Shown piece by piece: positions 1-64,000 of a DNA stretch of 64,000 nt. The stretch is from Longimicrobiales bacterium (GTDB lineage: Bacteria; Gemmatimonadota; Gemmatimonadetes; Longimicrobiales; Gaopeijiaceae). The stretch covers positions 2,304,001 through 2,368,000 of the forward strand of contig CBDBCF010000001.1 in NCBI GenBank assembly GCA_965202985.1, in the 5' to 3' direction. The notes under the pieces are model-generated. The model saw nothing but the letters and a program-made list of their open reading frames with translations, ran no database searches and had not been told where the DNA came from. The number at the start of each line of letters is the position of its first letter. The first letter of the stretch is position 1. The translations under genes and the position numbers were made by a program.

Positions 1-1
1 G

Positions 2-1879
2 CTGGCCCACCGCGGTCCCGACGATCACGGCGAGCACTACGCGAGACACGTCGGCTTGGCGCACCGGCGGCTGAGCATCATCGACCTGAGCGAGTCCGGC
101 CGGCAGCCTCTTTCCAACGAGGACGACACGATCTGGGTCGTGTGCAACGGAGAGATCTACAACTTCCGCGATCTGCGCCGGCAGCTGCGCGACCTGGGAC
201 ACGAGTTCCGGTCCGGCACCGACGTGGAGACGCTTGTGCACGGCTACGAGCAGTGGGGCATGGAGCGGCTTCTGGACCGGGTTGCCGGCATGTTCGCCTT
301 TGCGCTTTGGGACGCCTCTCGCGAAGTGCTGTGGCTGGTCCGGGACCGGCTGGGTGTGAAGCCGCTCTACTACGTGCGCAACTCCGCGCAAGTCGTGTTC
401 TCGTCGGAGATCCAGCCCTTGTATCGCCTAGTGGAGATGAACTTGGGCGCGCTGGACAAGCTGTCGCTGGACTACTACCTGTCGCAGTCCTACGTCCCGC
501 CGGACCGGACGATCGTCAAGGGCATCGACAAAATCCCGCCGGCGCACTGGCTTCGCTTCGACCGCTCGGGCGTGGAGGCGTGTCGCTACTGGAACGTGCG
601 CTACGGGGCCGACGCCGCACAAGCCAACGGCTCCGCGCACGCCGAAGATCTTGTGCATCCCGCCGCCCCCGGCGGCCCTTGGAACGGCGAGTTGGAGCGC
701 CTGGATTCGCTGTTGCAGGCCGCAGTCCATCGACGACTTGAAAGCGACGTTCCGCTGGGCGTGTTCCTGAGCGCAGGGATCGATTCGTGCTTGGTGACGG
801 CGATGGCGGCCAAGCAAACGAGCGACCCGTTGCGCACCTACACCGTCGGCTTCGAGGGCGTCTCGGGCAAAGACGACGAATGCGCCGGCGCGCGGCTTGT
901 CGCCGACATGTACGGGACCCGCCACGAAGAGATCGTCGTGCCGGGGGCGGACCGGGACACGATCGACCAAGTGTTGACGGCCGCGGGCGAGCCGTTCGGC
1001 GACAGTTCCGTGCTGCCGTCGCACCTGGTTTGCCGCCACGCCAGGCCGTCGGTCACGGTGGCGCTCACCGGCGACGGCGGCGACGAATCTTTTTGCGGGT
1101 ACAGGCATGTCCACGTGGCCTACCTGGGCTTTCGAGTCCGGTCGGTGGCACCTGCAAAGGTCCTGTCCGGCTTGGAGCGCGCAGGACGCAAGCTGGGCCC
1201 TGCCGCGGCCGGCGTGCCCGGCGTTCGGGAGCTGCTGAAAGCGATCAAGTACGCGCGCATCTCGGAGTTGGCGCTGTTCGACAAGACCATGTGGTGGAAC
1301 GACGGCGCCCGCCGTCCGATCTACGCGCCCGGCTGGGCCGATGCGCTGGCGCCGAGCCAAGCCTTGGACGTATTGGATGCGGCGTTGCAGGAGTCGGACA
1401 CGGGGGACTTCATGTCGCGCATACTGTCCACCGACCTTCGGACGCTGCTCCCGGGCCAGTTCCTGACCAAGATGGACATCGCTAGCAACATGGTGGCGCT
1501 GGAGACCCGGTCGCCCTTCGTGGACCATCGGCTGGTGGAGTACGCGGCCGGCCTGCCCGTGTCGCTGAAGATGCGCGGGTTCCGCCAGAAGGCGATGCTG
1601 CGCAAGTTGGCGTCCCGTTACCTGCCTGCGCGGATCGTCCGCCGTCGCAAGACCGGATTCAGCGCCCCCCAGGGTCCGTGGCGCAAAGCCGACTGGAACG
1701 ACTTGTTGCGCGACTACGTCACGGGCGGGATCGCCCAGCGCCGTGAAGTCTTCCAAGAGGCGCCGATACTGCAAGTCGCGCAGGAACACGCCTCGGGGAA
1801 GGCCAACCACATGTACAAGCTGTGGACGCTGATCTGCTTGGAGCACTGGCTGCGCACGCACATCGACGGAAGTGCGTAG
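2..1879 (+). CDS. asnB: Asparagine synthase (glutamine-hydrolysing), 5'-partial
   Basis: Frame is open from the window start (LAHRGPD...GLAHRRLSIIDL). Motifs NGEIYN, RDRLGVKPLYY, FLSAGIDS, TGDGGDE, ETRSPFVD. Confidence 0.93.
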   Translation: MAHRGPDDHGEHYARHVGLAHRRLSIIDLSESGRQPLSNEDDTIWVVCNGEIYNFRDLRRQLRDLGHEFRSGTDVETLVHGYEQWGMERLLDRVAGMFAFALWDASREVLWLVRDRLGVKPLYYVRNSAQVVFSSEIQPLYRLVEMNLGALDKLSLDYYLSQSYVPPDRTIVKGIDKIPPAHWLRFDRSGVEACRYWNVRYGADAAQANGSAHAEDLVHPAAPGGPWNGELERLDSLLQAAVHRRLESDVPLGVFLSAGIDSCLVTAMAAKQTSDPLRTYTVGFEGVSGKDDECAGARLVADMYGTRHEEIVVPGADRDTIDQVLTAAGEPFGDSSVLPSHLVCRHARPSVTVALTGDGGDESFCGYRHVHVAYLGFRVRSVAPAKVLSGLERAGRKLGPAAAGVPGVRELLKAIKYARISELALFDKTMWWNDGARRPIYAPGWADALAPSQALDVLDAALQESDTGDFMSRILSTDLRTLLPGQFLTKMDIASNMVALETRSPFVDHRLVEYAAGLPVSLKMRGFRQKAMLRKLASRYLPARIVRRRKTGFSAPQGPWRKADWNDLLRDYVTGGIAQRREVFQEAPILQVAQEHASGKANHMYKLWTLICLEHWLRTHIDGSA

Positions 1880-1899
1880 CCGAGCAGCCGTCCCCCAAG

Positions 1900-2628
1900 C
1901 TAGCGCCGCTCGGCGTCCTCCGTATCCGCGCCTCCCCACGTCCGGGCAAAGCGACGCGCCATCGCCGGCCCCGCGCCTGCGTCCTCGTGCTTGAAGAACA
2001 CGAAGAGCTCGTCCCAGCCCTGCTCCCGGAACGCCTGCGCCCACTCCGCCAGCGCTTCGTCGCCGTAGCCGGGCCTTCGCAGCCGCGCATAGCCGAAAGA
2101 CGCCGTCCGCACCACCGGCGCTTTGCCTTCGCCCGTGTCGGAGACGACCAGCGCCGCGCCGGCGTCCGCCAGAGCCTGGTAGGTGTCGTCGGCGAACCAG
2201 CTGTCGTGACGAAACTCGAAGGCGCCGCGCACTTCTCCCGGCATCGCCGCCAAAAAGTCCGCCAAGCGCCCCACGTCCTGCTTCAGGTACGGCGGCAGCT
2301 GGAAAAGGATCGGCCCCAGGTTGTCGCCCAGCGCTTCCGTGGCCGTCCGCGCCAAGTACTCCATGGGCTCGTCGGCGTCCTTAAGGCGCTTCATGTGCGT
2401 GATCCGCTGGTTCGCCTTGAGCACGAATGCAAACCCCTCGGGCACTTGCGCCTTCCACTTCTCCAGCATCTCGGGCCGGGGCAGGCGTCGGAACGTGTAG
2501 TTGATCTCCACGCTGTCCAGCTGCCGGGAGTAGTACTCCAGCATCCGCGTGTTGGGCAGCTTCTCGGGGTAGAAGTGCCCCTTCCACTCCTTGTACGAAA
2601 AGCCGCTGGTGCCGGTGCGAAGCTTCAT
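1900..2628 (-). CDS. DUF72 domain protein
   Basis: N-terminus GTSGFSYKEWKGHFYP; VEINYTF, LGPILFQLPP, AFEFRH and YARLR are typical of DUF72. Confidence 0.9.
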   Translation of the reverse strand: MKLRTGTSGFSYKEWKGHFYPEKLPNTRMLEYYSRQLDSVEINYTFRRLPRPEMLEKWKAQVPEGFAFVLKANQRITHMKRLKDADEPMEYLARTATEALGDNLGPILFQLPPYLKQDVGRLADFLAAMPGEVRGAFEFRHDSWFADDTYQALADAGAALVVSDTGEGKAPVVRTASFGYARLRRPGYGDEALAEWAQAFREQGWDELFVFFKHEDAGAGPAMARRFARTWGGADTEDAERR

Positions 2629-2643
2629 CGGATGTGCATGTCC

Positions 2644-4719
2644 TTATGCGTCGTAGCGTCGTCGAAGTGAAATGACGGCCCGGGGGTCGCCCAGGATCGT
2701 CAACTGGTCGCCGGCCGCGAGCACCGTGTCTCCCTTGGGTACCACGAGCCCGCCCCGCCGACGAATCATGGCCACCAAGGCGTCCCCGGGCAACGACAGG
2801 TCCAGGATGCGCTTGCCCGCCAATCCGGCTGCGGGGCCTCCGGCGGCCAAGTCCAGCACCATCATGTGCTCGTCGCGCAACATCACTTCGCGCAAGGCGT
2901 GGTCGTCGTCGGCCGCGAACCACTCGGCCAAGAAGCCGTCGTCGTCCACGCGCCCCGCGATCTGGGCCAGGATGCGCAAGTGCTGGCCGGGCCGCCCCTG
3001 GGGGCTGGCCAAGAAGAACGCGGCTTGCACGGGACGAGCGGGCGGGGGCGGCGCGTCTTCGGACTCCACGTCGATCCGAATGCCGTCCTGCGCGCGGACC
3101 AGGACCATGCAGGGCTCGGAGATCGAATCCAGCCGCAGGTGCGGCAGGGCCACGCCGTGGGAGACGGGGGTCAGACCCGTGGCCGTTCCGTGCATGAACC
3201 CTTCGACCAGAACTTCCGTCGGCGTGCCGAGCTGCTTCGACAAGACGGCGGACGCTTGCGCCACCAACTCCGAGAACGCCACCGCGCCCTTCGGGTCCAA
3301 CACCGCGGCCGACGCGATCAGCCTTTCGAAGGGGTCCTTGGAGCGCAGTCCCTTCTCCTTCAGGATTTCGCGGAGCTCCTGCTCCAGTCCGGCGTCCCGC
3401 TGCTCGCCCAGGCGGGCGAAGACATGGTAGAGTGCGCCTTCGCGCGAAACGCGGGGCCGCGCGAACCAGCGGAACCAGACCACGCCGAACAGGACGAAGC
3501 CGGCGCTGACCAGCGTCGCCAGCCAGCCCATCTCGATGATCAGCGGGAACGGCATGATCAAGCCGACGACCTGCACCCACGGGTAGAAGGGCGACTTGAA
3601 GCCCGGATCGTAGGATTCGAGGCCGCTTTGGCGCATGACGATCACCGCCAGCGAACTCAACGCGAACATGATCAGCAGGAACGAGCCGGCCAGCTTGGCG
3701 ATCTCCGCCGTGCCGAAGAGCAGCAGCCACGCCACTACGAGCGCCGCCGTGGCCAGCACCGCCGCGTAGGGCGTGCCCCGCTTGTTGATCCGCCCCAAGC
3801 CGCCGGGCAGGATGTGGTCGCGGCTCATGGCCAGCGGGTAGCGGCTGGCCGACAGGACGCCCGAGTTGCCCACCGACAGGAACGCCAGGATCGCCGCGCC
3901 CCCCATGACCATGCCGCCGACGGGTCCGTCCAGCGCGTGCGCCAACGTGGCCGCGGGCGTCAGCAGGCCACCGCCGCTTGCCAGCTCCGGCAGGCCGATC
4001 ACGCCCACCATGACCCACGTGCCCGCGACGTAGAGCACCAGCACGGTCACGAACGCCAGCAGCATCCCGCCCGGAAGGTTGCGCTCGGGGTCCTTCACCT
4101 CTTCCGAGATCGACGCCACCTGCGTGAGGCCCATGTACGACACGATCACCAGCCCCACCGACGACAGGAACGAATCGGGGGCGATCCCGAGCGCGCCTTC
4201 GAACGCCGCCGGGCTTGCCGTGGTCGCCCCCCGGACCACGAACCAGCCCAGGACAGCGACCGTTGCCGCCGTCATGAAGCGCTGGAGCGATCCGACCTTC
4301 TTGGCGCCCAGCAGGTTGAAGACGGCGAACGCCGCCGCGAACGCCAGGGCCGCCGGCTTCGCGGGCGTGTCGGGCCAGTAGATCTGCAGGTAGGCGCCCA
4401 GCCCGACCAGCGCGAACGCCACCTTGAGCGTCAAGGTGCTCCACGTGCCGAAGCCGCCCACGGTGCCGACCATCGGTCCCATGCTCCGGTCCAGGAAGTA
4501 GTAGATGCCGCCGGCGCGGGGCATCGCGGTGGAGAGCTCGGCCATGCTCAACAGGCCGGGGATCAGGCAGATGCCGGCCGCCAAGTACGACGCGGGCAGC
4601 ATCCCGCCGGCCTCGGCGGCGGCGATCCCGGGCAGGAGGAAGAACCCCGAGCTGAGCGTGGCGCCGGTGGCGATGGCGTAGACGTCGAAGAGTCCCAGTT
4701 CCTTCTTGAGCTTGGCCAT
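2644..4719 (-). CDS. APC-family amino-acid permease fused to PTS EIIA-like and TrkA-C (RCK) domains
   Basis: Start taken at MAKLKKELGL. About 12 hydrophobic segments with GATLSSGFF and SEEVKDPERN. C-terminal part has GVALPHLRL (EIIA_2 His) and LVAMIRR..VPKGDTVLAAGDQL (TrkA-C). Confidence 0.85.
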   Translation of the reverse strand: MAKLKKELGLFDVYAIATGATLSSGFFLLPGIAAAEAGGMLPASYLAAGICLIPGLLSMAELSTAMPRAGGIYYFLDRSMGPMVGTVGGFGTWSTLTLKVAFALVGLGAYLQIYWPDTPAKPAALAFAAAFAVFNLLGAKKVGSLQRFMTAATVAVLGWFVVRGATTASPAAFEGALGIAPDSFLSSVGLVIVSYMGLTQVASISEEVKDPERNLPGGMLLAFVTVLVLYVAGTWVMVGVIGLPELASGGGLLTPAATLAHALDGPVGGMVMGGAAILAFLSVGNSGVLSASRYPLAMSRDHILPGGLGRINKRGTPYAAVLATAALVVAWLLLFGTAEIAKLAGSFLLIMFALSSLAVIVMRQSGLESYDPGFKSPFYPWVQVVGLIMPFPLIIEMGWLATLVSAGFVLFGVVWFRWFARPRVSREGALYHVFARLGEQRDAGLEQELREILKEKGLRSKDPFERLIASAAVLDPKGAVAFSELVAQASAVLSKQLGTPTEVLVEGFMHGTATGLTPVSHGVALPHLRLDSISEPCMVLVRAQDGIRIDVESEDAPPPPARPVQAAFFLASPQGRPGQHLRILAQIAGRVDDDGFLAEWFAADDDHALREVMLRDEHMMVLDLAAGGPAAGLAGKRILDLSLPGDALVAMIRRRGGLVVPKGDTVLAAGDQLTILGDPRAVISLRRRYDA

Positions 4720-4859
4720 TGGGCTATGATGTCCGCATGAGAACGTCTGCGACAGTGGGGCCGGCGCCGGGAGCGGCGGGGCGAGGGGCTTCGGCGGTTG
4801 CGATGCGAGCGGCGCTGGGGGAGGCTTCGGCGGTGGCCGGGCGAGCGACGCCGGCGACG

Positions 4860-6920
4860 ATGCGAGCGGCGCTGTCGGCGGCTTTGGCCGCGGCGTGCGC
4901 GATGTCGGCGGGTTGCGTTCGGTCTCTCGAACTGGTGCCCTCGGATGCGCCGACGGTGCTGGCCCGACACGCGCTGGACGAAGAGAACCCGGCTCGACCC
5001 GGACCCCACGAAGTCCTGACGTTGTACTACGGAAGCGGAACCGACAAGAACCGTCCCGAGTACCGCGACTCCGTGGCGATCGCAACGGCGCCGGTGGACG
5101 CCTCCAAGCTCGTCGACCTGGGCGAATCGGCCAAGTCACGGAACGACTACTGGGGCTTCTCGCCCGACAGCTTCCCGATCAACGGCCGCGTGTGGTACCC
5201 CGCCGGGCGCGGCAATGTCGGGTCGGGACCCCATCCGCTGGTCCTGGTCGTCCACGGCAACCACAACATGCGCGAGTTCTCGGACCCCGGCTACGACTGG
5301 CTGGGCGAACTGCTGGCCAGCCGGGGCTACGTCCTGGCGTCGGTGGACATGAACTTCGTCAACGGCGGCATACGAGGCGAGAACGACGCGCGGGGGTGGC
5401 TGCTTCTCAAGCACCTGCAGGCCTGGAAGCGGTTCAACGAGGACCCGGAGAGCCCCTTCCACCGGCGCGTGGACCTGGACGCCGTTGGCCTGATCGGTCA
5501 CTCGAGGGGCGGCGAAGCGGTGGCGCTGTCGGCTGCGTTCAATCGCCTGACGCGCTACCCCGACGACGCCTCTCTGGAGTTCGACTTCGGCTTCGGCATC
5601 AAGGCGGTCGTGGCGATTGCGCCTGTGGACGGCCAGTACCTGCCGGCGGACCAGCGCGCGTCCGTGGAGGACGTGAACTACCTGGTCTTTCACGGCTCTC
5701 ACGACGGCGACGTGACCAGCTTCCACGGCCTGCGCCAGTTCAACCGCGTGCGTTTCGGCGCCCCCGGCGCGTCGGCGACGGGCCGCTTCAAGTCGGCGAT
5801 CTATGTCTACCGCGCCAACCACGGCCAGTGGAACACGGTGTGGGGCGCCCACGACAACGGCCCGCGCAGCCCCCGCATCCTGGACCTCCGCGGGTTGCTG
5901 TCCCCCGAGGACCAGCGCGAGTTCGGGCGCGTCTTCGTGTCCGCGTTCCTGGACGTGTCGCTCATGGGCGACGACCGCTACCGCCCCCTCTTCCGCGACC
6001 ACCGCGTGGCGGGCGGCTGGCTCCCCAAGACGATGTACGTGACCCGGTTCATGGACGACTCGTTCCGCCCCCTCGCCGACTTCGAGGAGGACATCGACGT
6101 GACCACCGGCTCCGCCCCCGGCGTGCGACTGGACGGACGCGATCTGGGCACCTGGCGCGAAGGCCGGCTGCAGCTGCGGTCGAGCAACCGGACCAACACC
6201 TCGTCGTCCCAGCTCAACCAAGCGCTGTGGCTGGGCTGGAACAACGAGTGGGAGGAGGGCGGCGGCGAGGGTGTCGGGTCGGGCGACGCCCGGCCGGTCG
6301 TCGAGCCAGGCAGTCCCGCGCCGGAGGGTCCTCGCTCCAGCAAGGCTGCGCCCCCGGCCGTGTTCACGGTGTCGTTGCCCGCCGGGCTCGCGGAGGCATG
6401 GGAGACGGGGCCGAAGAGCACGCTGGAGATGCATGTGGGTGGCCTGGACGAGGAGCCGGCGCCCCGAGAGCGCCCGAAAGCGGACGACGGCGACGCAGCC
6501 GAACCTTCGGAGTTCGACCGGCCAGACGCTGATCGCACCGGCGACGATGCGAGCGACGACGACGCAAGCGAGAAGCCGCCCTTGGACCTGACCGTGGAGG
6601 CGGAGGACGCCGACGGCGATGCCGCTAGCGTGCGATTGGGCGACTACGGACCGCTGCGACGTCCGCTCAAGATGCGCGTCTACCGCCGCCGAGACGTGGA
6701 GGAGGCGCGCTTCGCCAATCGATGGGAGCTGATCCTGCAGCACTTCTCGATCCCGCTGTCGGACTTCGCCGGTCGAAACCCGGCGTTCGACCCCCGGACT
6801 CTGCGTGTCGTGCGACTGGTGTTCGACCAAGCGCAAGCTGGCACAGTGGTCGTGGACGATGTCGGCCTCTCGCGGCTGCACCCGACGTTCCTGGAAGCGC
6901 GGGTCATTCCGGCAAGGTAG
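4860..6920 (+). CDS. Predicted lipoprotein alpha/beta hydrolase (chlorophyllase-like)
   Basis: Lipobox-like MRAALSAALAAACAMSAGC; VVHGNH, GHSRGG nucleophile elbow, HGSHDGDV, ANHGQWN. Upstream in-frame ATGs at 4737 and 4803 are alternative starts. Confidence 0.8.
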   Translation: MRAALSAALAAACAMSAGCVRSLELVPSDAPTVLARHALDEENPARPGPHEVLTLYYGSGTDKNRPEYRDSVAIATAPVDASKLVDLGESAKSRNDYWGFSPDSFPINGRVWYPAGRGNVGSGPHPLVLVVHGNHNMREFSDPGYDWLGELLASRGYVLASVDMNFVNGGIRGENDARGWLLLKHLQAWKRFNEDPESPFHRRVDLDAVGLIGHSRGGEAVALSAAFNRLTRYPDDASLEFDFGFGIKAVVAIAPVDGQYLPADQRASVEDVNYLVFHGSHDGDVTSFHGLRQFNRVRFGAPGASATGRFKSAIYVYRANHGQWNTVWGAHDNGPRSPRILDLRGLLSPEDQREFGRVFVSAFLDVSLMGDDRYRPLFRDHRVAGGWLPKTMYVTRFMDDSFRPLADFEEDIDVTTGSAPGVRLDGRDLGTWREGRLQLRSSNRTNTSSSQLNQALWLGWNNEWEEGGGEGVGSGDARPVVEPGSPAPEGPRSSKAAPPAVFTVSLPAGLAEAWETGPKSTLEMHVGGLDEEPAPRERPKADDGDAAEPSEFDRPDADRTGDDASDDDASEKPPLDLTVEAEDADGDAASVRLGDYGPLRRPLKMRVYRRRDVEEARFANRWELILQHFSIPLSDFAGRNPAFDPRTLRVVRLVFDQAQAGTVVVDDVGLSRLHPTFLEARVIPAR

Positions 6921-7020
6921 ATTGATTCCCCAGACGACTCGGGGCGCATCCCAAGTCCGCTACGTTCAGGTCATGCCACCTGGGGTCGTCACGGAATCCC
7001 TCAACCATAGGCGAAGCTCA

Positions 7021-7650
7021 ATGAGCAGAGAGGCCGAGGTACTCGTAGGTGCCGCATGGAGATTTCTCTTGGCGACGCTCTCCGCTCTGTGCTTGTTCGA
7101 AAAGGCTCCGCTGTCCGCCCAGGCGTCTGGGAGTGACTGGGACGACTTGCCCCTCTTGATTCGGAAAGCCGAAACCGAAATGGACTACTGCGCGGAAGCC
7201 GGCAGGCTGACGCACTTCGGCCCCGAGTGGACCCTGGCTTCCAACTACTGGGACCGAGGGTACCAAGCCTATCAGGATGGGCGCAGCTACGAGCCTCAGG
7301 TCGACTCGATGCTGGCAGTCCTTCGTGGCGTTGGTTGCGGCGATGACTTCGGGGACGACCGGATCAATCTGCTCCGGGCGACGGAGTTCAGCCCCTGCCG
7401 CTTGTCCAACGTGTTGGGATTGGTCGAACCAGGGCGCGTGTCTCCGCCCACTCCTCTGGGGCAGAGGCGCGTAGTCGGGCGTGTGTCCGGCGTTCCCGAC
7501 GGAACCCAGGTCTGGTTGTGGGCTTTTTCGGCGTTCCACGACGATGTGCTCGACGGCCAGCTGACGTATGTCCAAGCGGGTGGCTTCGAAGTCTATTTCG
7601 ACACGTCGGAACGGATTTGGTATGTGAGGTGTCTTCCCGAGGCGCCCTGA
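7021..7650 (+). CDS. Hypothetical secreted protein
   Basis: ATG at 7021; signal-peptide-like N-terminus (RFLLATLSALCL..PLSAQA); no family recognised. Confidence 0.55.
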   Translation: MSREAEVLVGAAWRFLLATLSALCLFEKAPLSAQASGSDWDDLPLLIRKAETEMDYCAEAGRLTHFGPEWTLASNYWDRGYQAYQDGRSYEPQVDSMLAVLRGVGCGDDFGDDRINLLRATEFSPCRLSNVLGLVEPGRVSPPTPLGQRRVVGRVSGVPDGTQVWLWAFSAFHDDVLDGQLTYVQAGGFEVYFDTSERIWYVRCLPEAP

Positions 7651-7676
7651 CAAGCTACCCCATAACAGGAAGGTCA

Positions 7677-7961
7677 ATGAGCAAAGATGTCGAGGGTTCT
7701 CGCAGGCGCTTCCTGAAGCGTTTCCGCGCGCGCCGGCGCGATCCGGGGCGTTTTCGTGGAGCAAGGCACCGAGGCGGGTTCGAGGGACCCGAGAACGTTC
7801 CGCCCCTGCAACCGCACCAAGTTCCCCTGATCGTGGTGGACGGCATCGCAGTGAGACCGAAGATCGCCCCCGCGGACAGCACGCCGACACCCCCCGGCCG
7901 GCCGGTCGGTGCAGGAGCCGCCCAGTCGGTGTCGGAGCCGCCCAAGGCAGAGGAGGACTAG
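7677..7961 (+). CDS. Hypothetical small basic/Pro-rich protein
   Basis: ATG preceded by AGGAAGG; fills the gap between two genes; no motif. Confidence 0.35.
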   Translation: MSKDVEGSRRRFLKRFRARRRDPGRFRGARHRGGFEGPENVPPLQPHQVPLIVVDGIAVRPKIAPADSTPTPPGRPVGAGAAQSVSEPPKAEED

Positions 7962-8194
7962 GCCCGTCCGTCCGGGGTGCCCGAGCCGTCCCCTGCCGCC
8001 ACCTCGCCCCCGGCGCTCGCGCGGCATGCAGGGCACCGTACCAGCAGCCGGTTCCGCACGTACGACACGTCGCGTCTGGGGCCGGACCGCACGACCGCGC
8101 AGGCGGCGCCGCATCGGGGACACGGGGGAGCGACCGCGCCGGATGCCGCGCTGGCCAGCAGGGCTTCTTTCTCTTTCGCGGTGAAATGGACCAT
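7958..8194 (-). CDS. Small zinc-ribbon protein
   Basis: MVHFTAKEKEALL...CPRC...CPAC, two CxxC pairs. Confidence 0.6.
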   Translation of the reverse strand: MVHFTAKEKEALLASAASGAVAPPCPRCGAACAVVRSGPRRDVSYVRNRLLVRCPACRASAGGEVAAGDGSGTPDGRA

Positions 8195-8256
8195 CTTGGT
8201 GGGCTGATCCTTGGCCGACGCCAGCAAATCCGGGGTTCCGAGTGTCCTTGAAGGTT

Positions 8257-10839
8257 ATGACGACGAGATTGCGTTTCCGAAGATCCGGCCTCTTGCCGGT
8301 GGGCTTCCTTGCCGCAACGGCGGTCGCGCCGCCGCTTGCCGCCTTCGCCGCCACCGTGGCCCCGGCCGCTGCCGAAGCCCCTGCATCGGCCGCTCCCGTC
8401 GCGACGGCAGCCCCAGTCCAGGCCGCCCAGGACGCAACCCGCCCCGCCGGCCCCCCGAACTCGCGCCGCGAACCAGCACCAGGCCACGAACCCGCCCCAC
8501 ACGCCGAACCCGCCCCGCCCCGCGCCGACGCCGTCGTCTACGATGGCAGCGCCGGCGAGTTGACGGTGCCTTCGCCCTGGGTGGAGGACGCGGGCGTCGA
8601 CGTTGACGGTCGGCTGGACGAACCCGCCTGGGTCAACGCGCCCCTCTTGACCGGCTTCACCCAGTTCGACCCCGTCGAGGGTGTGCCGGCCACGCAACGC
8701 ACGGAGGCGCGCATCCTGGTCACCGACGACGCCATCTACTTCGGCGTCAAGGCGTTCGACGACCAGCCCGGCGGAACCCGAGCCACCTTGGGCGACCGCG
8801 ATTCCTTCGCCCGCTCGGACGACTACGTGCGCTTCGTGCTGGACACCTTTGACGACCGGCGGCGCGGCTACGTGATCATGGTGAACCCGCTGGGGGTTCA
8901 ACAGGACGGACTCTGGGTGGTGGGCGGCGGCAGGCGGGACCGGCGCTTCGGCCCGCCGATCGACTGGAACCCGGACTTCGTGTGGGAGTCGGAAGGCCGC
9001 CTCTTCGACTGGGGCTACGCCGTCGAGGTGAAGCTGCCCTTCAAGAGCATCCGCTTCCCGGAGGTCCCCCTTCAGGACTGGGGCCTGCAGATTGAGCGCC
9101 GCATCGCCCGCAACGGGTACGCCGAGGCGTGGGCGCCGGTCACCGCCGACGTGGCCAACGCCATGGAGCAGTTCGGCAAGCTCACGGGCTTGGAGGATCT
9201 GGACCCGGGCCTGTTCCTTGAAATCAACCCGGTGCAGACGTTCACCAAGCAGGGCAGCTGGAACGACGACCTGGGCGCCCTTCGCCGGAGCGGAACTGCC
9301 GGCGACTTCGGCCTGAACGCAACCTACGGGATCACGTCGAACCTGACCTTGGACGGCACGTACAACCCCGACTTCTCCCAGGTCGAGGCGGACGCGGGCC
9401 AGATCGCCGTCAACGAGCGCTTCGCCCTGTTCTTGCGCGAAAAGCGGCCCTTCTTCCTGGAAGGTACGGAGATCTTCGGGCTCCCGCGACAGCTGATCTA
9501 CACGCGCTCGATCGTGAACCCGGTGGCCGGCGCCAAGCTCACCGGCAAGATCGGCAGCTTCAACGCCGGCTACCTGGGCGCCGTGGACGACGTGGCGGAC
9601 CCGGACGCGGGCGAAGGCACGGCCAACCCGGTCGTCAACCTGTTTCGCCTGCGACGCGACCTGGGGGCCACCTCGAACGTGGGGATGGTCTACACGGACC
9701 GCACCTACCGCCGCGACCGCTACAACCGCGTGGCCGGGCTGGACGGCCGCTTCCAGTTCGCTCGGCGCTACACGGGGACGGTGCTGGCGGCGGGCAGCCG
9801 CACGGGGAACGGCGAATCGGGCGACGCCACCGGGGGTTCGCTGGTCACCGCGCGCCTGGACCGCTCGGGACGCAACTTCCAGTTCGGCGCCGAGTTCTCG
9901 GACGTGAGCGACGACTTCCGCGCCGCGAGCGGCTTCATCCGGCGGACGGGGACCGCACAGGTGCAGTCGCGGGCGTCGTACAACTTCCGGGGGCGGCCGG
10001 GCGACTTGATCGAGCGTTGGGGTCCCAGCGTCGAGTTCCAGGGCTACTGGGACCACGACGACTTCTGGGCGCGCCGAGGCGTGGAGGAAGCGCGCGTGCA
10101 GCTGGGAGGAAGCGTCTCCTTCCGCGGCAACGTGACGATCTTCGGGAACTACAGCCGCTCCTACTTCGACTTCCCCCGGGACGAGTACGACGGCTTGGTC
10201 CACGCGAGCGCCGGCGCGACGCCGCAACCCTTCTACCCGGAACAGTCCTTGTTCAAGGGCCTGCCTTCGGGAACCGTCTTCTTCTGGGTCAACGCCTTCG
10301 ACCGGGCGCGCGGCAACCTCCGCGTCACGCGTTCGGAGACGCCGCTCTTCGACTTCCGCACGGGCACGCCGGTGGAGGTGGCGCGGTCCTGGTCCGGCGA
10401 CGCCAGCCTCAACCTGTTCCCGACCACGCGCCTTCGCGCCGAGTTGGGCGCGCGTCACACGGTGCTTCGCCGCAAGCGGGACGGGTCGCTGTACTCGGAG
10501 GCGACGATTCCCCGGGTTCGACTCCAGTATCAGTTCACGCGGGCGCTCTACGCACGGGCGATCGCCGAGTACGCCAGCCAGCACCGGGGTGCGCCGCGGA
10601 CGCCAGAGGCGGGGCTGCCGCTGTCTTATTGCTCGGACGACTTCTGCAGCGCGCTGGAGGGTTCGGAGGCGAACGACTTTTCAGTGGAGACGCTGCTCAG
10701 CTACGAACCTACGCCGGGCACCGTCTTCTTCGTCGGTTACAGTCGCCGAATGGCGGACATGGAGCGTTTGCGGTTCCGAGACTTGCGGGCCGAGGCCGAC
10801 GGCCTTTTCGTCAAGATGTCGTACCGGTTCCGGCGGTAG
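8257..10839 (+). CDS. DUF5916 / carbohydrate-binding family 9-like outer-membrane protein
   Basis: Signal peptide; VDGRLDEPAW (CBM9-like); NPDFSQVEAD and EKRPFFLEG signatures; beta-barrel-type C-terminus FVKMSYRF. Confidence 0.85.
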   Translation: MTTRLRFRRSGLLPVGFLAATAVAPPLAAFAATVAPAAAEAPASAAPVATAAPVQAAQDATRPAGPPNSRREPAPGHEPAPHAEPAPPRADAVVYDGSAGELTVPSPWVEDAGVDVDGRLDEPAWVNAPLLTGFTQFDPVEGVPATQRTEARILVTDDAIYFGVKAFDDQPGGTRATLGDRDSFARSDDYVRFVLDTFDDRRRGYVIMVNPLGVQQDGLWVVGGGRRDRRFGPPIDWNPDFVWESEGRLFDWGYAVEVKLPFKSIRFPEVPLQDWGLQIERRIARNGYAEAWAPVTADVANAMEQFGKLTGLEDLDPGLFLEINPVQTFTKQGSWNDDLGALRRSGTAGDFGLNATYGITSNLTLDGTYNPDFSQVEADAGQIAVNERFALFLREKRPFFLEGTEIFGLPRQLIYTRSIVNPVAGAKLTGKIGSFNAGYLGAVDDVADPDAGEGTANPVVNLFRLRRDLGATSNVGMVYTDRTYRRDRYNRVAGLDGRFQFARRYTGTVLAAGSRTGNGESGDATGGSLVTARLDRSGRNFQFGAEFSDVSDDFRAASGFIRRTGTAQVQSRASYNFRGRPGDLIERWGPSVEFQGYWDHDDFWARRGVEEARVQLGGSVSFRGNVTIFGNYSRSYFDFPRDEYDGLVHASAGATPQPFYPEQSLFKGLPSGTVFFWVNAFDRARGNLRVTRSETPLFDFRTGTPVEVARSWSGDASLNLFPTTRLRAELGARHTVLRRKRDGSLYSEATIPRVRLQYQFTRALYARAIAEYASQHRGAPRTPEAGLPLSYCSDDFCSALEGSEANDFSVETLLSYEPTPGTVFFVGYSRRMADMERLRFRDLRAEADGLFVKMSYRFRR

Positions 10840-10912
10840 GCCGGGGCGAAGCGAAACGTTTTCGGCGCGCGCGGCGTATTCGGATGTGACACTAGCCTCA
10901 AGGAGAAATCAG

Positions 10913-11119
10913 ATGCAGTTCGTACGGACCTTCGGCGGGATCGCCCTGACCGGCGTGGCCGCCGTCATCGCCCTCAAGCTGATCGCCGCGGTGCTGCTGC
11001 CCCTGCTGGGCATGTTCCTGGGCTTCGCGGCCTTGGCGTTCAAGGTCGGCCTGTTCCTGGCCGTCGGCTTCTTCCTCTACCGGATGTTCCGCCGCCGGAG
11101 AGACGCCGCGCACGCCTGA
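10913..11119 (+). CDS. Small membrane protein (2 TM)
   Basis: AGGAG RBS, ATG at 10913, two hydrophobic helices and a basic tail. Confidence 0.7.
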   Translation: MQFVRTFGGIALTGVAAVIALKLIAAVLLPLLGMFLGFAALAFKVGLFLAVGFFLYRMFRRRRDAAHA

Positions 11120-11141
11120 CGGCGCCCAGACCGCTGCCTGA

Positions 11142-11170
11142 CGGCGGCGCCTTTCAACCCTGCGCCGCCG
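11142..11170. terminator. GC stem-loop between convergent genes
   Basis: CGGCGGCGC-11 nt-GCGCCGCCG, a perfect 9-bp stem; no U tract. Confidence 0.4.
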
Positions 11171-11180
11171 ACGCGGCCCG

Positions 11181-13022
11181 TCAGCGCTTCGGCTTTGCGG
11201 GCCGAGCCGCTCCCCCCCGTCCCTCCGGCTTGGGCTGGCCGGGACGCCAGTCGGGTCCGCGATCCGACCGCTTGGCCCCTCCGGTCCGACCCTTGCCGGC
11301 GGCCGGACGGCCCTTGTCGCCGGGAGATCGACCCCTTGCGCCGGCCGGGCGGCCCTTGCCGTTGGAGGCGCGGCCTCTGCCCACGGGCGGGCGACCTCCT
11401 CGCGCCCTTCCGCCGCCCGGCGGACCCCCTCCTCTGCTCGTGCCGCTTCGGGCCGGCCCGCCGCGCCGCTCGTTCTTGCCGCGGTCGTAGTCGACCCGAA
11501 CGCTGCGCCCGCCCAGCGTGGTGCCGTTGAGCGCGGCGATCACCGTCTTGGCGTCGCTTTCCCGGACCTCGACCAGGGAGTGGCTCTCCCGCACGTCGAT
11601 CCGGCCCACGCGCTTCCCCTCCACCCCCGACTCGCTGGCCACGGCGCCCAGGACGTCTCCGGGACCGATCCCGTCCCGCTCCCCCGCCGACACGAACAGC
11701 CGCAGCCAGCTCTCGGGCCGGCGGGCCGCGGCCGCCGCCGCTCCCCGACCTGCGGGGGCTGCCGAGCCGCCCTTGGCGTCGCTCTCGCGGTCCAGCAGGC
11801 ACAGCGCCGCCGCTGCCGCCTCGGCCGGGCTCAAGCGGTCCAGCAGCGACTCCACCAGGAGGTAGTAGGGCGCGGCCTCGGGGGCGCGGGCCGCTTGGTC
11901 CAGACGGTCGGCCAGCGCGTCCAGTCGGGACGACACGCGGGCGGGGCGGTCGGGGCGCACCCGCCGCAGCTCGAAGCCTGCTCGGGCGGCCGTTTCCTTC
12001 AGGTGTCCCAGCTCGCGAACCTCCGCCAGCGCCCACGCCGGGCCGCCTTCCGCGTGGCGCGCCTTCATGGCTTCGGGTCCGGCGGGCACGGCCGCCGACA
12101 ATGTGGCCACCGTCCGGGGGTCGGCGACGGCGTCCCGAGCCTGGGCGCCTTCGTCGTCTTCGCCGGGGCAAAGCCAAATCGGCGCCGTCTCGTCGCCGGG
12201 GGCGCCGCACACGTAGCCGTGGATCGCCAAGAAGTCGCCCAAGTCGGCGGCTTGGTCGGCGGAGTTTGCGAACACCAGCAGTCGGCGCGCTGGGTCGCCC
12301 ACGATCTTGGCGGCCAGCCCGAGCACCGCTTCCTCCCGAGCCCCCGCGACCACCAGGTAGTCCAGCGAGCGGGGTGTCGCGCCCCGCTTGGCGCCTCGCT
12401 CCCGCCCCGTCGCCGCGCCGCCGGCAGGCTCCGCCGGCACGGTCACGGCCTTGCGCGCATACTGGCCGGCCAAGGCTTGCAGGTCGGCGCCGAAGGGCAG
12501 GCCGCAGAAGACCCTTTGGCAGTCTTTGGGAAGGGACGACAGGAAGAACTCCAACCGGTCCTTGGGCACGGCGCCCACGACGCCGTCGCCGTCGTGGAGG
12601 ATCATCGCCTTGAGGTCGTCCACGGCCAGGGAACCGTCGTACAGGGCCTTGAACCGATCCGGCGGCACGAACAGGAAGTCCGCCTGCTCGGGCATGTGCC
12701 AGTTGTCGGTCAGGGCCGCCGCGCGGTGTCCCGACCCCTCGCAGAGCCGGGCGAAGGACCGCGCCAGCTCGGCGGCCTGCCGCGCACCGCCGCACAGGAC
12801 CACGCACTCCGGGCCGCCGCCGCCGGCCTTGACTCGATCCAGAAGGGGCGCCCCGTAGGCCACGAGCGTGCCGCTGCCGGGTCCGGCGCGGCCCAGCAGG
12901 TCGTTGCCGCGCGCAAGGACCGGGATCGCAAGCGCCTGGAACGGCGTGGGCGTCTCGATCCCCTCGGCCGCCAGCGCGGCCACCGTCTCGTCGCCCAGCG
13001 GCAGCTCGTCGAAAGAAGTCAC
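11181..13022 (-). CDS. DeaD/DbpA-like protein with degenerate helicase motifs and a DbpA RNA-binding domain
   Basis: GTG start overlaps the upstream TGA. Q-motif (SFDELPL..GIETPTPFQALAIP) and C-terminal LRLFVSAGERDGIGPGDVLGAV..VGRIDV are retained, followed by an RG-rich tail. Walker A reads GSGT and the DEAD position reads HDGD. Confidence 0.8.
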   Translation of the reverse strand: MTSFDELPLGDETVAALAAEGIETPTPFQALAIPVLARGNDLLGRAGPGSGTLVAYGAPLLDRVKAGGGGPECVVLCGGARQAAELARSFARLCEGSGHRAAALTDNWHMPEQADFLFVPPDRFKALYDGSLAVDDLKAMILHDGDGVVGAVPKDRLEFFLSSLPKDCQRVFCGLPFGADLQALAGQYARKAVTVPAEPAGGAATGRERGAKRGATPRSLDYLVVAGAREEAVLGLAAKIVGDPARRLLVFANSADQAADLGDFLAIHGYVCGAPGDETAPIWLCPGEDDEGAQARDAVADPRTVATLSAAVPAGPEAMKARHAEGGPAWALAEVRELGHLKETAARAGFELRRVRPDRPARVSSRLDALADRLDQAARAPEAAPYYLLVESLLDRLSPAEAAAAALCLLDRESDAKGGSAAPAGRGAAAAAARRPESWLRLFVSAGERDGIGPGDVLGAVASESGVEGKRVGRIDVRESHSLVEVRESDAKTVIAALNGTTLGGRSVRVDYDRGKNERRGGPARSGTSRGGGPPGGGRARGGRPPVGRGRASNGKGRPAGARGRSPGDKGRPAAGKGRTGGAKRSDRGPDWRPGQPKPEGRGGAARPAKPKR

Positions 13023-13408
13023 GCGGACGCCGTCTGCGAACGCTCTGCGCCCGCGCCGCCGGCAGCGCCCGGGTCCCCCGAGCCCACGTCCGCCGCGTCG
13101 CCCGTGCCGCCCGGGTCCCCCGAGCCCGGCCCGCCCGCGTCGCCGGGCTCGTACGGCAGGGCGTTCAGGAACCGCTGGATCTCGTAGTCCAGTCGGGACG
13201 TGCGGAGGCGGTCGGTTTGGGCCGTCACCTCCGTGGAGAGCCCGTGGCGATGGACCGTGAGAACGACCGTGCCCTCGTCGCCGGCATACGTGGCGCCATG
13301 CTTGGAGTCGCGGGACTTGGCCAGTCCGATGTACTCGGGAATGTGACTCTCGGCCTTTGCCAGCACTTCCGCCGGGCCGAACGCCGTCTTTCGCTGATAG
13401 CCTGCCAT
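13019..13408 (-). CDS. Hypothetical protein
   Basis: MAGYQRKTAFGPAEVLAKAE...; lies in an operon between DsbA and the helicase-like gene. Confidence 0.7.
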   Translation of the reverse strand: MAGYQRKTAFGPAEVLAKAESHIPEYIGLAKSRDSKHGATYAGDEGTVVLTVHRHGLSTEVTAQTDRLRTSRLDYEIQRFLNALPYEPGDAGGPGSGDPGGTGDAADVGSGDPGAAGGAGAERSQTASA

Positions 13409-13416
13409 GTGCGCGC

Positions 13417-14025
13417 CTACGCTTGCGGGGGCGGGGTCCAGGCCGCCTGGGCGACGGCCGCTTCTGTCCATCGCCGAATTTCGCCCGGAGACCGCAATCC
13501 GGCCAACCGCCGACCTCCGACGGCCAGCACGGGCACGCCGTCCACCCCGCGCTCCAGGGCCAACGCGCGCGCCTCCGCCACGGCCCCGGCACAGCGGTCC
13601 ACGCCCAGCGTCGTCCGGGCCTCGGCCCCGTCCAGCCCCGCCTCCGCCGCGACCTCGGCAAGCACGTCGATCCGCCCGATGTCCCTTCCGGCGACGAAGT
13701 GCGCCCGGAAGAGCGCCTGCACAAGCTCGCCGCGATGCCCCTTGTCCCCGGCGAACTCGGCCAACTCGTGGGCCTTGCGCGTCCAGGGCAAGAAGTCCGG
13801 CGTGGCCATGGGAACGCCCGCCGCCTCCGCATAGGCGAGGGCCCGCGACTGACGGTCGGCCCAAGCCGGGTCCACGGGGTTCAACATGGGCTGGGGCGGA
13901 ACGCGAAGCTCGAAGCCGCGCCAATCGACGGCCGCCTCGGCTCCGGCGTCAAGAACGACCTGGGCGGCCAAGTACGACGCCGGATCAACGAAGTCGAAGT
14001 AGAAGGCGATGGGCCGAGTCGGCAT
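13417..14025 (-). CDS. DsbA/FrnE (HCCA isomerase-like) thioredoxin-fold protein
   Basis: AFYFDFVDPASY, LFRAHF..GRDIG, GVDGVP; no CxxC. Confidence 0.8.
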   Translation of the reverse strand: MPTRPIAFYFDFVDPASYLAAQVVLDAGAEAAVDWRGFELRVPPQPMLNPVDPAWADRQSRALAYAEAAGVPMATPDFLPWTRKAHELAEFAGDKGHRGELVQALFRAHFVAGRDIGRIDVLAEVAAEAGLDGAEARTTLGVDRCAGAVAEARALALERGVDGVPVLAVGGRRLAGLRSPGEIRRWTEAAVAQAAWTPPPQA

Positions 14026-14161
14026 GGGCACGGTGGGCGAGATTGGGGTTCGCGGGGACGGGGCTTGCCAGGGCGAGTGCGCTTGGGCAATGTCGGTGCC
14101 GACCAGAAACGGATGTTCAGCCCGTGCGCGCCCGCACGCTCCCTCCAAAGGACGCCTCCCC

Positions 14162-15349
14162 ATGACCTATTCGCAAAACATCGCCAAGTTGCAGCCTTCG
14201 GCCACGATCGCCGTCAGCACGCTGGCCAAGAAGCTGGCCGCCGAGGGGCGAGACATCGTCAACCTGAGCGCCGGCGAGCCCGACTTTCCCACGCCGGAGG
14301 GGATATGCGACGCGGCGGTGGCGGGCGTCCGAGAGGGCCAGACCCGCTACACGCCCACGGGCGGCACCCCGGCTTTGCGCGCCGCCGCCGCCCAGTACAT
14401 GACCGAAGACACGGCGTACCCGGCGGACCCTGCGCGGGTGGTGGTGTCGGCGGGCGCCAAGCAGTCCCTGTTCAACGCCTGCTTCTGCCTGTTCGGGCCG
14501 GGCGACGAGGTGATGATCGGGTCGCCGTACTGGACCTCGTACCCGGAGATGGTCACGCTGGCCCGCGCCGAACCCGTGCTGGTGTGGGGAAGCGAAGACC
14601 GCGACTTCCTGCTCCTGCCGGACGACCTGGAGGCCGCCGCCACGCCCGCCACGCGAGGACTGATCCTGTCCACGCCGTCCAACCCGACCGGCGCCGTCTA
14701 CGCGCGCGACCAGCTGGCGGAGGTGGCCAAGTGGGCCAAGTCGCGCAACGTGGTCCTGATCTCGGACGAGATCTACCGCGAGATCTACTACGGGGACGGT
14801 CCCCGCGCGCCCGGCGCCCTGGACCTGGACCCCGCGGACGTGGGCGAACTGGTCGTCGCCAACGGCATGTCCAAGGCGTTCGCGATGACGGGCTGGCGCG
14901 TCGGCTTCTCCTACACCAGCGCCGAGCTGGCGGGGAAGATGTCCGCGTTTCAGAGTCACGTGTCGCTCAACGCCGCCACGCCGTCGCAGGTGGCCGCGCT
15001 GGAGGGTTTGACGCGCGGCGAGAAGGGGGCGGCCGACAAAGCGGTCATGATGGAGGCGTTCCGTCGCCGCCGGGACTTGGTGGCGCGCCTCTTCGACGAA
15101 CTGCTGCCGGGGTGCCGGTACGTGCTGCCGCAGGGCGCGTTCTACCTGTACTTCCGCGTGGACGGGGCGTTCGACGACCATGTCAAGACGTCCAGCGACG
15201 TGTGCACGCGCATCTTGGAAGAGGTCGGCGTGGCGATCGTGCCCGGCGTGGCGTTCGGCGACGACCGCTACGCGCGCATGAGCACCGCGTCGTCGGACGA
15301 AGAGATCGAAGAGGGCGTGCGGCGGATGGCTAAGGTCTTGGCCGCCTGA
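14162..15349 (+). CDS. PLP-dependent class I/II aminotransferase (aspartate aminotransferase-like)
   Basis: AGEPDF, GAKQSL, PYWTSY, PSNPTG, SDEIY, SKAFAMTGWRVG. Confidence 0.93.
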   Translation: MTYSQNIAKLQPSATIAVSTLAKKLAAEGRDIVNLSAGEPDFPTPEGICDAAVAGVREGQTRYTPTGGTPALRAAAAQYMTEDTAYPADPARVVVSAGAKQSLFNACFCLFGPGDEVMIGSPYWTSYPEMVTLARAEPVLVWGSEDRDFLLLPDDLEAAATPATRGLILSTPSNPTGAVYARDQLAEVAKWAKSRNVVLISDEIYREIYYGDGPRAPGALDLDPADVGELVVANGMSKAFAMTGWRVGFSYTSAELAGKMSAFQSHVSLNAATPSQVAALEGLTRGEKGAADKAVMMEAFRRRRDLVARLFDELLPGCRYVLPQGAFYLYFRVDGAFDDHVKTSSDVCTRILEEVGVAIVPGVAFGDDRYARMSTASSDEEIEEGVRRMAKVLAA

Positions 15350-15354
15350 TCGCG

Positions 15355-16149
15355 TTGGGGCCCGACGAGTACGTTCGGCGGCTCTTCGCGGCGGAAGACG
15401 ACTGCCTGCGGGAGGTTCGCGGCCGCGCTGACCAAGCCGGGCTCCCGCAGATTCAGCTGCCCCCGGCGACGGCGCGGGCCGTGCAAGTGCTGTTGCGCGC
15501 GGTCGGGGCCAAGCGCGTGCTGGAAGTGGGGGCGCTGGCCGGGTACTCGGCGGTCTGGATCGCCCGGGCGCTCCCGCCGGAGGGCCGCCTGATCACGCTG
15601 GAGATCGACCCGAAGCACGCCGCGCTGGCCCGGCAGTCGCTGGAAGCGGCGGGCGTGGCGGACCGGGCGGAGGTGCGTGTCGGCGACGCCGCGACCGCCA
15701 TGGCCGAGCTGGGGCCGCCCGGCTCCTTCGACGCCGTGTTCCTGGACGCCGACAAGGAGCGCTACGCCCAATACGCGGAAGAGGCGGCGCGGTTGTTGCG
15801 CTCCGGCGGCCTGCTGCTGGCGGACAATGCCTTGTGGAAGGGGCGCGTGGCGGAGCTGGAGGCGGTGGGCGACTTGGAGCTAGGGCCGGCGGCGGACGCG
15901 GGCGACTTGGGGGCGGACGCGGAAGAGGACGCGGGCGAGGTGGCCAGCGACCTGGGGGCGGACGCGGGTGGACCGGCGGACATGGTGCCGGCGGCAGACC
16001 GGGAGGCGACGTCGGCGCACGCGGAGGCGCTGGACGCGGAGCGCGCCAAGATCATGCACGCCTTCAATCGGAAGCTGGCGGGCGACTCCCGCTTCGACGC
16101 CACGGTGCTTCCGGTGGGCGACGGGCTGGCGGTGGCGGTCAAGCGGTAG
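15355..16149 (+). CDS. O-methyltransferase (Methyltransf_3 family)
   Basis: VLEVGALAGYS, FLDADK, ADNALW, PVGDG; carries an acidic low-complexity insert. Confidence 0.88.
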   Translation: MGPDEYVRRLFAAEDDCLREVRGRADQAGLPQIQLPPATARAVQVLLRAVGAKRVLEVGALAGYSAVWIARALPPEGRLITLEIDPKHAALARQSLEAAGVADRAEVRVGDAATAMAELGPPGSFDAVFLDADKERYAQYAEEAARLLRSGGLLLADNALWKGRVAELEAVGDLELGPAADAGDLGADAEEDAGEVASDLGADAGGPADMVPAADREATSAHAEALDAERAKIMHAFNRKLAGDSRFDATVLPVGDGLAVAVKR

Positions 16150-16156
16150 CGCGTGG

Positions 16157-17125
16157 TCAAGCGGCAGCAGCGGCGGCACGGACCGCTTCCGCCGCCGCCA
16201 CGGCTTGGCTCGCATAGCCGCCGCCGAACAGGCGGGCGTGCACCAGGAGCGGGTAGAGCTGGTAGGCCGAACGACGAGCTTCGTGGCCGGGGCGAAGGGG
16301 CCATGCTTCTTCGTATGCCCGATAGAAGGCGGGCGCGAAGCCGCCGAACAGACGGGCCATCGCCAGGTCCACTTCCCGGTGTCCCACGTAGACCGCAGGG
16401 TCGATCAGCACGGGGTTCCCGGCGCCGTCGAAGAGCACGTTGCCCGACCACAGGTCGCCGTGGAGCAGGGAAGGACCATCGGCCTCCGCAGCGGGGCCGG
16501 CGAGTTCGGCCATGGAGTCAGCCGCCTCCTCCACCACGGCAGCTTGCCGAGCGGACAGGGCGCCCCCGGCGCACAGCTTCCCGACCAACGGACGAATCCG
16601 CCGCCTCGCCCAGAACTCGGGCCACGACCGGGTCCAGCCGTTGGGCTGAGGCAGCGACCCGATCACGTTGTCGGCGTGCCAGCCGTAGCGGCGCGACCGG
16701 GCGTGATCGGATCCCGACGAGCCGGCGGCGGCCCTTCGCGAGGGGGCGGCCCCCACTCGCGTGGCGCCCGGCCTGTGCAGGGCGGCCAGCTGTCGTCCCA
16801 GGCAAGTCCAGCTCTGACGGCCGGGGCGGCCTTCGCCGATCCACTCCAACAGCAGCCACGGGACGGACTCGTCAAGCGCGCTGCGGGCCGCAACTTCGGG
16901 CGTCTTGACCGCGCCGGCGCGGGCCAGCGCCGCCAACCCGTCCGCCTCGGCCTCGAAGAAGTGCGGGCCAGCGTTTCGGTTCCACTTCAGAAAGTACGTG
17001 CCCCTCGACGTGCGCACCTCGACGGCTTGATTGATGCATCCGCCGCCCACGGGCCGCGTGCGCAGGGCTTCGTCCGACGAAAGGCCCGTCGCCCGACAAA
17101 CCGCGGCGACCACGGCCTCCGGCAA
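16157..17125 (-). CDS. Fructosamine kinase family protein
   Basis: VGGGCIN, LLHGDLWSGN, LIDPAVYVGHREVDLAM, YQLYPLLVH. Start uncertain (TTG at 17125 used). Confidence 0.88.
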   Translation of the reverse strand: MPEAVVAAVCRATGLSSDEALRTRPVGGGCINQAVEVRTSRGTYFLKWNRNAGPHFFEAEADGLAALARAGAVKTPEVAARSALDESVPWLLLEWIGEGRPGRQSWTCLGRQLAALHRPGATRVGAAPSRRAAAGSSGSDHARSRRYGWHADNVIGSLPQPNGWTRSWPEFWARRRIRPLVGKLCAGGALSARQAAVVEEAADSMAELAGPAAEADGPSLLHGDLWSGNVLFDGAGNPVLIDPAVYVGHREVDLAMARLFGGFAPAFYRAYEEAWPLRPGHEARRSAYQLYPLLVHARLFGGGYASQAVAAAEAVRAAAAAA

Positions 17126-17130
17126 GGGCG

Positions 17131-17628
17131 TCAGTCGCTCCGCCCGGTCAAGTCGTCCAGCAGCCCTTCGCACGAGCGCGTCAGCATCTCGTACACCTCG
17201 TCGAATCCTCCCGGCCCGCCGTAGTACGGGTCCGGCACGTCGGCTCCCTCGTCCTCGGGATCATAGTCCCGCATCATCACGATCTCGGCCTGGCCCGAGC
17301 GTCCCTGCAAGCGCTCCAACGCGCGCCGGTTGCTTTCGTCCATGGCCACGACGACGCCGGGCGCGTCCATGTCTCTTTGCGTCACCTTGCGCGCCGTGCT
17401 GGTCAAGCGGATTCCCCGACGCGCCGCCACCTCCACCGAGCGATGGTCCGGCGCCTCGCCGGCATGGTACCCCGCCGTCCCGGCCGAATCCACGAGAAAC
17501 CGGTCCTCCAAGCCCCGGTCGGCAACCAAGCGGCAAAAGACGCCCTCCGCCAGCGGCGAGCGGCAGATGTTGCCCAAGCACACGAAGAGAACGCGCTGTC
17601 GGGTTGATTCGGAGTTCGGCATGGTCAT
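17131..17628 (-). CDS. Low-molecular-weight protein-tyrosine phosphatase
   Basis: VCLGNICRS P-loop, DSAGT, DPYYG. Confidence 0.95.
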   Translation of the reverse strand: MTMPNSESTRQRVLFVCLGNICRSPLAEGVFCRLVADRGLEDRFLVDSAGTAGYHAGEAPDHRSVEVAARRGIRLTSTARKVTQRDMDAPGVVVAMDESNRRALERLQGRSGQAEIVMMRDYDPEDEGADVPDPYYGGPGGFDEVYEMLTRSCEGLLDDLTGRSD

Positions 17629-17677
17629 GGCGGGGCAAGCGACTTGGCGGGGTTGGCGGGAACGCTAGATTACTCAA

Positions 17678-19000
17678 ATGGAAATCAGACGGAAAGAGAC
17701 GACGGACTCCGAGAAACATGTAGCCGACGCCGGGACGTTCGCCGACCTGGGGTTGGACGAACTGCGGCTTGCGGCGGTTGAAGCGCTTGGGTGGACGGCG
17801 CCGACCCCCGTTCAGCAACAGGCGATCCCCTTGGTCAAGGCGGGGCGCGACGTGGTCGGGATTGCCCGCACGGGCACGGGGAAGACGGGCGCGTTCGTGC
17901 TGCCGGCGTTGGAGTCGCTGCGGGCAGGAGCGGGGTTGCAGGTGCTGGTGCTGTGCCCGACGCGAGAGCTTGCCCAACAGGTCTGCGACGACGCGACGGC
18001 GCTGGCCAAGGGCTCGTCGCTGCGGTCGGCGGTCATCTACGGGGGCGTCGGCTACCAGCCTCAACTGGACGCGCTGGCCAGGGGCGACGAGATCGTGGTC
18101 GCCACGCCCGGCCGGCTCATCGACCTGAAGAAGCGCGGCAAGGCCCGGCTCAAGGGCGTAAGCATCTTGGTCCTGGACGAAGCGGACCGGATGCTGGACA
18201 TGGGCTTCCGGCCCCAGATCGAAGAGGTCATGCGCGGCCTGGGCAAGAAGCCCCAGACGCTGTTCTTCTCCGCCACCATGCCCAACGCCGTGCACGACCT
18301 GGCGCTGCGCATGACGCGCGACGCCGCGTGGGTGGAAGTGACGCCGGCCGGCACCAAGCCCAGCGAGATATCCGAGATCGCGTACTCGGTTCGACCCGAA
18401 AAGAAGCCCGGCCTTCTGGCCCACCTGCTGCAACAGCCGGGCTGGGACCAAGTCCTGGTCTTCACGCGCACGAAGGTCGGCGCCGACGCCCTGCGGTCCC
18501 GGCTGGATCGCGCCGGCATCGAGTGCGACACCATCCATTCGGACCGTCAGATGCAGCACCGAACGCGCGCGCTGGACCGCTTTGCCGCCGGCGACGTGCG
18601 CGTGCTGGTGGCCACCGACATCGCGCAGCGCGGGCTGGACATCGACGGCATTTCGCACGTGGTCAACTACGACGTGCCCCTGGATCCGGGCGACTACGTG
18701 CACAGGATAGGGCGCACGGGCCGGGCCGGGGCCACGGGACAGGCGGTCACGTTCGTCACGGCGTCGGACCTGGGCGCGTTCCGCACGCTCGAGTTCCAAC
18801 TGGAGCGGCGCTTGGAGAAGGTGCACCACCCCGAGTTCGACTTTGCCCGGGGGGCCGTCCGCGAGGACGATCCGGCGGCGGCAACCAAGTCGCGGGTCGG
18901 TCGGGGCATGGGCGCCAAGGCCGGGGCCGTCCTGGACGCGGACGAACTGGCGGCGCTGCTCAGCCACGACCCCGTGCCCGCGGGAGCCGGCAAGTCGTGA
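17678..19000 (+). CDS. DEAD-box RNA helicase (RhlE-like)
   Basis: TGTGKT, PTRELA, TPGRL, DEAD, SAT and HRIGRTGR are all intact. Confidence 0.92.
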   Translation: MEIRRKETTDSEKHVADAGTFADLGLDELRLAAVEALGWTAPTPVQQQAIPLVKAGRDVVGIARTGTGKTGAFVLPALESLRAGAGLQVLVLCPTRELAQQVCDDATALAKGSSLRSAVIYGGVGYQPQLDALARGDEIVVATPGRLIDLKKRGKARLKGVSILVLDEADRMLDMGFRPQIEEVMRGLGKKPQTLFFSATMPNAVHDLALRMTRDAAWVEVTPAGTKPSEISEIAYSVRPEKKPGLLAHLLQQPGWDQVLVFTRTKVGADALRSRLDRAGIECDTIHSDRQMQHRTRALDRFAAGDVRVLVATDIAQRGLDIDGISHVVNYDVPLDPGDYVHRIGRTGRAGATGQAVTFVTASDLGAFRTLEFQLERRLEKVHHPEFDFARGAVREDDPAAATKSRVGRGMGAKAGAVLDADELAALLSHDPVPAGAGKS

Positions 19001-19067
19001 CTGCGATGCGTTCCGAGAACGGCGGGCGGGGCGTGCTCCCGAAGCGTTCGGCGGCGGCGAGCGGGCC

Positions 19068-19481
19068 GTGATCCTCAAGCGCTACGGCAAAGCCTACCAC
19101 AGCGTCGAGCCCAACTTCAACCCGGCCGGGATGACCGAGATCGGGTTTCAGCGCGACCGGGCGTTCTCCCTGGCCGTGGACGAGTTCGACGAGGCCTACG
19201 AGCGGCTGACGACGGACGAGTTGCGCGCCGAGGCCGAGGGCCCGGTGCAGCGGGAGGCCGAACAGGCTCTGCTGGGCAAGTTGGAAGAGGCCTTGGCGGG
19301 ACGGCTGGGGACGCTGAGCGACGACCAAGTGCTGGTCGTGACCAACGACGCAGGCGACTGGCCCAGGACCCGCGAGGAGCGCAAGGTGGCCCCGGAGGAC
19401 TTGCATAACGGATTTCACTTTCGGTGGTGGGTCGATCCGCCGCTGAAGGTGGCGATCTACCGGCGGCGGTCGGACGCCTAG
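19068..19481 (+). CDS. Hypothetical protein
   Basis: GTG start, (M)ILKRYGKAYHSVEPNF...; normal codon pattern. Confidence 0.7.
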   Translation: MILKRYGKAYHSVEPNFNPAGMTEIGFQRDRAFSLAVDEFDEAYERLTTDELRAEAEGPVQREAEQALLGKLEEALAGRLGTLSDDQVLVVTNDAGDWPRTREERKVAPEDLHNGFHFRWWVDPPLKVAIYRRRSDA

Positions 19482-19582
19482 CCAGCGCCGGGCCAGCACC
19501 GACGCGCACGAACCCTCCTCCCGCCCAAGCCTCGTCCCGACCGCTCCCGCCGACCGCCCACGCCGACCGCCGCCGACCGCCG

Positions 19583-20800
19583 ATGCTGTCCCTGGAAAGC
19601 GTGCAGGCCGCGTGCAAGCGAATACGGGGCGGCGCGTTGGAGACCGCATGTCCCCGGTCCTTTGCGCTGGAGGCGCGAACGGGGGTTCGCCGGGTTTGGT
19701 TGAAGGCCGAGCATCGGCAGCGCACGGGCTCGTTCAAGGACCGCGGCTCGCTGAACAAGTTGCTGCTGCTGGGAGACGACCTGCGGCGCGGGGTCGTCGC
19801 GGCCAGTGCGGGCAACCACGCCCAGGCGCTGGCGCATCACGCCGCTCGGCTGGGCGTGCCGTGCACGATCGTGATGCCCGAGACCGCGCCGATCATCAAG
19901 GTCGCCAACACCAAGCGGCACGGCGCCCGCGTCTTCCAGATCGGGACCACGCTGTCCGACGGCGCGGCGGAAGTGGAACGACTTGCCGCCGAAGACGGAC
20001 TGGTTCCGGTCCACGCCTTCGACGACCTGGCGGTCATGGCGGGGCAAGGGACGATCGCCCTGGAAATCTTGGAGCAGGTGCCGGACGTGTCCACGATCGT
20101 CGTGCCCGTGGGCGGGGGCGGCATGATCTCGGGGGTCGCCGTGGCCGCCAAGGCGCTGCGCCCGGAGGTGCGCATCGTGGGCGTGGAGGCGGCCGCGTCG
20201 CCGAGCGCCGTCGAGTCGCTCAAGGCCGGAGCGCCCGTTCGCGTGGAAAGCGCCGACACCCTGGCCGACGGAATCGCCGTCAAGCGGATCGGCGAGCTGG
20301 CCTACCCGTTCCTGGAATCGCTGGTGGACGACGTGGTGCTCGTCAGCGAGCGCGAGATTGCCGACGCCGTCTTCTTCCTGCTGGAGCGCGAGAAGGCGGT
20401 GGTGGAGGGGGCGGGGGCCACGCCGGTGGCTGCGCTGTTGGAGGGGAAGGTCGCGGCTTCGGCGTCGCCCGATGAAACGGTCGTGTGCGTGCTGTCGGGC
20501 GGCAACATCGACGTGAACATCATCGCGCGGATCATCGACCGGGGGCTGCGGGACGACGGGCGCCTGGCGCGCCTGCGGGTCCTGGTGCGAGACCGGCCCG
20601 GATCGCTCAACCAACTGACGGCGGTGGTGGCCGGCGAAGGTGCCAACGTGCTGGACATCCACCACGTGCGAGCGTTCGGCGACGTGTCGGTGGGCGAAGT
20701 CAGCATCGAGATCCGCGCCGAGACCAGGGGCCGGGCGCACGCGGCCCGGATCGTGGAGAAGCTGCGCGGGCTGGGGCACAAGGTGGAAGAGGGGCCGTAG
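19583..20800 (+). CDS. ilvA: Threonine ammonia-lyase with C-terminal ACT domain
   Basis: QRTGSFKDRG, ASAGNHAQ, VGGGG, LSGGNID, DRPGSL (ACT). Confidence 0.92.
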   Translation: MLSLESVQAACKRIRGGALETACPRSFALEARTGVRRVWLKAEHRQRTGSFKDRGSLNKLLLLGDDLRRGVVAASAGNHAQALAHHAARLGVPCTIVMPETAPIIKVANTKRHGARVFQIGTTLSDGAAEVERLAAEDGLVPVHAFDDLAVMAGQGTIALEILEQVPDVSTIVVPVGGGGMISGVAVAAKALRPEVRIVGVEAAASPSAVESLKAGAPVRVESADTLADGIAVKRIGELAYPFLESLVDDVVLVSEREIADAVFFLLEREKAVVEGAGATPVAALLEGKVAASASPDETVVCVLSGGNIDVNIIARIIDRGLRDDGRLARLRVLVRDRPGSLNQLTAVVAGEGANVLDIHHVRAFGDVSVGEVSIEIRAETRGRAHAARIVEKLRGLGHKVEEGP

Positions 20801-20857
20801 GCAGGCTGCCCGCCGGGCCCCGAGTCCTGCACGTGCGCCCGGCCAATTTGAGCGATC

Positions 20858-20894
20858 TTACCCCATATTAGCGAATTCCGATAAACTGGGGTAA
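20858..20894. promoter_or_regulatory. AT-rich inverted repeat upstream of the AAA ATPase (putative operator/promoter)
   Basis: TTACCCCA-21 nt (with central GAATTC)-TGGGGTAA, 11 bp before the ATG at 20906. Confidence 0.45.
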
Positions 20895-20905
20895 CTTCAC
20901 TCAAA

Positions 20906-22063
20906 ATGGACCCGCGAAAGAACCCCTACGCCCCTGGCGCCGGAACGCCTCCGCCCGAGTTGGCGGGCCGCGACCAGCTGCTGGAGCGCGCCGCCATCGG
21001 CTTGGACCGAGTCCGTGCAGGACTCTCGGCCAAGTGCTTGGTGATGGTCGGCCTGCGGGGCGTCGGAAAAACCGTCCTGCTGAATCGAGTCGCAATCGAC
21101 GCCGACGGTCGAGGGTTCTCGACGGTGGTGGTCGAAGCGCCCGAGGGCGGTTCCTTGCCCGCCCTGCTGGCTCCGCCTTTGCGGGCGACGCTCGTCAAGA
21201 TGAGTCGGCGAGCAGCAGCCGGCGAGCTGGCAAGGCGAGCGCTTCGCGCATTGGGCGGCTTCGCGTCGGCGATGGACCTGGACCTGGACACCGAGCCGGG
21301 GGTCGCCGACAGCGGCAACCTGGAGCACGACCTGCTGGACCTTCTGCGGGTGGTCGGGGAAGCGGCGCGCGGGAACAAGACGGCCTTGGCCTTGTTCGTG
21401 GACGAACTCCAGTACTTGGAGCGATCCGAGTTCGGTGCGATGATCACCGCCTTTCACCGGATCGCCCAGATGCAGCTGCCGGTGACTCTCGTGGGCGCCG
21501 GACTGCCGCAGATCGTCGCTCGCGCGGGCAAGGTCAGGTCCTATGCCGAACGCTTGTTTTCCTTTGCCGACGTCGGGCCGCTCGACGAGGGATCGGCCGC
21601 GCAGGCTTTGGAAGCGCCGGCCCAGCCCCATGGCGTGCTGTACGACGGGGCGGCAGTGGACGAAATCATTCAGCGCACTCGCGGGTATCCGTACTTCCTG
21701 CAGGAGTGGGGGAAGCACTGCTGGGAATCGGCGGACTCCTCGCCGGTCACGGTCGCCGACGTGGAGACCGCCACGATCGGCGCGATCGCCGACTTGGACG
21801 CCACCTTCTTCCGAGTCCGCCTGGACCGGCTCGCGCCGGCCGAGAAGCGGTACTTGCGAGCGATGGCGGAACTCGGGCCGGGTCCCCATCGCTCCGGGGA
21901 GATCGCCGAAGCGCTCGGCAAACAGGTCACTTCCGTGGCCCCGACGCGCGCCCAGCTCATCGAAAAAGGCATGATCTACAGCCCGGCCCACGGCGACACG
22001 GCCTTTACCGTTCCGCTCTTCGACGAGTACATGCGACGGACGATGCCGTTCAGCGGGTCATAG
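20906..22063 (+). CDS. AAA+ (AAA_16-like) ATPase with C-terminal winged HTH
   Basis: NPYAPGAG..ELAGR, GLRGVGKT, LFVDELQ, GYPYFLQ; HTH-like RSGEIAEALG..RAQLIEKGMI. Confidence 0.88.
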   Translation: MDPRKNPYAPGAGTPPPELAGRDQLLERAAIGLDRVRAGLSAKCLVMVGLRGVGKTVLLNRVAIDADGRGFSTVVVEAPEGGSLPALLAPPLRATLVKMSRRAAAGELARRALRALGGFASAMDLDLDTEPGVADSGNLEHDLLDLLRVVGEAARGNKTALALFVDELQYLERSEFGAMITAFHRIAQMQLPVTLVGAGLPQIVARAGKVRSYAERLFSFADVGPLDEGSAAQALEAPAQPHGVLYDGAAVDEIIQRTRGYPYFLQEWGKHCWESADSSPVTVADVETATIGAIADLDATFFRVRLDRLAPAEKRYLRAMAELGPGPHRSGEIAEALGKQVTSVAPTRAQLIEKGMIYSPAHGDTAFTVPLFDEYMRRTMPFSGS

Positions 22064-22729
22064 TTCCCGAAGGAACTCTCGTACACTGCTGAGCACCCTG
22101 TGGTCGAAGTCCCAAACACCCTGTCGAGCGGAGACGGCAAGGGAGTGGGGCGCCTTCTTCTGAACCGCTATGTATGCGGCTACACGCGCCTTGTCCGGTT
22201 TTGAGGGCGACTCCCCCGTGGCAGTTTCCCTCGCACACTTCATGAAGTTGTCGATGCACTTGGCGATGTCGGAATCCAGCGTTCGGCACAGCAGAGTCTC
22301 AAGCTCGCCCGGGTTCCTGTTGTCGGGCAGGATAAACACGCTGACCGTCAGCGCCATCCGAGCATCTCCTTCGTTCGCCACGGCACGGCGATTAGTCAAG
22401 GACGGAGGTACAGGTAGTCCAGAATCCGCGATCGACGACTGAACGCTCCGGAACGCATTCTCGGCGGAATTGTCGGCATCACGGATTATGCCCAAGCTCT
22501 CCACAGCGTCGAATCCGGTTCGACCCATCAAGGCCTCCAGATACTTGGTGTTCAAGTTGGACTTCCCCTCGTAGCTCTCAACAACGATGTCGTCTATGGT
22601 GAGATTCTCATTGAAACTGTTGAAGAATCTCTCATCTGTTCTTCCTTCCACAAGCAAGAGTTTCTTCGACTTCGATTGCCCAAGTCGACTTCGGCTACGC
22701 AACCTCCTGGAGTTGCCACGGTCACTCAT
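22058..22729 (-). CDS. DUF3226-like / TOPRIM-like protein
   Basis: LLLVEGRTD, GIIRDAD, PGELETL; start overlaps the stop of the upstream ATPase. Confidence 0.75.
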   Translation of the reverse strand: MSDRGNSRRLRSRSRLGQSKSKKLLLVEGRTDERFFNSFNENLTIDDIVVESYEGKSNLNTKYLEALMGRTGFDAVESLGIIRDADNSAENAFRSVQSSIADSGLPVPPSLTNRRAVANEGDARMALTVSVFILPDNRNPGELETLLCRTLDSDIAKCIDNFMKCARETATGESPSKPDKARVAAYIAVQKKAPHSLAVSARQGVWDFDHRVLSSVREFLREL

Positions 22730-23784
22730 CGTATCTCGAATCCGTTGGATATCGCCCCATCGACCGCATCCGGGCCAAGCGTCACGCAACGAATCGCCCT
22801 ATCGTCGTCAACCTCCAAGCGGTGTACGGCCAAGTCCTGGCCGTCAATCGCATCGTTGGCCGAACGAAGACACTCGTAGCTGTGAGTTGTGACGAATACT
22901 TGCTTGTCGTACCTATGCGCCGCCTCGCTTATTGCTCGCCAGACGTCGAACATCGATTCGTGGTGGATACCGTTCTCGATTTCGTCGATCACCGCGATGT
23001 TTCCCTGGCCCGTTGACTCCATCATCAGCACCAACCTGAGCACTCGTGCTAGTCCTTGGCCCATCAGACCTAGCGGCACTAGCTTTCCGATTCCGATGTC
23101 GCAGAACAAGTTCGGTACGCCGTGTTCCATCAGGACCTCCGGAGCATCTCTCAATCGAGGTTCAATCTTGCGCAATACATCGACAATATACCCGGTCCGC
23201 CTATCCTTCCTAAGCTCGCTCAGGCGATCAAAGACATGCCCGCTTATCTCTAGGTTGGCGGGTACGAACGCTACCGAGAACGCACTAGGCGGCGGCGTGG
23301 ATTCCTCCTGTCCGGCCAGCTTCAAGCGCTCGTCGTCCAGAAACGTCTGATACCGGAGATAGCGGCCATGTTCCTCCTCCAGACGTACCGCGAGAGCTAC
23401 CCGTGATGGTAGCTTGCCAATCGATTCCGTGGTTGGCCGGTCCGCCATGACTGAAGCATTAGGAGTTTGTTCAACAGCGACCGTGCACTTCCGGATGCCG
23501 AATGTCGATTGTTTCGCCGTTATTTCCATCTCCTTACTGGCATCCAGGTCGCGGAAGAAGGACCGAAGGTAGCTGTCGAACGCGTACTCGTCAGTGGGCA
23601 CCTTCATGCCTCTCCTAAGGTTCAACTGAAACGGCACGTAGGACGCCGCCACCAGCGCAACTGCCTCTACCGCTGCGGATTTTCCGGAGTTGTTCTTCCC
23701 AACGAACAGATTGATCCGCCTCAAGCCTTTGATCGTCAGGTCCTCGAACAGACGGAAATTGCGGATACGCAGTTCAGTGAACAT
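22726..23784 (-). CDS. ABC-type (AAA_15/AAA_21) ATPase
   Basis: LRIRNFRLF, GKNNSGKS, MGQG signature, IDEIENGIH, VTTHS; visibly lower GC than its flanks. Confidence 0.88.
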   Translation of the reverse strand: MFTELRIRNFRLFEDLTIKGLRRINLFVGKNNSGKSAAVEAVALVAASYVPFQLNLRRGMKVPTDEYAFDSYLRSFFRDLDASKEMEITAKQSTFGIRKCTVAVEQTPNASVMADRPTTESIGKLPSRVALAVRLEEEHGRYLRYQTFLDDERLKLAGQEESTPPPSAFSVAFVPANLEISGHVFDRLSELRKDRRTGYIVDVLRKIEPRLRDAPEVLMEHGVPNLFCDIGIGKLVPLGLMGQGLARVLRLVLMMESTGQGNIAVIDEIENGIHHESMFDVWRAISEAAHRYDKQVFVTTHSYECLRSANDAIDGQDLAVHRLEVDDDRAIRCVTLGPDAVDGAISNGFEIR

Positions 23785-24138
23785 CGCGGTGTCTCCGGTT
23801 GCCGATCATCTGCTTCGAGGGTGTCCCAGAGCGCCATGCCAGCCGCGGGCATGGCCAGAGACGGTATGGACTCAAGTATCACGATCAGCGTCGCGTTCCG
23901 CAAGTGGGACGTTCTTCGAACGGCCGTCGCGGCTGCCGAGGCTCTTCCCGGAGGCGCTCAACCGACGGCTCACCAAAGTCGCGTCGAAAGCCGACAGCCC
24001 GGGCCGAGGCGGCCTCGTCCTTCTTGCTGGTCGGCTCGCTCGTCGTTACGGTTCGGGCAACTTCGCATTTGGCCGCTCCCGAGCGACTGCAACGAGCACC
24101 CGCCTCGAACGCGACACAAGCAACATGATCGAGAACGA

Positions 24139-27100
24139 TTGCCCGACGGAGCCAGCCCGCTGACCGGCCAGCTTCCAACCCTCGCTCCCGGCGCTCGCGT
24201 AGTCGTCCGCGACGCCGAGTGGGTCGTGCGGCGGGTGGACTCGACGCCGGACGGTGGCTCGCAGTTGGTCTGCGACGGCGTCTCCGAGCTCGTCCGGGAG
24301 CGGGAGGCCGTCTTCCTGACGCGGTTGGAGCCGCAGATCGAGGTGCTGGACCCGGCGCGGACGCGGCTGGTGCCGGACGAGTCGCCGCAGTTCGCCGACA
24401 GCCGGTTGTACATGGAGAGCTTGCTGCGCCAGGCGGTGCCCGGCGACGACCGCATTCACGCGGGGCACCTGGGCGCCATGGACTCGGTGGCGTACCAGCT
24501 GGAGCCGGCGCGCCAAGCGTTGCGGCAGCCCCGACAGCGCATCCTTGTTGCGGACGCGGTGGGGCTGGGAAAGACGTTGGAGGCGGGAGTCCTGGTCAGC
24601 GAACTGATTGCGCGCGGCCGGGGTCGGCGGATTCTGGTGCTGGCGTTGAAGAGCATGCTGACGCAGTTCCAACAGGAGTTCTGGAACCGGTTCACGATCC
24701 CGCTCACGCGGCTGGATTCGGTCGGCATCCAGCGCGTCCGGGCGCGGATTCCCACCAGCCACAACCCGTTCCACTACTACGACAAGTCGATCATCTCCAT
24801 CGACACGCTCAAGCAGGACAGAGAGTACCGGACTTACTTGGAGCAGGCGTACTGGGACGTGATCGTCATCGACGAAGCGCACAACGTGGCCGACCGCGGC
24901 ACGGGGTCGCTTCGGAGCCGGCTGGCCCGCTTGCTGGCGCGACGCTCCGACACGCTGATCATGCTGACGGCGACGCCGCACGACGGAAAGGCGCGCAGCT
25001 TCGCCAGCCTCGTGAACATGCTGGACGCCACCGCCATCACCGACCCGGAGAACTATCGGCGCGAAGACTTTCGCGACAAGGGACTGGTGATTCGGCGCTT
25101 CAAGAAGGACATCCGCGCAGACGTGCGCGACGCCTTCAGGGACCGCGAGGTGCATCGCAGCCGGTTCCCCGCTTCCGCCAAGGAGGAACGGGCCTACAAA
25201 GCGCTCTTGGCGGTGAAGGTGGCGAGGGCGGGCGGGGCGCGGACTTCGGCGAGCGGGGGCGCGAACGCCGCTGGCCAAGTCCGTCGCGACCTCTTCTTGG
25301 TCACGCTCGAGAAGGCCCTCTTCTCCAGTCCGGCCGCGTGCCTGGCTTCGGTGGACAAGCGCATTCGGCGGGCGCGACAAGGAGCTGGAGGAAGGGGCGG
25401 CCGACGGGGCCGGTGCGACCCCGCCGCTGCGGTGGCTGCCGAAGTGGCCTCCTTGCGCGCGCTTCGGGAAGCACTGGTCGTCATCGGGCCGGGCGACTAC
25501 GCCAAGTACCAGGCTCTGCTGGACGCGATTCGGGGCGGACGGCCATTCAGGTGGCAGGCCAGAGGCCGGGGGACGGAAGAGGACCGGCTGGTCGTGTTCA
25601 CCGAGCGGATCGAGACGCTGCATTGGCTGCGCCAGCATCTTGCGGAAGACCTTGGGCTCGGCAATGCCCAAGTGGCCATCCTGCACGGGACGATGAGCGA
25701 CGTGGACCAGCAGCGCGTGGTGGAGGACTTCGGCAACGCCAAGCGTCCCGTCCGACTGTTGCTTTGCTCGGACGTCGCTTCCGAAGGCATCAACCTGCAC
25801 TACCACTGCCACCGCTTGATTCACTTCGACATGCCGTGGTCGCTGATGGTCTTTCAGCAGCGCAACGGGCGCGTGGACCGCTACGGACAGAAGCGCCGAC
25901 CTCAGATCGTCTACTTGGTCGCCGAGAGCGCGAACGAGAGGATCCGAGGCGACACGCGCATCCTCGAAATCCTGGAAGCAAAGGACGAGCAGGCGTACAA
26001 GAACATCGGCGACCCGGCAACGTTCATGAACGTCCATGACGTGTCCGCCGAAGAGGAGATCACGGCCAAGGCAATGGCGGAGGGGGAAGAGGCCGACCAC
26101 TTTGACAGCCGTCTCCAGCCCAAGTCGAACGAGGGGGAAGACTTGCTGGCGCTGTTCCTGGGGACGCCGACTGTCGCAGGGACGACGGGCGACGAGGCCC
26201 CTGGCGAGCCTGGATCAAGGCCGGACGCCGCCGAATCGCCGGAGCGGACAATGCGCCGCCCAGCCGAGCAACCAACGGAGCGCGTCCAGCCTGCACCGCC
26301 TCTGTCGCTGTTCGACGACGACTTGGCGTACTGCGAGCAGGCGCTTCACCACCTGCGGAGGCGGAACCCCGCACTGCGCTTCAAGGCGAACGACGACTCG
26401 GGCTCGCTGACGCTCGACGCCCCGGAAGACCTGCTCCACCGATTCGATCCATTCCCTCGGGAGGTGATCCCGCAGGACGGACGCTTTCGCCTGACGACGG
26501 ATCGCGAGCGCATCGGCGAGGCCATCGTCGAGAGCCGTCGCGACGAGCACGCTTGGCCGAAGCTCCACTACCTCTGGCGGCTGAACCCGATAGTCGGTTG
26601 GCTGAACGACCGAATGCTGGCCGCCTTCGGCCGACACCAGGCACCGGTCATGGCCGGAGCGCCGCAGCTGGCCGACGACGAGGCCGTGTTCGTGCTGTCC
26701 GGTGTGGTGCCGAACCGCAAGAGTCATCCGCTGGTGCACGAGTGGGTTGCCGTGACGTTCCGGGATGGGAGGCCCGCCGGGGTCGAGACCTTCCAAGCGC
26801 TGCTGGACCGGACGGGCTTGAAGGAGCGGGCGGGTCCGAACAGGAACCTTCAGCTCGACTTGGAGGCTTTGCAGAAGCTGTTGCCGGGTGCCGTCCAGCG
26901 GGCGAAGGAATGGCTCGACGGGTGCCGGCAGGCGTTCGAGAACCGAATGGACGAGCAGCTCAACCGGGAGCTCGCGGCGCTGGAAGAACTCAAGGCGCGT
27001 CGCATCGAGCAGCTCGCCCTCAAGCTGGAACGGTCGCAGAGAACCGAGGCGTTCAAGGCGCACCAGCGCTCCACCGGCGAGCGGGAGATCAAGCAGATAT

Positions 27101-27189
27101 TCGACGACTATCTGGAGTGGGTCGAGGACACGATGACGCTGGAGCGCCAGCCGTACATCAAGGTCGTTTGCGTGATGGTGGGCGGATGA
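24139..27189 (+). CDS. SNF2-family helicase (DrmD-like)
   Basis: APGARVVVRDAEW, LVADAVGLGKT, IDEAH, LTATPH, SEGINL, QRNGRVDRYGQ. Start estimated at TTG 24139. Confidence 0.88.
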   Translation: MPDGASPLTGQLPTLAPGARVVVRDAEWVVRRVDSTPDGGSQLVCDGVSELVREREAVFLTRLEPQIEVLDPARTRLVPDESPQFADSRLYMESLLRQAVPGDDRIHAGHLGAMDSVAYQLEPARQALRQPRQRILVADAVGLGKTLEAGVLVSELIARGRGRRILVLALKSMLTQFQQEFWNRFTIPLTRLDSVGIQRVRARIPTSHNPFHYYDKSIISIDTLKQDREYRTYLEQAYWDVIVIDEAHNVADRGTGSLRSRLARLLARRSDTLIMLTATPHDGKARSFASLVNMLDATAITDPENYRREDFRDKGLVIRRFKKDIRADVRDAFRDREVHRSRFPASAKEERAYKALLAVKVARAGGARTSASGGANAAGQVRRDLFLVTLEKALFSSPAACLASVDKRIRRARQGAGGRGGRRGRCDPAAAVAAEVASLRALREALVVIGPGDYAKYQALLDAIRGGRPFRWQARGRGTEEDRLVVFTERIETLHWLRQHLAEDLGLGNAQVAILHGTMSDVDQQRVVEDFGNAKRPVRLLLCSDVASEGINLHYHCHRLIHFDMPWSLMVFQQRNGRVDRYGQKRRPQIVYLVAESANERIRGDTRILEILEAKDEQAYKNIGDPATFMNVHDVSAEEEITAKAMAEGEEADHFDSRLQPKSNEGEDLLALFLGTPTVAGTTGDEAPGEPGSRPDAAESPERTMRRPAEQPTERVQPAPPLSLFDDDLAYCEQALHHLRRRNPALRFKANDDSGSLTLDAPEDLLHRFDPFPREVIPQDGRFRLTTDRERIGEAIVESRRDEHAWPKLHYLWRLNPIVGWLNDRMLAAFGRHQAPVMAGAPQLADDEAVFVLSGVVPNRKSHPLVHEWVAVTFRDGRPAGVETFQALLDRTGLKERAGPNRNLQLDLEALQKLLPGAVQRAKEWLDGCRQAFENRMDEQLNRELAALEELKARRIEQLALKLERSQRTEAFKAHQRSTGEREIKQIFDDYLEWVEDTMTLERQPYIKVVCVMVGG

Positions 27190-27351
27190 AGTGTTGACCG
27201 AGCCGGCTCGGCCGAAAGTTAGGCCGATCCAGCTATCCAAACGCCCAGTTTTCGGACGCATCTTGCTTCCGGCCCGGCCATTCCCCCCGGGCCCGGAGCG
27301 CCCCCAAGGCCTCCGCGAACCCGCGAACCTCGCGCCCACAGGAGGCCCCCT

Positions 27352-28347
27352 TTGCCCGACTCCCACCTCGACTCCCTCCGCCCACCACGCCGCAAGCACG
27401 ACGAGGTCTACAAGTTCTTCTTTTCCCAGGCCCCCACCGTCGCCGAACTCCTCGAAGACTACCTCGCTCCCGACTGGGCCGACCAACTCGACCTGGACTC
27501 GCTGCGCAAGGTCACCCCCGAACATGTCGGCTCGCGGCTCGAACGCCGACAGGCCGACATGCTCTGGCGCGTCAACTTTCGACACCGGCCCGGCTTCGTG
27601 GTCCTGCTCCTCGAGTTCCAGTCCCGGGTCGACCCCTCTATGGCCGCCCGCGTCCTCCGCTACGTGACCGACGCCTACGAGAACCTGATCCGCGAAACGC
27701 CGCCCGGTGCCGATCACAGCCTGCCGCCAGTCATCGTCTGCGTCGTCCACAACGGCCCCCGCCCTTGGGACGCCCTCCTCGACATCGCCCACCTGATCTC
27801 GCCGACGCTGCCCCAGCTGCGCGACCTCTCGGTCCGGCTGCCGTACCAAGTGCTTGACATGCGCGCGGCACCCGGGCGAAGCTTGCGGAAGCGGCGCATC
27901 CTGACTTGGTTGAGGGAGCTCGAGCGGGACGGCGGCACGGGGAAGGTCCGGGCCGTGCTGGGAGAGGTGCTGGAGGCGTACCCGGGTCCCGAGCACGCCG
28001 GGGTCGCGGAGGCGTTCGCGCTGTGGGTGTTGGGCGCGGCGCGGCAGTGGGGCCGTTCGGAAGAGGAACTGTCGAAGATCACCAGTTTGACGGAGGCGAA
28101 AGAGATGTACACGCAGATCGAAGAAGAGATGGCGAGGCTGCGGGCGGAGGGCCGACGGGAAGGTCGTCGGGAGGGATCCAGGACCCTCTTGGAGTGCCAG
28201 GTGGCAAAAAAGTTCGGCGAGGACGCGGTCGTGCAGCTGTCGGGCGTGATCGGCGGCCTGGACGGACGCGATCAGCTGGACGCGGCGGCGATTGCCGTCA
28301 TCGAATGCGACACGGTCGAGGAGTTGATGGCTCGACTCGCGAACTAG
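27352..28347 (+). CDS. Rpn/YhgA-like PD-(D/E)XK nuclease (putative transposase family)
   Basis: GGAGG RBS before TTG; HDEVYKFFFS, RQADMLW, LLEFQS, EGRREG repeats. Confidence 0.88.
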   Translation: MPDSHLDSLRPPRRKHDEVYKFFFSQAPTVAELLEDYLAPDWADQLDLDSLRKVTPEHVGSRLERRQADMLWRVNFRHRPGFVVLLLEFQSRVDPSMAARVLRYVTDAYENLIRETPPGADHSLPPVIVCVVHNGPRPWDALLDIAHLISPTLPQLRDLSVRLPYQVLDMRAAPGRSLRKRRILTWLRELERDGGTGKVRAVLGEVLEAYPGPEHAGVAEAFALWVLGAARQWGRSEEELSKITSLTEAKEMYTQIEEEMARLRAEGRREGRREGSRTLLECQVAKKFGEDAVVQLSGVIGGLDGRDQLDAAAIAVIECDTVEELMARLAN

Positions 28348-28424
28348 CGAGCCGCGGCGCGTCGAGGCGGCGGGGGCTGCTGCGTCCCCGTCGCCGAGGA
28401 CATTTCAGTTGCGGTAGGCGCTCG

Positions 28425-28481
28425 GGACATCGGGGCTTGCGAAACGGGACACTCGCATGGACATTTCAGACATGCAAAATC
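28425..28481 (+). repeat. 57-bp island motif, copy 1
   Basis: GGACAT-cggggcttgc-GAAACGGGACA-ctcgcat-GGACATT-tcagacatgc-AAAATC; an extra GGACATTTCAG lies at 28398. Confidence 0.85.
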
Positions 28482-28494
28482 TACGCCTCCTCCC

Positions 28495-29820
28495 ATGACC
28501 CCACGCGCCTACCAGACCAGCCACCGCTGGATCACGTTCTCGATCAAGCTGCACCGGGCGTCGCCACGGCTCTGGGCGCTGCTAGGCCAAGCCGTGGCGT
28601 TCTGCGAGCAGGTTTCGGGGGCAGTCTTGCCGCCGCGCGACGCCCGGAAACTCTACCGGATGTACCTCGTCAAGGGTGTCAAGGCGACGACCGCCATCGA
28701 GAACAACACGCTGACCGAGGAACAGGTGGGCCGGGTGCTGGACGGGACCCTCGAGTTACCGCCGTCGCAGGAGTACTTGGGACAGGAAGTACGCAACATC
28801 TTGGACGTCTGCGAGGACATTCGGGACCAAATTCTGGCCGGAACGGCCCCGCGGCTCACGAGAGAATGGATCGCCGACGCGAACCGGGCGGTGCTCGGGG
28901 GGATGGAGGATGTGCTGGGAGAGGGAGTCATTCCAGGGGAGGTACCCGCCTTCCAGGTCGTGGTCGGTCGGTATCGGGGTGCGCCGAGGGAGGACTGCGA
29001 CTACTTGCTGGACCGCCTCTGCCGGTGGCTGGACGAGGACGACATGCCGGGTCCGGGTCCGGGGGCGGCCGAAGGAGACGCGTCCCAAGCGGAGCCGTCC
29101 GGCGCGTCGGACAACGGAGCCGCCGCCGATGTGACGGCTCTGACGGATGCCCCGGTGCCCGCCGGTAACGTCTTCCAGGACGCCCGCCGCCGGCGCATGG
29201 CGGAGGGCATCCTGAAGGCGACGCTGGCCCATCTGTACATTGCGTGGATTCACCCGTACGGAGACGGCAACGGGCGGATGGCGCGGCTGGTCGAGTTCAT
29301 GCTGCTGGCGCGGGCCGGAGTGCCGTTCCCGTCGGCACACTTGATGAGCAACCACTTCAACCTCACGCGCAACCGCTACTACCGTGAGCTGGACCGGTCC
29401 AGTCGGGTGAGCGGCCACGGGCGCGACGCCGACCGCGGAGACGTGTTCGGGTTCGTGGAGTACGCCGTTCGGGGGTTCGTGGACGGGCTCGCTGACCAAT
29501 GCCGGTACATCGAACACGTGCAGATGAAGTTGGCGTGGGAGGACTTCGTGTTCCAGACGTTTCGGCAGACCAAGGAGACGCCGGCGACTCGAAGGCGCAG
29601 GGAGATCGTGCTGGTGCTGTCTTCGCGGCAGGAGCCTGTCCCGAAGCAGGACGTCCCGTCGCTCACGTCGCAGCTGGCGCGCATGTACGCCGAGAAGACG
29701 CCCAAGACGCTGACTCGCGACCTCAACTGGCTGGTTGCCGAGGACCTGATCGAGCGGGGGCCGGAGGGCTACCAAGCGCGCATGGAGCAGATGAAGGCGT
29801 TCCGGGCCGGAAGCGACTGA
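28495..29820 (+). CDS. Fic family protein with C-terminal HTH
   Basis: TTAIENN; Fic motif HPYGDGNGRMAR; C-terminal KTLTRDLNWL..DLI. Confidence 0.9.
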   Translation: MTPRAYQTSHRWITFSIKLHRASPRLWALLGQAVAFCEQVSGAVLPPRDARKLYRMYLVKGVKATTAIENNTLTEEQVGRVLDGTLELPPSQEYLGQEVRNILDVCEDIRDQILAGTAPRLTREWIADANRAVLGGMEDVLGEGVIPGEVPAFQVVVGRYRGAPREDCDYLLDRLCRWLDEDDMPGPGPGAAEGDASQAEPSGASDNGAAADVTALTDAPVPAGNVFQDARRRRMAEGILKATLAHLYIAWIHPYGDGNGRMARLVEFMLLARAGVPFPSAHLMSNHFNLTRNRYYRELDRSSRVSGHGRDADRGDVFGFVEYAVRGFVDGLADQCRYIEHVQMKLAWEDFVFQTFRQTKETPATRRRREIVLVLSSRQEPVPKQDVPSLTSQLARMYAEKTPKTLTRDLNWLVAEDLIERGPEGYQARMEQMKAFRAGSD

Positions 29821-29823
29821 CCG

Positions 29824-32800
29824 ATGGCGCTCGAAGCCGCCGCGACCTTCGCCGGAATCCACAACGAGAACGAGTTCTACAGCCACCACTACCTGTCGGA
29901 GATCTTCGCCGGCGACATCAAGGAGACGATCAAGCGCTGGCAGGACGACGCGACGAACCGCGCGCCCCACGCCGCCCTCCGCGCATTGGCGACCGACTAC
30001 GCTCGGTTTCGCGACGCCTTCGAGCGACGGGTGGCCCGGCGGACGGGCGTTCGACAGACCGCTCGCCATCTCCACGCCGACCAGATCGCCGCCCAGCGCC
30101 AGTGGTTCCGCCGCTTCCTCGGCGCTCTGGGGTACGAAGCCGACTGGCACCCGGCCAACTTGCCGCTCGACGACGGCATCGAACTCCCCATGCTGTGCGC
30201 GGTTGGCCGAAGCAGCGCGGGCGCGCGCCAGTTGCTGGTCCTGGAGGCCTACGACGCCGGCGCAGAGGGCGACGACCCGCTGTCCGTCCGGCCCCATCCC
30301 GCCCAGTTCCACGGGGAGGCGCCTCCGTCGGCGGCGCTGCGGGACGAGCGTTGGGAGGACGTGGTGACGCGCCGCGTGTTCGGCCAGGAGCATCCGCCTC
30401 GCTGGGTGCTGCTGTTGTCGTTCGGCCAAGCGCTGCTGCTCGAACGAAGCAAGTGGACGCACAACCGCCTGCTGCGCTTCGACTTCGCCGAGATCCTGGG
30501 CCGTCGCGACGACGCCACGCTCAAGGCGGCCGCCGTCCTGCTCCACCGCGACAGCCTGCTGTCCCCGGACGGGCAAAGCCATGGCCTGCTGGACCGCCTG
30601 GACGAGAACAGCCACAAGCACGCCTTCGCCGTCTCCGAGGACTTGAAGTACGCGCTCCGCGAGTCGATCGAGCTGGTCGGCAACGAGGTCGTCCGGTACA
30701 TGCGCGAGGTGCGTCACGACAAGCTCTTCGACCTGGACGACGCCTTGGCGGGCCAGCTGGGCCTGGAGTGCCTGCGCTACATGTACCGCCTGCTCTTCCT
30801 CTTCTACATCGAGGCGCGCCCGGAGCTCGGATACGCGCCCGTGGCCTCCGACGCCTACCGCAAGGGATACAGCCTGGAGCACCTGCGCGACCTGGAGATG
30901 GTGCGGCTCGACACGCCCGAGTCCCGCGACGGCCACTACATCCACCACAGCGTGGAGCGGCTGTTCCGGCTGGTGCGCGACGGATTCGACGGCAGCAACT
31001 GGGGCGGCAGCGAGGACTTGCTGGCGGGCGTGGACGACGGGCGCTCCAACGGCTCCGAGCCCGCGTTGCGCTTCGGCTTCCGCGTGCGGCCGCTGGACAG
31101 CCGGCTGTTTCGCGAGGGATCGACGCCGCTCATCGACAAGGTGAAGCTGCGCAACGAAGTGCTGCAGAAGGTGATCCGGCTGATGTCGCTGACGCGGGCG
31201 GCGAGAGGGCGAGGCGGCAAGGGCGGCGCCGGCAAGGGTCGCGGACGCGGCGCGGGCAAGCGTCGGCGCAGGGGGCGCATCTCCTACGCGCAGTTGGGCA
31301 TCAACCAGCTGGGCGCGGTGTACGAGGCGCTGCTGTCGTACCGGGGGTTCTTCGCCGAAGAGGACTTGTACGAGGTCAAGAAGGCCGGGGCCGCGCACGA
31401 CGACTTGGACGCCGCGTTCTTCGTCGGCGCCAAGGACCTGGAACAGTACTCGGAAGACGAGCGCGTCCACGACCGGGACGAGGACCGCCGCCTCAAGCTC
31501 CGCGTCCACCGCAAGGGCACGTTCGTCTACCGCCTGGCCAGCCGCGACCGCCAGAAGTCGGCCAGCTACTACACGCCCGAGTCGCTCACCCGCTGCGTGG
31601 TCAAGTACTCCTTGCGCGAGCTCGTCACCGACGACATGCCCGCCGACGACATCCTGCGCCTGACCGTGTGCGAGCCCGCCATGGGCTCGGCGGCGTTCCT
31701 GAACGAGGCCGTCAACCAGCTCTCCGAGAAGTACCTGGACCGCAAGCAGCGCGAGCTGGGTCAGCGCATCCCTCACGACCAGTACGCCGACGAGCTGCAG
31801 AGGGTCCGCCACTTCGTCACCGACCGCAACGTCTACGGCGTGGACCTGAACCCGGTCGCCATCGAGCTGGCCGAAGTGTCGCTGTGGCTGAACTGCATCC
31901 ACGAGGACGGACATGTGCCATGGTTCGGCTATCAGCTGGCCTGCGGCAACTCGCTGGTGGGCGCGCGCCGGCAGGTGTATCCGGCGGAGAAGGTGCGCAA
32001 GGCGAAAGGCCAGAAGAAGGCGGACCTGTGGTTCAACGAAGCACCGGAGCGCGTGGAGCCGGGGCCGGAGGCGCGCCGTCCGCCGGGCGCCGTCTACCAC
32101 TTCCTGCTGCCGGACCCCGGGATGGTCGGCTACAAGGACAAGGCCGCGAAGGCGATGGAGGCGGCCAACTTCGAGCGCATCGCGACGTGGCGCCGCTCGT
32201 TCTTCAAAGCGTTCTCCGCCGAGGAGACGGCCAAGCTCGAGCGACTCTCGGACAAGGTCGACGAGCTCTGGACGATGCACGCCGAGCAGCTGGGTCGCGA
32301 TCACAGGGAGACCGAAGACACCCTGCCCGTGTGGGGCCAGCCCGCCTCCGCGCGTCCGCGCCGCACCAGCAACACGTGGAAGGACCGCATCCGCGCCCAA
32401 GGCATCTTCGGCGACGGCAACGACATGCGGACCGCCAGTCCCTATCGCCGCCTGAAGCTGGTGATGGACTACTGGTGCGCGCTGTGGTTTTGGCCGATCC
32501 GCAAGGCTGACCGCCTGCCCAGCCGTAGCGAGTTCCTGGCCGAGATCAGCTTGGTGCTGACGGGCAACGTCCAGCAACCCGGCGTCGGCCCCGACCAGAT
32601 CGGCGACCTCTTCGGCGCCGAGTATGCCCAGCATGCCGAAGAGATGGCCCGGCGGATCACCAACGAGACCGGGATGCTGGACTTGCGGAAGCTCTTCGCC
32701 GAGTTCCCCCGGCTGCGGTTCGTGAACGAGCTGGCGCGGCGGCACCGGTTCCACCACTGGGAGCTGGCGTTCGCGGACTTGTTCGCGGAGCGGGGCGGGT

Positions 32801-34854
32801 TCGACTTGGTGCTGGGGAACCCGCCGTGGGTGAAGGTCGAGTGGAAGGAGCAGGGCGTGCTGGGGGAGAAGAATCCGGTGCTGATGCTGCGGAGGACGTC
32901 GGCGACGGATGTGACCGAGTTGCGAGGGTCAGCGTTCCATCGGTACGCGGGGTTGCAGGGGGCGTGGCTGGACGAGATGGAGGAGGCCGACGCGACGCAG
33001 GCCTTCCTGAACGGAGCACAGAACTATCCGTTGCTGAAGGGTCAGAAGACGAACCTGTACAAGTGCTTCCTGCCGCAGGCATGGATGGTTGCCCGGCAGG
33101 ACGGTGGCGTGACGGGACTCCTGCATCCGGGCGGCGTGTACGACGATCCGAAGGGTGGTGCGTTCAGGGAAGCGTTGTATCCAAGGTTGCGGGCGCACTT
33201 CCAGTTCCAGAACGAGAAGCGGCTGTTCCCGGAGGTCCATCACCACACCAAGTTCAGCGTCAACGTGTACGGACGCTTGCGCCGACAGCCAGCGTTTCAG
33301 CACATCGCGAACCTGTTCCAGCCGCAGACTGTGGACGCTTGCGTTGAACACGACGGTCAAGGCCCGGTGCCCGGCATCAAAGACGACAAGGGCAAGTGGA
33401 ATGTGGCCGGGCACGCCGAGCGTGTGCTTGAAGTGGACGTGGACGCCCTGGGCAACTTCGCCAAGCTCTACGACGAGGAAGGAACGCCGCCCCATCAAGC
33501 CAGACTTCCCGCTCTTCACGCCAAGACGATGCTCGGTGCCCTGGCGAAGCTGGCGGCCCATCCGATGCGGCTGGGGGATTTGGGAGACGACGTCTTCTTC
33601 ACTTGGCATTGGGACGAGACCGGGGCCCAGCGTGACGGCACGATTCGTCGCGAGACGCGATTCCCGAATAGCTCCAGCGAGTTGGTGCTGTCTGGTCCAC
33701 ACTTCTTCGTTGGGAACCCGCTCAACAAGACGCCGCGCCGTGAATGCAAGCTGAACAGCCACTACGACGTGCTGGACTTGACCATCTTGCCGGAGGCCTA
33801 CCTGCCCAGGACGAATTATGTCCGCGATTGTGCTCCGAGGGAATACGAGCGAAGGACTCCTCGTGTCGGATGGGATGACGTCAGCGCAGATCAAGAAAAG
33901 GTCACAAGATATTACCGGGTCTCCAGCCGAAGGATGGTAGGGTCCATGGCGGAGCGAACCCTGATCACCGCTATTGTATCGAAAGATGTAGCTCACGTTC
34001 ACACGACGATGGCGAACGCCTTCCGCACCACTAACGAACTCCTTGACTTTGCCGCCACATCCATGTCTCTTGTGATGGACTTCATGATCAAGGCGTCCGG
34101 CGTGTCCGAGGCAGGCAAGTCACAGCTCGATCGCCTGCCTTTCCTCACCGAAGCCTGTCACGACATCATTCGGGCCGGGCTCCGTCTGCGTGCCCTGCGC
34201 CTCTCGTGCTTGACCAGCCACTACGCCCATCTTTGGAGCAGGGCCTGCGATGGAGGCAACCCCCCGGCCATTGAAGCATTCCGCACCGACTCCTGGACCA
34301 GCGACGACCCCCGCCTCCCGAACGACTTCCCGACCCTCGATTCCACTTGGTGCCAAGATCGCGCTCTCCGCACCGACTATGCCCGTCGCCAAGCCCTCGT
34401 CGAGATCGACGTGTTGACCGCGATGGCCCTCGGCCTTACGTTGGATGAGTTGCTCACCATCTACAGGGTCCAGTTCCCAGTCATGCGCCAATACGAAGCC
34501 GACACGTGGTACGATGCCAACGGCCGCATCGTCTTCACGCCATCCAAGGGGCTTCCGGCCGTCGGTATTCCCCGCACGGCCGTCAAGAACGATACCGCCT
34601 GGGCGGTCTCTACGCCCGTCGGCCACCGGTCGGCAATCCCCCTGGGATGGGACGACATCCGCGACCTCGACGAGGGTAGCGTCACCCGCACGGTCATTGA
34701 CGACACCCTGCCCGGCGGTCCAACTGAGCGCGTCATCGCATACTGCGCACCGTTCTCGCGGCCAGATCGGGAGAATGACTACCGGCAAGCATGGGCGACA
34801 TTCGCCCGAGGGCTTGGCCGGCTCGTGTCGTCAAGCTCCATGGCTAGCTCTTGA
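29824..34854 (+). CDS. Large N6-adenine DNA methyltransferase (type IIG/DrmMI-like)
   Basis: LGAVYEALL, SYYTP, motif I CEPAMGSAAFL, YGVDLN, motif IV GNPPW, NLYKCF; C-terminal target-recognition region. Confidence 0.9.
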   Translation: MALEAAATFAGIHNENEFYSHHYLSEIFAGDIKETIKRWQDDATNRAPHAALRALATDYARFRDAFERRVARRTGVRQTARHLHADQIAAQRQWFRRFLGALGYEADWHPANLPLDDGIELPMLCAVGRSSAGARQLLVLEAYDAGAEGDDPLSVRPHPAQFHGEAPPSAALRDERWEDVVTRRVFGQEHPPRWVLLLSFGQALLLERSKWTHNRLLRFDFAEILGRRDDATLKAAAVLLHRDSLLSPDGQSHGLLDRLDENSHKHAFAVSEDLKYALRESIELVGNEVVRYMREVRHDKLFDLDDALAGQLGLECLRYMYRLLFLFYIEARPELGYAPVASDAYRKGYSLEHLRDLEMVRLDTPESRDGHYIHHSVERLFRLVRDGFDGSNWGGSEDLLAGVDDGRSNGSEPALRFGFRVRPLDSRLFREGSTPLIDKVKLRNEVLQKVIRLMSLTRAARGRGGKGGAGKGRGRGAGKRRRRGRISYAQLGINQLGAVYEALLSYRGFFAEEDLYEVKKAGAAHDDLDAAFFVGAKDLEQYSEDERVHDRDEDRRLKLRVHRKGTFVYRLASRDRQKSASYYTPESLTRCVVKYSLRELVTDDMPADDILRLTVCEPAMGSAAFLNEAVNQLSEKYLDRKQRELGQRIPHDQYADELQRVRHFVTDRNVYGVDLNPVAIELAEVSLWLNCIHEDGHVPWFGYQLACGNSLVGARRQVYPAEKVRKAKGQKKADLWFNEAPERVEPGPEARRPPGAVYHFLLPDPGMVGYKDKAAKAMEAANFERIATWRRSFFKAFSAEETAKLERLSDKVDELWTMHAEQLGRDHRETEDTLPVWGQPASARPRRTSNTWKDRIRAQGIFGDGNDMRTASPYRRLKLVMDYWCALWFWPIRKADRLPSRSEFLAEISLVLTGNVQQPGVGPDQIGDLFGAEYAQHAEEMARRITNETGMLDLRKLFAEFPRLRFVNELARRHRFHHWELAFADLFAERGGFDLVLGNPPWVKVEWKEQGVLGEKNPVLMLRRTSATDVTELRGSAFHRYAGLQGAWLDEMEEADATQAFLNGAQNYPLLKGQKTNLYKCFLPQAWMVARQDGGVTGLLHPGGVYDDPKGGAFREALYPRLRAHFQFQNEKRLFPEVHHHTKFSVNVYGRLRRQPAFQHIANLFQPQTVDACVEHDGQGPVPGIKDDKGKWNVAGHAERVLEVDVDALGNFAKLYDEEGTPPHQARLPALHAKTMLGALAKLAAHPMRLGDLGDDVFFTWHWDETGAQRDGTIRRETRFPNSSSELVLSGPHFFVGNPLNKTPRRECKLNSHYDVLDLTILPEAYLPRTNYVRDCAPREYERRTPRVGWDDVSADQEKVTRYYRVSSRRMVGSMAERTLITAIVSKDVAHVHTTMANAFRTTNELLDFAATSMSLVMDFMIKASGVSEAGKSQLDRLPFLTEACHDIIRAGLRLRALRLSCLTSHYAHLWSRACDGGNPPAIEAFRTDSWTSDDPRLPNDFPTLDSTWCQDRALRTDYARRQALVEIDVLTAMALGLTLDELLTIYRVQFPVMRQYEADTWYDANGRIVFTPSKGLPAVGIPRTAVKNDTAWAVSTPVGHRSAIPLGWDDIRDLDEGSVTRTVIDDTLPGGPTERVIAYCAPFSRPDRENDYRQAWATFARGLGRLVSSSSMASS

Positions 34855-34906
34855 CAGGCTGGCTATGTTCTTCCTTCTATCGGACGACCCGGTACAAGGA
34901 GGACAG

Positions 34907-35263
34907 ATGGCCCTCGTCTACTGCATCCACCAGCCAGTTCGGCCCGAGACCGAATACCCTGTTCGGACCCTTCACGACGACCGACACCGCCACGAGTTGC
35001 GGGCCCGTGTGGCGAGGCCCTGCGTGGCGAAGGACAGGGCGACGTCCGACTGCTTCCACGCAGCAGAGAGCGACACGTTACGGCGGACGACGCGCTTGCA
35101 GTGGCTGGTGCCCCAGGTCGGGCTGGCGATGACCGCCACCCTGGACACCCTGCCATCTCGTCACCACATAGTCTCCAGCCGTCCCCCTTCCGCGAACAAG
35201 GACGGTCACAGCCCCTATTCAGCCCTCACGATTCCTTGTATCCGTCACGAAGTTGCTATATGA
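34907..35263 (+). CDS. Hypothetical 118-aa protein upstream of SIR2
   Basis: AAGGAGG RBS before ATG 34907; its stop overlaps the SIR2 start (ATGA); no recognisable family. Confidence 0.35.
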   Translation: MALVYCIHQPVRPETEYPVRTLHDDRHRHELRARVARPCVAKDRATSDCFHAAESDTLRRTTRLQWLVPQVGLAMTATLDTLPSRHHIVSSRPPSANKDGHSPYSALTIPCIRHEVAI

Positions 35264-36420
35264 TGTCGAAACCGCACCGCGTCGTCGCACATCACGACAG
35301 GGAAGTTTTTCTCGCAACAATGCGGGATCACCTCTCCCGCCACGATAGGCCATTAGCCTTTCTATTTGGGGCAGGCACTTCATGTTCCGTTCGTTGTATC
35401 GATGCCGATGCCCCAGATGAATCGCCGACGCCGCTGATTCCAGATGTTCACCACCTCACCATAAGGTGTCGAGAGGCTGTCAACGGTCTCGGTTGCGACT
35501 ACGCTTCGGCATGGTCTGCAATCGTCGATCGCTGTAGTTCCACGAATGAAGAGCCAAATGTTGAACACGTTCTATCTATGTTGCACATGATGATTGAAGC
35601 AATCGGCTCCTCGGATCGGCTTGCTGGGTTAGATAGGGATGCATTGCGCCGGGTAGATGCATGCATCCGAAAATGTATTGCGAAAGCCGTCAAACCAGAG
35701 TTGGATCATATCCCTCCAGACACACCCCATCATCGGTTCGCACGGTGGCTGGCTAGAACAGCTAGGAAAGTACCTGTTGAAGTGTTTACGGTGAATTACG
35801 ACATATTATTTGAATTGGCGTTTGAGGCCGAGCGTGTACCGTTCTTTGATGGCTTCATAGGTAGCCACGAACCGTTTTTCTACTCCGAAAGTCTCTTACA
35901 TTCGCGATGGAAGCCGGCGGATGGATGGACTCGATTGTGGAAAATTCACGGCTCAGTAAACTGGCAACGTCGCCAGTCTGACAATCACATCGTTCGTGTG
36001 CAACCCCACGGTACCGGAGAAATGATTTTCCCGACGTTTGAGAAGTACGACAAATCTCGTCAGCAACCCTATGTTGCATATATCAACCAGCTTGATCGTT
36101 TTCTAGGGCTAGACGACGCGCTTCTTGTGGTTGCCGGTTTCGGTTTCGGTGACGAGCACTTGAGCGACGTCATTATTCGACGACTGGAAAACAATCATCG
36201 AGCACACATGTATGCACTCATGTTCACCGAGTCGTGGCAACCGTCTTCCAGAATCCATGATTATTCCCTTCAACGTGGAAACATCGTACTTGCCGGACCT
36301 GAAACGGGCATTATCGAGAAAAGACGCGGTCCCTGGCTATCTGGTGACGCCCGTTGCGAAATGAATCTTGGTGATTTTTCGGAATTGTGCCAGTTTCTTG
36401 ATCAAATGACATCGGGGTGA
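35260..36420 (+). CDS. SIR2-like (SIR2_2) NADase
   Basis: FLFGAGTS, FTVNYD, WKIHGS, VAGFGFGDEH; lies in a low-GC block. Confidence 0.88.
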   Translation: MMSKPHRVVAHHDREVFLATMRDHLSRHDRPLAFLFGAGTSCSVRCIDADAPDESPTPLIPDVHHLTIRCREAVNGLGCDYASAWSAIVDRCSSTNEEPNVEHVLSMLHMMIEAIGSSDRLAGLDRDALRRVDACIRKCIAKAVKPELDHIPPDTPHHRFARWLARTARKVPVEVFTVNYDILFELAFEAERVPFFDGFIGSHEPFFYSESLLHSRWKPADGWTRLWKIHGSVNWQRRQSDNHIVRVQPHGTGEMIFPTFEKYDKSRQQPYVAYINQLDRFLGLDDALLVVAGFGFGDEHLSDVIIRRLENNHRAHMYALMFTESWQPSSRIHDYSLQRGNIVLAGPETGIIEKRRGPWLSGDARCEMNLGDFSELCQFLDQMTSG

Positions 36421-36427
36421 TCGTCAA

Positions 36428-38275
36428 ATGAGCACTCGTCCGCCTACACACATAGGAAGTATCGCCTCGATCGCCGGCTCGATCGTATCTGTCCAATTGC
36501 GTTCGGATATCTCATCCAACCTGCTACTGATTGACGGAGCTTCTTACAGGATCGGCCAAATCGGTAGCTTCTATCGTATTCCCCTTGGCTACACTTATCT
36601 CTATGCCGTATGTACTGCCGCCGGCGCTGCCGCGACTCCGCTACGCGACAGGAACGATGCATGGCCGCCAGTGTCCGTGGGACCGCGGAATGCCAGTATG
36701 GTCGATCTAAACGAGCATCGATGGCTGACACTAGTTCTCTTTGGTGAGTCAATAGGCGGTGATTTTCAACGAGGCGTTGGCCAGTATCCCACTATTGGTG
36801 ATGAAGTACATGTCGTCACCTCGAGCGACATGGAAGTAATTTATCAGCACAGACACGAAGGCGATGCCACGATCCCAATCGGTTCTATTGCAGCATCGAC
36901 GGGGATTACGGCTAACATTGACGTAGCAAAATTGATAGGTCGGCATTGTGCTGTTGTGGGATCCACGGGCACGGGCAAATCCAATTTGATCACTGTCTTG
37001 TTGGACGCTCTGGCTAACGGGAAGTTCTCCAGTGCTCGCATTGTAGTAGTCGACCCCCATGGGGAGTACGGTGCGGCACTGCCGGATCGATCTCGGTTGT
37101 TGACCATTAGGCCGACGGATTCTGATAATGAATCGTCGTTGGTTGTACCATACTGGGCGCTTCCACTCGGCGAGCTGCTTGAACTCACTCTTGGTGGAAA
37201 ACAACCCATGGTGGAGGCGGTCATTAGGGAGCGAGTTTTGGAAATGAAGACGCATAGTTCTGCCCACTTGGAGAACCTATCGGCAGGGGATCTTACGGCT
37301 GATTCGCCGATCCCATTTCACATTGGTAGCTTGTGGCTAGAATTGGATCGTTTTGAGAAAATGACATTCAGCAAAAGGGGCGGCGACACTGAGGAGAGTG
37401 TCTGTGATTTCATTCGGAAAGGCGATGCTGATAAACTTATTCCTTATCAATATCCAGAAGCAACGTCGTATAACACCGCACCGTTCAAGAATCCTCAAAT
37501 GCGTAACATTGGACGACAGCTTGATCTATTGGTCAGTCGCTTAAGAGATCCTAGGTTTTCGTTTTTGTTTCGTCCGGGAATGAAATACACTCCCGATCTT
37601 GACGGTAAGGTTGAAGCGGACTTGGATCAGCTAGTAGCAGAGTGGGTGGGTCACGACAGTACTGTAACAATCTTTGACGTGTCAGGCATGCCGTCGGAAA
37701 TCTTGCAGACAGTCGTGGGAACGATGCTTCGCATAATTTACGATATGCTGTTTTGGGGTCAACAATTGCCGATTGGAGGACAAAAACAGCCTCTGTTGGT
37801 AATCGTGGATGAAGCACATCGCTTCATTCCGAAGGGTGCGACGACGGCGGCACATCGAACACTTTCGATGATTGCCAAGGAGGGGCGAAAGTATGGTATT
37901 GGACTGATGCTAGTATCACAAAGGCCATCTGAAATGGAGTCAGACGTAGTTAGTCAGTTTGGTTCTCTTGTTGCGCTACGCATATCTAATGCTACGGATA
38001 GAGCTCACGTGGCGGCTACAGTGCCTGATGACCTAGGGGGATTGATCGATCTCCTGCCGTCGTTGCGTACCGGAGAGGCAGTAGCGATAGGCGAGATCGT
38101 ACCTATTCCTTCTCGCATTCGAGTAAGAAGAGCTGGAACAAAGGTCGTAGGGAACGACCCTAAACTACCGGAGACATGGAAAACGGAGCGGCCGGATGTA
38201 CGGCTTTACCGGAGGGCGTTGGCTAACTGGCGGGCCCAGTCAATCTTGAACACAGGCGAGAGCGATCATGAGTGA
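36428..38275 (+). CDS. herA: HerA/FtsK-family ATPase (DUF87)
   Basis: N-terminal HAS-like barrel with YPTIGDEV; GSTGTGKS, DPHGEY, IVDEAH, AKEGRKYG, SQRPSE. Confidence 0.88.
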   Translation: MSTRPPTHIGSIASIAGSIVSVQLRSDISSNLLLIDGASYRIGQIGSFYRIPLGYTYLYAVCTAAGAAATPLRDRNDAWPPVSVGPRNASMVDLNEHRWLTLVLFGESIGGDFQRGVGQYPTIGDEVHVVTSSDMEVIYQHRHEGDATIPIGSIAASTGITANIDVAKLIGRHCAVVGSTGTGKSNLITVLLDALANGKFSSARIVVVDPHGEYGAALPDRSRLLTIRPTDSDNESSLVVPYWALPLGELLELTLGGKQPMVEAVIRERVLEMKTHSSAHLENLSAGDLTADSPIPFHIGSLWLELDRFEKMTFSKRGGDTEESVCDFIRKGDADKLIPYQYPEATSYNTAPFKNPQMRNIGRQLDLLVSRLRDPRFSFLFRPGMKYTPDLDGKVEADLDQLVAEWVGHDSTVTIFDVSGMPSEILQTVVGTMLRIIYDMLFWGQQLPIGGQKQPLLVIVDEAHRFIPKGATTAAHRTLSMIAKEGRKYGIGLMLVSQRPSEMESDVVSQFGSLVALRISNATDRAHVAATVPDDLGGLIDLLPSLRTGEAVAIGEIVPIPSRIRVRRAGTKVVGNDPKLPETWKTERPDVRLYRRALANWRAQSILNTGESDHE

Positions 38276-38483
38276 ATGGCGATACGTGCAGTCTTCGAAC
38301 GTCGATGCGATCAGGTACTGCAGACACACCAGCGAGCTTTATGTTCGGTTTCGTGATGGCGGAGAATACGTCTATTATGATGTAGACGAGAATGTGTTCC
38401 TGGAATTCCTACACGCTGCATCGGTAGGTAAGTACCATGCCCGGAACATTAGGGGACGATACAGGTACATGAGGCTGTCCTAG
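38268..38483 (+). CDS. KTSC domain protein
   Basis: V-SSNV..IRY....ELYVRF.DG..Y.Y.DV....F..F..A.SVGKY....IRG.Y pattern; 8-bp overlap with the herA stop. Confidence 0.85.
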   Translation: MSEWRYVQSSNVDAIRYCRHTSELYVRFRDGGEYVYYDVDENVFLEFLHAASVGKYHARNIRGRYRYMRLS

Positions 38484-38517
38484 CAGCCGTGGGCACTGGG
38501 CGAGGCACGCTTCATCG

Positions 38518-38985
38518 CTTGAACGCGAAGTCCTACTCGTCAAGCGTTCTGAACGACGGCAGAGGGCTCGACCGCATCGCCGTGGCTTACCGACGGCTGT
38601 AGCACAAGGTGCGCCGCCAACAGCTCCTCGATCGCTTCGGCTGCCGTCGCAGCACCGCCGTTTGGCGCGAGCCAAGCACGTCGGCAAGGGCCTCGAGCGC
38701 GCCCGGCATCTTTGAGTCCGCCAGCAGCTCGGTGGGCAGGCCTCCGAAGAACACGGACGCTCTTTCCAGGCCCCCGCGCATCGGTCTCCATTCGTCTGCC
38801 GCTCGTAAGTATTGGTGCCACAGCATCCGCGAGTAGCCCAGCACCACCGCACTGCCCTGCCAGGCTTGCTGGAGCCGCGTGTCCTGCGCCCAGCACTTGG
38901 CCCTCGGCCTCAGGAAGAACCCACCGTCCACACCGCCAAGGGAACATTCTACTTTGGCCAACTACCGGACGTACTTGGCTTGACA
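38518..38985 (-). mobile_element. IS21-family remnant (terminal repeat + istA fragment joined to istB fragment)
   Basis: Minus strand begins TGTCAAG at 38985. VVLGYSRMLW..GLE.A..FFGGLPTELLAD is IstA-like. KMPGALEAL..AIEELL..RR*ATAMRSSPLPSFRTLDE*DFAF is IstB-like, with stops and frameshifts. Confidence 0.75.
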
Positions 38986-39124
38986 TTGCAACCGCCCAAG
39001 CCCCTTGACCCGTTCCGCCTCCGCTCCCATCGTTCCCGTCACAACCCCGCGCGTCCCATCCTGATTGTCGCTCCCCCCTAGCCGAAGCCAGCGTGCAAGA
39101 GACCAGAAGGCTATCGAACTACGG

Positions 39125-39181
39125 AGACATCCGAGGCTCGGAAACGGGACATGCCTGTGGACATTTTGGGCCACCGAAATC
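39125..39181 (+). repeat. 57-bp island motif, copy 2
   Basis: AGACAT-ccgaggctcg-GAAACGGGACA-tgcctgt-GGACATT-ttgggccacc-GAAATC. Confidence 0.85.
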
Positions 39182-39302
39182 GACGAAGGTAGATCAGCCA
39201 ATCAGGAGGAGATGGCAGACATGACGCTCGGGGGAACAACCGAAGGACTCCGGCCCCGGTCGTGGATTTCCGGGGGCGGAGCACGGCAATGGTGACCGGC
39301 AC

Positions 39303-40088
39303 ATGCGGCTGAGCGCCTCGCTCGAGTACCGCCAGACGATGGGCCGGGTGCGGTGGGAGGGTCACGCGGTCCGGGACGCGGAGCAGTTCCAGGAGTACAT
39401 GCGTCGCGTCGTCGCTCCCCGACTGACCGCGGACGACTCGAAGTTGGCCACCGTGCTGCGGGGTCTGGCGTCGACGGAAATGGCCGCCGACGCCATCGGG
39501 CAACTGCTGGCCTCCGTACGACCCTTGAAAGGCTGGGAAGTCGGAGAGACCTTCGCTGAATGCGTTCTCCGCGACGATGTGGGCTGGCAGGTGCACTGGC
39601 CTTGGAACACGTCCCGAGACCTCCGGAGTCCCAACGCGAGCCTTCAGGGCGCCGACTTGGTAGGGTTCGTCCAACGAGACGGCGAGACCTTCCTCTTGTT
39701 TGGTGAAGTGAAGACTTCGGGCGAGGCTCGGACTCCGCCCACGGTCATGACGGGTCCGGGCGGCTTGCCTTCCCAGCTTGAGAGGATTTGCCTCCGCCCC
39801 GATGTACAACACGCGTTGCTGTCGTGGCTTCACGTGCGCTGCCGGTCTCAGATCCAACGGGATCTCTTCGAGAAGGCGACACGTCGGTACCTGGAGTCTG
39901 GAGGCCAGAGCTTCATACTGGCCGGAGTCCTGTTGCGGGACACCACCCCGGACGAACGCGACCTCCGCCACCCCGCCGAAGCCCTCTCCCGCCGGCTGGC
40001 CGCAGCTCCGGGCTCCGTCGATCTTGTCGCATGGTACCTGCCGACCCCGATCGATCGTTGGCCCGCGCTGGTGGGAGAGCCGACATGA
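39303..40088 (+). CDS. Hachiman HamA-like PD-(D/E)XK nuclease
   Basis: WEVGETFAE..., GADLVG..., FGEVKTS; coupled by ATGA to the Ski2-like helicase. Confidence 0.7.
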   Translation: MRLSASLEYRQTMGRVRWEGHAVRDAEQFQEYMRRVVAPRLTADDSKLATVLRGLASTEMAADAIGQLLASVRPLKGWEVGETFAECVLRDDVGWQVHWPWNTSRDLRSPNASLQGADLVGFVQRDGETFLLFGEVKTSGEARTPPTVMTGPGGLPSQLERICLRPDVQHALLSWLHVRCRSQIQRDLFEKATRRYLESGGQSFILAGVLLRDTTPDERDLRHPAEALSRRLAAAPGSVDLVAWYLPTPIDRWPALVGEPT

Positions 40089-43000
40089 GCGACCATTCCT
40101 GGATCGTCGACAGCCTGGGAACCGACAGGCTCCAGGAGGCTGCCACCGAGGCGGCTCGGCGGCGGCTTTGGTCAGCCCTTCGTGACTCCCCGCCCGAGGC
40201 CACGCACGCCGACGACCGCCTTCGATTCGCGGCAAACGCGCTGGAACTAGACGTGCTCGACGCCATCGGAGACGACGACCTGCCCAGACTGAGGCGCTCG
40301 GCGGCTTCGGCGTTCCAGATAGCACGGGTGCTCGGTCTTCCCGACTCGCCCACGGAGAGAGCCGAAGCGCTCGTCAGGCTGGGGTGCCTGGGCATCCTCG
40401 GCGACCGGGGCGCCGACATGCAACGGATCCTCCGCAACGAGGGCTGGGTCGGGCGTTGTCCACGTGCAGCCCATTGGGGAAACCACGTGTGGGCGACCGT
40501 GCTGCATGTCTGGTTGCTGCTCTTTCGCAAGCACGGGTGGGACGACCTCAACGCGGTGCAGGAGCACGTTGCCGCCTTGCGTCGCGACCAGACGGACCTG
40601 GAGCCCCGGTTCCTGAAGGACGCCGCCGCCAACAAGGACGCCACTCCGGCGTGGAACCTGATTTGGTGCTATCATGTGGCGAAGGCCGCGGAGATCGTGG
40701 GAATGCACCAGACGCAGGGAAGCGCCGACGGCCACTACGACGTGGGCGAACAACTCGATGCGCAGTTCGACCGGGCCGTGGCCGCCGCCTCGCACGGGGG
40801 ACTCGTGCGGCAGGAAGCCTTGGTGCGCTTGCTCGCCCGCACCGCCCGCTCCCTGGTGGACAGCTCCATCTGGTCGGTCGCCCGCGCCGTGAACAGCCGG
40901 GTCGAAGAGTTCGTCGCCACAATGACTTCCAGGGACCGGCCGCGGCCGATCTTCGAGGTCCTGCCGCCCCAGCGTCGGGCCCTTCGCGAGGCAGGCCTCT
41001 TGAGCGCGGGACACCGTGCAGTCGTCGTGAACCTGCCGACGTCGAGCGGGAAGACCTTGCTTGCCCAGTTCAGAATGCTGCAAGCCCTGAACCAGTTCGA
41101 CCGCGAGCGCGGGTGGGTGGCGTATCTGGCGCCCACCAGAGCCTTGGTCGGCCAGCTGGCCCGCAGGTTGCGCCGCGACTTCGCGGACCTTGGCATCGTG
41201 GTGGAGAAGGTCAGTCCCGCGCTGGAGGTCGACGGGGTCGAGTCCGACATGCTGTCGGAGGCCGACGCGGCGCGCCAGTTTCGAGTCCTCGTCTCGACTC
41301 CCGAGAAGCTCGACTTGATGCTGCGAGGCGGGTGGGAGGAGAAGACGGGACGGCCGCTGACGCTGGTTGTGGTGGACGAAGCTCACGGCATCGGCGCCAG
41401 CGAGCGCGGCTTTCGGCTCGAGCTGCTGCTGGCGACCATCAACAGGGAATGTAGGTACGCGCAGTTCTTGTTGCTCACGCCCTTCGTCCCCAACGCGGAG
41501 AAGATCGCCCAGTGGCTTGCGCCCGGCAGCGCGACAAGCATTGACTTCGGCGTCGACTGGGTCCCCAACGATCGCGTAGTTGCCATCGCGCAGCCCCGTA
41601 GAGGCGAAGCTCGCGGGGACTTCACGATCGACTTCACGACGCTACACACGACTGCAAAGACCATCGAAATCCCGGACACTCTCAATGTCGGCAAGCGGCG
41701 TCCGCTGGGATTGCCTTGGTCCGCAGTCTCCCGGTCGCCCGGCAAGCTGGCTGCGGCCGCCGCCCATCTCCTGGAGCGCCGAGGCACCGTGATCGTCCTG
41801 GCCTCCCGGCCGGCACATTGCTGGGGGATCGCTGAGACTTTGAAGCGGGCGGAGAATGTCCCGGCGGCGACGAGCAACCGCATACGCCAGCTGTGCGGGT
41901 TCCTGGAAGACGAGATGGGCGCCGATTTTCCTTTGGTGTCGTTGCTGGAACGCGGAATCGGCGTGCACCACTCGGGGCTCTCCGAGGATGCACGGGCGAT
42001 CGTGGAATGGTTGGCCGAGCAAGGCGACCTCCGGGCGATGGTGGCGACCACGACCATTGCCCAAGGCGTGAACTTTCCAGTGTCGGGCGTCGTATTCCAG
42101 AATCACCAGTATCCGTACGGCCGCGAAATGCCGCCCGAGGACTTCTGGAACATTTGCGGACGCGCGGGTCGCGTGGATCAGGACGACCTGGGAATCATTG
42201 CGCTGGCGGGTTGCGACGATGCCAAGGTCGCACAGCTTCGCGAATACGTTGGCCGGTCGGTTGGAGAACTGAATTCGACATTGATTGACATGATCCAAGA
42301 CATCGACGACGAGACCGACCTCCTGCATCTTGAACGACTGGCATGGCGTCCCGAGTGGTCAGCCTTCTTGCAGTACCTTGCCCACACCTACCGGCAAGTC
42401 GACGATCACGACAGATTTGCGATGCAGATCGAGCAGGTCCTTCGCGGAACTCTCGGGTTCCGGGCCTTGCGTGCGAGCCACGAAGGCTGGGCCAGCAAGC
42501 TGGTTTCGGGAGTCCAACAGTACTCGGAGCGGATCAAGGGAAAGCCGCTGCGCCTTGTCGATGCGACGGGGTTCTCGTGGGAGTCCGTGGCTCATACCTT
42601 GGCTGGCCTGAACCGGGCGGAAGTGCACGACGCGGTCTGGACGCCGGACCTGTTCGGCACACGCCGGAACGACTTGGAGCGGATGGTCGGACTGCTGCTC
42701 GATGTCCCGGAGCTGAAGGGATCGCTGGGCAGAATCGCAACGGAGGCGGCCCTTCGACGAGACGCCGTGGCCCGGGTCATCTGCGACTGGGTTCACGAGC
42801 GCCCGCTGGCCGAGATGGCTCATGAGCACTTCGCGGTCCGTTCCGGCTCCGTTAGTCGGGACGGCACCTACGCGGATGCGACCAAGGCCATGACGCGGTG
42901 TTGCCAAACCGTCTTCGGCAAGCTGGCTCAATCGGCGTCCTGGGGCTTGGCCGCCCTCCAGTCGCTTACCATGCCCGACTTGGACGACCTCTCGCCGGAT

Positions 43001-43261
43001 GAACAGCGGACGCTGCGTAACCTCCCCGCCCGAGTCTATTACGGGGTGAATTCCGACGAGGCGATCGCCATGCGCCTCCTCGGCGTGCCGCGAACGGCAG
43101 CCACTCCTATGGCACGCGAACTCAGCGTGCGACCGTCCGATCCGTTACACCTGACACGCGAGAAGCTACGCCAAGCCGATGCTGGCGCGTGGCAATCCGC
43201 CCTGGGGAATCGCGGCCCCAGCTATCGGCACGTGTGGGCCATCATGGAGGGCCTGGAATGA
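40085..43261 (+). CDS. Hachiman HamB-like Ski2/DEAH helicase
   Basis: Helical N-terminus; LPTSSGKT, APTRAL, STPEK, DEAH, GVHHSGL, ATTTIAQGVN, GRAGR. Confidence 0.82.
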   Translation: MSDHSWIVDSLGTDRLQEAATEAARRRLWSALRDSPPEATHADDRLRFAANALELDVLDAIGDDDLPRLRRSAASAFQIARVLGLPDSPTERAEALVRLGCLGILGDRGADMQRILRNEGWVGRCPRAAHWGNHVWATVLHVWLLLFRKHGWDDLNAVQEHVAALRRDQTDLEPRFLKDAAANKDATPAWNLIWCYHVAKAAEIVGMHQTQGSADGHYDVGEQLDAQFDRAVAAASHGGLVRQEALVRLLARTARSLVDSSIWSVARAVNSRVEEFVATMTSRDRPRPIFEVLPPQRRALREAGLLSAGHRAVVVNLPTSSGKTLLAQFRMLQALNQFDRERGWVAYLAPTRALVGQLARRLRRDFADLGIVVEKVSPALEVDGVESDMLSEADAARQFRVLVSTPEKLDLMLRGGWEEKTGRPLTLVVVDEAHGIGASERGFRLELLLATINRECRYAQFLLLTPFVPNAEKIAQWLAPGSATSIDFGVDWVPNDRVVAIAQPRRGEARGDFTIDFTTLHTTAKTIEIPDTLNVGKRRPLGLPWSAVSRSPGKLAAAAAHLLERRGTVIVLASRPAHCWGIAETLKRAENVPAATSNRIRQLCGFLEDEMGADFPLVSLLERGIGVHHSGLSEDARAIVEWLAEQGDLRAMVATTTIAQGVNFPVSGVVFQNHQYPYGREMPPEDFWNICGRAGRVDQDDLGIIALAGCDDAKVAQLREYVGRSVGELNSTLIDMIQDIDDETDLLHLERLAWRPEWSAFLQYLAHTYRQVDDHDRFAMQIEQVLRGTLGFRALRASHEGWASKLVSGVQQYSERIKGKPLRLVDATGFSWESVAHTLAGLNRAEVHDAVWTPDLFGTRRNDLERMVGLLLDVPELKGSLGRIATEAALRRDAVARVICDWVHERPLAEMAHEHFAVRSGSVSRDGTYADATKAMTRCCQTVFGKLAQSASWGLAALQSLTMPDLDDLSPDEQRTLRNLPARVYYGVNSDEAIAMRLLGVPRTAATPMARELSVRPSDPLHLTREKLRQADAGAWQSALGNRGPSYRHVWAIMEGLE

Positions 43262-43363
43262 GCTGTTCCCTCGTTCCCCCGGCTGGCTCACCGGAGGCGT
43301 CGGAAGTGAGGTCGCTCGCGTGCGTGGATATGCTCCTGGGCCAGATCACGGCCGCCTCCGACA

Positions 43364-43406
43364 GTCTCATCTTGGTTGTCGCTACCGTCTCATCTTGGTT
43401 GTCGCT
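43364..43406. repeat. 20-bp perfect direct repeat, 3-bp spacer
   Basis: GTCTCATCTTGGTTGTCGCT at 43364-43383 and 43387-43406. Confidence 0.9.
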
Positions 43407-43536
43407 CGACAGGGTAGCCGACGTACAGCTTGCCGGACACGGCGGGGCGGTCTCGCGCCCACTTCTCCACCGCCGTGCACAGCATGTCGCTGGCGGCCGG
43501 CTTGCCGGTGGCGCCTCGGATGATGGCGATGCCCAC
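43390..43536 (-). pseudogene. Possible N-terminal fragment of a nuclease-SF1 helicase gene
   Basis: (M)GIAIIRGATGKPAAS...SGKLYVGYPV resembles N-termini I recall from such helicases; the frame stops inside the 20-bp duplication. Confidence 0.35.
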
Positions 43537-43726
43537 AGGTTCCGCTTCCTTGCGTGGTTGGGCTGCGTGTTCCGGCTGGCCGAGCATGGCCCGACGCCGG
43601 GGAGTTCAGGCGTGTGACGCGCCGATTCGGAAGGTCGTTTGGGAACGTAACGCGACGGTCAAATGGAGTGACCCGGTCGATTTCGCACGGAGCCGGGCGT
43701 GGGGCGCTCCAGGTCCAAGTCCCACC

Positions 43727-43783
43727 GGACATTCAGGGCGCGGAAACGGGACATCGGAGCGGACATTCTAGGGCCTCGAAATC
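43727..43783 (+). repeat. 57-bp island motif, copy 3
   Basis: GGACAT-tcagggcgcg-GAAACGGGACA-tcggagc-GGACATT-ctagggcctc-GAAATC. Confidence 0.85.
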
Positions 43784-43987
43784 GCACGGAGACGACGACG
43801 CGCCGAATGGGGAAGGCTGGCCGATGAGACTCAAGGGGGTTCGAGGTTGCGCTGCACGCGGGACCGTACCGAATTTCGAGAAGGACTCGCGAAGCCTCGG
43901 GAGTTGTGGTCGCGGGGCAGTCCTACGAGGCGGGCGCTGGGCTCCGTGGCTACGGAGCTCGCCGACCAAACGGAGCAAGGAGGAGAG

Positions 43988-45082
43988 ATGACGGAGCTAC
44001 GGACGCTGGACGACCTGGAGCGCCCGGTCGCGAAGCCGCCCGGGGCCATGGAATCCCCGGTCGAATGGATCAGCGTCGCGGGCTTCAAGAGCATTCGATC
44101 CGTGCAGAAACTGCAGATCCGGAAGATCAACGTGGTCATTGGAGCCAACGGTTCCGGAAAGTCCAACCTGCTCGATGTGTTTTCTTTTCTCGGAGCCATG
44201 CGAGCGGGCAGACTAGGCAAGCACGTAGCCAGGGCCGGCGGTGCCGATCGCGTGCTCCACTTTGGTGCCGGGACAACCGACGAAGTGGTCATCGACGTGT
44301 CGTTTGCGAACGACTCCACCCGATACCGAACTGCACTGACGTCCAACGACTCCGGTCAACTCGTTCCGCGTCACGAGATTGACAATGTTGCCGTCAGGGC
44401 CGTCGCCAGCCGGATACAGAGCCGTCTTGATCGCTGGCGTCTGTATCACTTTCAAGATACGGGGTCCCGTTCGCCCTTCAAGAGAACGTGCGCGCTTCAC
44501 GACAACAGATTCCTGCGGGCCGACGGTTCGAATTTGGCCGCATTGCTGTACTTGTTGCGCGAGCGGCATGAGGAATCCTACGACCTCATCCGTCGAACAG
44601 TTCGTCTCGCGGCACCGTTCTTCGATGATTTTATACTCCGGCCCATAGCTGTTGCCGAGGACATGATCCGATTGGAATGGAGGCACTTAGGTACCGATTC
44701 GTACTATGACGCATCGTCTCTGTCCGATGGGACCTTGCGTTTTGTGGCAATTGCGACGCTCTTGCTTCAGCCCGCACAATTGTTGCCGTCGGTGATTCTG
44801 GTGGACGAACCGGAGCTGGGATTGCACCCTTATGCGGTCACGCTGTTTTGTTCTCTGGTAAAGGCGGTATCCGTCAAGGCTCAAGTGATCATCGCAACCC
44901 AGTCTCCCTTGATGCTGGATCACTTCGAACCCAGAGACGTGCTCGTGGCGGAACGACGCGACGGCGCGACGACGTTCACCAGACTGAACCCGACGAGCCT
45001 TGAAGCGTGGCTCCACGACTACAGTCTTGGTCAGCTGTGGGAGAAGAACGAGCTTGGCGGAAGGCCGAGCGCCGAGACATGA
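43988..45082 (+). CDS. ABC-type (AAA_21) ATPase
   Basis: AAGGAGGAG RBS; GFKSI, GANGSGKS, LSDGT, LVDEPELGLHP, ATQS; stop overlaps the helicase ATG. Confidence 0.9.
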   Translation: MTELRTLDDLERPVAKPPGAMESPVEWISVAGFKSIRSVQKLQIRKINVVIGANGSGKSNLLDVFSFLGAMRAGRLGKHVARAGGADRVLHFGAGTTDEVVIDVSFANDSTRYRTALTSNDSGQLVPRHEIDNVAVRAVASRIQSRLDRWRLYHFQDTGSRSPFKRTCALHDNRFLRADGSNLAALLYLLRERHEESYDLIRRTVRLAAPFFDDFILRPIAVAEDMIRLEWRHLGTDSYYDASSLSDGTLRFVAIATLLLQPAQLLPSVILVDEPELGLHPYAVTLFCSLVKAVSVKAQVIIATQSPLMLDHFEPRDVLVAERRDGATTFTRLNPTSLEAWLHDYSLGQLWEKNELGGRPSAET

Positions 45083-48000
45083 TCCCCTCCGTCGTCGCGT
45101 CCGAAGCCCTCGACGCCCTGCACGACTTCCTCAAGACCGGCTTCGGCCCCTCGAGCCCCGAGCTCTCCGGGGTCGTGGACGACTTTCTGGCGGACCCGGA
45201 CAACCTGGCCAAGGGGCCGTACCTGTCGATCTCGCTTCCCTTCGAGCACGCGGCAGGGGGCGGCGAGCCGTTCCCGCACATCCCGCTGGGATTCACGCCC
45301 TACAATCACCAGCGCACGGCGATGGAGCGGCTGTCGCCGGACGCTGGGCGCTCCACGGTGATCGCCACGGGCACCGGCTCCGGCAAGACCGAGTGCTTTC
45401 TGTATCCGGTGCTGGAACACTGTCGTCGGCAGGCGGGAAAGCCGGGCGTCAAGGCGGTCGTCGTCTACCCCATGAACGCCTTGGCGTCGGACCAGGCGCG
45501 GCGCATTGCGCGGATCGTTCACGACACGCCGTCGGTGCGGGGTCGGGTGACGGCGGGGCTGTTCATCGGGCAAGCCGCGGGGTCGCCCCGCGACCGGATG
45601 GGGCCGGACGCCGTGATCACGGATCGCTCGGCCATGCGCGAGCGCCCCCCGGACATCCTGCTCACCAACTACAAGATGCTGGACTACCTGATGATCCGGC
45701 CTCGGGACCGGCGGCTTTGGCGCCACAACCAGCCCGACACGTTGCGGTACCTGGTCGTGGACGAGCTCCACACCTTCGACGGCGCCCAGGGCACGGACTT
45801 GGCGTGCCTGATCCGTCGCCTGCGGATGCGGCTGGGCACGCCGGCGGAGAAGCTGGTGTGCGCCGGCACGTCGGCAACGCTGGGTGGCGACCCTCGCGAA
45901 TACGTGTCGCGCATCTTCGACCAGGAGTTCGACGCGGACTCGATCGTCGGCGAGTCGCGCCAAACGATCGACGCCTTCCTGGGCGACGCGCTGATCCGCC
46001 GGCACCTGTTGCCCACCCAGGACTTGGCCAAGGTCGTGGACCCCCGGCGGTACGACACGGCGGAGGCGTACCTTCGCGCCCAGCACGAGCTCTTTCTGGG
46101 GACGCCGATCGAGGGAGACTTCGAGGCCGCGGAGTGGCGCGTGGCGCTGGGCGAAGGGCTTCGGCAGCACGTCGTTTTCGTGAACTTGCTGCGGGCGCTG
46201 GACGGACGATCCCAGCCGTTGCCCAAGCTGGCGAAGCGGTTGCAGGGCAGCTTGCCCGTGTCCAACGACAAGGAAGCGCTCGGCGTGCTGAACGGGTTGT
46301 GCGCATTGATCTCGGCGTCTCGCCGGCGACCGGCCCCGAGCGACGACAACGGCGGTGACGCGCTGCTGCCCTTCCTGCACGTCGGCGTGCATCTGTGGGT
46401 GCGCGAGCTGCGGCGCATGGTGTGCAGCGTGGGCAGCGCAAGCGACATCGGTGGCAAGAACGAATCGCGATTCCGCCTGCGCCACTTCGCCGACCTGAAA
46501 GCCGACGAGCCGTTCGTGCACCTGCCGCTGGTCCAGTGCAGGGAGTGCCACGTCACCGGTTGGGTCACCAAGCTGTCCGGGGCGGGTAGCGCCAGGCCCA
46601 AGGTCTTGTCGCATCGAGCAAGGGACGGAACGCAGGACGGCCTGCAGGACATCTACGGCGCGTTCTTCGGCGGCGACGTCGATGCCGTCTTCCTGTTCCC
46701 AAGGGACGGCGGCGCGGACCTCGGCAAGGGCGTGCCCTCGCTTCTGTGCGGGAAGTGCGGCGTCTTGGCGAACGATGACGGCGACCGCAGCGATGACCAC
46801 GCCGATTCCGACAAGCCGAACGATATCTGCGCCTGCCCCGACAACGCCCTGGTCAAGGTTTACAGGCCGGTCGTGGTGACGCACAGAGGCGGTTCGTCGG
46901 GAGGCGCCAAGTCACGGCTCTCCAAGAACTGCCCGTACTGCAACGCTCGGGAAGCCATGGTGGTCTTGGGCGCCCGCGCCGCCAGCCTTCTCGCCGTCGC
47001 GCTCAACCAGACGGTCTCGTCGCGCCACAACGACGACCCCAAGGTGATCGCCTTCTCCGACAGCGTGCAGGACGCCGCCCACCGCGCCGGCTTCGTGTCG
47101 GCCCGAACGTGGAGCACCAACATGCGGGCGGCGATCGCGCAGACCGTCGCGGCGAACGACCGCTCGTCGCTGGAGGAACTGTCCGGACAGGTCGCCGCCG
47201 GCTGGCGAGCCCACTGGCGGAATGCGAGCGGCAACGCACAAGACACGCTGGACCTGCCAAGCGACGCCCCGGACTTGGCCCGCTTCGTGGGCGAGTTCAT
47301 CGCTCCTGACCGCCGATGGCTGAACGACTTCCGCGAGCTGGAAGAGACCGGCCGCTTGCCCCGGGGTTCGGACTTGCCGGAGCTGGTCGAGCGGCGGATG
47401 CGCTGGAACACGTTCGCCGAGTTCGGCCAGCGGTCGGCTATCGGGCGCACGCTGGAGAATACGCGGACGGCGGCGGTGGGCGTGGACCGCGCCACGCTGG
47501 ACGAAGCGTGCGATACCGCGACGGCTCGGCTCGGCGAAGAGCTCCAGGGCCTGCGCGGCGCTCCCGCTGAGGTGGCCCGGGCACTGGTGCTGGGCATCGT
47601 CCGGCGCATGAAGGACCGAGGCGCGATCCTGACCGATATGGTGAAGGGCTACTTGGCCGACGGCGGCAACCCCTTCGTGCTGCGAAACGACCGCGGCTTG
47701 CCCGACTTCGGAACGGACCGCTCCACGGTGCCCGTCTTCCCTGGCACAAAGGCCACCCGAAAGTTGGGCGTGGAACCGCTCTTCGGGTCCGCTCGCAAGG
47801 GCAAATCCTGGTATCAGAAGTGGACCCGCAGAGTTCTGGATCACCACGGCCTGGCCCTTGCTGTCCACGATTCCGATGTTGTGCTCGGCATCGTCTTCCA
47901 GGCGCTGGACGCCGCGGGGCTTGTGCGAAAGGCGGACGTTGGAAAAGGACAACATGCATGGGGCTTGGTGCCCGACCGCCTCTACGTCACCACCGAAGTC

Positions 48001-51000
48001 GCCGAGGTGCGGAGCGGCAAGGGTCGGCCCCTGGTCGTCCCCCGTCAGGAGGCGAAGCTGTGGGAGAGCCTGCCAAGCCTGGACTTGCTGGCCTCGGGCC
48101 GGTACGAACGCCACAGAGTCGCTCGCCCGACTTGGTTCGGACGCCTCTACCGCGACATGAAGGTCCGTCGCATCGTCGCCGCCGAGCACACGGCCCTGTT
48201 GCCGCGCAAAGAACGCGAACACCTTGAGAAGCGGTTCGCAACGGAGGGCTACCGGCCTTGGGACCCCAACGTCTTGTCGGCAACGCCCACGCTGGAACTG
48301 GGAATCGACATCGGCGACCTGTCCACGGTCATGCTCTGCTCGGTCCCCCCGGAACCCGCCAACTACTTGCAGCGAGCGGGCCGAGCGGGCCGACGCGACG
48401 GCAACGCCTTCAACTTGGCCGTGGCCGCCGCACAGCCGCACGACCTCTACTTCTATGCACAGCCGCTGGACATGCTGGCCGGCAAGGTCGAGCCGCCCGG
48501 CGTCTTCCTGAACGCCACCGCCGTGCTGGAACGGCAGATGATCGCGTACTGCCTCGACAGCTGGGTAGCCTCGGGCGTGGACGAGCGCGCCGTGCCCAGG
48601 ACGATGCGCGCCGTGCTCGCCAACGTCGAGCGTAGGCGGTTGTCTCGGTTCCCGTATCCGTTCTTCGACTTCGTGGGCGAAAACGCTGGCGAGCTTGTGG
48701 CGTCCTTCTTGAAGGCGTTCGACAAGGACTTGAGCGAGACTAGCAAGCGGGCGCTTTCGAGGTTTGTGATCGGCGATGCCGAATCCTCCGTTCACGGCCG
48801 GCCGCTGGTTCACCGCCTCCTCGACCGCTTCGCCGAGGTGGCCAGGGAGCGCAAGTCGATTCGTCGCGAGGTGCAGACGTTGCAGAGACGCGCCGAATCG
48901 TTGAAGCGGGAACCGCAGGATGAAAGCACCCAGGCCGAGATCGACGAGGTGGACGCCGAACGGCGCGGGCTTCAAGGCGTGCTGCGCAAGATTGACAGCC
49001 GCGAGACGTACAACTTCCTCACGGACGAGGGGCTGGTCCCCAACTACGCCTTCCCGGAGAAGGGCGTCATGCTCCGTTCGGTAATCTTGCGAAGGGGCGA
49101 CAAGGCCGCTGGGAGCGACGGCAAGGCGGACCCGCGGCTCGACCACGAGGTGTTCGAGTACGAGCGACCGGCGGCGGCCGCGTTGAGCGAGCTTGCCCCG
49201 GACAACAGCTTCTACGCCGGTGCGCGCAGAGTGCAGATAGACCGCGTGGACTTGGAGACGTCGAAGTTGGAGCAGTGGAGGCTTTGCCCGGCTTGCGTCT
49301 ACTGCGAGCGCGTGGACTCGGTGGACGGCCACGCGACGTGTCCTGGCTGCGGCGACCCCCGGTGGGGCGATGTCGGGCAACGCAGGGAGATGCTTCCGCT
49401 GCGCATGGTGCACGCCACGACGTCGGACAGGGAAAGCCGCATCGGCGACGAAAGCGATCAGCGGCAGCCGAAGTTCTACACCCGTCACTTGGTGGCCGAC
49501 TTCGATCCCAATGAGGACCGGACCGCCTTCGTCGCCACGGGGACCCCCTTCGGCTTCGAGTACATCCCGTCGGCGACCTTCCGGGAGATGAACTTCGGCC
49601 ACCGCTCGGACCAGACCGAGCCGACGCTGGTGGCGGGCCTGCAACTTCCACGAGGCGGGTTCCGCATTTGCAGAGAATGCGGCACGGTACAGCCGTCCGC
49701 TGACAACGACAAGCCGAAGCACACCCGAACGTGTCCAGCGCGACGGCGAGGCGATGGTTCCGGCGCCGACACGATCGCCGAGTGCATCTACCTGTACCGT
49801 AAGTTCGAGTCGGAGGCGATTCGGATGCTTGTACCCGGGGTCGGCGGGGCCAGCGCGGACCTGAACATGCACTCGTTCGTGGCCGCGCTGGAACTCGGCC
49901 TGCGGCGCAAGTTCGGCGGCGAGATCGGACACCTCCGCACCATGGAGTGCGAGTATCCGATTCCGGAAACGAGTCGAAGTCGAAAGTACTTGCTGTTGTA
50001 CGACACCGTGCCCGGCGGCACCGGCTACTTGAAGGACCGCATGACCGACCCCGGCAAGCTGCGCTCGATCTTCGAGGCGGGACATGCCGCTTTGTGCGAG
50101 TGCGCCTGCATCGAGGACCCCGAGAAGGACGGCTGCTACCGTTGCGTCTTCGCCTACCGCCGGAGCCGCGACATGCCCACCACCTCGCGCAAGGTGGCCG
50201 AACGGCTGGTGGCGGCAACCCTGAAGCGGTGGTCGGAGCTGGAGGTCGTGGAGGGGTTGACCGGCGTCGCCGCCAACGTCCTGACCGAGAGCGAACTGGA
50301 GGAGAGGTTCATCGAGGCGTTGCGGCAGAGGGCCGCGAACCCGTTGGCGGACGGCTCTGGATCGCCCGTCGGCTCTGAGTCGGCGAGCGGTTCTGGATTG
50401 GCCGAAGCACCCGCGGTCGAGATTCGCAGCGCGCCGGTGAAGGGCAAGCCCGGCTACATCCTGTCGGTCGGCGGCAACAAATATCGTGTGGAGCCGCAGG
50501 CCGACTTCGACTTGGGCGACGGCGTGGCCATTCCCAGCCGGCCCGACTTCGCGATCTGGCCGGATTCGACGCAGGGCACAGGGCCGCCACCTGACGCCCC
50601 CGCCGTCGCCGTCTTCCTCGACGGCTTCGAGTACCATCGGGACCAGACCGGCGACGATTCGGCGAAGCGCATGAGCTTGGCCCGGGCCGGGGTCCTGGCG
50701 TGGTCGCTCACGTGGGACGACTTGGAAGGCGCCTTCGGTGGCGTTCCCAGCGCGCCGAACTTCATGGGGACCATGGCACCGACCCAGACCGCCGTCCAAG
50801 ACGCCCTGGACGACAGGTGGGACGCGCAGTGGGACACGCGGAAGTTGCGGTCGCGGCTGACCGCGCCCTCGTTCGACCTGCTCCTGCACTACCTGGCCAA
50901 CCCGGTTCCCGCGAAGTGGCGGCGGGCCGTATTCGTCGAGATGCTCGGAGTCTTCGATCAGGAGCAGATGACCAGTCCCGCCTTGCGCGCTCGCTTCGAC

Positions 51001-51774
51001 GACGCGGCAAGCGACGCCTTGCCCGGCCAAGTGCTGGAAGCCGTGGCCGATCTTGCGCAGCCCGTCGTGGTCGGCGGCTTCGGACCGTGGGTCTCGGGGG
51101 CGACCGACGACGCGCGCGCGGCGGCCCGTAAGGCCACGACGCCCGTCCCGCATCGATCAGCCGCATCCCTTTTCGCCGCCCTGCCCCTTGCTGCCATCCC
51201 AGCCACGGACCCGGCCAGCGTTATCGCGGTCGCGCACTTCGACGACGCGAGGGCAGATGCCACCGCCGGGAGCAACGCCCAGAACGCGATGACCAAGCAG
51301 TACCGCATCGACTGGAACGGCGTGCTGCGCCTTTTCAACGTCCTCCAGTTCCTGCCTCAGGCCTGGTGGACCACTCGGACAGGCGTTTCCGGCGGCCTCT
51401 ACCCCGAGTTCGCGCCGCCGGACACCCTCCGTGGCCGGGACGGTGAGCCCTCGGAGGACGACGCCCACCGCCTCGTCGCGCCGCAGCTCCGGCCCCTATT
51501 GCGCCAGCTTGCCCAACGCGACCTCCCCGCCCCCGAACCCGGCCACGAGCTGGCCGACGACGCCGGCAAGGTCGTGGCCCACGCGGAACTGGCTTGGCCC
51601 AGTCGGCGCATCGCGGTGTTGCTCCCGGACCAAGAACACCACAGGATGCATTACGAGAGATTGAGCTGGCAGACTTTGACGGCGGACCGGGAGGCACTGG
51701 CCGGCACCCTCGTCGACACGCTTGCGCAAGCTCTCGCCGTCTCCCCACCGTCCACGAAAGGCGCGCCACGATGA
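45079..51774 (+). CDS. YprA/Hrq1-like DEAH helicase with DUF1998 (MZB) and C-terminal nuclease-like domains
   Basis: TGTGSGKTE, YPMNALA, TNYKMLD, DELH, TSATL, several CxxC pairs, TPTLELGIDIG, QRAGRAGR, YDTVPGGTG, CAC..GCYRC, then RPDF..VFLDGFEYH. Confidence 0.9.
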   Translation: MIPSVVASEALDALHDFLKTGFGPSSPELSGVVDDFLADPDNLAKGPYLSISLPFEHAAGGGEPFPHIPLGFTPYNHQRTAMERLSPDAGRSTVIATGTGSGKTECFLYPVLEHCRRQAGKPGVKAVVVYPMNALASDQARRIARIVHDTPSVRGRVTAGLFIGQAAGSPRDRMGPDAVITDRSAMRERPPDILLTNYKMLDYLMIRPRDRRLWRHNQPDTLRYLVVDELHTFDGAQGTDLACLIRRLRMRLGTPAEKLVCAGTSATLGGDPREYVSRIFDQEFDADSIVGESRQTIDAFLGDALIRRHLLPTQDLAKVVDPRRYDTAEAYLRAQHELFLGTPIEGDFEAAEWRVALGEGLRQHVVFVNLLRALDGRSQPLPKLAKRLQGSLPVSNDKEALGVLNGLCALISASRRRPAPSDDNGGDALLPFLHVGVHLWVRELRRMVCSVGSASDIGGKNESRFRLRHFADLKADEPFVHLPLVQCRECHVTGWVTKLSGAGSARPKVLSHRARDGTQDGLQDIYGAFFGGDVDAVFLFPRDGGADLGKGVPSLLCGKCGVLANDDGDRSDDHADSDKPNDICACPDNALVKVYRPVVVTHRGGSSGGAKSRLSKNCPYCNAREAMVVLGARAASLLAVALNQTVSSRHNDDPKVIAFSDSVQDAAHRAGFVSARTWSTNMRAAIAQTVAANDRSSLEELSGQVAAGWRAHWRNASGNAQDTLDLPSDAPDLARFVGEFIAPDRRWLNDFRELEETGRLPRGSDLPELVERRMRWNTFAEFGQRSAIGRTLENTRTAAVGVDRATLDEACDTATARLGEELQGLRGAPAEVARALVLGIVRRMKDRGAILTDMVKGYLADGGNPFVLRNDRGLPDFGTDRSTVPVFPGTKATRKLGVEPLFGSARKGKSWYQKWTRRVLDHHGLALAVHDSDVVLGIVFQALDAAGLVRKADVGKGQHAWGLVPDRLYVTTEVAEVRSGKGRPLVVPRQEAKLWESLPSLDLLASGRYERHRVARPTWFGRLYRDMKVRRIVAAEHTALLPRKEREHLEKRFATEGYRPWDPNVLSATPTLELGIDIGDLSTVMLCSVPPEPANYLQRAGRAGRRDGNAFNLAVAAAQPHDLYFYAQPLDMLAGKVEPPGVFLNATAVLERQMIAYCLDSWVASGVDERAVPRTMRAVLANVERRRLSRFPYPFFDFVGENAGELVASFLKAFDKDLSETSKRALSRFVIGDAESSVHGRPLVHRLLDRFAEVARERKSIRREVQTLQRRAESLKREPQDESTQAEIDEVDAERRGLQGVLRKIDSRETYNFLTDEGLVPNYAFPEKGVMLRSVILRRGDKAAGSDGKADPRLDHEVFEYERPAAAALSELAPDNSFYAGARRVQIDRVDLETSKLEQWRLCPACVYCERVDSVDGHATCPGCGDPRWGDVGQRREMLPLRMVHATTSDRESRIGDESDQRQPKFYTRHLVADFDPNEDRTAFVATGTPFGFEYIPSATFREMNFGHRSDQTEPTLVAGLQLPRGGFRICRECGTVQPSADNDKPKHTRTCPARRRGDGSGADTIAECIYLYRKFESEAIRMLVPGVGGASADLNMHSFVAALELGLRRKFGGEIGHLRTMECEYPIPETSRSRKYLLLYDTVPGGTGYLKDRMTDPGKLRSIFEAGHAALCECACIEDPEKDGCYRCVFAYRRSRDMPTTSRKVAERLVAATLKRWSELEVVEGLTGVAANVLTESELEERFIEALRQRAANPLADGSGSPVGSESASGSGLAEAPAVEIRSAPVKGKPGYILSVGGNKYRVEPQADFDLGDGVAIPSRPDFAIWPDSTQGTGPPPDAPAVAVFLDGFEYHRDQTGDDSAKRMSLARAGVLAWSLTWDDLEGAFGGVPSAPNFMGTMAPTQTAVQDALDDRWDAQWDTRKLRSRLTAPSFDLLLHYLANPVPAKWRRAVFVEMLGVFDQEQMTSPALRARFDDAASDALPGQVLEAVADLAQPVVVGGFGPWVSGATDDARAAARKATTPVPHRSAASLFAALPLAAIPATDPASVIAVAHFDDARADATAGSNAQNAMTKQYRIDWNGVLRLFNVLQFLPQAWWTTRTGVSGGLYPEFAPPDTLRGRDGEPSEDDAHRLVAPQLRPLLRQLAQRDLPAPEPGHELADDAGKVVAHAELAWPSRRIAVLLPDQEHHRMHYERLSWQTLTADREALAGTLVDTLAQALAVSPPSTKGAPR

Positions 51775-52856
51775 TCCGCCGCGTCACGGTCCGCAACTTC
51801 AAGCGCTTCGAAGAGCAGACGTTCGAGCTTGCCGATTCGGTGGTGCTGGCGGGGCCCAACAACGCCGGAAAGTCTACCATGCTCCAAGCGATCGCGACGT
51901 GGAAGCTGGGCATGGACCGCTGGATCGCCCGGCGCGGTGCGGGAAGCGCCAGCAGCGCGGTCAAACGATCCGGCGTCCCCATCACCCGACGCGGACTGAC
52001 AGCGACGCCGCTTCGCGAGATGAACCTGCTTTGGCGCAACCGCCGAGTCGCGCGAACCAAGCAGGAAGGAGCCCCAGCGGGCACGCCCAGGCTGATCGAG
52101 ATCGTGCTGGAGGGGGGCGGGGAGGCACCATGGAAGTGCGGTTTGGAGTTCCAGTATGCGGACCCCCAGATGGTCTACGTGCGACCCCAGGGTGCAAAAC
52201 AGCTCGACCGCGAGAGCATACGCCGCTTCCCGCCGAAGCCGGCCGCCGATCTGGAAGTCGTGCACATCTCGCCGTTGGCCGGTATTCGACGGGACGAACC
52301 GCGCCTGGACAAGGGGATGCAAGACCTGCTTGTCGGTCAGGGGCAGGTTGGTGGAACGCTGCGCAACCTATTGTTGGAGGCCGCCGAGAAGGAAAACGGC
52401 GATTGGGAGGACTTGGTTGGGCACGTCCGCGACCTGTTCGGGATCGGTTTGCGGAGGCCCGTCTACTCGCCGGCCCAGCCGTACATCTTGTGCGAGTACG
52501 ATGAACCAAAGGGATCGGGTCGCCCTCTGGACTTGGCCAACGCCGGCAGCGGCACGCTTCAGGTCATCCTCCTGCTGGCCTTCCTCTACGCGCGTCCGGC
52601 ACCGGTGATGCTGCTCGACGGACCTGACGCGCACCAGCACGTCGTCCTGCAGAAGCAAGTGTACGGCCTGCTCCGCAAGGTGGCCCGGGAGCGCGGCGGG
52701 CAAGTCGTCCTGGCCACGCACTCCCAGGTCGTCCTGGATGCGACGGCCCCGGAACGCGTGCTGCACTTCTACGGCGGCCGGTATCACGCGCTGACGATGG
52801 GCGCCGACTCCCGATCCGCCGGGGATCAAGCTATGACGCGGGAGGTCGTATCGTGA
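51771..52856 (+). CDS. ABC-type ATPase with altered Walker B
   Basis: VRNFKRF, GPNNAGKS, AGSG, LLDGPDAH (DEP expected), ATHS; 4-bp overlaps on both sides. Confidence 0.8.
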   Translation: MIRRVTVRNFKRFEEQTFELADSVVLAGPNNAGKSTMLQAIATWKLGMDRWIARRGAGSASSAVKRSGVPITRRGLTATPLREMNLLWRNRRVARTKQEGAPAGTPRLIEIVLEGGGEAPWKCGLEFQYADPQMVYVRPQGAKQLDRESIRRFPPKPAADLEVVHISPLAGIRRDEPRLDKGMQDLLVGQGQVGGTLRNLLLEAAEKENGDWEDLVGHVRDLFGIGLRRPVYSPAQPYILCEYDEPKGSGRPLDLANAGSGTLQVILLLAFLYARPAPVMLLDGPDAHQHVVLQKQVYGLLRKVARERGGQVVLATHSQVVLDATAPERVLHFYGGRYHALTMGADSRSAGDQAMTREVVS

Positions 52857-55087
52857 GAGGGCGCTACAAGCTGGCGATTTCGGGCGACTTCTTGCCTGCC
52901 TTTGCGAAGTTGCCGAAAGCACAGCAACAACGGGTCCACGGACTTATCCAAAAGCTCCGGGAGAACCCCACGTCGCCGGGACTGAACTACGAACGCATAC
53001 GCAATGCGCAGAGCCCGAAGATGCGCTCCGTGCGGATCGACCAAGCCTATCGCGCGATCGTTTACGACACCGGGCAGGGTGGACTTCACCTTCTCCTCTG
53101 GGTTGCCAAGCACGACGACGCCTACGCCTGGGCCATGCGCAAGGAGTGCGCCGTCAACCCCGAGACCGGCACTGTGCAGGTGTTTGCGTCCCGGCCCGAC
53201 GACTCCGGCCAGGGCCCGGCCGCAACACCCAGCACGGCGGCGGCCCCATCGGCCCCATCGGCCCCATCGGACCCGTCCGCCTTCGACCAGCTCAAGGACC
53301 GCCAGCTTGTGCGCCTGGGCGTTCCGCAGGCAATGCTCCCGGAAGTCCGAACGGTTCACGACGACGCAGACCTCGAAGCGATGAAGGAACGCTTGCCCAA
53401 AGACGCCTACGAGTCCCTCTTCTACTTCCTGGCCGGCGATTCCTACGACAAGCTGATCCTCGAACGCGAAGCTCCCAGCGAACCGGTCGACACCAGCGAC
53501 TTCGAGGCGGCCCTGGGCCGCAGCGAATCACGCGCTCGGTTCGTCGTGGCGGACGACGATGCCGCCCTCCAGCAAGTGCTCAACGCGCCTCTGGAGCAAT
53601 GGCGGGTCTTCCTGCATCCGTCGCAACGCAGGCTGGTGGAGCGACGGTGGAACGGTCCCGTTCGCGTGCTGGGCGGCGCAGGCACGGGCAAGACCGTCGT
53701 GGCTATGCACCGGGCGCGCTGGTTGGCTCGGCGGATGGCGGACCCGGACCGCGACAGCGACGCCAGCGGAAACCGAGCGGACGGCGCACGCAAGCGCATC
53801 CTCTTCGTCACCTTTGCCCGCAACTTGGCCGCCGACATCGAGAACAACCTGCGTTCGATCTGCTCGCCCGAGGAGATGAAGCGGATCGAGGTGACCAACC
53901 TGGACCGATGGGTGGTCGCGTTCCTGCGCCGCCAAGGGTACGAGTTCCAAATCACCTACGACAAGGACCGGGACCAGCACGCACGGGCCGCGTGGGAGCG
54001 CGCCATGGCTCTTCGGGACCTCGCCTTGGACCACACCGACGCCTTCTACGCCGAGGAATGGCAGCACGTCGTCCAGGCCGCCGGCATCGGGACCGAGGAA
54101 GAGTACTTGCGCGTCTTCCGGGCGGGCCGGGGCACAAGGCTCGGCCGCAGCGCCAGGGCCAAGGTCTGGCCCGTCTTCGCAGAGTACCGGGCGCAGCTGA
54201 CGGAGCACGGGATCAAGGAAGTGGACGACGCCTACCGCGACGCAGCGGCGCTTCTCCGACGCAAACGGAACGCGCCGAGCGCGGACTACGCCGCCGTGAT
54301 CGTCGACGAAGCGCAGGACCTGGGTGCGCCTGCGTTCAAGCTGATCCGCAGCATCGTGCCGGAGGGCAAGGACGACCTGTTCGTCGTCGGGGACGGCCAC
54401 CAGCGCATCTACGGGCGGAGCAATGTCGTGTTGGGACGTTGCGGGATCAACATCCGAGGACGATCGCACAAGTTGCGGCTGGGCTACCGCACCACCGAGG
54501 AGACGCGCGCTTGGGCTGTCGACCTACTGGAAGACCGCGAGATCGACGACCTGGACGGCGGCCGGGACGACAACCGCGACTTCAAGTCTCTCACCCACGG
54601 CCCCGAGCCCAGCCTGCACCACTTCGACAACCGGAGCGCTCAGGCGAACTGGATCGCCCAGTACCTGGACAAGATGTCGCAGCGCGACGAACCGCTGCGC
54701 GGAGCCTGCATCGTCACGAGGACGCGGAACGAGCGCGACGCATTGGCCGACGGACTCGGCGACCGGGGCGTGAACGTCCACGTCTTGGAGCGCGAAGACC
54801 CGGACCCCGAACACGACGACTGCGTCCGCTTGGCGACGATGCACCGCGTGAAGGGACTGGAGTTCGACCGCGTGCTGATCGCCAGCGTCAACCGTCGCAT
54901 GGTGCCCCTCTCCAGAGCGCTCCGCAAAACGGGCGACGCTGCCGCCCGCGAGGTTGCGGAAACCGGCGAGCGCGCCCTGGTCTACGTGGCCGCCACCCGC
55001 GCCAAAAAGGAGCTGCTGGTGCTCAGCTACGGGCGCCGAAGCGAGTTCCTGGGACAGGACAACTACGCCAGCGACCTGTTCGGCTAG
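52853..55087 (+). CDS. UvrD-like SF1 helicase with N-terminal RelE-like domain
   Basis: GGAGTGKT, VDEAQD, GDGHQRIY, GYRT, TMHRVKGLEF, YVAATRA; N-terminus PGLNYERI..SVRIDQAYRAIV. Confidence 0.88.
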   Translation: MRGRYKLAISGDFLPAFAKLPKAQQQRVHGLIQKLRENPTSPGLNYERIRNAQSPKMRSVRIDQAYRAIVYDTGQGGLHLLLWVAKHDDAYAWAMRKECAVNPETGTVQVFASRPDDSGQGPAATPSTAAAPSAPSAPSDPSAFDQLKDRQLVRLGVPQAMLPEVRTVHDDADLEAMKERLPKDAYESLFYFLAGDSYDKLILEREAPSEPVDTSDFEAALGRSESRARFVVADDDAALQQVLNAPLEQWRVFLHPSQRRLVERRWNGPVRVLGGAGTGKTVVAMHRARWLARRMADPDRDSDASGNRADGARKRILFVTFARNLAADIENNLRSICSPEEMKRIEVTNLDRWVVAFLRRQGYEFQITYDKDRDQHARAAWERAMALRDLALDHTDAFYAEEWQHVVQAAGIGTEEEYLRVFRAGRGTRLGRSARAKVWPVFAEYRAQLTEHGIKEVDDAYRDAAALLRRKRNAPSADYAAVIVDEAQDLGAPAFKLIRSIVPEGKDDLFVVGDGHQRIYGRSNVVLGRCGINIRGRSHKLRLGYRTTEETRAWAVDLLEDREIDDLDGGRDDNRDFKSLTHGPEPSLHHFDNRSAQANWIAQYLDKMSQRDEPLRGACIVTRTRNERDALADGLGDRGVNVHVLEREDPDPEHDDCVRLATMHRVKGLEFDRVLIASVNRRMVPLSRALRKTGDAAAREVAETGERALVYVAATRAKKELLVLSYGRRSEFLGQDNYASDLFG

Positions 55088-55145
55088 GCGTAGCTCATCG
55101 CGGCGACACCATGGTGCATGGCCAGGGCAACATAGCCCGAGGCCC

Positions 55146-55202
55146 GGACAGCTGGGCGTCCAAACCGGGACATCGCGACGGACATTTCAGGGGGTAGAAA
55201 TC
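55146..55202 (+). repeat. 57-bp island motif, copy 4
   Basis: GGACAG-ctgggcgtcc-AAACCGGGACA-tcgcgac-GGACATT-tcagggggta-GAAATC. Confidence 0.8.
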
Positions 55203-55213
55203 CGCCGACGGGT

Positions 55214-55235
55214 TGTCCGGCCAGCTCCCCGGACA
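55214..55235. terminator. Short stem-loop downstream of the S9 peptidase
   Basis: TGTCCGG-8 nt-CCGGACA between convergent genes; no U tract. Confidence 0.3.
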
Positions 55236-55245
55236 GGCGCCGCCC

Positions 55246-57303
55246 CTACCCGTCCGTGACCGACCCTCCCCGGCCGTGCTTCTTGAACCACTCGCGCAGG
55301 TAGATCTGCGTCCGCAGGAAGTTGGACGGCATCGAACTCGTCCCGTGCCACTCGTTCTTGAAGCGGATCATGGCGGTGGGGACCTTCAGGACGCGCAGTG
55401 CCTGGTAGTACTCCTCGGTCTGGGGCATCGGCGTGCGCAGGTCGCCTTCGCCGGTCATGAGCATGGTGGGCGTGGTCACGTTGCCCACGTACATGAGGGG
55501 CGAGCGGCGCAGGTGCTCGGAGGGGTCGTCCCAGGGGAACTTCTCGAAGTTGCGGTACCAGCTGGCGCCGTCGGTGGTGCCCACGAACGACAGCCAGTTG
55601 GTGACGGGGCAGTTGGCCGAAGCCGCCGCGAAGCGGTTCGTGTGGCCCACGACCCACGACGTCAGCACGCCGCCGCCCGAGCAGCCGTACACGAACAAGT
55701 TGTCTTCGTCGATGTAGCCTTGCTCGATCACCAGGTCCACGCCGGCCATCAGGTCGTCGAAGTCCTTGCCGGGGTAGGCGTTCTTGATCGAGTTGCCGAA
55801 GGCGCTGCCGTAGCCCGACGAGCCGCGAGGGTTGGTGTAGAGCACGACGTAGCCGTTGGCGGCGTGGTTCTGCCAAGCGAAGTTGAAGCCGACGTTGTAC
55901 ATGCCGTGGGGTCCGCCGTGGATCGCCAGGATCATCGGGTACTTGCGCGACGGATCGAAGTCCGGCGGCTTGATGATCCAGCCCTGGATGTCGAAGTCCT
56001 CGACCGACTTGTACCACACTTCCTCGACTTCGCCCAACGTCACGCCTTCGAGCACGTCGTCGTTGACGCGGGTCAGGCGCGCCATGTCGTTCGGGGCGTC
56101 CAGCGCAAACGTCACCACGTCGCCGGGGTTGTGGGAGTCGGTGAGCGTGCCGGCTGCCATGCCGCCTTCAATCGACGCGACCGAGAGCATGTGCGTGCCT
56201 TCGGTGACGGGCGTCACGCCGCCGTCCACCGAGGCGAAGTGCAAGTTGCTCGTGCCTTCGCTTCGCACGTTCATGTACAAGCCGCTGCCGTCCTCCGCCC
56301 AGACCAGCCCGGAAGGCTGCCGGTCGAACCCCTGGCTGATCATGCGCGAACCCGAGCCGTCGCGGTTCATGACGTAGAGCTTGCGCGTGATGTAGGTGTC
56401 GGTCGTCAGGTCGTTGCCGGTGTAGGCGATCAGCCGGCCGTCGGGCGAAGGCAGGGGCGAACCGTCGGGGCCGGAGCGGTCGGTCAGGCGTTCGACGGCG
56501 CCGGTCGCTACGCGCACCGAATAGATGTCCGACTGGCGCCACTCGTGTTCGGCGTCTTCGACCCGCAGCGACGTGAACAGGACCTCTTCGCCGTCGGGCG
56601 TCCAGGCCACGCCTTGGTGGTTCCAGTCGCCGTCCGTGAGCTGCCTGGCCGTGCCGCCCTCCGCCGGCACCACGAACAGGTGCGTGTAGCCCTCGTCCAC
56701 GTACCCGCGACGGTCGCGGCGGTACCACAGCCGGTCCACGACCTTGGGCGCGTCGGTCCACTTGGCCCCCTCGGGCCGCCCCGGCAGGGCCACGGGCCAC
56801 GGGTCGTCCGACGGCACCGTCATGGTGAAGGCGAGGCGCGTCCCGTCGGGAGACCACTCCACGTTGGACGGGCTCTTCTGCACGCGGGTGACTTGCGTGA
56901 CCAGGCCTTCGTCGTCCATCCAGCGCACGAAGATCTGGCTGCCGCCCGGTTCGCCCTCGGCCGTGAAGGCGATGCGCGTTCCGTCCGGCGACCACTGCGG
57001 CGAGGAGCCGTCAACCAGGAAGCGCTTCTTGCTCCCGTCGGCGTTCATGATCCAGATCGAAGACGCTCGCCGGTCGTTGATCTTGTCCACCAGCGTGCGC
57101 GTGTACAGGATTTCGCTGGCGTCCGGCGACAGCTGGGGGCTCCCCACCCACTCCCAGTCCAGGTAGGTCTCCAGCTTGAGGGTGCCGTCGGGCTCGTCCT
57201 GGGCGGCGGCGGGGGATGGGGCGGCCGTGGCGGCGGCGAGCGCTGCGAGGGCTGCGACGGCGACGATGGCGGGGCGAATCGGAAGGGGGCGATCTGCGGA
57301 CAT
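55246..57303 (-). CDS. S9 family peptidase (acylaminoacyl/dipeptidyl-peptidase-like), secreted
   Basis: Signal peptide, WSPDG (PD40) repeats, IHGGP, GCSGGG, GEGDLR, EWHG catalytic triad. Confidence 0.93.
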   Translation of the reverse strand: MSADRPLPIRPAIVAVAALAALAAATAAPSPAAAQDEPDGTLKLETYLDWEWVGSPQLSPDASEILYTRTLVDKINDRRASSIWIMNADGSKKRFLVDGSSPQWSPDGTRIAFTAEGEPGGSQIFVRWMDDEGLVTQVTRVQKSPSNVEWSPDGTRLAFTMTVPSDDPWPVALPGRPEGAKWTDAPKVVDRLWYRRDRRGYVDEGYTHLFVVPAEGGTARQLTDGDWNHQGVAWTPDGEEVLFTSLRVEDAEHEWRQSDIYSVRVATGAVERLTDRSGPDGSPLPSPDGRLIAYTGNDLTTDTYITRKLYVMNRDGSGSRMISQGFDRQPSGLVWAEDGSGLYMNVRSEGTSNLHFASVDGGVTPVTEGTHMLSVASIEGGMAAGTLTDSHNPGDVVTFALDAPNDMARLTRVNDDVLEGVTLGEVEEVWYKSVEDFDIQGWIIKPPDFDPSRKYPMILAIHGGPHGMYNVGFNFAWQNHAANGYVVLYTNPRGSSGYGSAFGNSIKNAYPGKDFDDLMAGVDLVIEQGYIDEDNLFVYGCSGGGVLTSWVVGHTNRFAAASANCPVTNWLSFVGTTDGASWYRNFEKFPWDDPSEHLRRSPLMYVGNVTTPTMLMTGEGDLRTPMPQTEEYYQALRVLKVPTAMIRFKNEWHGTSSMPSNFLRTQIYLREWFKKHGRGGSVTDG

Positions 57304-57479
57304 GGGGCCTCCAAGGCGTGCGAGTTGCGGAACCGGGCGGGAACGTACGGCGCGTGGCGGGAGGGGCGCAAGCGGGCGCGGCCTGGCGACAAGATCGGGC
57401 AGGGCGACACGCCCAAGCCGAGCGACAAGCCTAGGCCGAGCAGGCCCAGCCGGGCCGCCAGCCCGACGACCGTGAAGGC

Positions 57480-59087
57480 TCACATGCCCCACACGACGAC
57501 ATCGGTTCCGTTCTCGGACGTTCGCTCCCACCGAAAGACCTTCTCGTCCCAGCTGCGGCCTTCCCGGCGGTCGAAGACGATCAGGTGTCCAGCCTCCGCG
57601 CCGCACTTGTCCATGTAGCCCGCCGTCTGCTCCACGCCCTCCGCCACCGTTCGTTCCACGCCCTTGTGCAACACCTTGCACTCCGTCACGTACTTGCGCG
57701 GGACCTTGCCGGGCTGCGGCTGCGGGTCCGGGTCGCCGCTCTGCGGCCATTCGACGAGCAGGTCCGTGCGACCCCGGCCCAGTCCGTACTCCCGCTCGAT
57801 CCGCCCGCCGCTGTTCACGATCCGCTGCAAGAACGCCTGCAACAGCAGCTGCGGACCGGCTTCCTTGTACTGGAAGCGCTCCACCCAGTGCTCCGAGTGC
57901 TCGCGGAAGAAGCTTTGGAACGCCGACAGCAGTTTGTCCATCGCCAGACCCCCGTCGGCTTCCACGTACCAAGTCGGGTCCTGCGGAAGCTCGTCCTGCG
58001 CCACCCACGTCAGTTCCCGGGGCACGACCTCGGCGTAGATCGGATTGGCGATGCGAAGCGGCGCGTCCCAGGCCACCAATCCTAGGTCGCGGACGTACTC
58101 GATGTCCCGAGCCGACGAACGGGTACGGTCGGCCCCGGTCAGCAGCGGCTCCACCACCCGGCGCACGCGCTCCTCGCGCAACTTGTCCGCCAGCTGGTCC
58201 AGATGCGTTTCCCGGCGCGCGATCAGCGCCTCTTGGGCTGCCGCAATGTCGGATTTGGACACGGGTCGGGTTCGGTCTGCCGCCGCCCTACCCTCGATGC
58301 AAGCCTCGTAGGCCAGCGCGTTCACCAGCCACGGCTGGCCCACGCTTCGGCGCCACACTGCTTCCATAGCCTCTTCCGCGAACGGCTGGCCGGTCTCGTC
58401 GGTATGCTGGGCCAGCAAGGCGCGCACTTCGGCCTTGCAGAAGTCGTTTAGTCGGAGAGACCTGGCCTTGACGTTGAACGCGCTGCCGCCCGCGACGACG
58501 GCGTTGGCGGAGGCCGAGTGGATGCGGTAGTCGCGCACGTCGCGGACGCCGCAGAGGATCACGCTCTGGGGAAAGTCGGCGGGACGCAGGTCGTAGCCCG
58601 CGCGCAGCTGCCGCAACACCGACAGCAGCGCGTCGCCCACAAGGGAGTCGATCTCGTCGATCAGAAACACGAGCGGCTTCGGGTGCGACCGGCACCAGGT
58701 CGTCAGCGCTTCGGTCAGGGCGCTGGTGGGACCGTGCTTCGCAAGGATGCCGGGCCAGAGATCGTTCAGGCTGTCGTCGCCCAAAGTCAGGCGCGCCCTC
58801 CGCGCGATCTCGCTCAGCACGGTGCGCATCGCCTGCTCCACGTCTTCGCGGGCCGCTTGCGCACCCTCGACGTTGACGTAGAGGCAGCGGTGGCGCCCTT
58901 CGGCGTTCAGCAGGTCCCGCAACGCCAAGAGGGCCGATGTCTTGCCCGTCTGGCGCGGCGCGCAAAGCACGAAGTAGCGCTTTTCTAGGATCATGCGACG
59001 CACTTGGCCCAGGTCGATGCGATCGAGGGGCGGGATGTGATAGTGGTCCGCAGGCGCCACCGGGCCGGTCGTGTTGAAGAATCGCAT
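57480..59087 (-). CDS. AAA-like ATPase with C-terminal PD-(D/E)XK domain
   Basis: MRFFNTTGP, APRQTGKT, LIDEID, GSAFN, GQPWLVN; C-terminal REYGLGRGRTDL..TECK..Q...Y. Confidence 0.88.
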   Translation of the reverse strand: MRFFNTTGPVAPADHYHIPPLDRIDLGQVRRMILEKRYFVLCAPRQTGKTSALLALRDLLNAEGRHRCLYVNVEGAQAAREDVEQAMRTVLSEIARRARLTLGDDSLNDLWPGILAKHGPTSALTEALTTWCRSHPKPLVFLIDEIDSLVGDALLSVLRQLRAGYDLRPADFPQSVILCGVRDVRDYRIHSASANAVVAGGSAFNVKARSLRLNDFCKAEVRALLAQHTDETGQPFAEEAMEAVWRRSVGQPWLVNALAYEACIEGRAAADRTRPVSKSDIAAAQEALIARRETHLDQLADKLREERVRRVVEPLLTGADRTRSSARDIEYVRDLGLVAWDAPLRIANPIYAEVVPRELTWVAQDELPQDPTWYVEADGGLAMDKLLSAFQSFFREHSEHWVERFQYKEAGPQLLLQAFLQRIVNSGGRIEREYGLGRGRTDLLVEWPQSGDPDPQPQPGKVPRKYVTECKVLHKGVERTVAEGVEQTAGYMDKCGAEAGHLIVFDRREGRSWDEKVFRWERTSENGTDVVVWGM

Positions 59088-59149
59088 GGGGCAACTTGGC
59101 CGAGGGCTGGGCTGCGTTGCAAAAAGCGGGTCGCCGACTTCGATTGGCC

Positions 59150-61840
59150 TCAGTTGCCGAACGCTCGCCGGCGGAGCTGCCGTTCCAGGCGCTGGGCCGC
59201 GTAGCCCGCCAGCGGCTCCAGCAGGTCGGCCGCCAGGGCGGTTGCCGGGAGGTCGCCGCCGCGAGGGTTCAGGTCGTCCAGGAAGAAGGCGGCGGAGAAC
59301 CCCAGAGTGGGACCGGCGCCGGGCGACGTGCCGTTCTGTCCGGGGGTGGCGGACTCCAGCAGGCGCGTCGGCGGGACGCCCAGCACGCCCGCCTCGAGTG
59401 CCGACGCGACGGGACAGGCCGAGAACCAGTCGCGATGCAGGCGAGACGCTCGGCGGCCGGCTTCGGGGGGGACCACGAGCACGCCCAGCACCAGCACGGA
59501 TCCTTCCCGAGTCGCAGTCCGGTCGCGCAGGGGCACGGAGACGGCGGGAGTGCCCGTCTTGGCGAAGACGTACACGTCGTGGTCCTCGGCGCCGGGGACC
59601 GATCGGATCGCCGATTCGAAGCGCCGGACCGCCGGGACGATGCGGGCCGCTGTGCCGCCGGGGCCGGCCACCTGCTCCATGGCGTGGAGCACGCGACGAC
59701 GGGCGCCGGGGTGGAGCACGTCTTCCGGCAACGGTTCGGGCGCCTCGCGGGCGGTGCTGGAGCGGGGGTCCGCCACGATCCGGCCGCGCACGTCCCGGCC
59801 CGTCATCAGGCGCGCTGTGGCCTCGGCGAGCTGGAAGTTGCTCCAGCGCGAGTTCTCGCCGCCCAGCAGCAGGTTCACCCAGTCGCGGCGCAGCTCCTCG
59901 ATCGTGTTCAGCGCCAAGTTCGTGACCTGGGGCGACACGGCGGAGAAGCGAAGCGCCGTGTGCACCGGGTTGGCCGTGTCTCCGGCGGCCCGCAGCGTCT
60001 CGATCGGGCCGCGCCACAGGTCCAGCCGGTAGCGGCCGGCTCGGTAGGCGTCGTCCAGGCCGGCGGAGATGGCGGTCGAGGGCGTGCGGTCGCGGTAGAC
60101 GGCGCCGCCGGTCAGCCGCTCCAGGGGCAGAGCCGGGGCGAAGCGGTCGCCGACCAGGCGCAGGTCGCCGCATGTCCTGCCCGTGAAAGGGAGGTCGTCC
60201 GAGAGCACCAACCGGACCACTTGGTCGCAGAAGCGCACTTCGCGGCCGGGGGGCTCGGGGGCTGGGCTTGCCGAGTCGGCCTCGCCCGGACCGCTCGCAG
60301 GGCCTGCCGTGCCCGCTTCGCTCGCTTGGCTTGCCTCGCCAGTCGCACCTGCCGAGTCGGTCGCCTGCGCCGCGCCCACTGCGTCCGCTAAGCACTCGGC
60401 CAGTCCCCTGCCGCCCGCTCGGCACTCGGCCGCGTCCCCACCGCCGGCCGTGCTGGCCAACAACGCGACGGTGGCCACTTCCACCATGTACCGGTTGCAC
60501 GATGTGCGAAGGAACGCTTCCAGTCCCTCCCATCCGTCGTGTCCCGCGGACCCGTAGGGCACTGGCAGGGCGCACCCGAAGACGTCTTCGACGGGCGCGA
60601 CGGCGTGGGGCGAGATCTCCAGGTCCAGCAGAGCGGGGAAGGCGGTGGCGATCGACGCGGCCCAGAACGGCTTCAGCGCCGAGCCGCCGGGATGGAGGGC
60701 GAAGTTCTGGTTGCGCAGGTACCGGGAACGCAGGCGGCGGGCCAGGTGGCCGTAGTCGTCCAGGGTCGCTTCGCCGGGGCAAGTGGGCATCGCCAGCACG
60801 TCTCCGCCAAAGGCGTCCATCACCAGCGCCGACACGGCCCGAGGCCGACCGGGCAGGCGCTGCCGTTCGCACCAGCGGTCCACGACGGCCTGCGTCGCGG
60901 TCTCCAGGTCGCGGTCCAGGGTCAGCCGCACCTCCATGCGCGAGACGAGGCCGCCGTCTCGGGCCGAGGGCGTGGATTGCAGGCCGCCCTCCATCGCCTG
61001 GGCCAAGTCGCGCACGAAGGGCGTCAAGTGGGGGACCAGATGCCGTCTCTGGGCGCCGTTCCCCGGGGCCACGGCCGACACCAGGCCGGCCCGGTCCGAA
61101 CCGTCCACCAAGTATGTGAAGACCTGGCTCCGGTGCTCGAACTGCACCCAGTCTCCCGACTCCAGACGCGCGATGCGCCCCGGCGGCATGGCGAACCCGT
61201 TGAGCCGCAAGTGCGAAGGCGCGCCCACGTCGCGGCGGTCGGCCAGGACGGGTTCGTCGCCCACGAAGAACGCCTCCGCCAGCACCTCCGGGCTGCGCGG
61301 CGCCTGGAAGCGCAGGAACGCCGTGCGGGCCGAAGCCTCCCCCCGCGACAGGCTTGCCCGCTGGCTGCGTGTGGCGTCCAAGGCCTCCAAGGGGTGAACC
61401 ACGTTCAGGCGCTGATCCCGCCCGCCCCGGAAGGCAGCGCTTTGGCCGGCGCGCGCGAAGCGAACGGGCCCGGTCCAGCGGGGTACTCGGTTGTAGGGCA
61501 GGTCCACGCGGTGGTAGAAGGGGTCCACGCCCAGCAGGCGGCAGCCGTCCACCAGGAAGGGCGACCGGGCGGCGGACGGGTCGGCGTTGAAGCGGCGCAC
61601 GTCGGCGCGGAGGTAGCTGGAGCGGAAGAAGCGCTCGTCGGGGGTGCCGGGGGCCAGGCGGACGACGATGGAGTCACGGGCGCCGCAGCGCAGTTCCAGC
61701 CCGCCGTTGCCGACGATCGCGTTGGCTCGGCTGACGAAGCCTTCCGGCGCCCAGTATCCGGCCGGCTCTTCCTGAAGCGCCGCAACGACGATCAGGGCAG
61801 CCAGGCCAAGGGCGAGCCACCTCGCGGATCGCGTCGTCAT
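59150..61840 (-). CDS. Penicillin-binding transpeptidase-like protein with FHA-like domain
   Basis: N-terminal TM; LRLNG..LESGDWVQF (FHA-like); LTLDRDL; SxxK (GSALKP), SxN (SCN), KTG. Confidence 0.75.
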   Translation of the reverse strand: MTTRSARWLALGLAALIVVAALQEEPAGYWAPEGFVSRANAIVGNGGLELRCGARDSIVVRLAPGTPDERFFRSSYLRADVRRFNADPSAARSPFLVDGCRLLGVDPFYHRVDLPYNRVPRWTGPVRFARAGQSAAFRGGRDQRLNVVHPLEALDATRSQRASLSRGEASARTAFLRFQAPRSPEVLAEAFFVGDEPVLADRRDVGAPSHLRLNGFAMPPGRIARLESGDWVQFEHRSQVFTYLVDGSDRAGLVSAVAPGNGAQRRHLVPHLTPFVRDLAQAMEGGLQSTPSARDGGLVSRMEVRLTLDRDLETATQAVVDRWCERQRLPGRPRAVSALVMDAFGGDVLAMPTCPGEATLDDYGHLARRLRSRYLRNQNFALHPGGSALKPFWAASIATAFPALLDLEISPHAVAPVEDVFGCALPVPYGSAGHDGWEGLEAFLRTSCNRYMVEVATVALLASTAGGGDAAECRAGGRGLAECLADAVGAAQATDSAGATGEASQASEAGTAGPASGPGEADSASPAPEPPGREVRFCDQVVRLVLSDDLPFTGRTCGDLRLVGDRFAPALPLERLTGGAVYRDRTPSTAISAGLDDAYRAGRYRLDLWRGPIETLRAAGDTANPVHTALRFSAVSPQVTNLALNTIEELRRDWVNLLLGGENSRWSNFQLAEATARLMTGRDVRGRIVADPRSSTAREAPEPLPEDVLHPGARRRVLHAMEQVAGPGGTAARIVPAVRRFESAIRSVPGAEDHDVYVFAKTGTPAVSVPLRDRTATREGSVLVLGVLVVPPEAGRRASRLHRDWFSACPVASALEAGVLGVPPTRLLESATPGQNGTSPGAGPTLGFSAAFFLDDLNPRGGDLPATALAADLLEPLAGYAAQRLERQLRRRAFGN

Positions 61841-63999
61841 CGGGCGCTCCCAGGAGTCGAGGCGTCCGAGCCCTTGGCCTGCGCCTGCGCCATCGCCGCC
61901 GCCGCCAAGCCCAGCACAGCTAGCGCTTCAAGGGTGTCGCCCAGGGAATCGAGGCCCAGCAGGTAGACGTTCTTGCCCGTGAACAGCGCCCAGCCGTAGT
62001 TGGCGAAGACCATGTAGACGCCGGCCCCCGAGAAGGTGAGGAGGGCCGTGGCCGACACGAAGCGGGCGCTGCCGGACCAGCGGTCGGCGGGCAGCAGCGG
62101 GCGAAGGACCGCCGCGAGAAGGGCCAGGAGTCCCAACGTGCCCGGCGTTCCCCACTGGCTGGCCAGCAACCCCGTGACCACATGCTCTCGGGTGGCGGTC
62201 GTGCGTATCTGGGGCGACACGCGGCCTTCCAGGAAGCCCTGTCCCCACCAGTTGCCGCGCGTGTACGAACGCATCGTCTCGCGCATGACGGCCAGGGCCT
62301 CGCTCCGGCTCTCGCCGATCAGCCGGAGCGCGTCGGGATCGCCTCGCTCCAGAAGCAGGAGCTCGTTCCGGCTCCACTCCTCCAAGCCGGACCTGGGCCC
62401 CTCCATGTCGGGCAGAATCGGGCGAAACAGGTCGGGGAATGCTTGCGGCACGACGAACAAGAACAGCGGGAGCGCACCGGCCAGCGCCAGCTTGCGGTCG
62501 GCGCCTCTGGGCCGCGGCCGACCGGCGGGGGCGTCCTCGACGAGGGCGTTCGCGCCCAGGGCGTCCTCCGCCAGGGCGTTCGCACCCGGGCCGTCCTTCG
62601 CCGGGCTGTCCTCGGCCAGGGCATTCGCGCCCGGGGCGTCCACCGTCGGGCCGTCCTCCGCCGTGGCGTTCTCCAGTCCTTGGGCCCGCGCCCACCACGC
62701 GCCGACCAGCGCAAGCACAAGCAACGGGCCTGGAAGTGTCGTGAAGGCGATTCCGAAGTCGGAGATCGCGGCGCTGGTTCCCACGTAGGCCAGACCCAGA
62801 AAGGCGCACAGGTCGCCAAGCGACTTGACGGCGCGGCGACGGTGCTCGTCGGGTGCTGCCTTGGCGACCCGCCGGTCGTGGGCCGCTGTCAGCAATGCGA
62901 AGGCGAACAGCGAGACCGGCGTGTGCAGCACCGAGAGGCCGACGCGGGTGCCGCCCACGGCGATCTGCTCCCGAAAGCCCGCCACCTCCAGCGCGACTCT
63001 GCCCAGCAGAATCGCAAGTCCCGCCGCCGCTCCCGGCCACTGGGCGGCCCAGCGCCCTACCACCGTCGGGAGCGCCTTGCCGATCCGGCGCAGCCCAGCG
63101 ATACACCGAGCCCAGAGCCGAACCCGGCGGTCGAATGGCGTCAGAGCAAAGGCCGCCGCGCCGCCGACCGCGACCAGGAGGACCATCGACTTGGCGGGAC
63201 TGGCCGGGAAGAGGGCCGAAGCCAAGAAGATCAGCGCCGCCGCCAGCCCTGCCGTGGCGATGTCGCTGCTGTTCTCGGCGGCCCAGTGCCCAAACGCGGC
63301 CGTTTTCGCGATCGACGCCGCGCCGATGTCGTTCTTGCCGGTGCCGCCTGCGGCTGAGACCTCGCCTTCGCGCTTTCGGCCAAGAGCGCACACGAAGAAC
63401 GGCAGCGCCGGGATCAGCCACAGGCCGATCTGATGGCCTTCGTCCACGAAGGGGTAGCGCGCCATGGCGGACGTGGAGAGCAGCAGGCGGACCGCGGCGA
63501 TGCCCAGCGCGGCAAGAGCCACTCCCCTCGCGGCGCCGGTGGTTTCGATCAGCGCGAAGGGGACGGCCGCCAGGAGAAAGAGGGCGGCCAGCAACAGCAT
63601 GAACGACCACGAGGCCGCCAGCCCGTCGATCCGCAGGAGCAGCCCCCTCTCGCCGTCGCTCAAGGTGAAGGGGCGTCCGGTGTCCCAGCGGGCTTGGCCC
63701 GACGGCGCCAGCAGCTCGAACCATCCGGCGGACGGGGCGCTGGGGAAGCGCAAGACCGCCTGCCCGGCCGCCACGAAGACGTTGGAGGGCGACACGAAGG
63801 TCAGACCTGTCGGCCCCTCCGGCACGGCGCCGACGGCCAGCCGGATCGGATGAAGCCTGGCGTCGCCCGGCCGCCCCGAAGCGAACGTCGAGACGGCGCG
63901 GCTCGCCGGAGGCAGATCGATCGTTGCGATCGAACGAACTTCGGACCGAACGCCCTGCACGGTGACCCACTCCTCGTCCACGCGGACGCCGAAGCTGCC
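61837..63999 (-). CDS. FtsW/RodA/SpoVE-like (SEDS) membrane protein, 5'-partial
   Basis: Many TM helices; ISDFGIA, WWGQGF, LASQWG, FTGKNVYLL resemble SEDS C-terminal motifs. Stop overlaps the PBP start; frame is open to the window end. Confidence 0.62.
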   Translation of the reverse strand, partial: GSFGVRVDEEWVTVQGVRSEVRSIATIDLPPASRAVSTFASGRPGDARLHPIRLAVGAVPEGPTGLTFVSPSNVFVAAGQAVLRFPSAPSAGWFELLAPSGQARWDTGRPFTLSDGERGLLLRIDGLAASWSFMLLLAALFLLAAVPFALIETTGAARGVALAALGIAAVRLLLSTSAMARYPFVDEGHQIGLWLIPALPFFVCALGRKREGEVSAAGGTGKNDIGAASIAKTAAFGHWAAENSSDIATAGLAAALIFLASALFPASPAKSMVLLVAVGGAAAFALTPFDRRVRLWARCIAGLRRIGKALPTVVGRWAAQWPGAAAGLAILLGRVALEVAGFREQIAVGGTRVGLSVLHTPVSLFAFALLTAAHDRRVAKAAPDEHRRRAVKSLGDLCAFLGLAYVGTSAAISDFGIAFTTLPGPLLVLALVGAWWARAQGLENATAEDGPTVDAPGANALAEDSPAKDGPGANALAEDALGANALVEDAPAGRPRPRGADRKLALAGALPLFLFVVPQAFPDLFRPILPDMEGPRSGLEEWSRNELLLLERGDPDALRLIGESRSEALAVMRETMRSYTRGNWWGQGFLEGRVSPQIRTTATREHVVTGLLASQWGTPGTLGLLALLAAVLRPLLPADRWSGSARFVSATALLTFSGAGVYMVFANYGWALFTGKNVYLLGLDSLGDTLEALAVLGLAAAAMAQAQAKGSDASTPGSAR
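62531..62670 (-). repeat. Degenerate 30-bp coding tandem repeat (DAPGANALAE-like)
   Basis: Protein reads ED GPTVD APGANALAED SPAKD GPGANALAED ALGANALVED A. Confidence 0.75.
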
Positions 64000-64000
64000 G

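Follow-up and report, generated by a model that had tools for sequence, protein, structure and literature searches.

The window analysed here, a stretch of 64,000 nucleotides from a Longimicrobiales bacterium, contains a defence island, and all features given below with window coordinates lie on its plus strand. The island core comprises a DrmD-like SNF2 helicase gene (23467..27189; the ORF was taken from its first start codon and the real start is probably later) and a type IIG-like methyltransferase/nuclease gene (29824..34854). The latter is found immediately 3' of a gene for a class II Fic protein with a C-terminal winged helix-turn-helix (wHTH; 28495..29820), which matches Pfam Fic and PADLOC SoFic and is the proposed binder of the sites described below. 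An rpn (YhgA-like) gene (27352..28347) and a low-GC SIR2-HerA pair (35101..38275) represent variable cargo. Further downstream are a decayed ISNCY/IS1202-type end with the terminus TTGACA (38941..38986), a PDC-M23A/B (HamA/HamB-like) pair (39303..43261), an rpn relic (43835..44022), and a block encoding a HEC-01A-like ATPase, a DEAD/MZB helicase (DruE-like), an AAA ATPase, and a UvrD-like helicase (43847..55087). Most module labels given in an initial annotation of this DNA were retained; the pair labelled HamA/HamB had its highest score as PADLOC PDC-M23A/B, the ATPase after the third site had its highest score as HEC-01A, and a KTSC label had no match in an NCBIfam scan. No tRNA genes were found in the window. 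MANTIS was considered as the identity of the island and rejected, as the island core does not fit the available part of its description.

Four copies of a 57-bp site occur in this region. Copy 1 (28425..28481) follows the variable rpn gene and ends 14 bp 5' of the fic ATG, copy 2 (39125..39181) lies 5' of the PDC-M23A/B pair, copy 3 (43727..43783) has the rpn relic and then the HEC-01A-like ATPase gene downstream, and copy 4 (55146..55202) lies 3' of uvrD and opposes a convergent S9 peptidase gene. The left junction of the SIR2-HerA pair has no site. A pattern search returned the four copies with the coordinates, spacing, and letters first reported for them, all on the plus strand, and no match on the minus strand of the 64-kb window. 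All four copies are genuine. By chance, about 2e-5 matches to the 35-bp core are expected per genome. A position weight matrix (PWM) built from the four copies gave nine matches across the genome at 29.8-75.3 bits, the next best being 14.3, and each copy left out in turn was regained at 41.7-50.8 bits. A second PWM was built anew from 46 sites and gave no match above 12 bits against the reversed genome. The three-box layout originally described can be refined to a 34-bp unit, GGACA-N7-GGACATT-N10-RAAATC, which is present in 1.5 to 2 or more tandem copies and places boxes at -34, -22, 0, and +12. The boxes are direct repeats at 12/22 bp; a degenerate ATTTC..GAAAT inversion is the most that some copies show. 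Spacers are on average 44% identical among sites, and non-orthologous copies are alike within about -24..+37 only, with the likeness ending at the site edges.

The motif had been reported inside the island only and always between genes, and neither statement holds. Six further copies disperse it genome-wide (contig C1 at 505469, 767835, 1111915, 1482935, and 2374557, the last one partial, and contig C2 at 179068); the C2 copy lies in frame within a DrmD-like helicase gene, and two more overlap gene 3' ends. This genome has 10 sites, congeners have 2-19, and the sister genus has a single one, immediately 5' of the same fic gene. A site upstream of fic was present in 7/7 lineage genomes examined. 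Among these fic-upstream copies, box identity is 0.98 and spacer identity is 0.49, with the box conservation partly built in because sites were located by pattern. An ortholog of copy 2 is present in G331, where its left flank differs. Orthologs of copy 3 were found in G001, G003, and G331, and over about 60 bp this copy shares 83-86% identity with the three copies in other parts of the genome that are linked to rpn. Copy 4 is retained in G001, G331, and G332, even where a type I-G CRISPR-Cas system replaces uvrD.

Site contexts were counted by hand from our own crude gene caller. Called ORFs hold only 8 of the 64 site records, and a protein-coding repeat was therefore rejected. Among 55 intergenic copies, 43 adjoin the 5' end of one or more genes and 12 are flanked by converging genes, and 11 of the 55 are oriented opposite to the gene that follows them. 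The site in the DrmD-like gene falls in a variable linker that exceeds the length seen in most homologues by about 10 residues, and the final codons of the site coincide with a conserved AAEID stretch; the site also persists in a drmD relic about 80 codons long. Replichore polarity was hinted at by this genome alone and was rejected, as congeners show mixed orientations. In a collection scan (at least 114 stretches), the listed matches outside Longimicrobiales were single, nearly all lacked the -22 box, and were near a rough chance expectation of about 35 or more. When 17 of these matches were inspected, one was located 5' of a fic homologue and three encoded NVPL-type repeats before a wHTH. 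Viral contigs gave three single motif matches. Three looser matches in other genomes fell within the coding sequence of an ABC transporter gene and were rejected as due to chance; another looser match (G259) was not at fic.

The association with defence and variable loci was borne out in other genomes. A neighbour resembling the island/rpn/ATPase query set was found at 9 of 22 independent sites, compared with 228 of 2767 gene pairs (p 3e-5); the remaining 13 sites had no query-set match. An rpn gene lies at most 500 bp from 19 of 63 sites, which are not independent of one another, and from 20 of 500 random intergenic points. The relic after copy 3 (45% over 64 aa, E 3e-9; 71% DNA identity over 191 bp) belongs to a family that elsewhere bears the site at its 5' end. 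In this genome, only 4 of about 33 rpn genes and 2 of 16 AAA_21-type genes bear a site, and any regulon would therefore be patchy. The rpn (YhgA-like) expansions described in the accessible part of an earlier report are multi-copy and form tandem arrays with ragged ends, without target duplications or defined ends (PMC10400941). The expansions here are likewise multi-copy, tandem, and ragged-ended without target duplications, but three rpn families have acquired the site at one end.

The Fic protein has the catalytic motif HPxxDGNGR as HPYGDGNGR (PF02661), and an N-terminal inhibitory helix comparable to TSAIEG of CbFic2 is present as TTAIEN at residues 65-70 and kept in the homologue alignment. 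Its winged HTH spans residues of about 363-428, with the recognition helix PKTLTRDLNWL. The predicted structure (pLDDT 87) ends in a C-terminal helix-helix-helix-wing, and fold matches of the model are 4rgl, 8cil, 7xux, and 3eqx. When a wHTH profile was searched against the gene calls, the island Fic was the sole strong match (E 7e-33; next 0.01), and it matched the PADLOC SoFic model at E 5e-40.

Repeats upstream of fic homologues link the motif to this protein. GACA boxes 12 or 24 bp apart were found within 200 bp upstream at 43 of 53 fic-homologue loci, a set (53 usable of 60) that includes duplicates and closely related loci. When the set was dereplicated at 65% identity, 11 of 19 homologues, which are of diverse origin, had such pairs upstream (shuffle mean 0.17, maximum 3), and the same search of the dereplicated set gave 0/18 downstream and 0/19 on the reverse strand. 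Upstream spacings were mostly 12, 24, and 36. Distant homologues were drawn from metagenomes (10 loci) and viral sequences (14 loci); at distant loci, boxes were seen in an actinobacterial record and in viral contigs, among others, and three also carry GAAATC 11-13 bp past the last box. The two homologues with the helix KTIYND/KIIYND have other 12-bp repeats, AAGTAAAA and AGTCAAAA, and two fic paralogues in this genome have (T)GTCAAA repeats at 12 bp. The 12/24-bp pair is absent from 8 of the 19 dereplicated homologues, several of them despite a KTLTRD-like helix, and three of these eight have a 34-36 bp spacing instead. The close homologue L194 has no box upstream, and no Fic relatives were found in plasmids at E 1e-30. 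In other genera the terminal slot reads CATAAT/TATAAT, and in this genus RAAATC makes a poor -10. Comparative genomics of the upstream repeats backs the earlier suggestion of the Fic-HTH protein as a putative binder. The motif most likely represents the site at which the Fic protein encoded in the island binds, and direct binding is probable.

We favour, with some reserve, the view that the site is an ancestral direct-repeat operator of the Fic-wHTH protein, which was multiplied in this lineage and retained mostly beside defence or accessory genes. This proposal starts from what was observed: the motif and where it occurs, its persistence upstream of fic homologues, the fold of the wHTH, and the bias in neighbouring genes. 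GGACA boxes 12 and 22 bp apart and closed by RAAATC would form a binding array for the Fic wHTH. The ancestral array would lie 5' of fic, where bound Fic would repress its own fic-methyltransferase operon, as established for CccR and suggested for SoFic; copy 1 would thus occupy the ancestral position and is a putative autoregulatory operator. Within this lineage, the array would have been duplicated as a ~60-bp unit, giving 10-19 sites per genome. Duplicating rpn units that decayed afterwards may have carried about one in three copies, and the others would have arrived by different routes; we infer this copying route. We propose that copies are retained because Fic still binds them. Copies 5' of toxic genes such as ATPases, rpn nucleases, methyltransferases, or helicases would most likely be repressor sites and jointly form a loose Fic-controlled defence regulon. 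Copies at 3' ends or between converging genes would probably be transcription roadblocks, Fic sinks, or passengers. Repression of non-fic genes by Fic is a tentative part of the model, with the balance slightly against it. The 12 of 55 intergenic copies between converging genes and the likeness of unrelated copies halting at the site edges fit the model poorly. The covariation of helix and repeat covers two homologues and two paralogues. The only mapped Fic-HTH operator found, that of CccR, is an inverted repeat, and direct repeats are not easily reconciled with binding by a symmetric dimer.

Several known regulators can be compared with this operator model. CccR of Yersinia pseudotuberculosis, a Fic protein with a C-terminal HTH, represses its own promoter via a 10-bp inverted repeat whose spacer is 26 bp long; the available text reports that further sites at regulated genes were not found (PMC9755527). 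The island Fic has an identical domain order, and 7xux, an entry released with the CccR work and presumably the CccR structure, is among its top fold matches. In contrast to the inverted repeat of CccR as described there, the array here consists of direct repeats with many dispersed copies, and reverse-strand pairs were found in 0/19 homologues. SoFic of Shewanella oneidensis is a class II Fic-wHTH protein whose dimer binds the 100-bp stretch 5' of its own gene, according to the accessible part of its account, where a motif and dispersed sites are absent (10.64898/2026.07.09.737422). The island Fic is of the same class and matches SoFic in PADLOC, but identity in the structural alignment is only 12-14%. 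The defence-island repressor RptR is described, in the part available, as a small single-domain protein that recognizes a 6-bp palindrome core at one promoter (PMC12255303), whereas the proposed binder here is an enzyme-wHTH fusion and its site is multiplied genome-wide.

Fic-wHTH proteins are common in defence islands, and only a handful of them have known DNA targets. The present result provides a cross-phylum candidate operator with natural helix/repeat variants, and a lineage in which copies of this candidate operator have accumulated next to defence genes that are not linked to one another. With about ten copies, mostly adjacent to anti-phage and other acquired genes, many defence genes may be under the control or surveillance of a single toxin-like enzyme. 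Should Fic bind the distal copies, they would represent a genome-wide defence regulon run by an enzyme toxin, in contrast to RptR and CccR, the closest cases described, each of which acts at a single promoter. Such a regulon could also explain how toxic defence genes are tolerated by the hosts they enter. No earlier description was found in a literature search that covered few subscription papers and main texts without supplements. A bolder version, which we consider unlikely, is that the Fic-bound array is a self-spreading ~60-bp unit that marks and captures foreign DNA, spreads to new junctions with no dedicated recombinase, controls newcomers, and senses site occupancy. If so, toxic defence genes would fall under Fic control upon arrival, and the accessory genome would be wired to one AMPylating enzyme as both a regulon and a chromosome-integrity sentinel, with enzyme activity tuned by the number of occupied sites. 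The covariation of helix and repeat would then be a DNA-recognition code for Fic-wHTH proteins across phyla.

Rather improbable is a role of the array, perhaps bound by Fic, as a junction for the capture or exchange of defence modules, with an Rpn nuclease, a DDE transposase, or XerCD acting in trans, or with homology-facilitated illegitimate recombination. Most site groups have one arm in common only: the fic arm occurs with six distinct left arms, the rpn-B arm with five, the rpn-A arm with a different right arm at each of five sites, and copy 3 is mixed on both sides. Likeness of non-orthologous copies is restricted to the site, rpn-A units in G003 have a sharp edge at GAAATCCG, and fresh cargo builds up immediately 5' of copies 1, 3, and 4. 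A dctM gene, intact and siteless in four relatives, has had its last codons replaced by a site-rpn unit. However, a conserved site amid fast-changing intergenic DNA would yield equally sharp edges. Only two full-length tyrosine recombinases (PF00589), by inference XerC/XerD, are present in each of seven lineage genomes, and a serine recombinase or resolvase was not found in the five genomes searched. One genome (G000) has an additional broken PF00589 gene. Modules without a flanking site pair, cargo exchange at siteless junctions after the methyltransferase and drmD genes, and deletions in G001 and G332 that terminate within genes also speak against such a junction, as does a filled/empty pair with about 25 bp of filler past the site and no target duplication. 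No target-site duplications were seen among relatives that are just 75-85% identical. An M23-skipping strain contig (single, depth 2.8, weak) fuses 39043 to 43358, in another repeat. Among 15 of 46 joints listed for strain contigs across 27600-47500, none lies at a site; in one strain contig, homology begins at 28425. One-sided junctions at site edges are common, yet the observed deletions in relatives end away from sites, and none of the module losses seen lies between two copies. An integron cassette array has a dedicated tyrosine integrase and attC sites that are imperfect inverted repeats folding as single strands. In contrast, such an integrase was not found in the seven lineage genomes, and the sites here are direct repeats without pairing covariation. 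Of the initial proposal of a site system that captures or co-regulates defence modules, comparative genomics thus supports the regulatory half, whereas cassette capture is not supported, with no dedicated recombinase found and deletions located elsewhere.

Dispersed copies might instead tether Fic along the chromosome and leave neighbouring genes unregulated. DNA binding would set the AMPylation/deAMPylation state, and loss or degradation of site DNA would free toxicity for addiction or abortive infection. Copies are retained regardless of orientation and position, copy 4 survives uvrD replacement, the drmD relic keeps its site, and the island Fic matches PADLOC SoFic. In addition, the available text on CbFic2 reports that its (de)AMPylation is stimulated by DNA binding, but that assay used random DNA (PMC10628234). 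Relatives with the same fic have just 1-2 sites, and we consider this alternative quite improbable.

The site could also be a portable promoter, the target of another factor such as an alternative sigma factor or another HTH protein, or the RNA repeat of a type III toxin-antitoxin system; this is very unlikely. The 43 of 55 intergenic copies located 5' of at least one gene and a -10-like terminal slot in other genera agree with a promoter, but copies 1-3 have no predicted sigma70-like promoter or terminator, and an altered Fic helix goes with an altered repeat. Type III antitoxin repeats are near-identical, 34-36 nt long, and form a pseudoknot followed by a terminator. The 34-bp unit has this length, whereas its spacers, at 44% average identity, are far from near-identical, there is no Rfam match, and 32 dereplicated sites show no pairing covariation (best excess 0.21 vs a shuffle mean of 0.21).

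A transposon origin has been suggested by the resemblance of the core to IS ends, which holds for the 9-bp box GGACATTTC only and fails for period and terminus. Tn7-like ends have a TGT terminus, an array of TnsB sites, and tns genes; here, the site has no conserved terminus, and no tns family was found among 44 window ORFs scanned. It is highly improbable that the sites are functionless relics of ISNCY/IS1202-type ends or a miniature element moved by a transposase of that type. The last box and the ISNCY ends of the genome have GGACATTTC in common, the sharp rpn-A edge lies 24-25 nt from the start of this box, which equals the IS terminus distance, and ISNCY/IS1202-type transposases are present in 7/7 lineage genomes searched. 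However, the IS ends have a period of 25 and the terminus TTTGACA, whereas the sites have periods of 12/22 and the terminus GAAATC with a variable flank. Ends of the IS1202 family start with TGT or TRT in the available text (10.1101/2022.12.17.520857), and the terminal TGT...ACA and paired inverted ends around a transposase gene are absent from the sites. No IS-end pattern was found beside the 64 site records with a strict pattern that likewise failed to detect the decayed end close to copy 2. A relic would leave the fixed position 5' of fic across phyla unaccounted for, and for copy 1 this origin is largely refuted. An extra GAGGACATTTC box (28396..28420) 5' of copy 1 resembles the internal box of the ISNCY ends in this genome.

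The 57-bp site is best read, from comparative sequence evidence, as a real, lineage-amplified operator-like array of the Fic-wHTH protein. The four copies in the window (starting at 28425, 39125, 43727 and 55146, all on the + strand) were confirmed in coordinates and strand. The chance expectation for the 35-bp core is about 2e-5 per genome, and the reversed genome gave 0 matches above 12 bits with a PWM from 46 sites. The initial annotation had seen the motif only within the defence island. A scan of the source genome (G000) with a PWM built on the four window copies contradicts this, as it returned five more strong copies, and a tenth, partial copy lies 6.5 kb past the window. Boxes at -34, -22, 0 and +12 define a 34-bp unit present in 1.5 to 2 or more repeats, and some copies carry longer 12- or 22-bp arrays of the slippage type. 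The RAAATC box is found in 7/8 GGACA-N7-GGACA pairs classed as intergenic by our own gene caller and thus belongs to the site.

The candidate binder is the product of fic (28495..29820, +), a class II Fic with a C-terminal wHTH and the only strong match to the wHTH profile among our own gene calls. In other genera of the phylum, in an actinobacterial record and in several viral contigs, GGACA-N7-GGACA likewise immediately precedes genes of this Fic family. When 53 usable loci of 60 were dereplicated at 65% identity to 19 homologues, GACA boxes 12 or 24 bp apart were found upstream of 11/19 and downstream of 0/18 (shuffle mean 0.17); the pair was absent from 8/19, three of which have a 34-36 bp spacing. 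In two homologues with the recognition helix KTIYND or KIIYND the 12-bp repeats are different ones, and two Fic paralogues of the source genome carry 12-bp direct repeats of their own, (T)GTCAAA, at the gene start or close to it (C1:1240100-1240370, C2:903950-904070). CccR is described as repressing its own promoter via an inverted repeat (PMC9755527), and SoFic as binding within the 100-bp stretch upstream of its own gene (10.64898/2026.07.09.737422). The CccR operator so described is an inverted repeat, whereas the site here is a direct-repeat array. Copy 1, just upstream of fic, is strongly suggested to be a putative autoregulatory operator, and the array as a whole would be a variant form of the already known Fic autoregulation. 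No description of such a site was found in the literature passages covered; the SoFic supplement may name a motif.

Most likely, Fic would contact the array via tandem wHTHs spaced by roughly one turn of the helix, perhaps as an oligomer that spreads, and would repress fic and the methyltransferase gene. Copies landing in front of toxic genes would damp those genes and be retained, and 3'-end copies could be roadblocks, sinks or passengers. A genome-wide defence regulon under Fic is possible.

The strict core occurs in 4/41 relatives searched, in one genus only, and the full three-box form in 2/201 genomes of the order, namely the source genome, sole member of its genus in that sample, and one of a sister genus, where the copy is single. 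Relaxed-pattern counts are 10 in G000, 10 in G001, 2 in G002, 19 in G003, 10 in G331, 12 in G332 and 1 in G333 (the last six being related genomes), and 0-2 in other genera. Judged by these counts, a single copy at fic is probably ancestral and dispersal derived. Among the matches listed, many-copy titled records were Longimicrobiales MAGs; for the 38.8-48.7 kb stretch, about half was found in runs labelled sponge metagenome.

The neighbours of the site are biased towards defence and accessory genes. They matched the island, rpn and ATPase query set at 9/22 independent sites of other genomes versus 8.2% of gene pairs, only non-orthologous sites being counted because the set was drawn from G000 site neighbours. 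Several of the 13 sites without a match have AAA_21, AAA_16, PLD, NACHT or methyltransferase genes nearby by Pfam. Geometry relative to genes is loose: by crude gene calls counted by hand, 8 of 64 site records lie inside called ORFs and 1 is a duplicate, and of the rest 19 point the same way as both neighbours, 13 are divergent, 12 convergent and 11 reversed.

Genes of the YhgA-like rpn family lie within 500 bp of 19/63 sites versus 20/500 controls, and the site was found at only 4/33 rpn genes of G000. Three rpn families bear it: at the 3' end in G003, with a sharp edge at GAAATCCG and some copies truncated or internally deleted; forward at the 5' end in G000 and G332; and, in the third family, which forms tandem arrays, at the 5' end in reversed orientation. 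Copy 3 has an rpn relic after it and is nearest in sequence to rpn-linked copies, and hence probably represents a site-rpn unit that has decayed or been converted. Hitchhiking with rpn could be one copying route for the unit of ~60 bp. A separate near-palindromic box, GTCCCAT-CCAGC-TATGG, occurs in leaders of several rpn genes and at the left end of G003 rpn units (G000:C1:767631, 1111755, 1482856, 1789443, 2825840; L013, L025, L032). G000 has ~33 rpn, 22 AAA_22-type and 16 AAA_21-type genes but no resolvase and just two tyrosine recombinases of full length, and its genes are extensively rearranged relative to congeners.

The island core consists of a DrmD-like SNF2 helicase, fic, a type IIG-like methyltransferase, a DEAD/MZB helicase, an AAA ATPase and UvrD, and the cargo interspersed among these genes varies. 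It recurs in relatives at other chromosomal positions and with other cargo (window 23467-55087; L326-L335, L037-L044), and it contains no integrase. It is only partly like class I DISARM, with scores under NCBIfam cut-offs. Orthologous sites are present in 7/7 genomes for copy 1, in 4 each for copies 3 and 4, and in 2 for copy 2. Copy 4 is absent from G002 and G333, in which uvrD is present; in G331 and G332 (L328, L330) a type I-G CRISPR-Cas system stands in place of uvrD at the island end, and copy 4 and the last ~100 bases of uvrD survive the replacement.

One half of the earlier proposal is that the sites are recombination points for capturing or shuffling defence modules. In its favour, most site groups share a single arm, unrelated copies are alike only over about -24..+37 with background beyond, and in one case the end of dctM, intact in four relatives, is replaced by a site-rpn unit. 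However, sharp edges are explained equally well if purifying selection maintains a short site while the DNA around it is unstable, cargo swaps also occur at junctions without a site, and one filled/empty junction has filler and no duplication. No resolvase was found in 5 genomes, and full-length tyrosine recombinases number two in each of 7 genomes. Module loss exactly between two copies did not appear among the deletions observed: these terminate within genes, and a strain contig omitting the M23 module (the PDC-M23A/B pair) has its joint, 39043 to 43358, in a different repeat, which is weak evidence. Of the proposed site system, the operator-like array stands, with comparative support for the Fic-wHTH and a possible regulon, but a cassette system is not demonstrated. 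Likeness to IS ends extends to GGACATTTC, common to both, but IS1202/ISNCY ends have period 25 and the terminus TTTGACA. RNA readings of the site were rejected, as RNA checks came out against them.

The repeat at that strain joint is a second short dispersed one, tandem TCTCATCTTG[AG]TTGTCGC, on both sides of the M23 module (38988-39071 and 43342-43412) and in about ten other places; the skip runs between its two window copies. A second DrmD-like gene carries the site in frame in its linker in three genomes (L005:8860-12207 [G000:C2:179013-179100], L214, L314, L266), and in G003 ~80 codons around the site are all that remains of it. Upstream of intact fic in G331 lie a partial fic duplication and two extra degenerate sites (L326:15900-18300). 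Window 57480-63981 and L006:2975-9504 hold a long cluster on the minus strand that encodes large proteins and gave almost no family matches; a partial site runs over the end of its 210-aa gene and is retained in both G001 and G331. In unrelated bacteria, AlbA_2/RecG-C-type and related wHTH genes encode, immediately ahead of the wHTH, 4-residue NVPL/NVPI repeats (L136:1892-3238, L137:74-460 and L092:2864-3238; helices KTIKRD, KTARRD and RQIRRV). Read on the opposite strand, the sequence coding for them gives 12-bp GGGACATT repeats, and these linkers may be candidate intragenic operators for the wHTH of their own protein.
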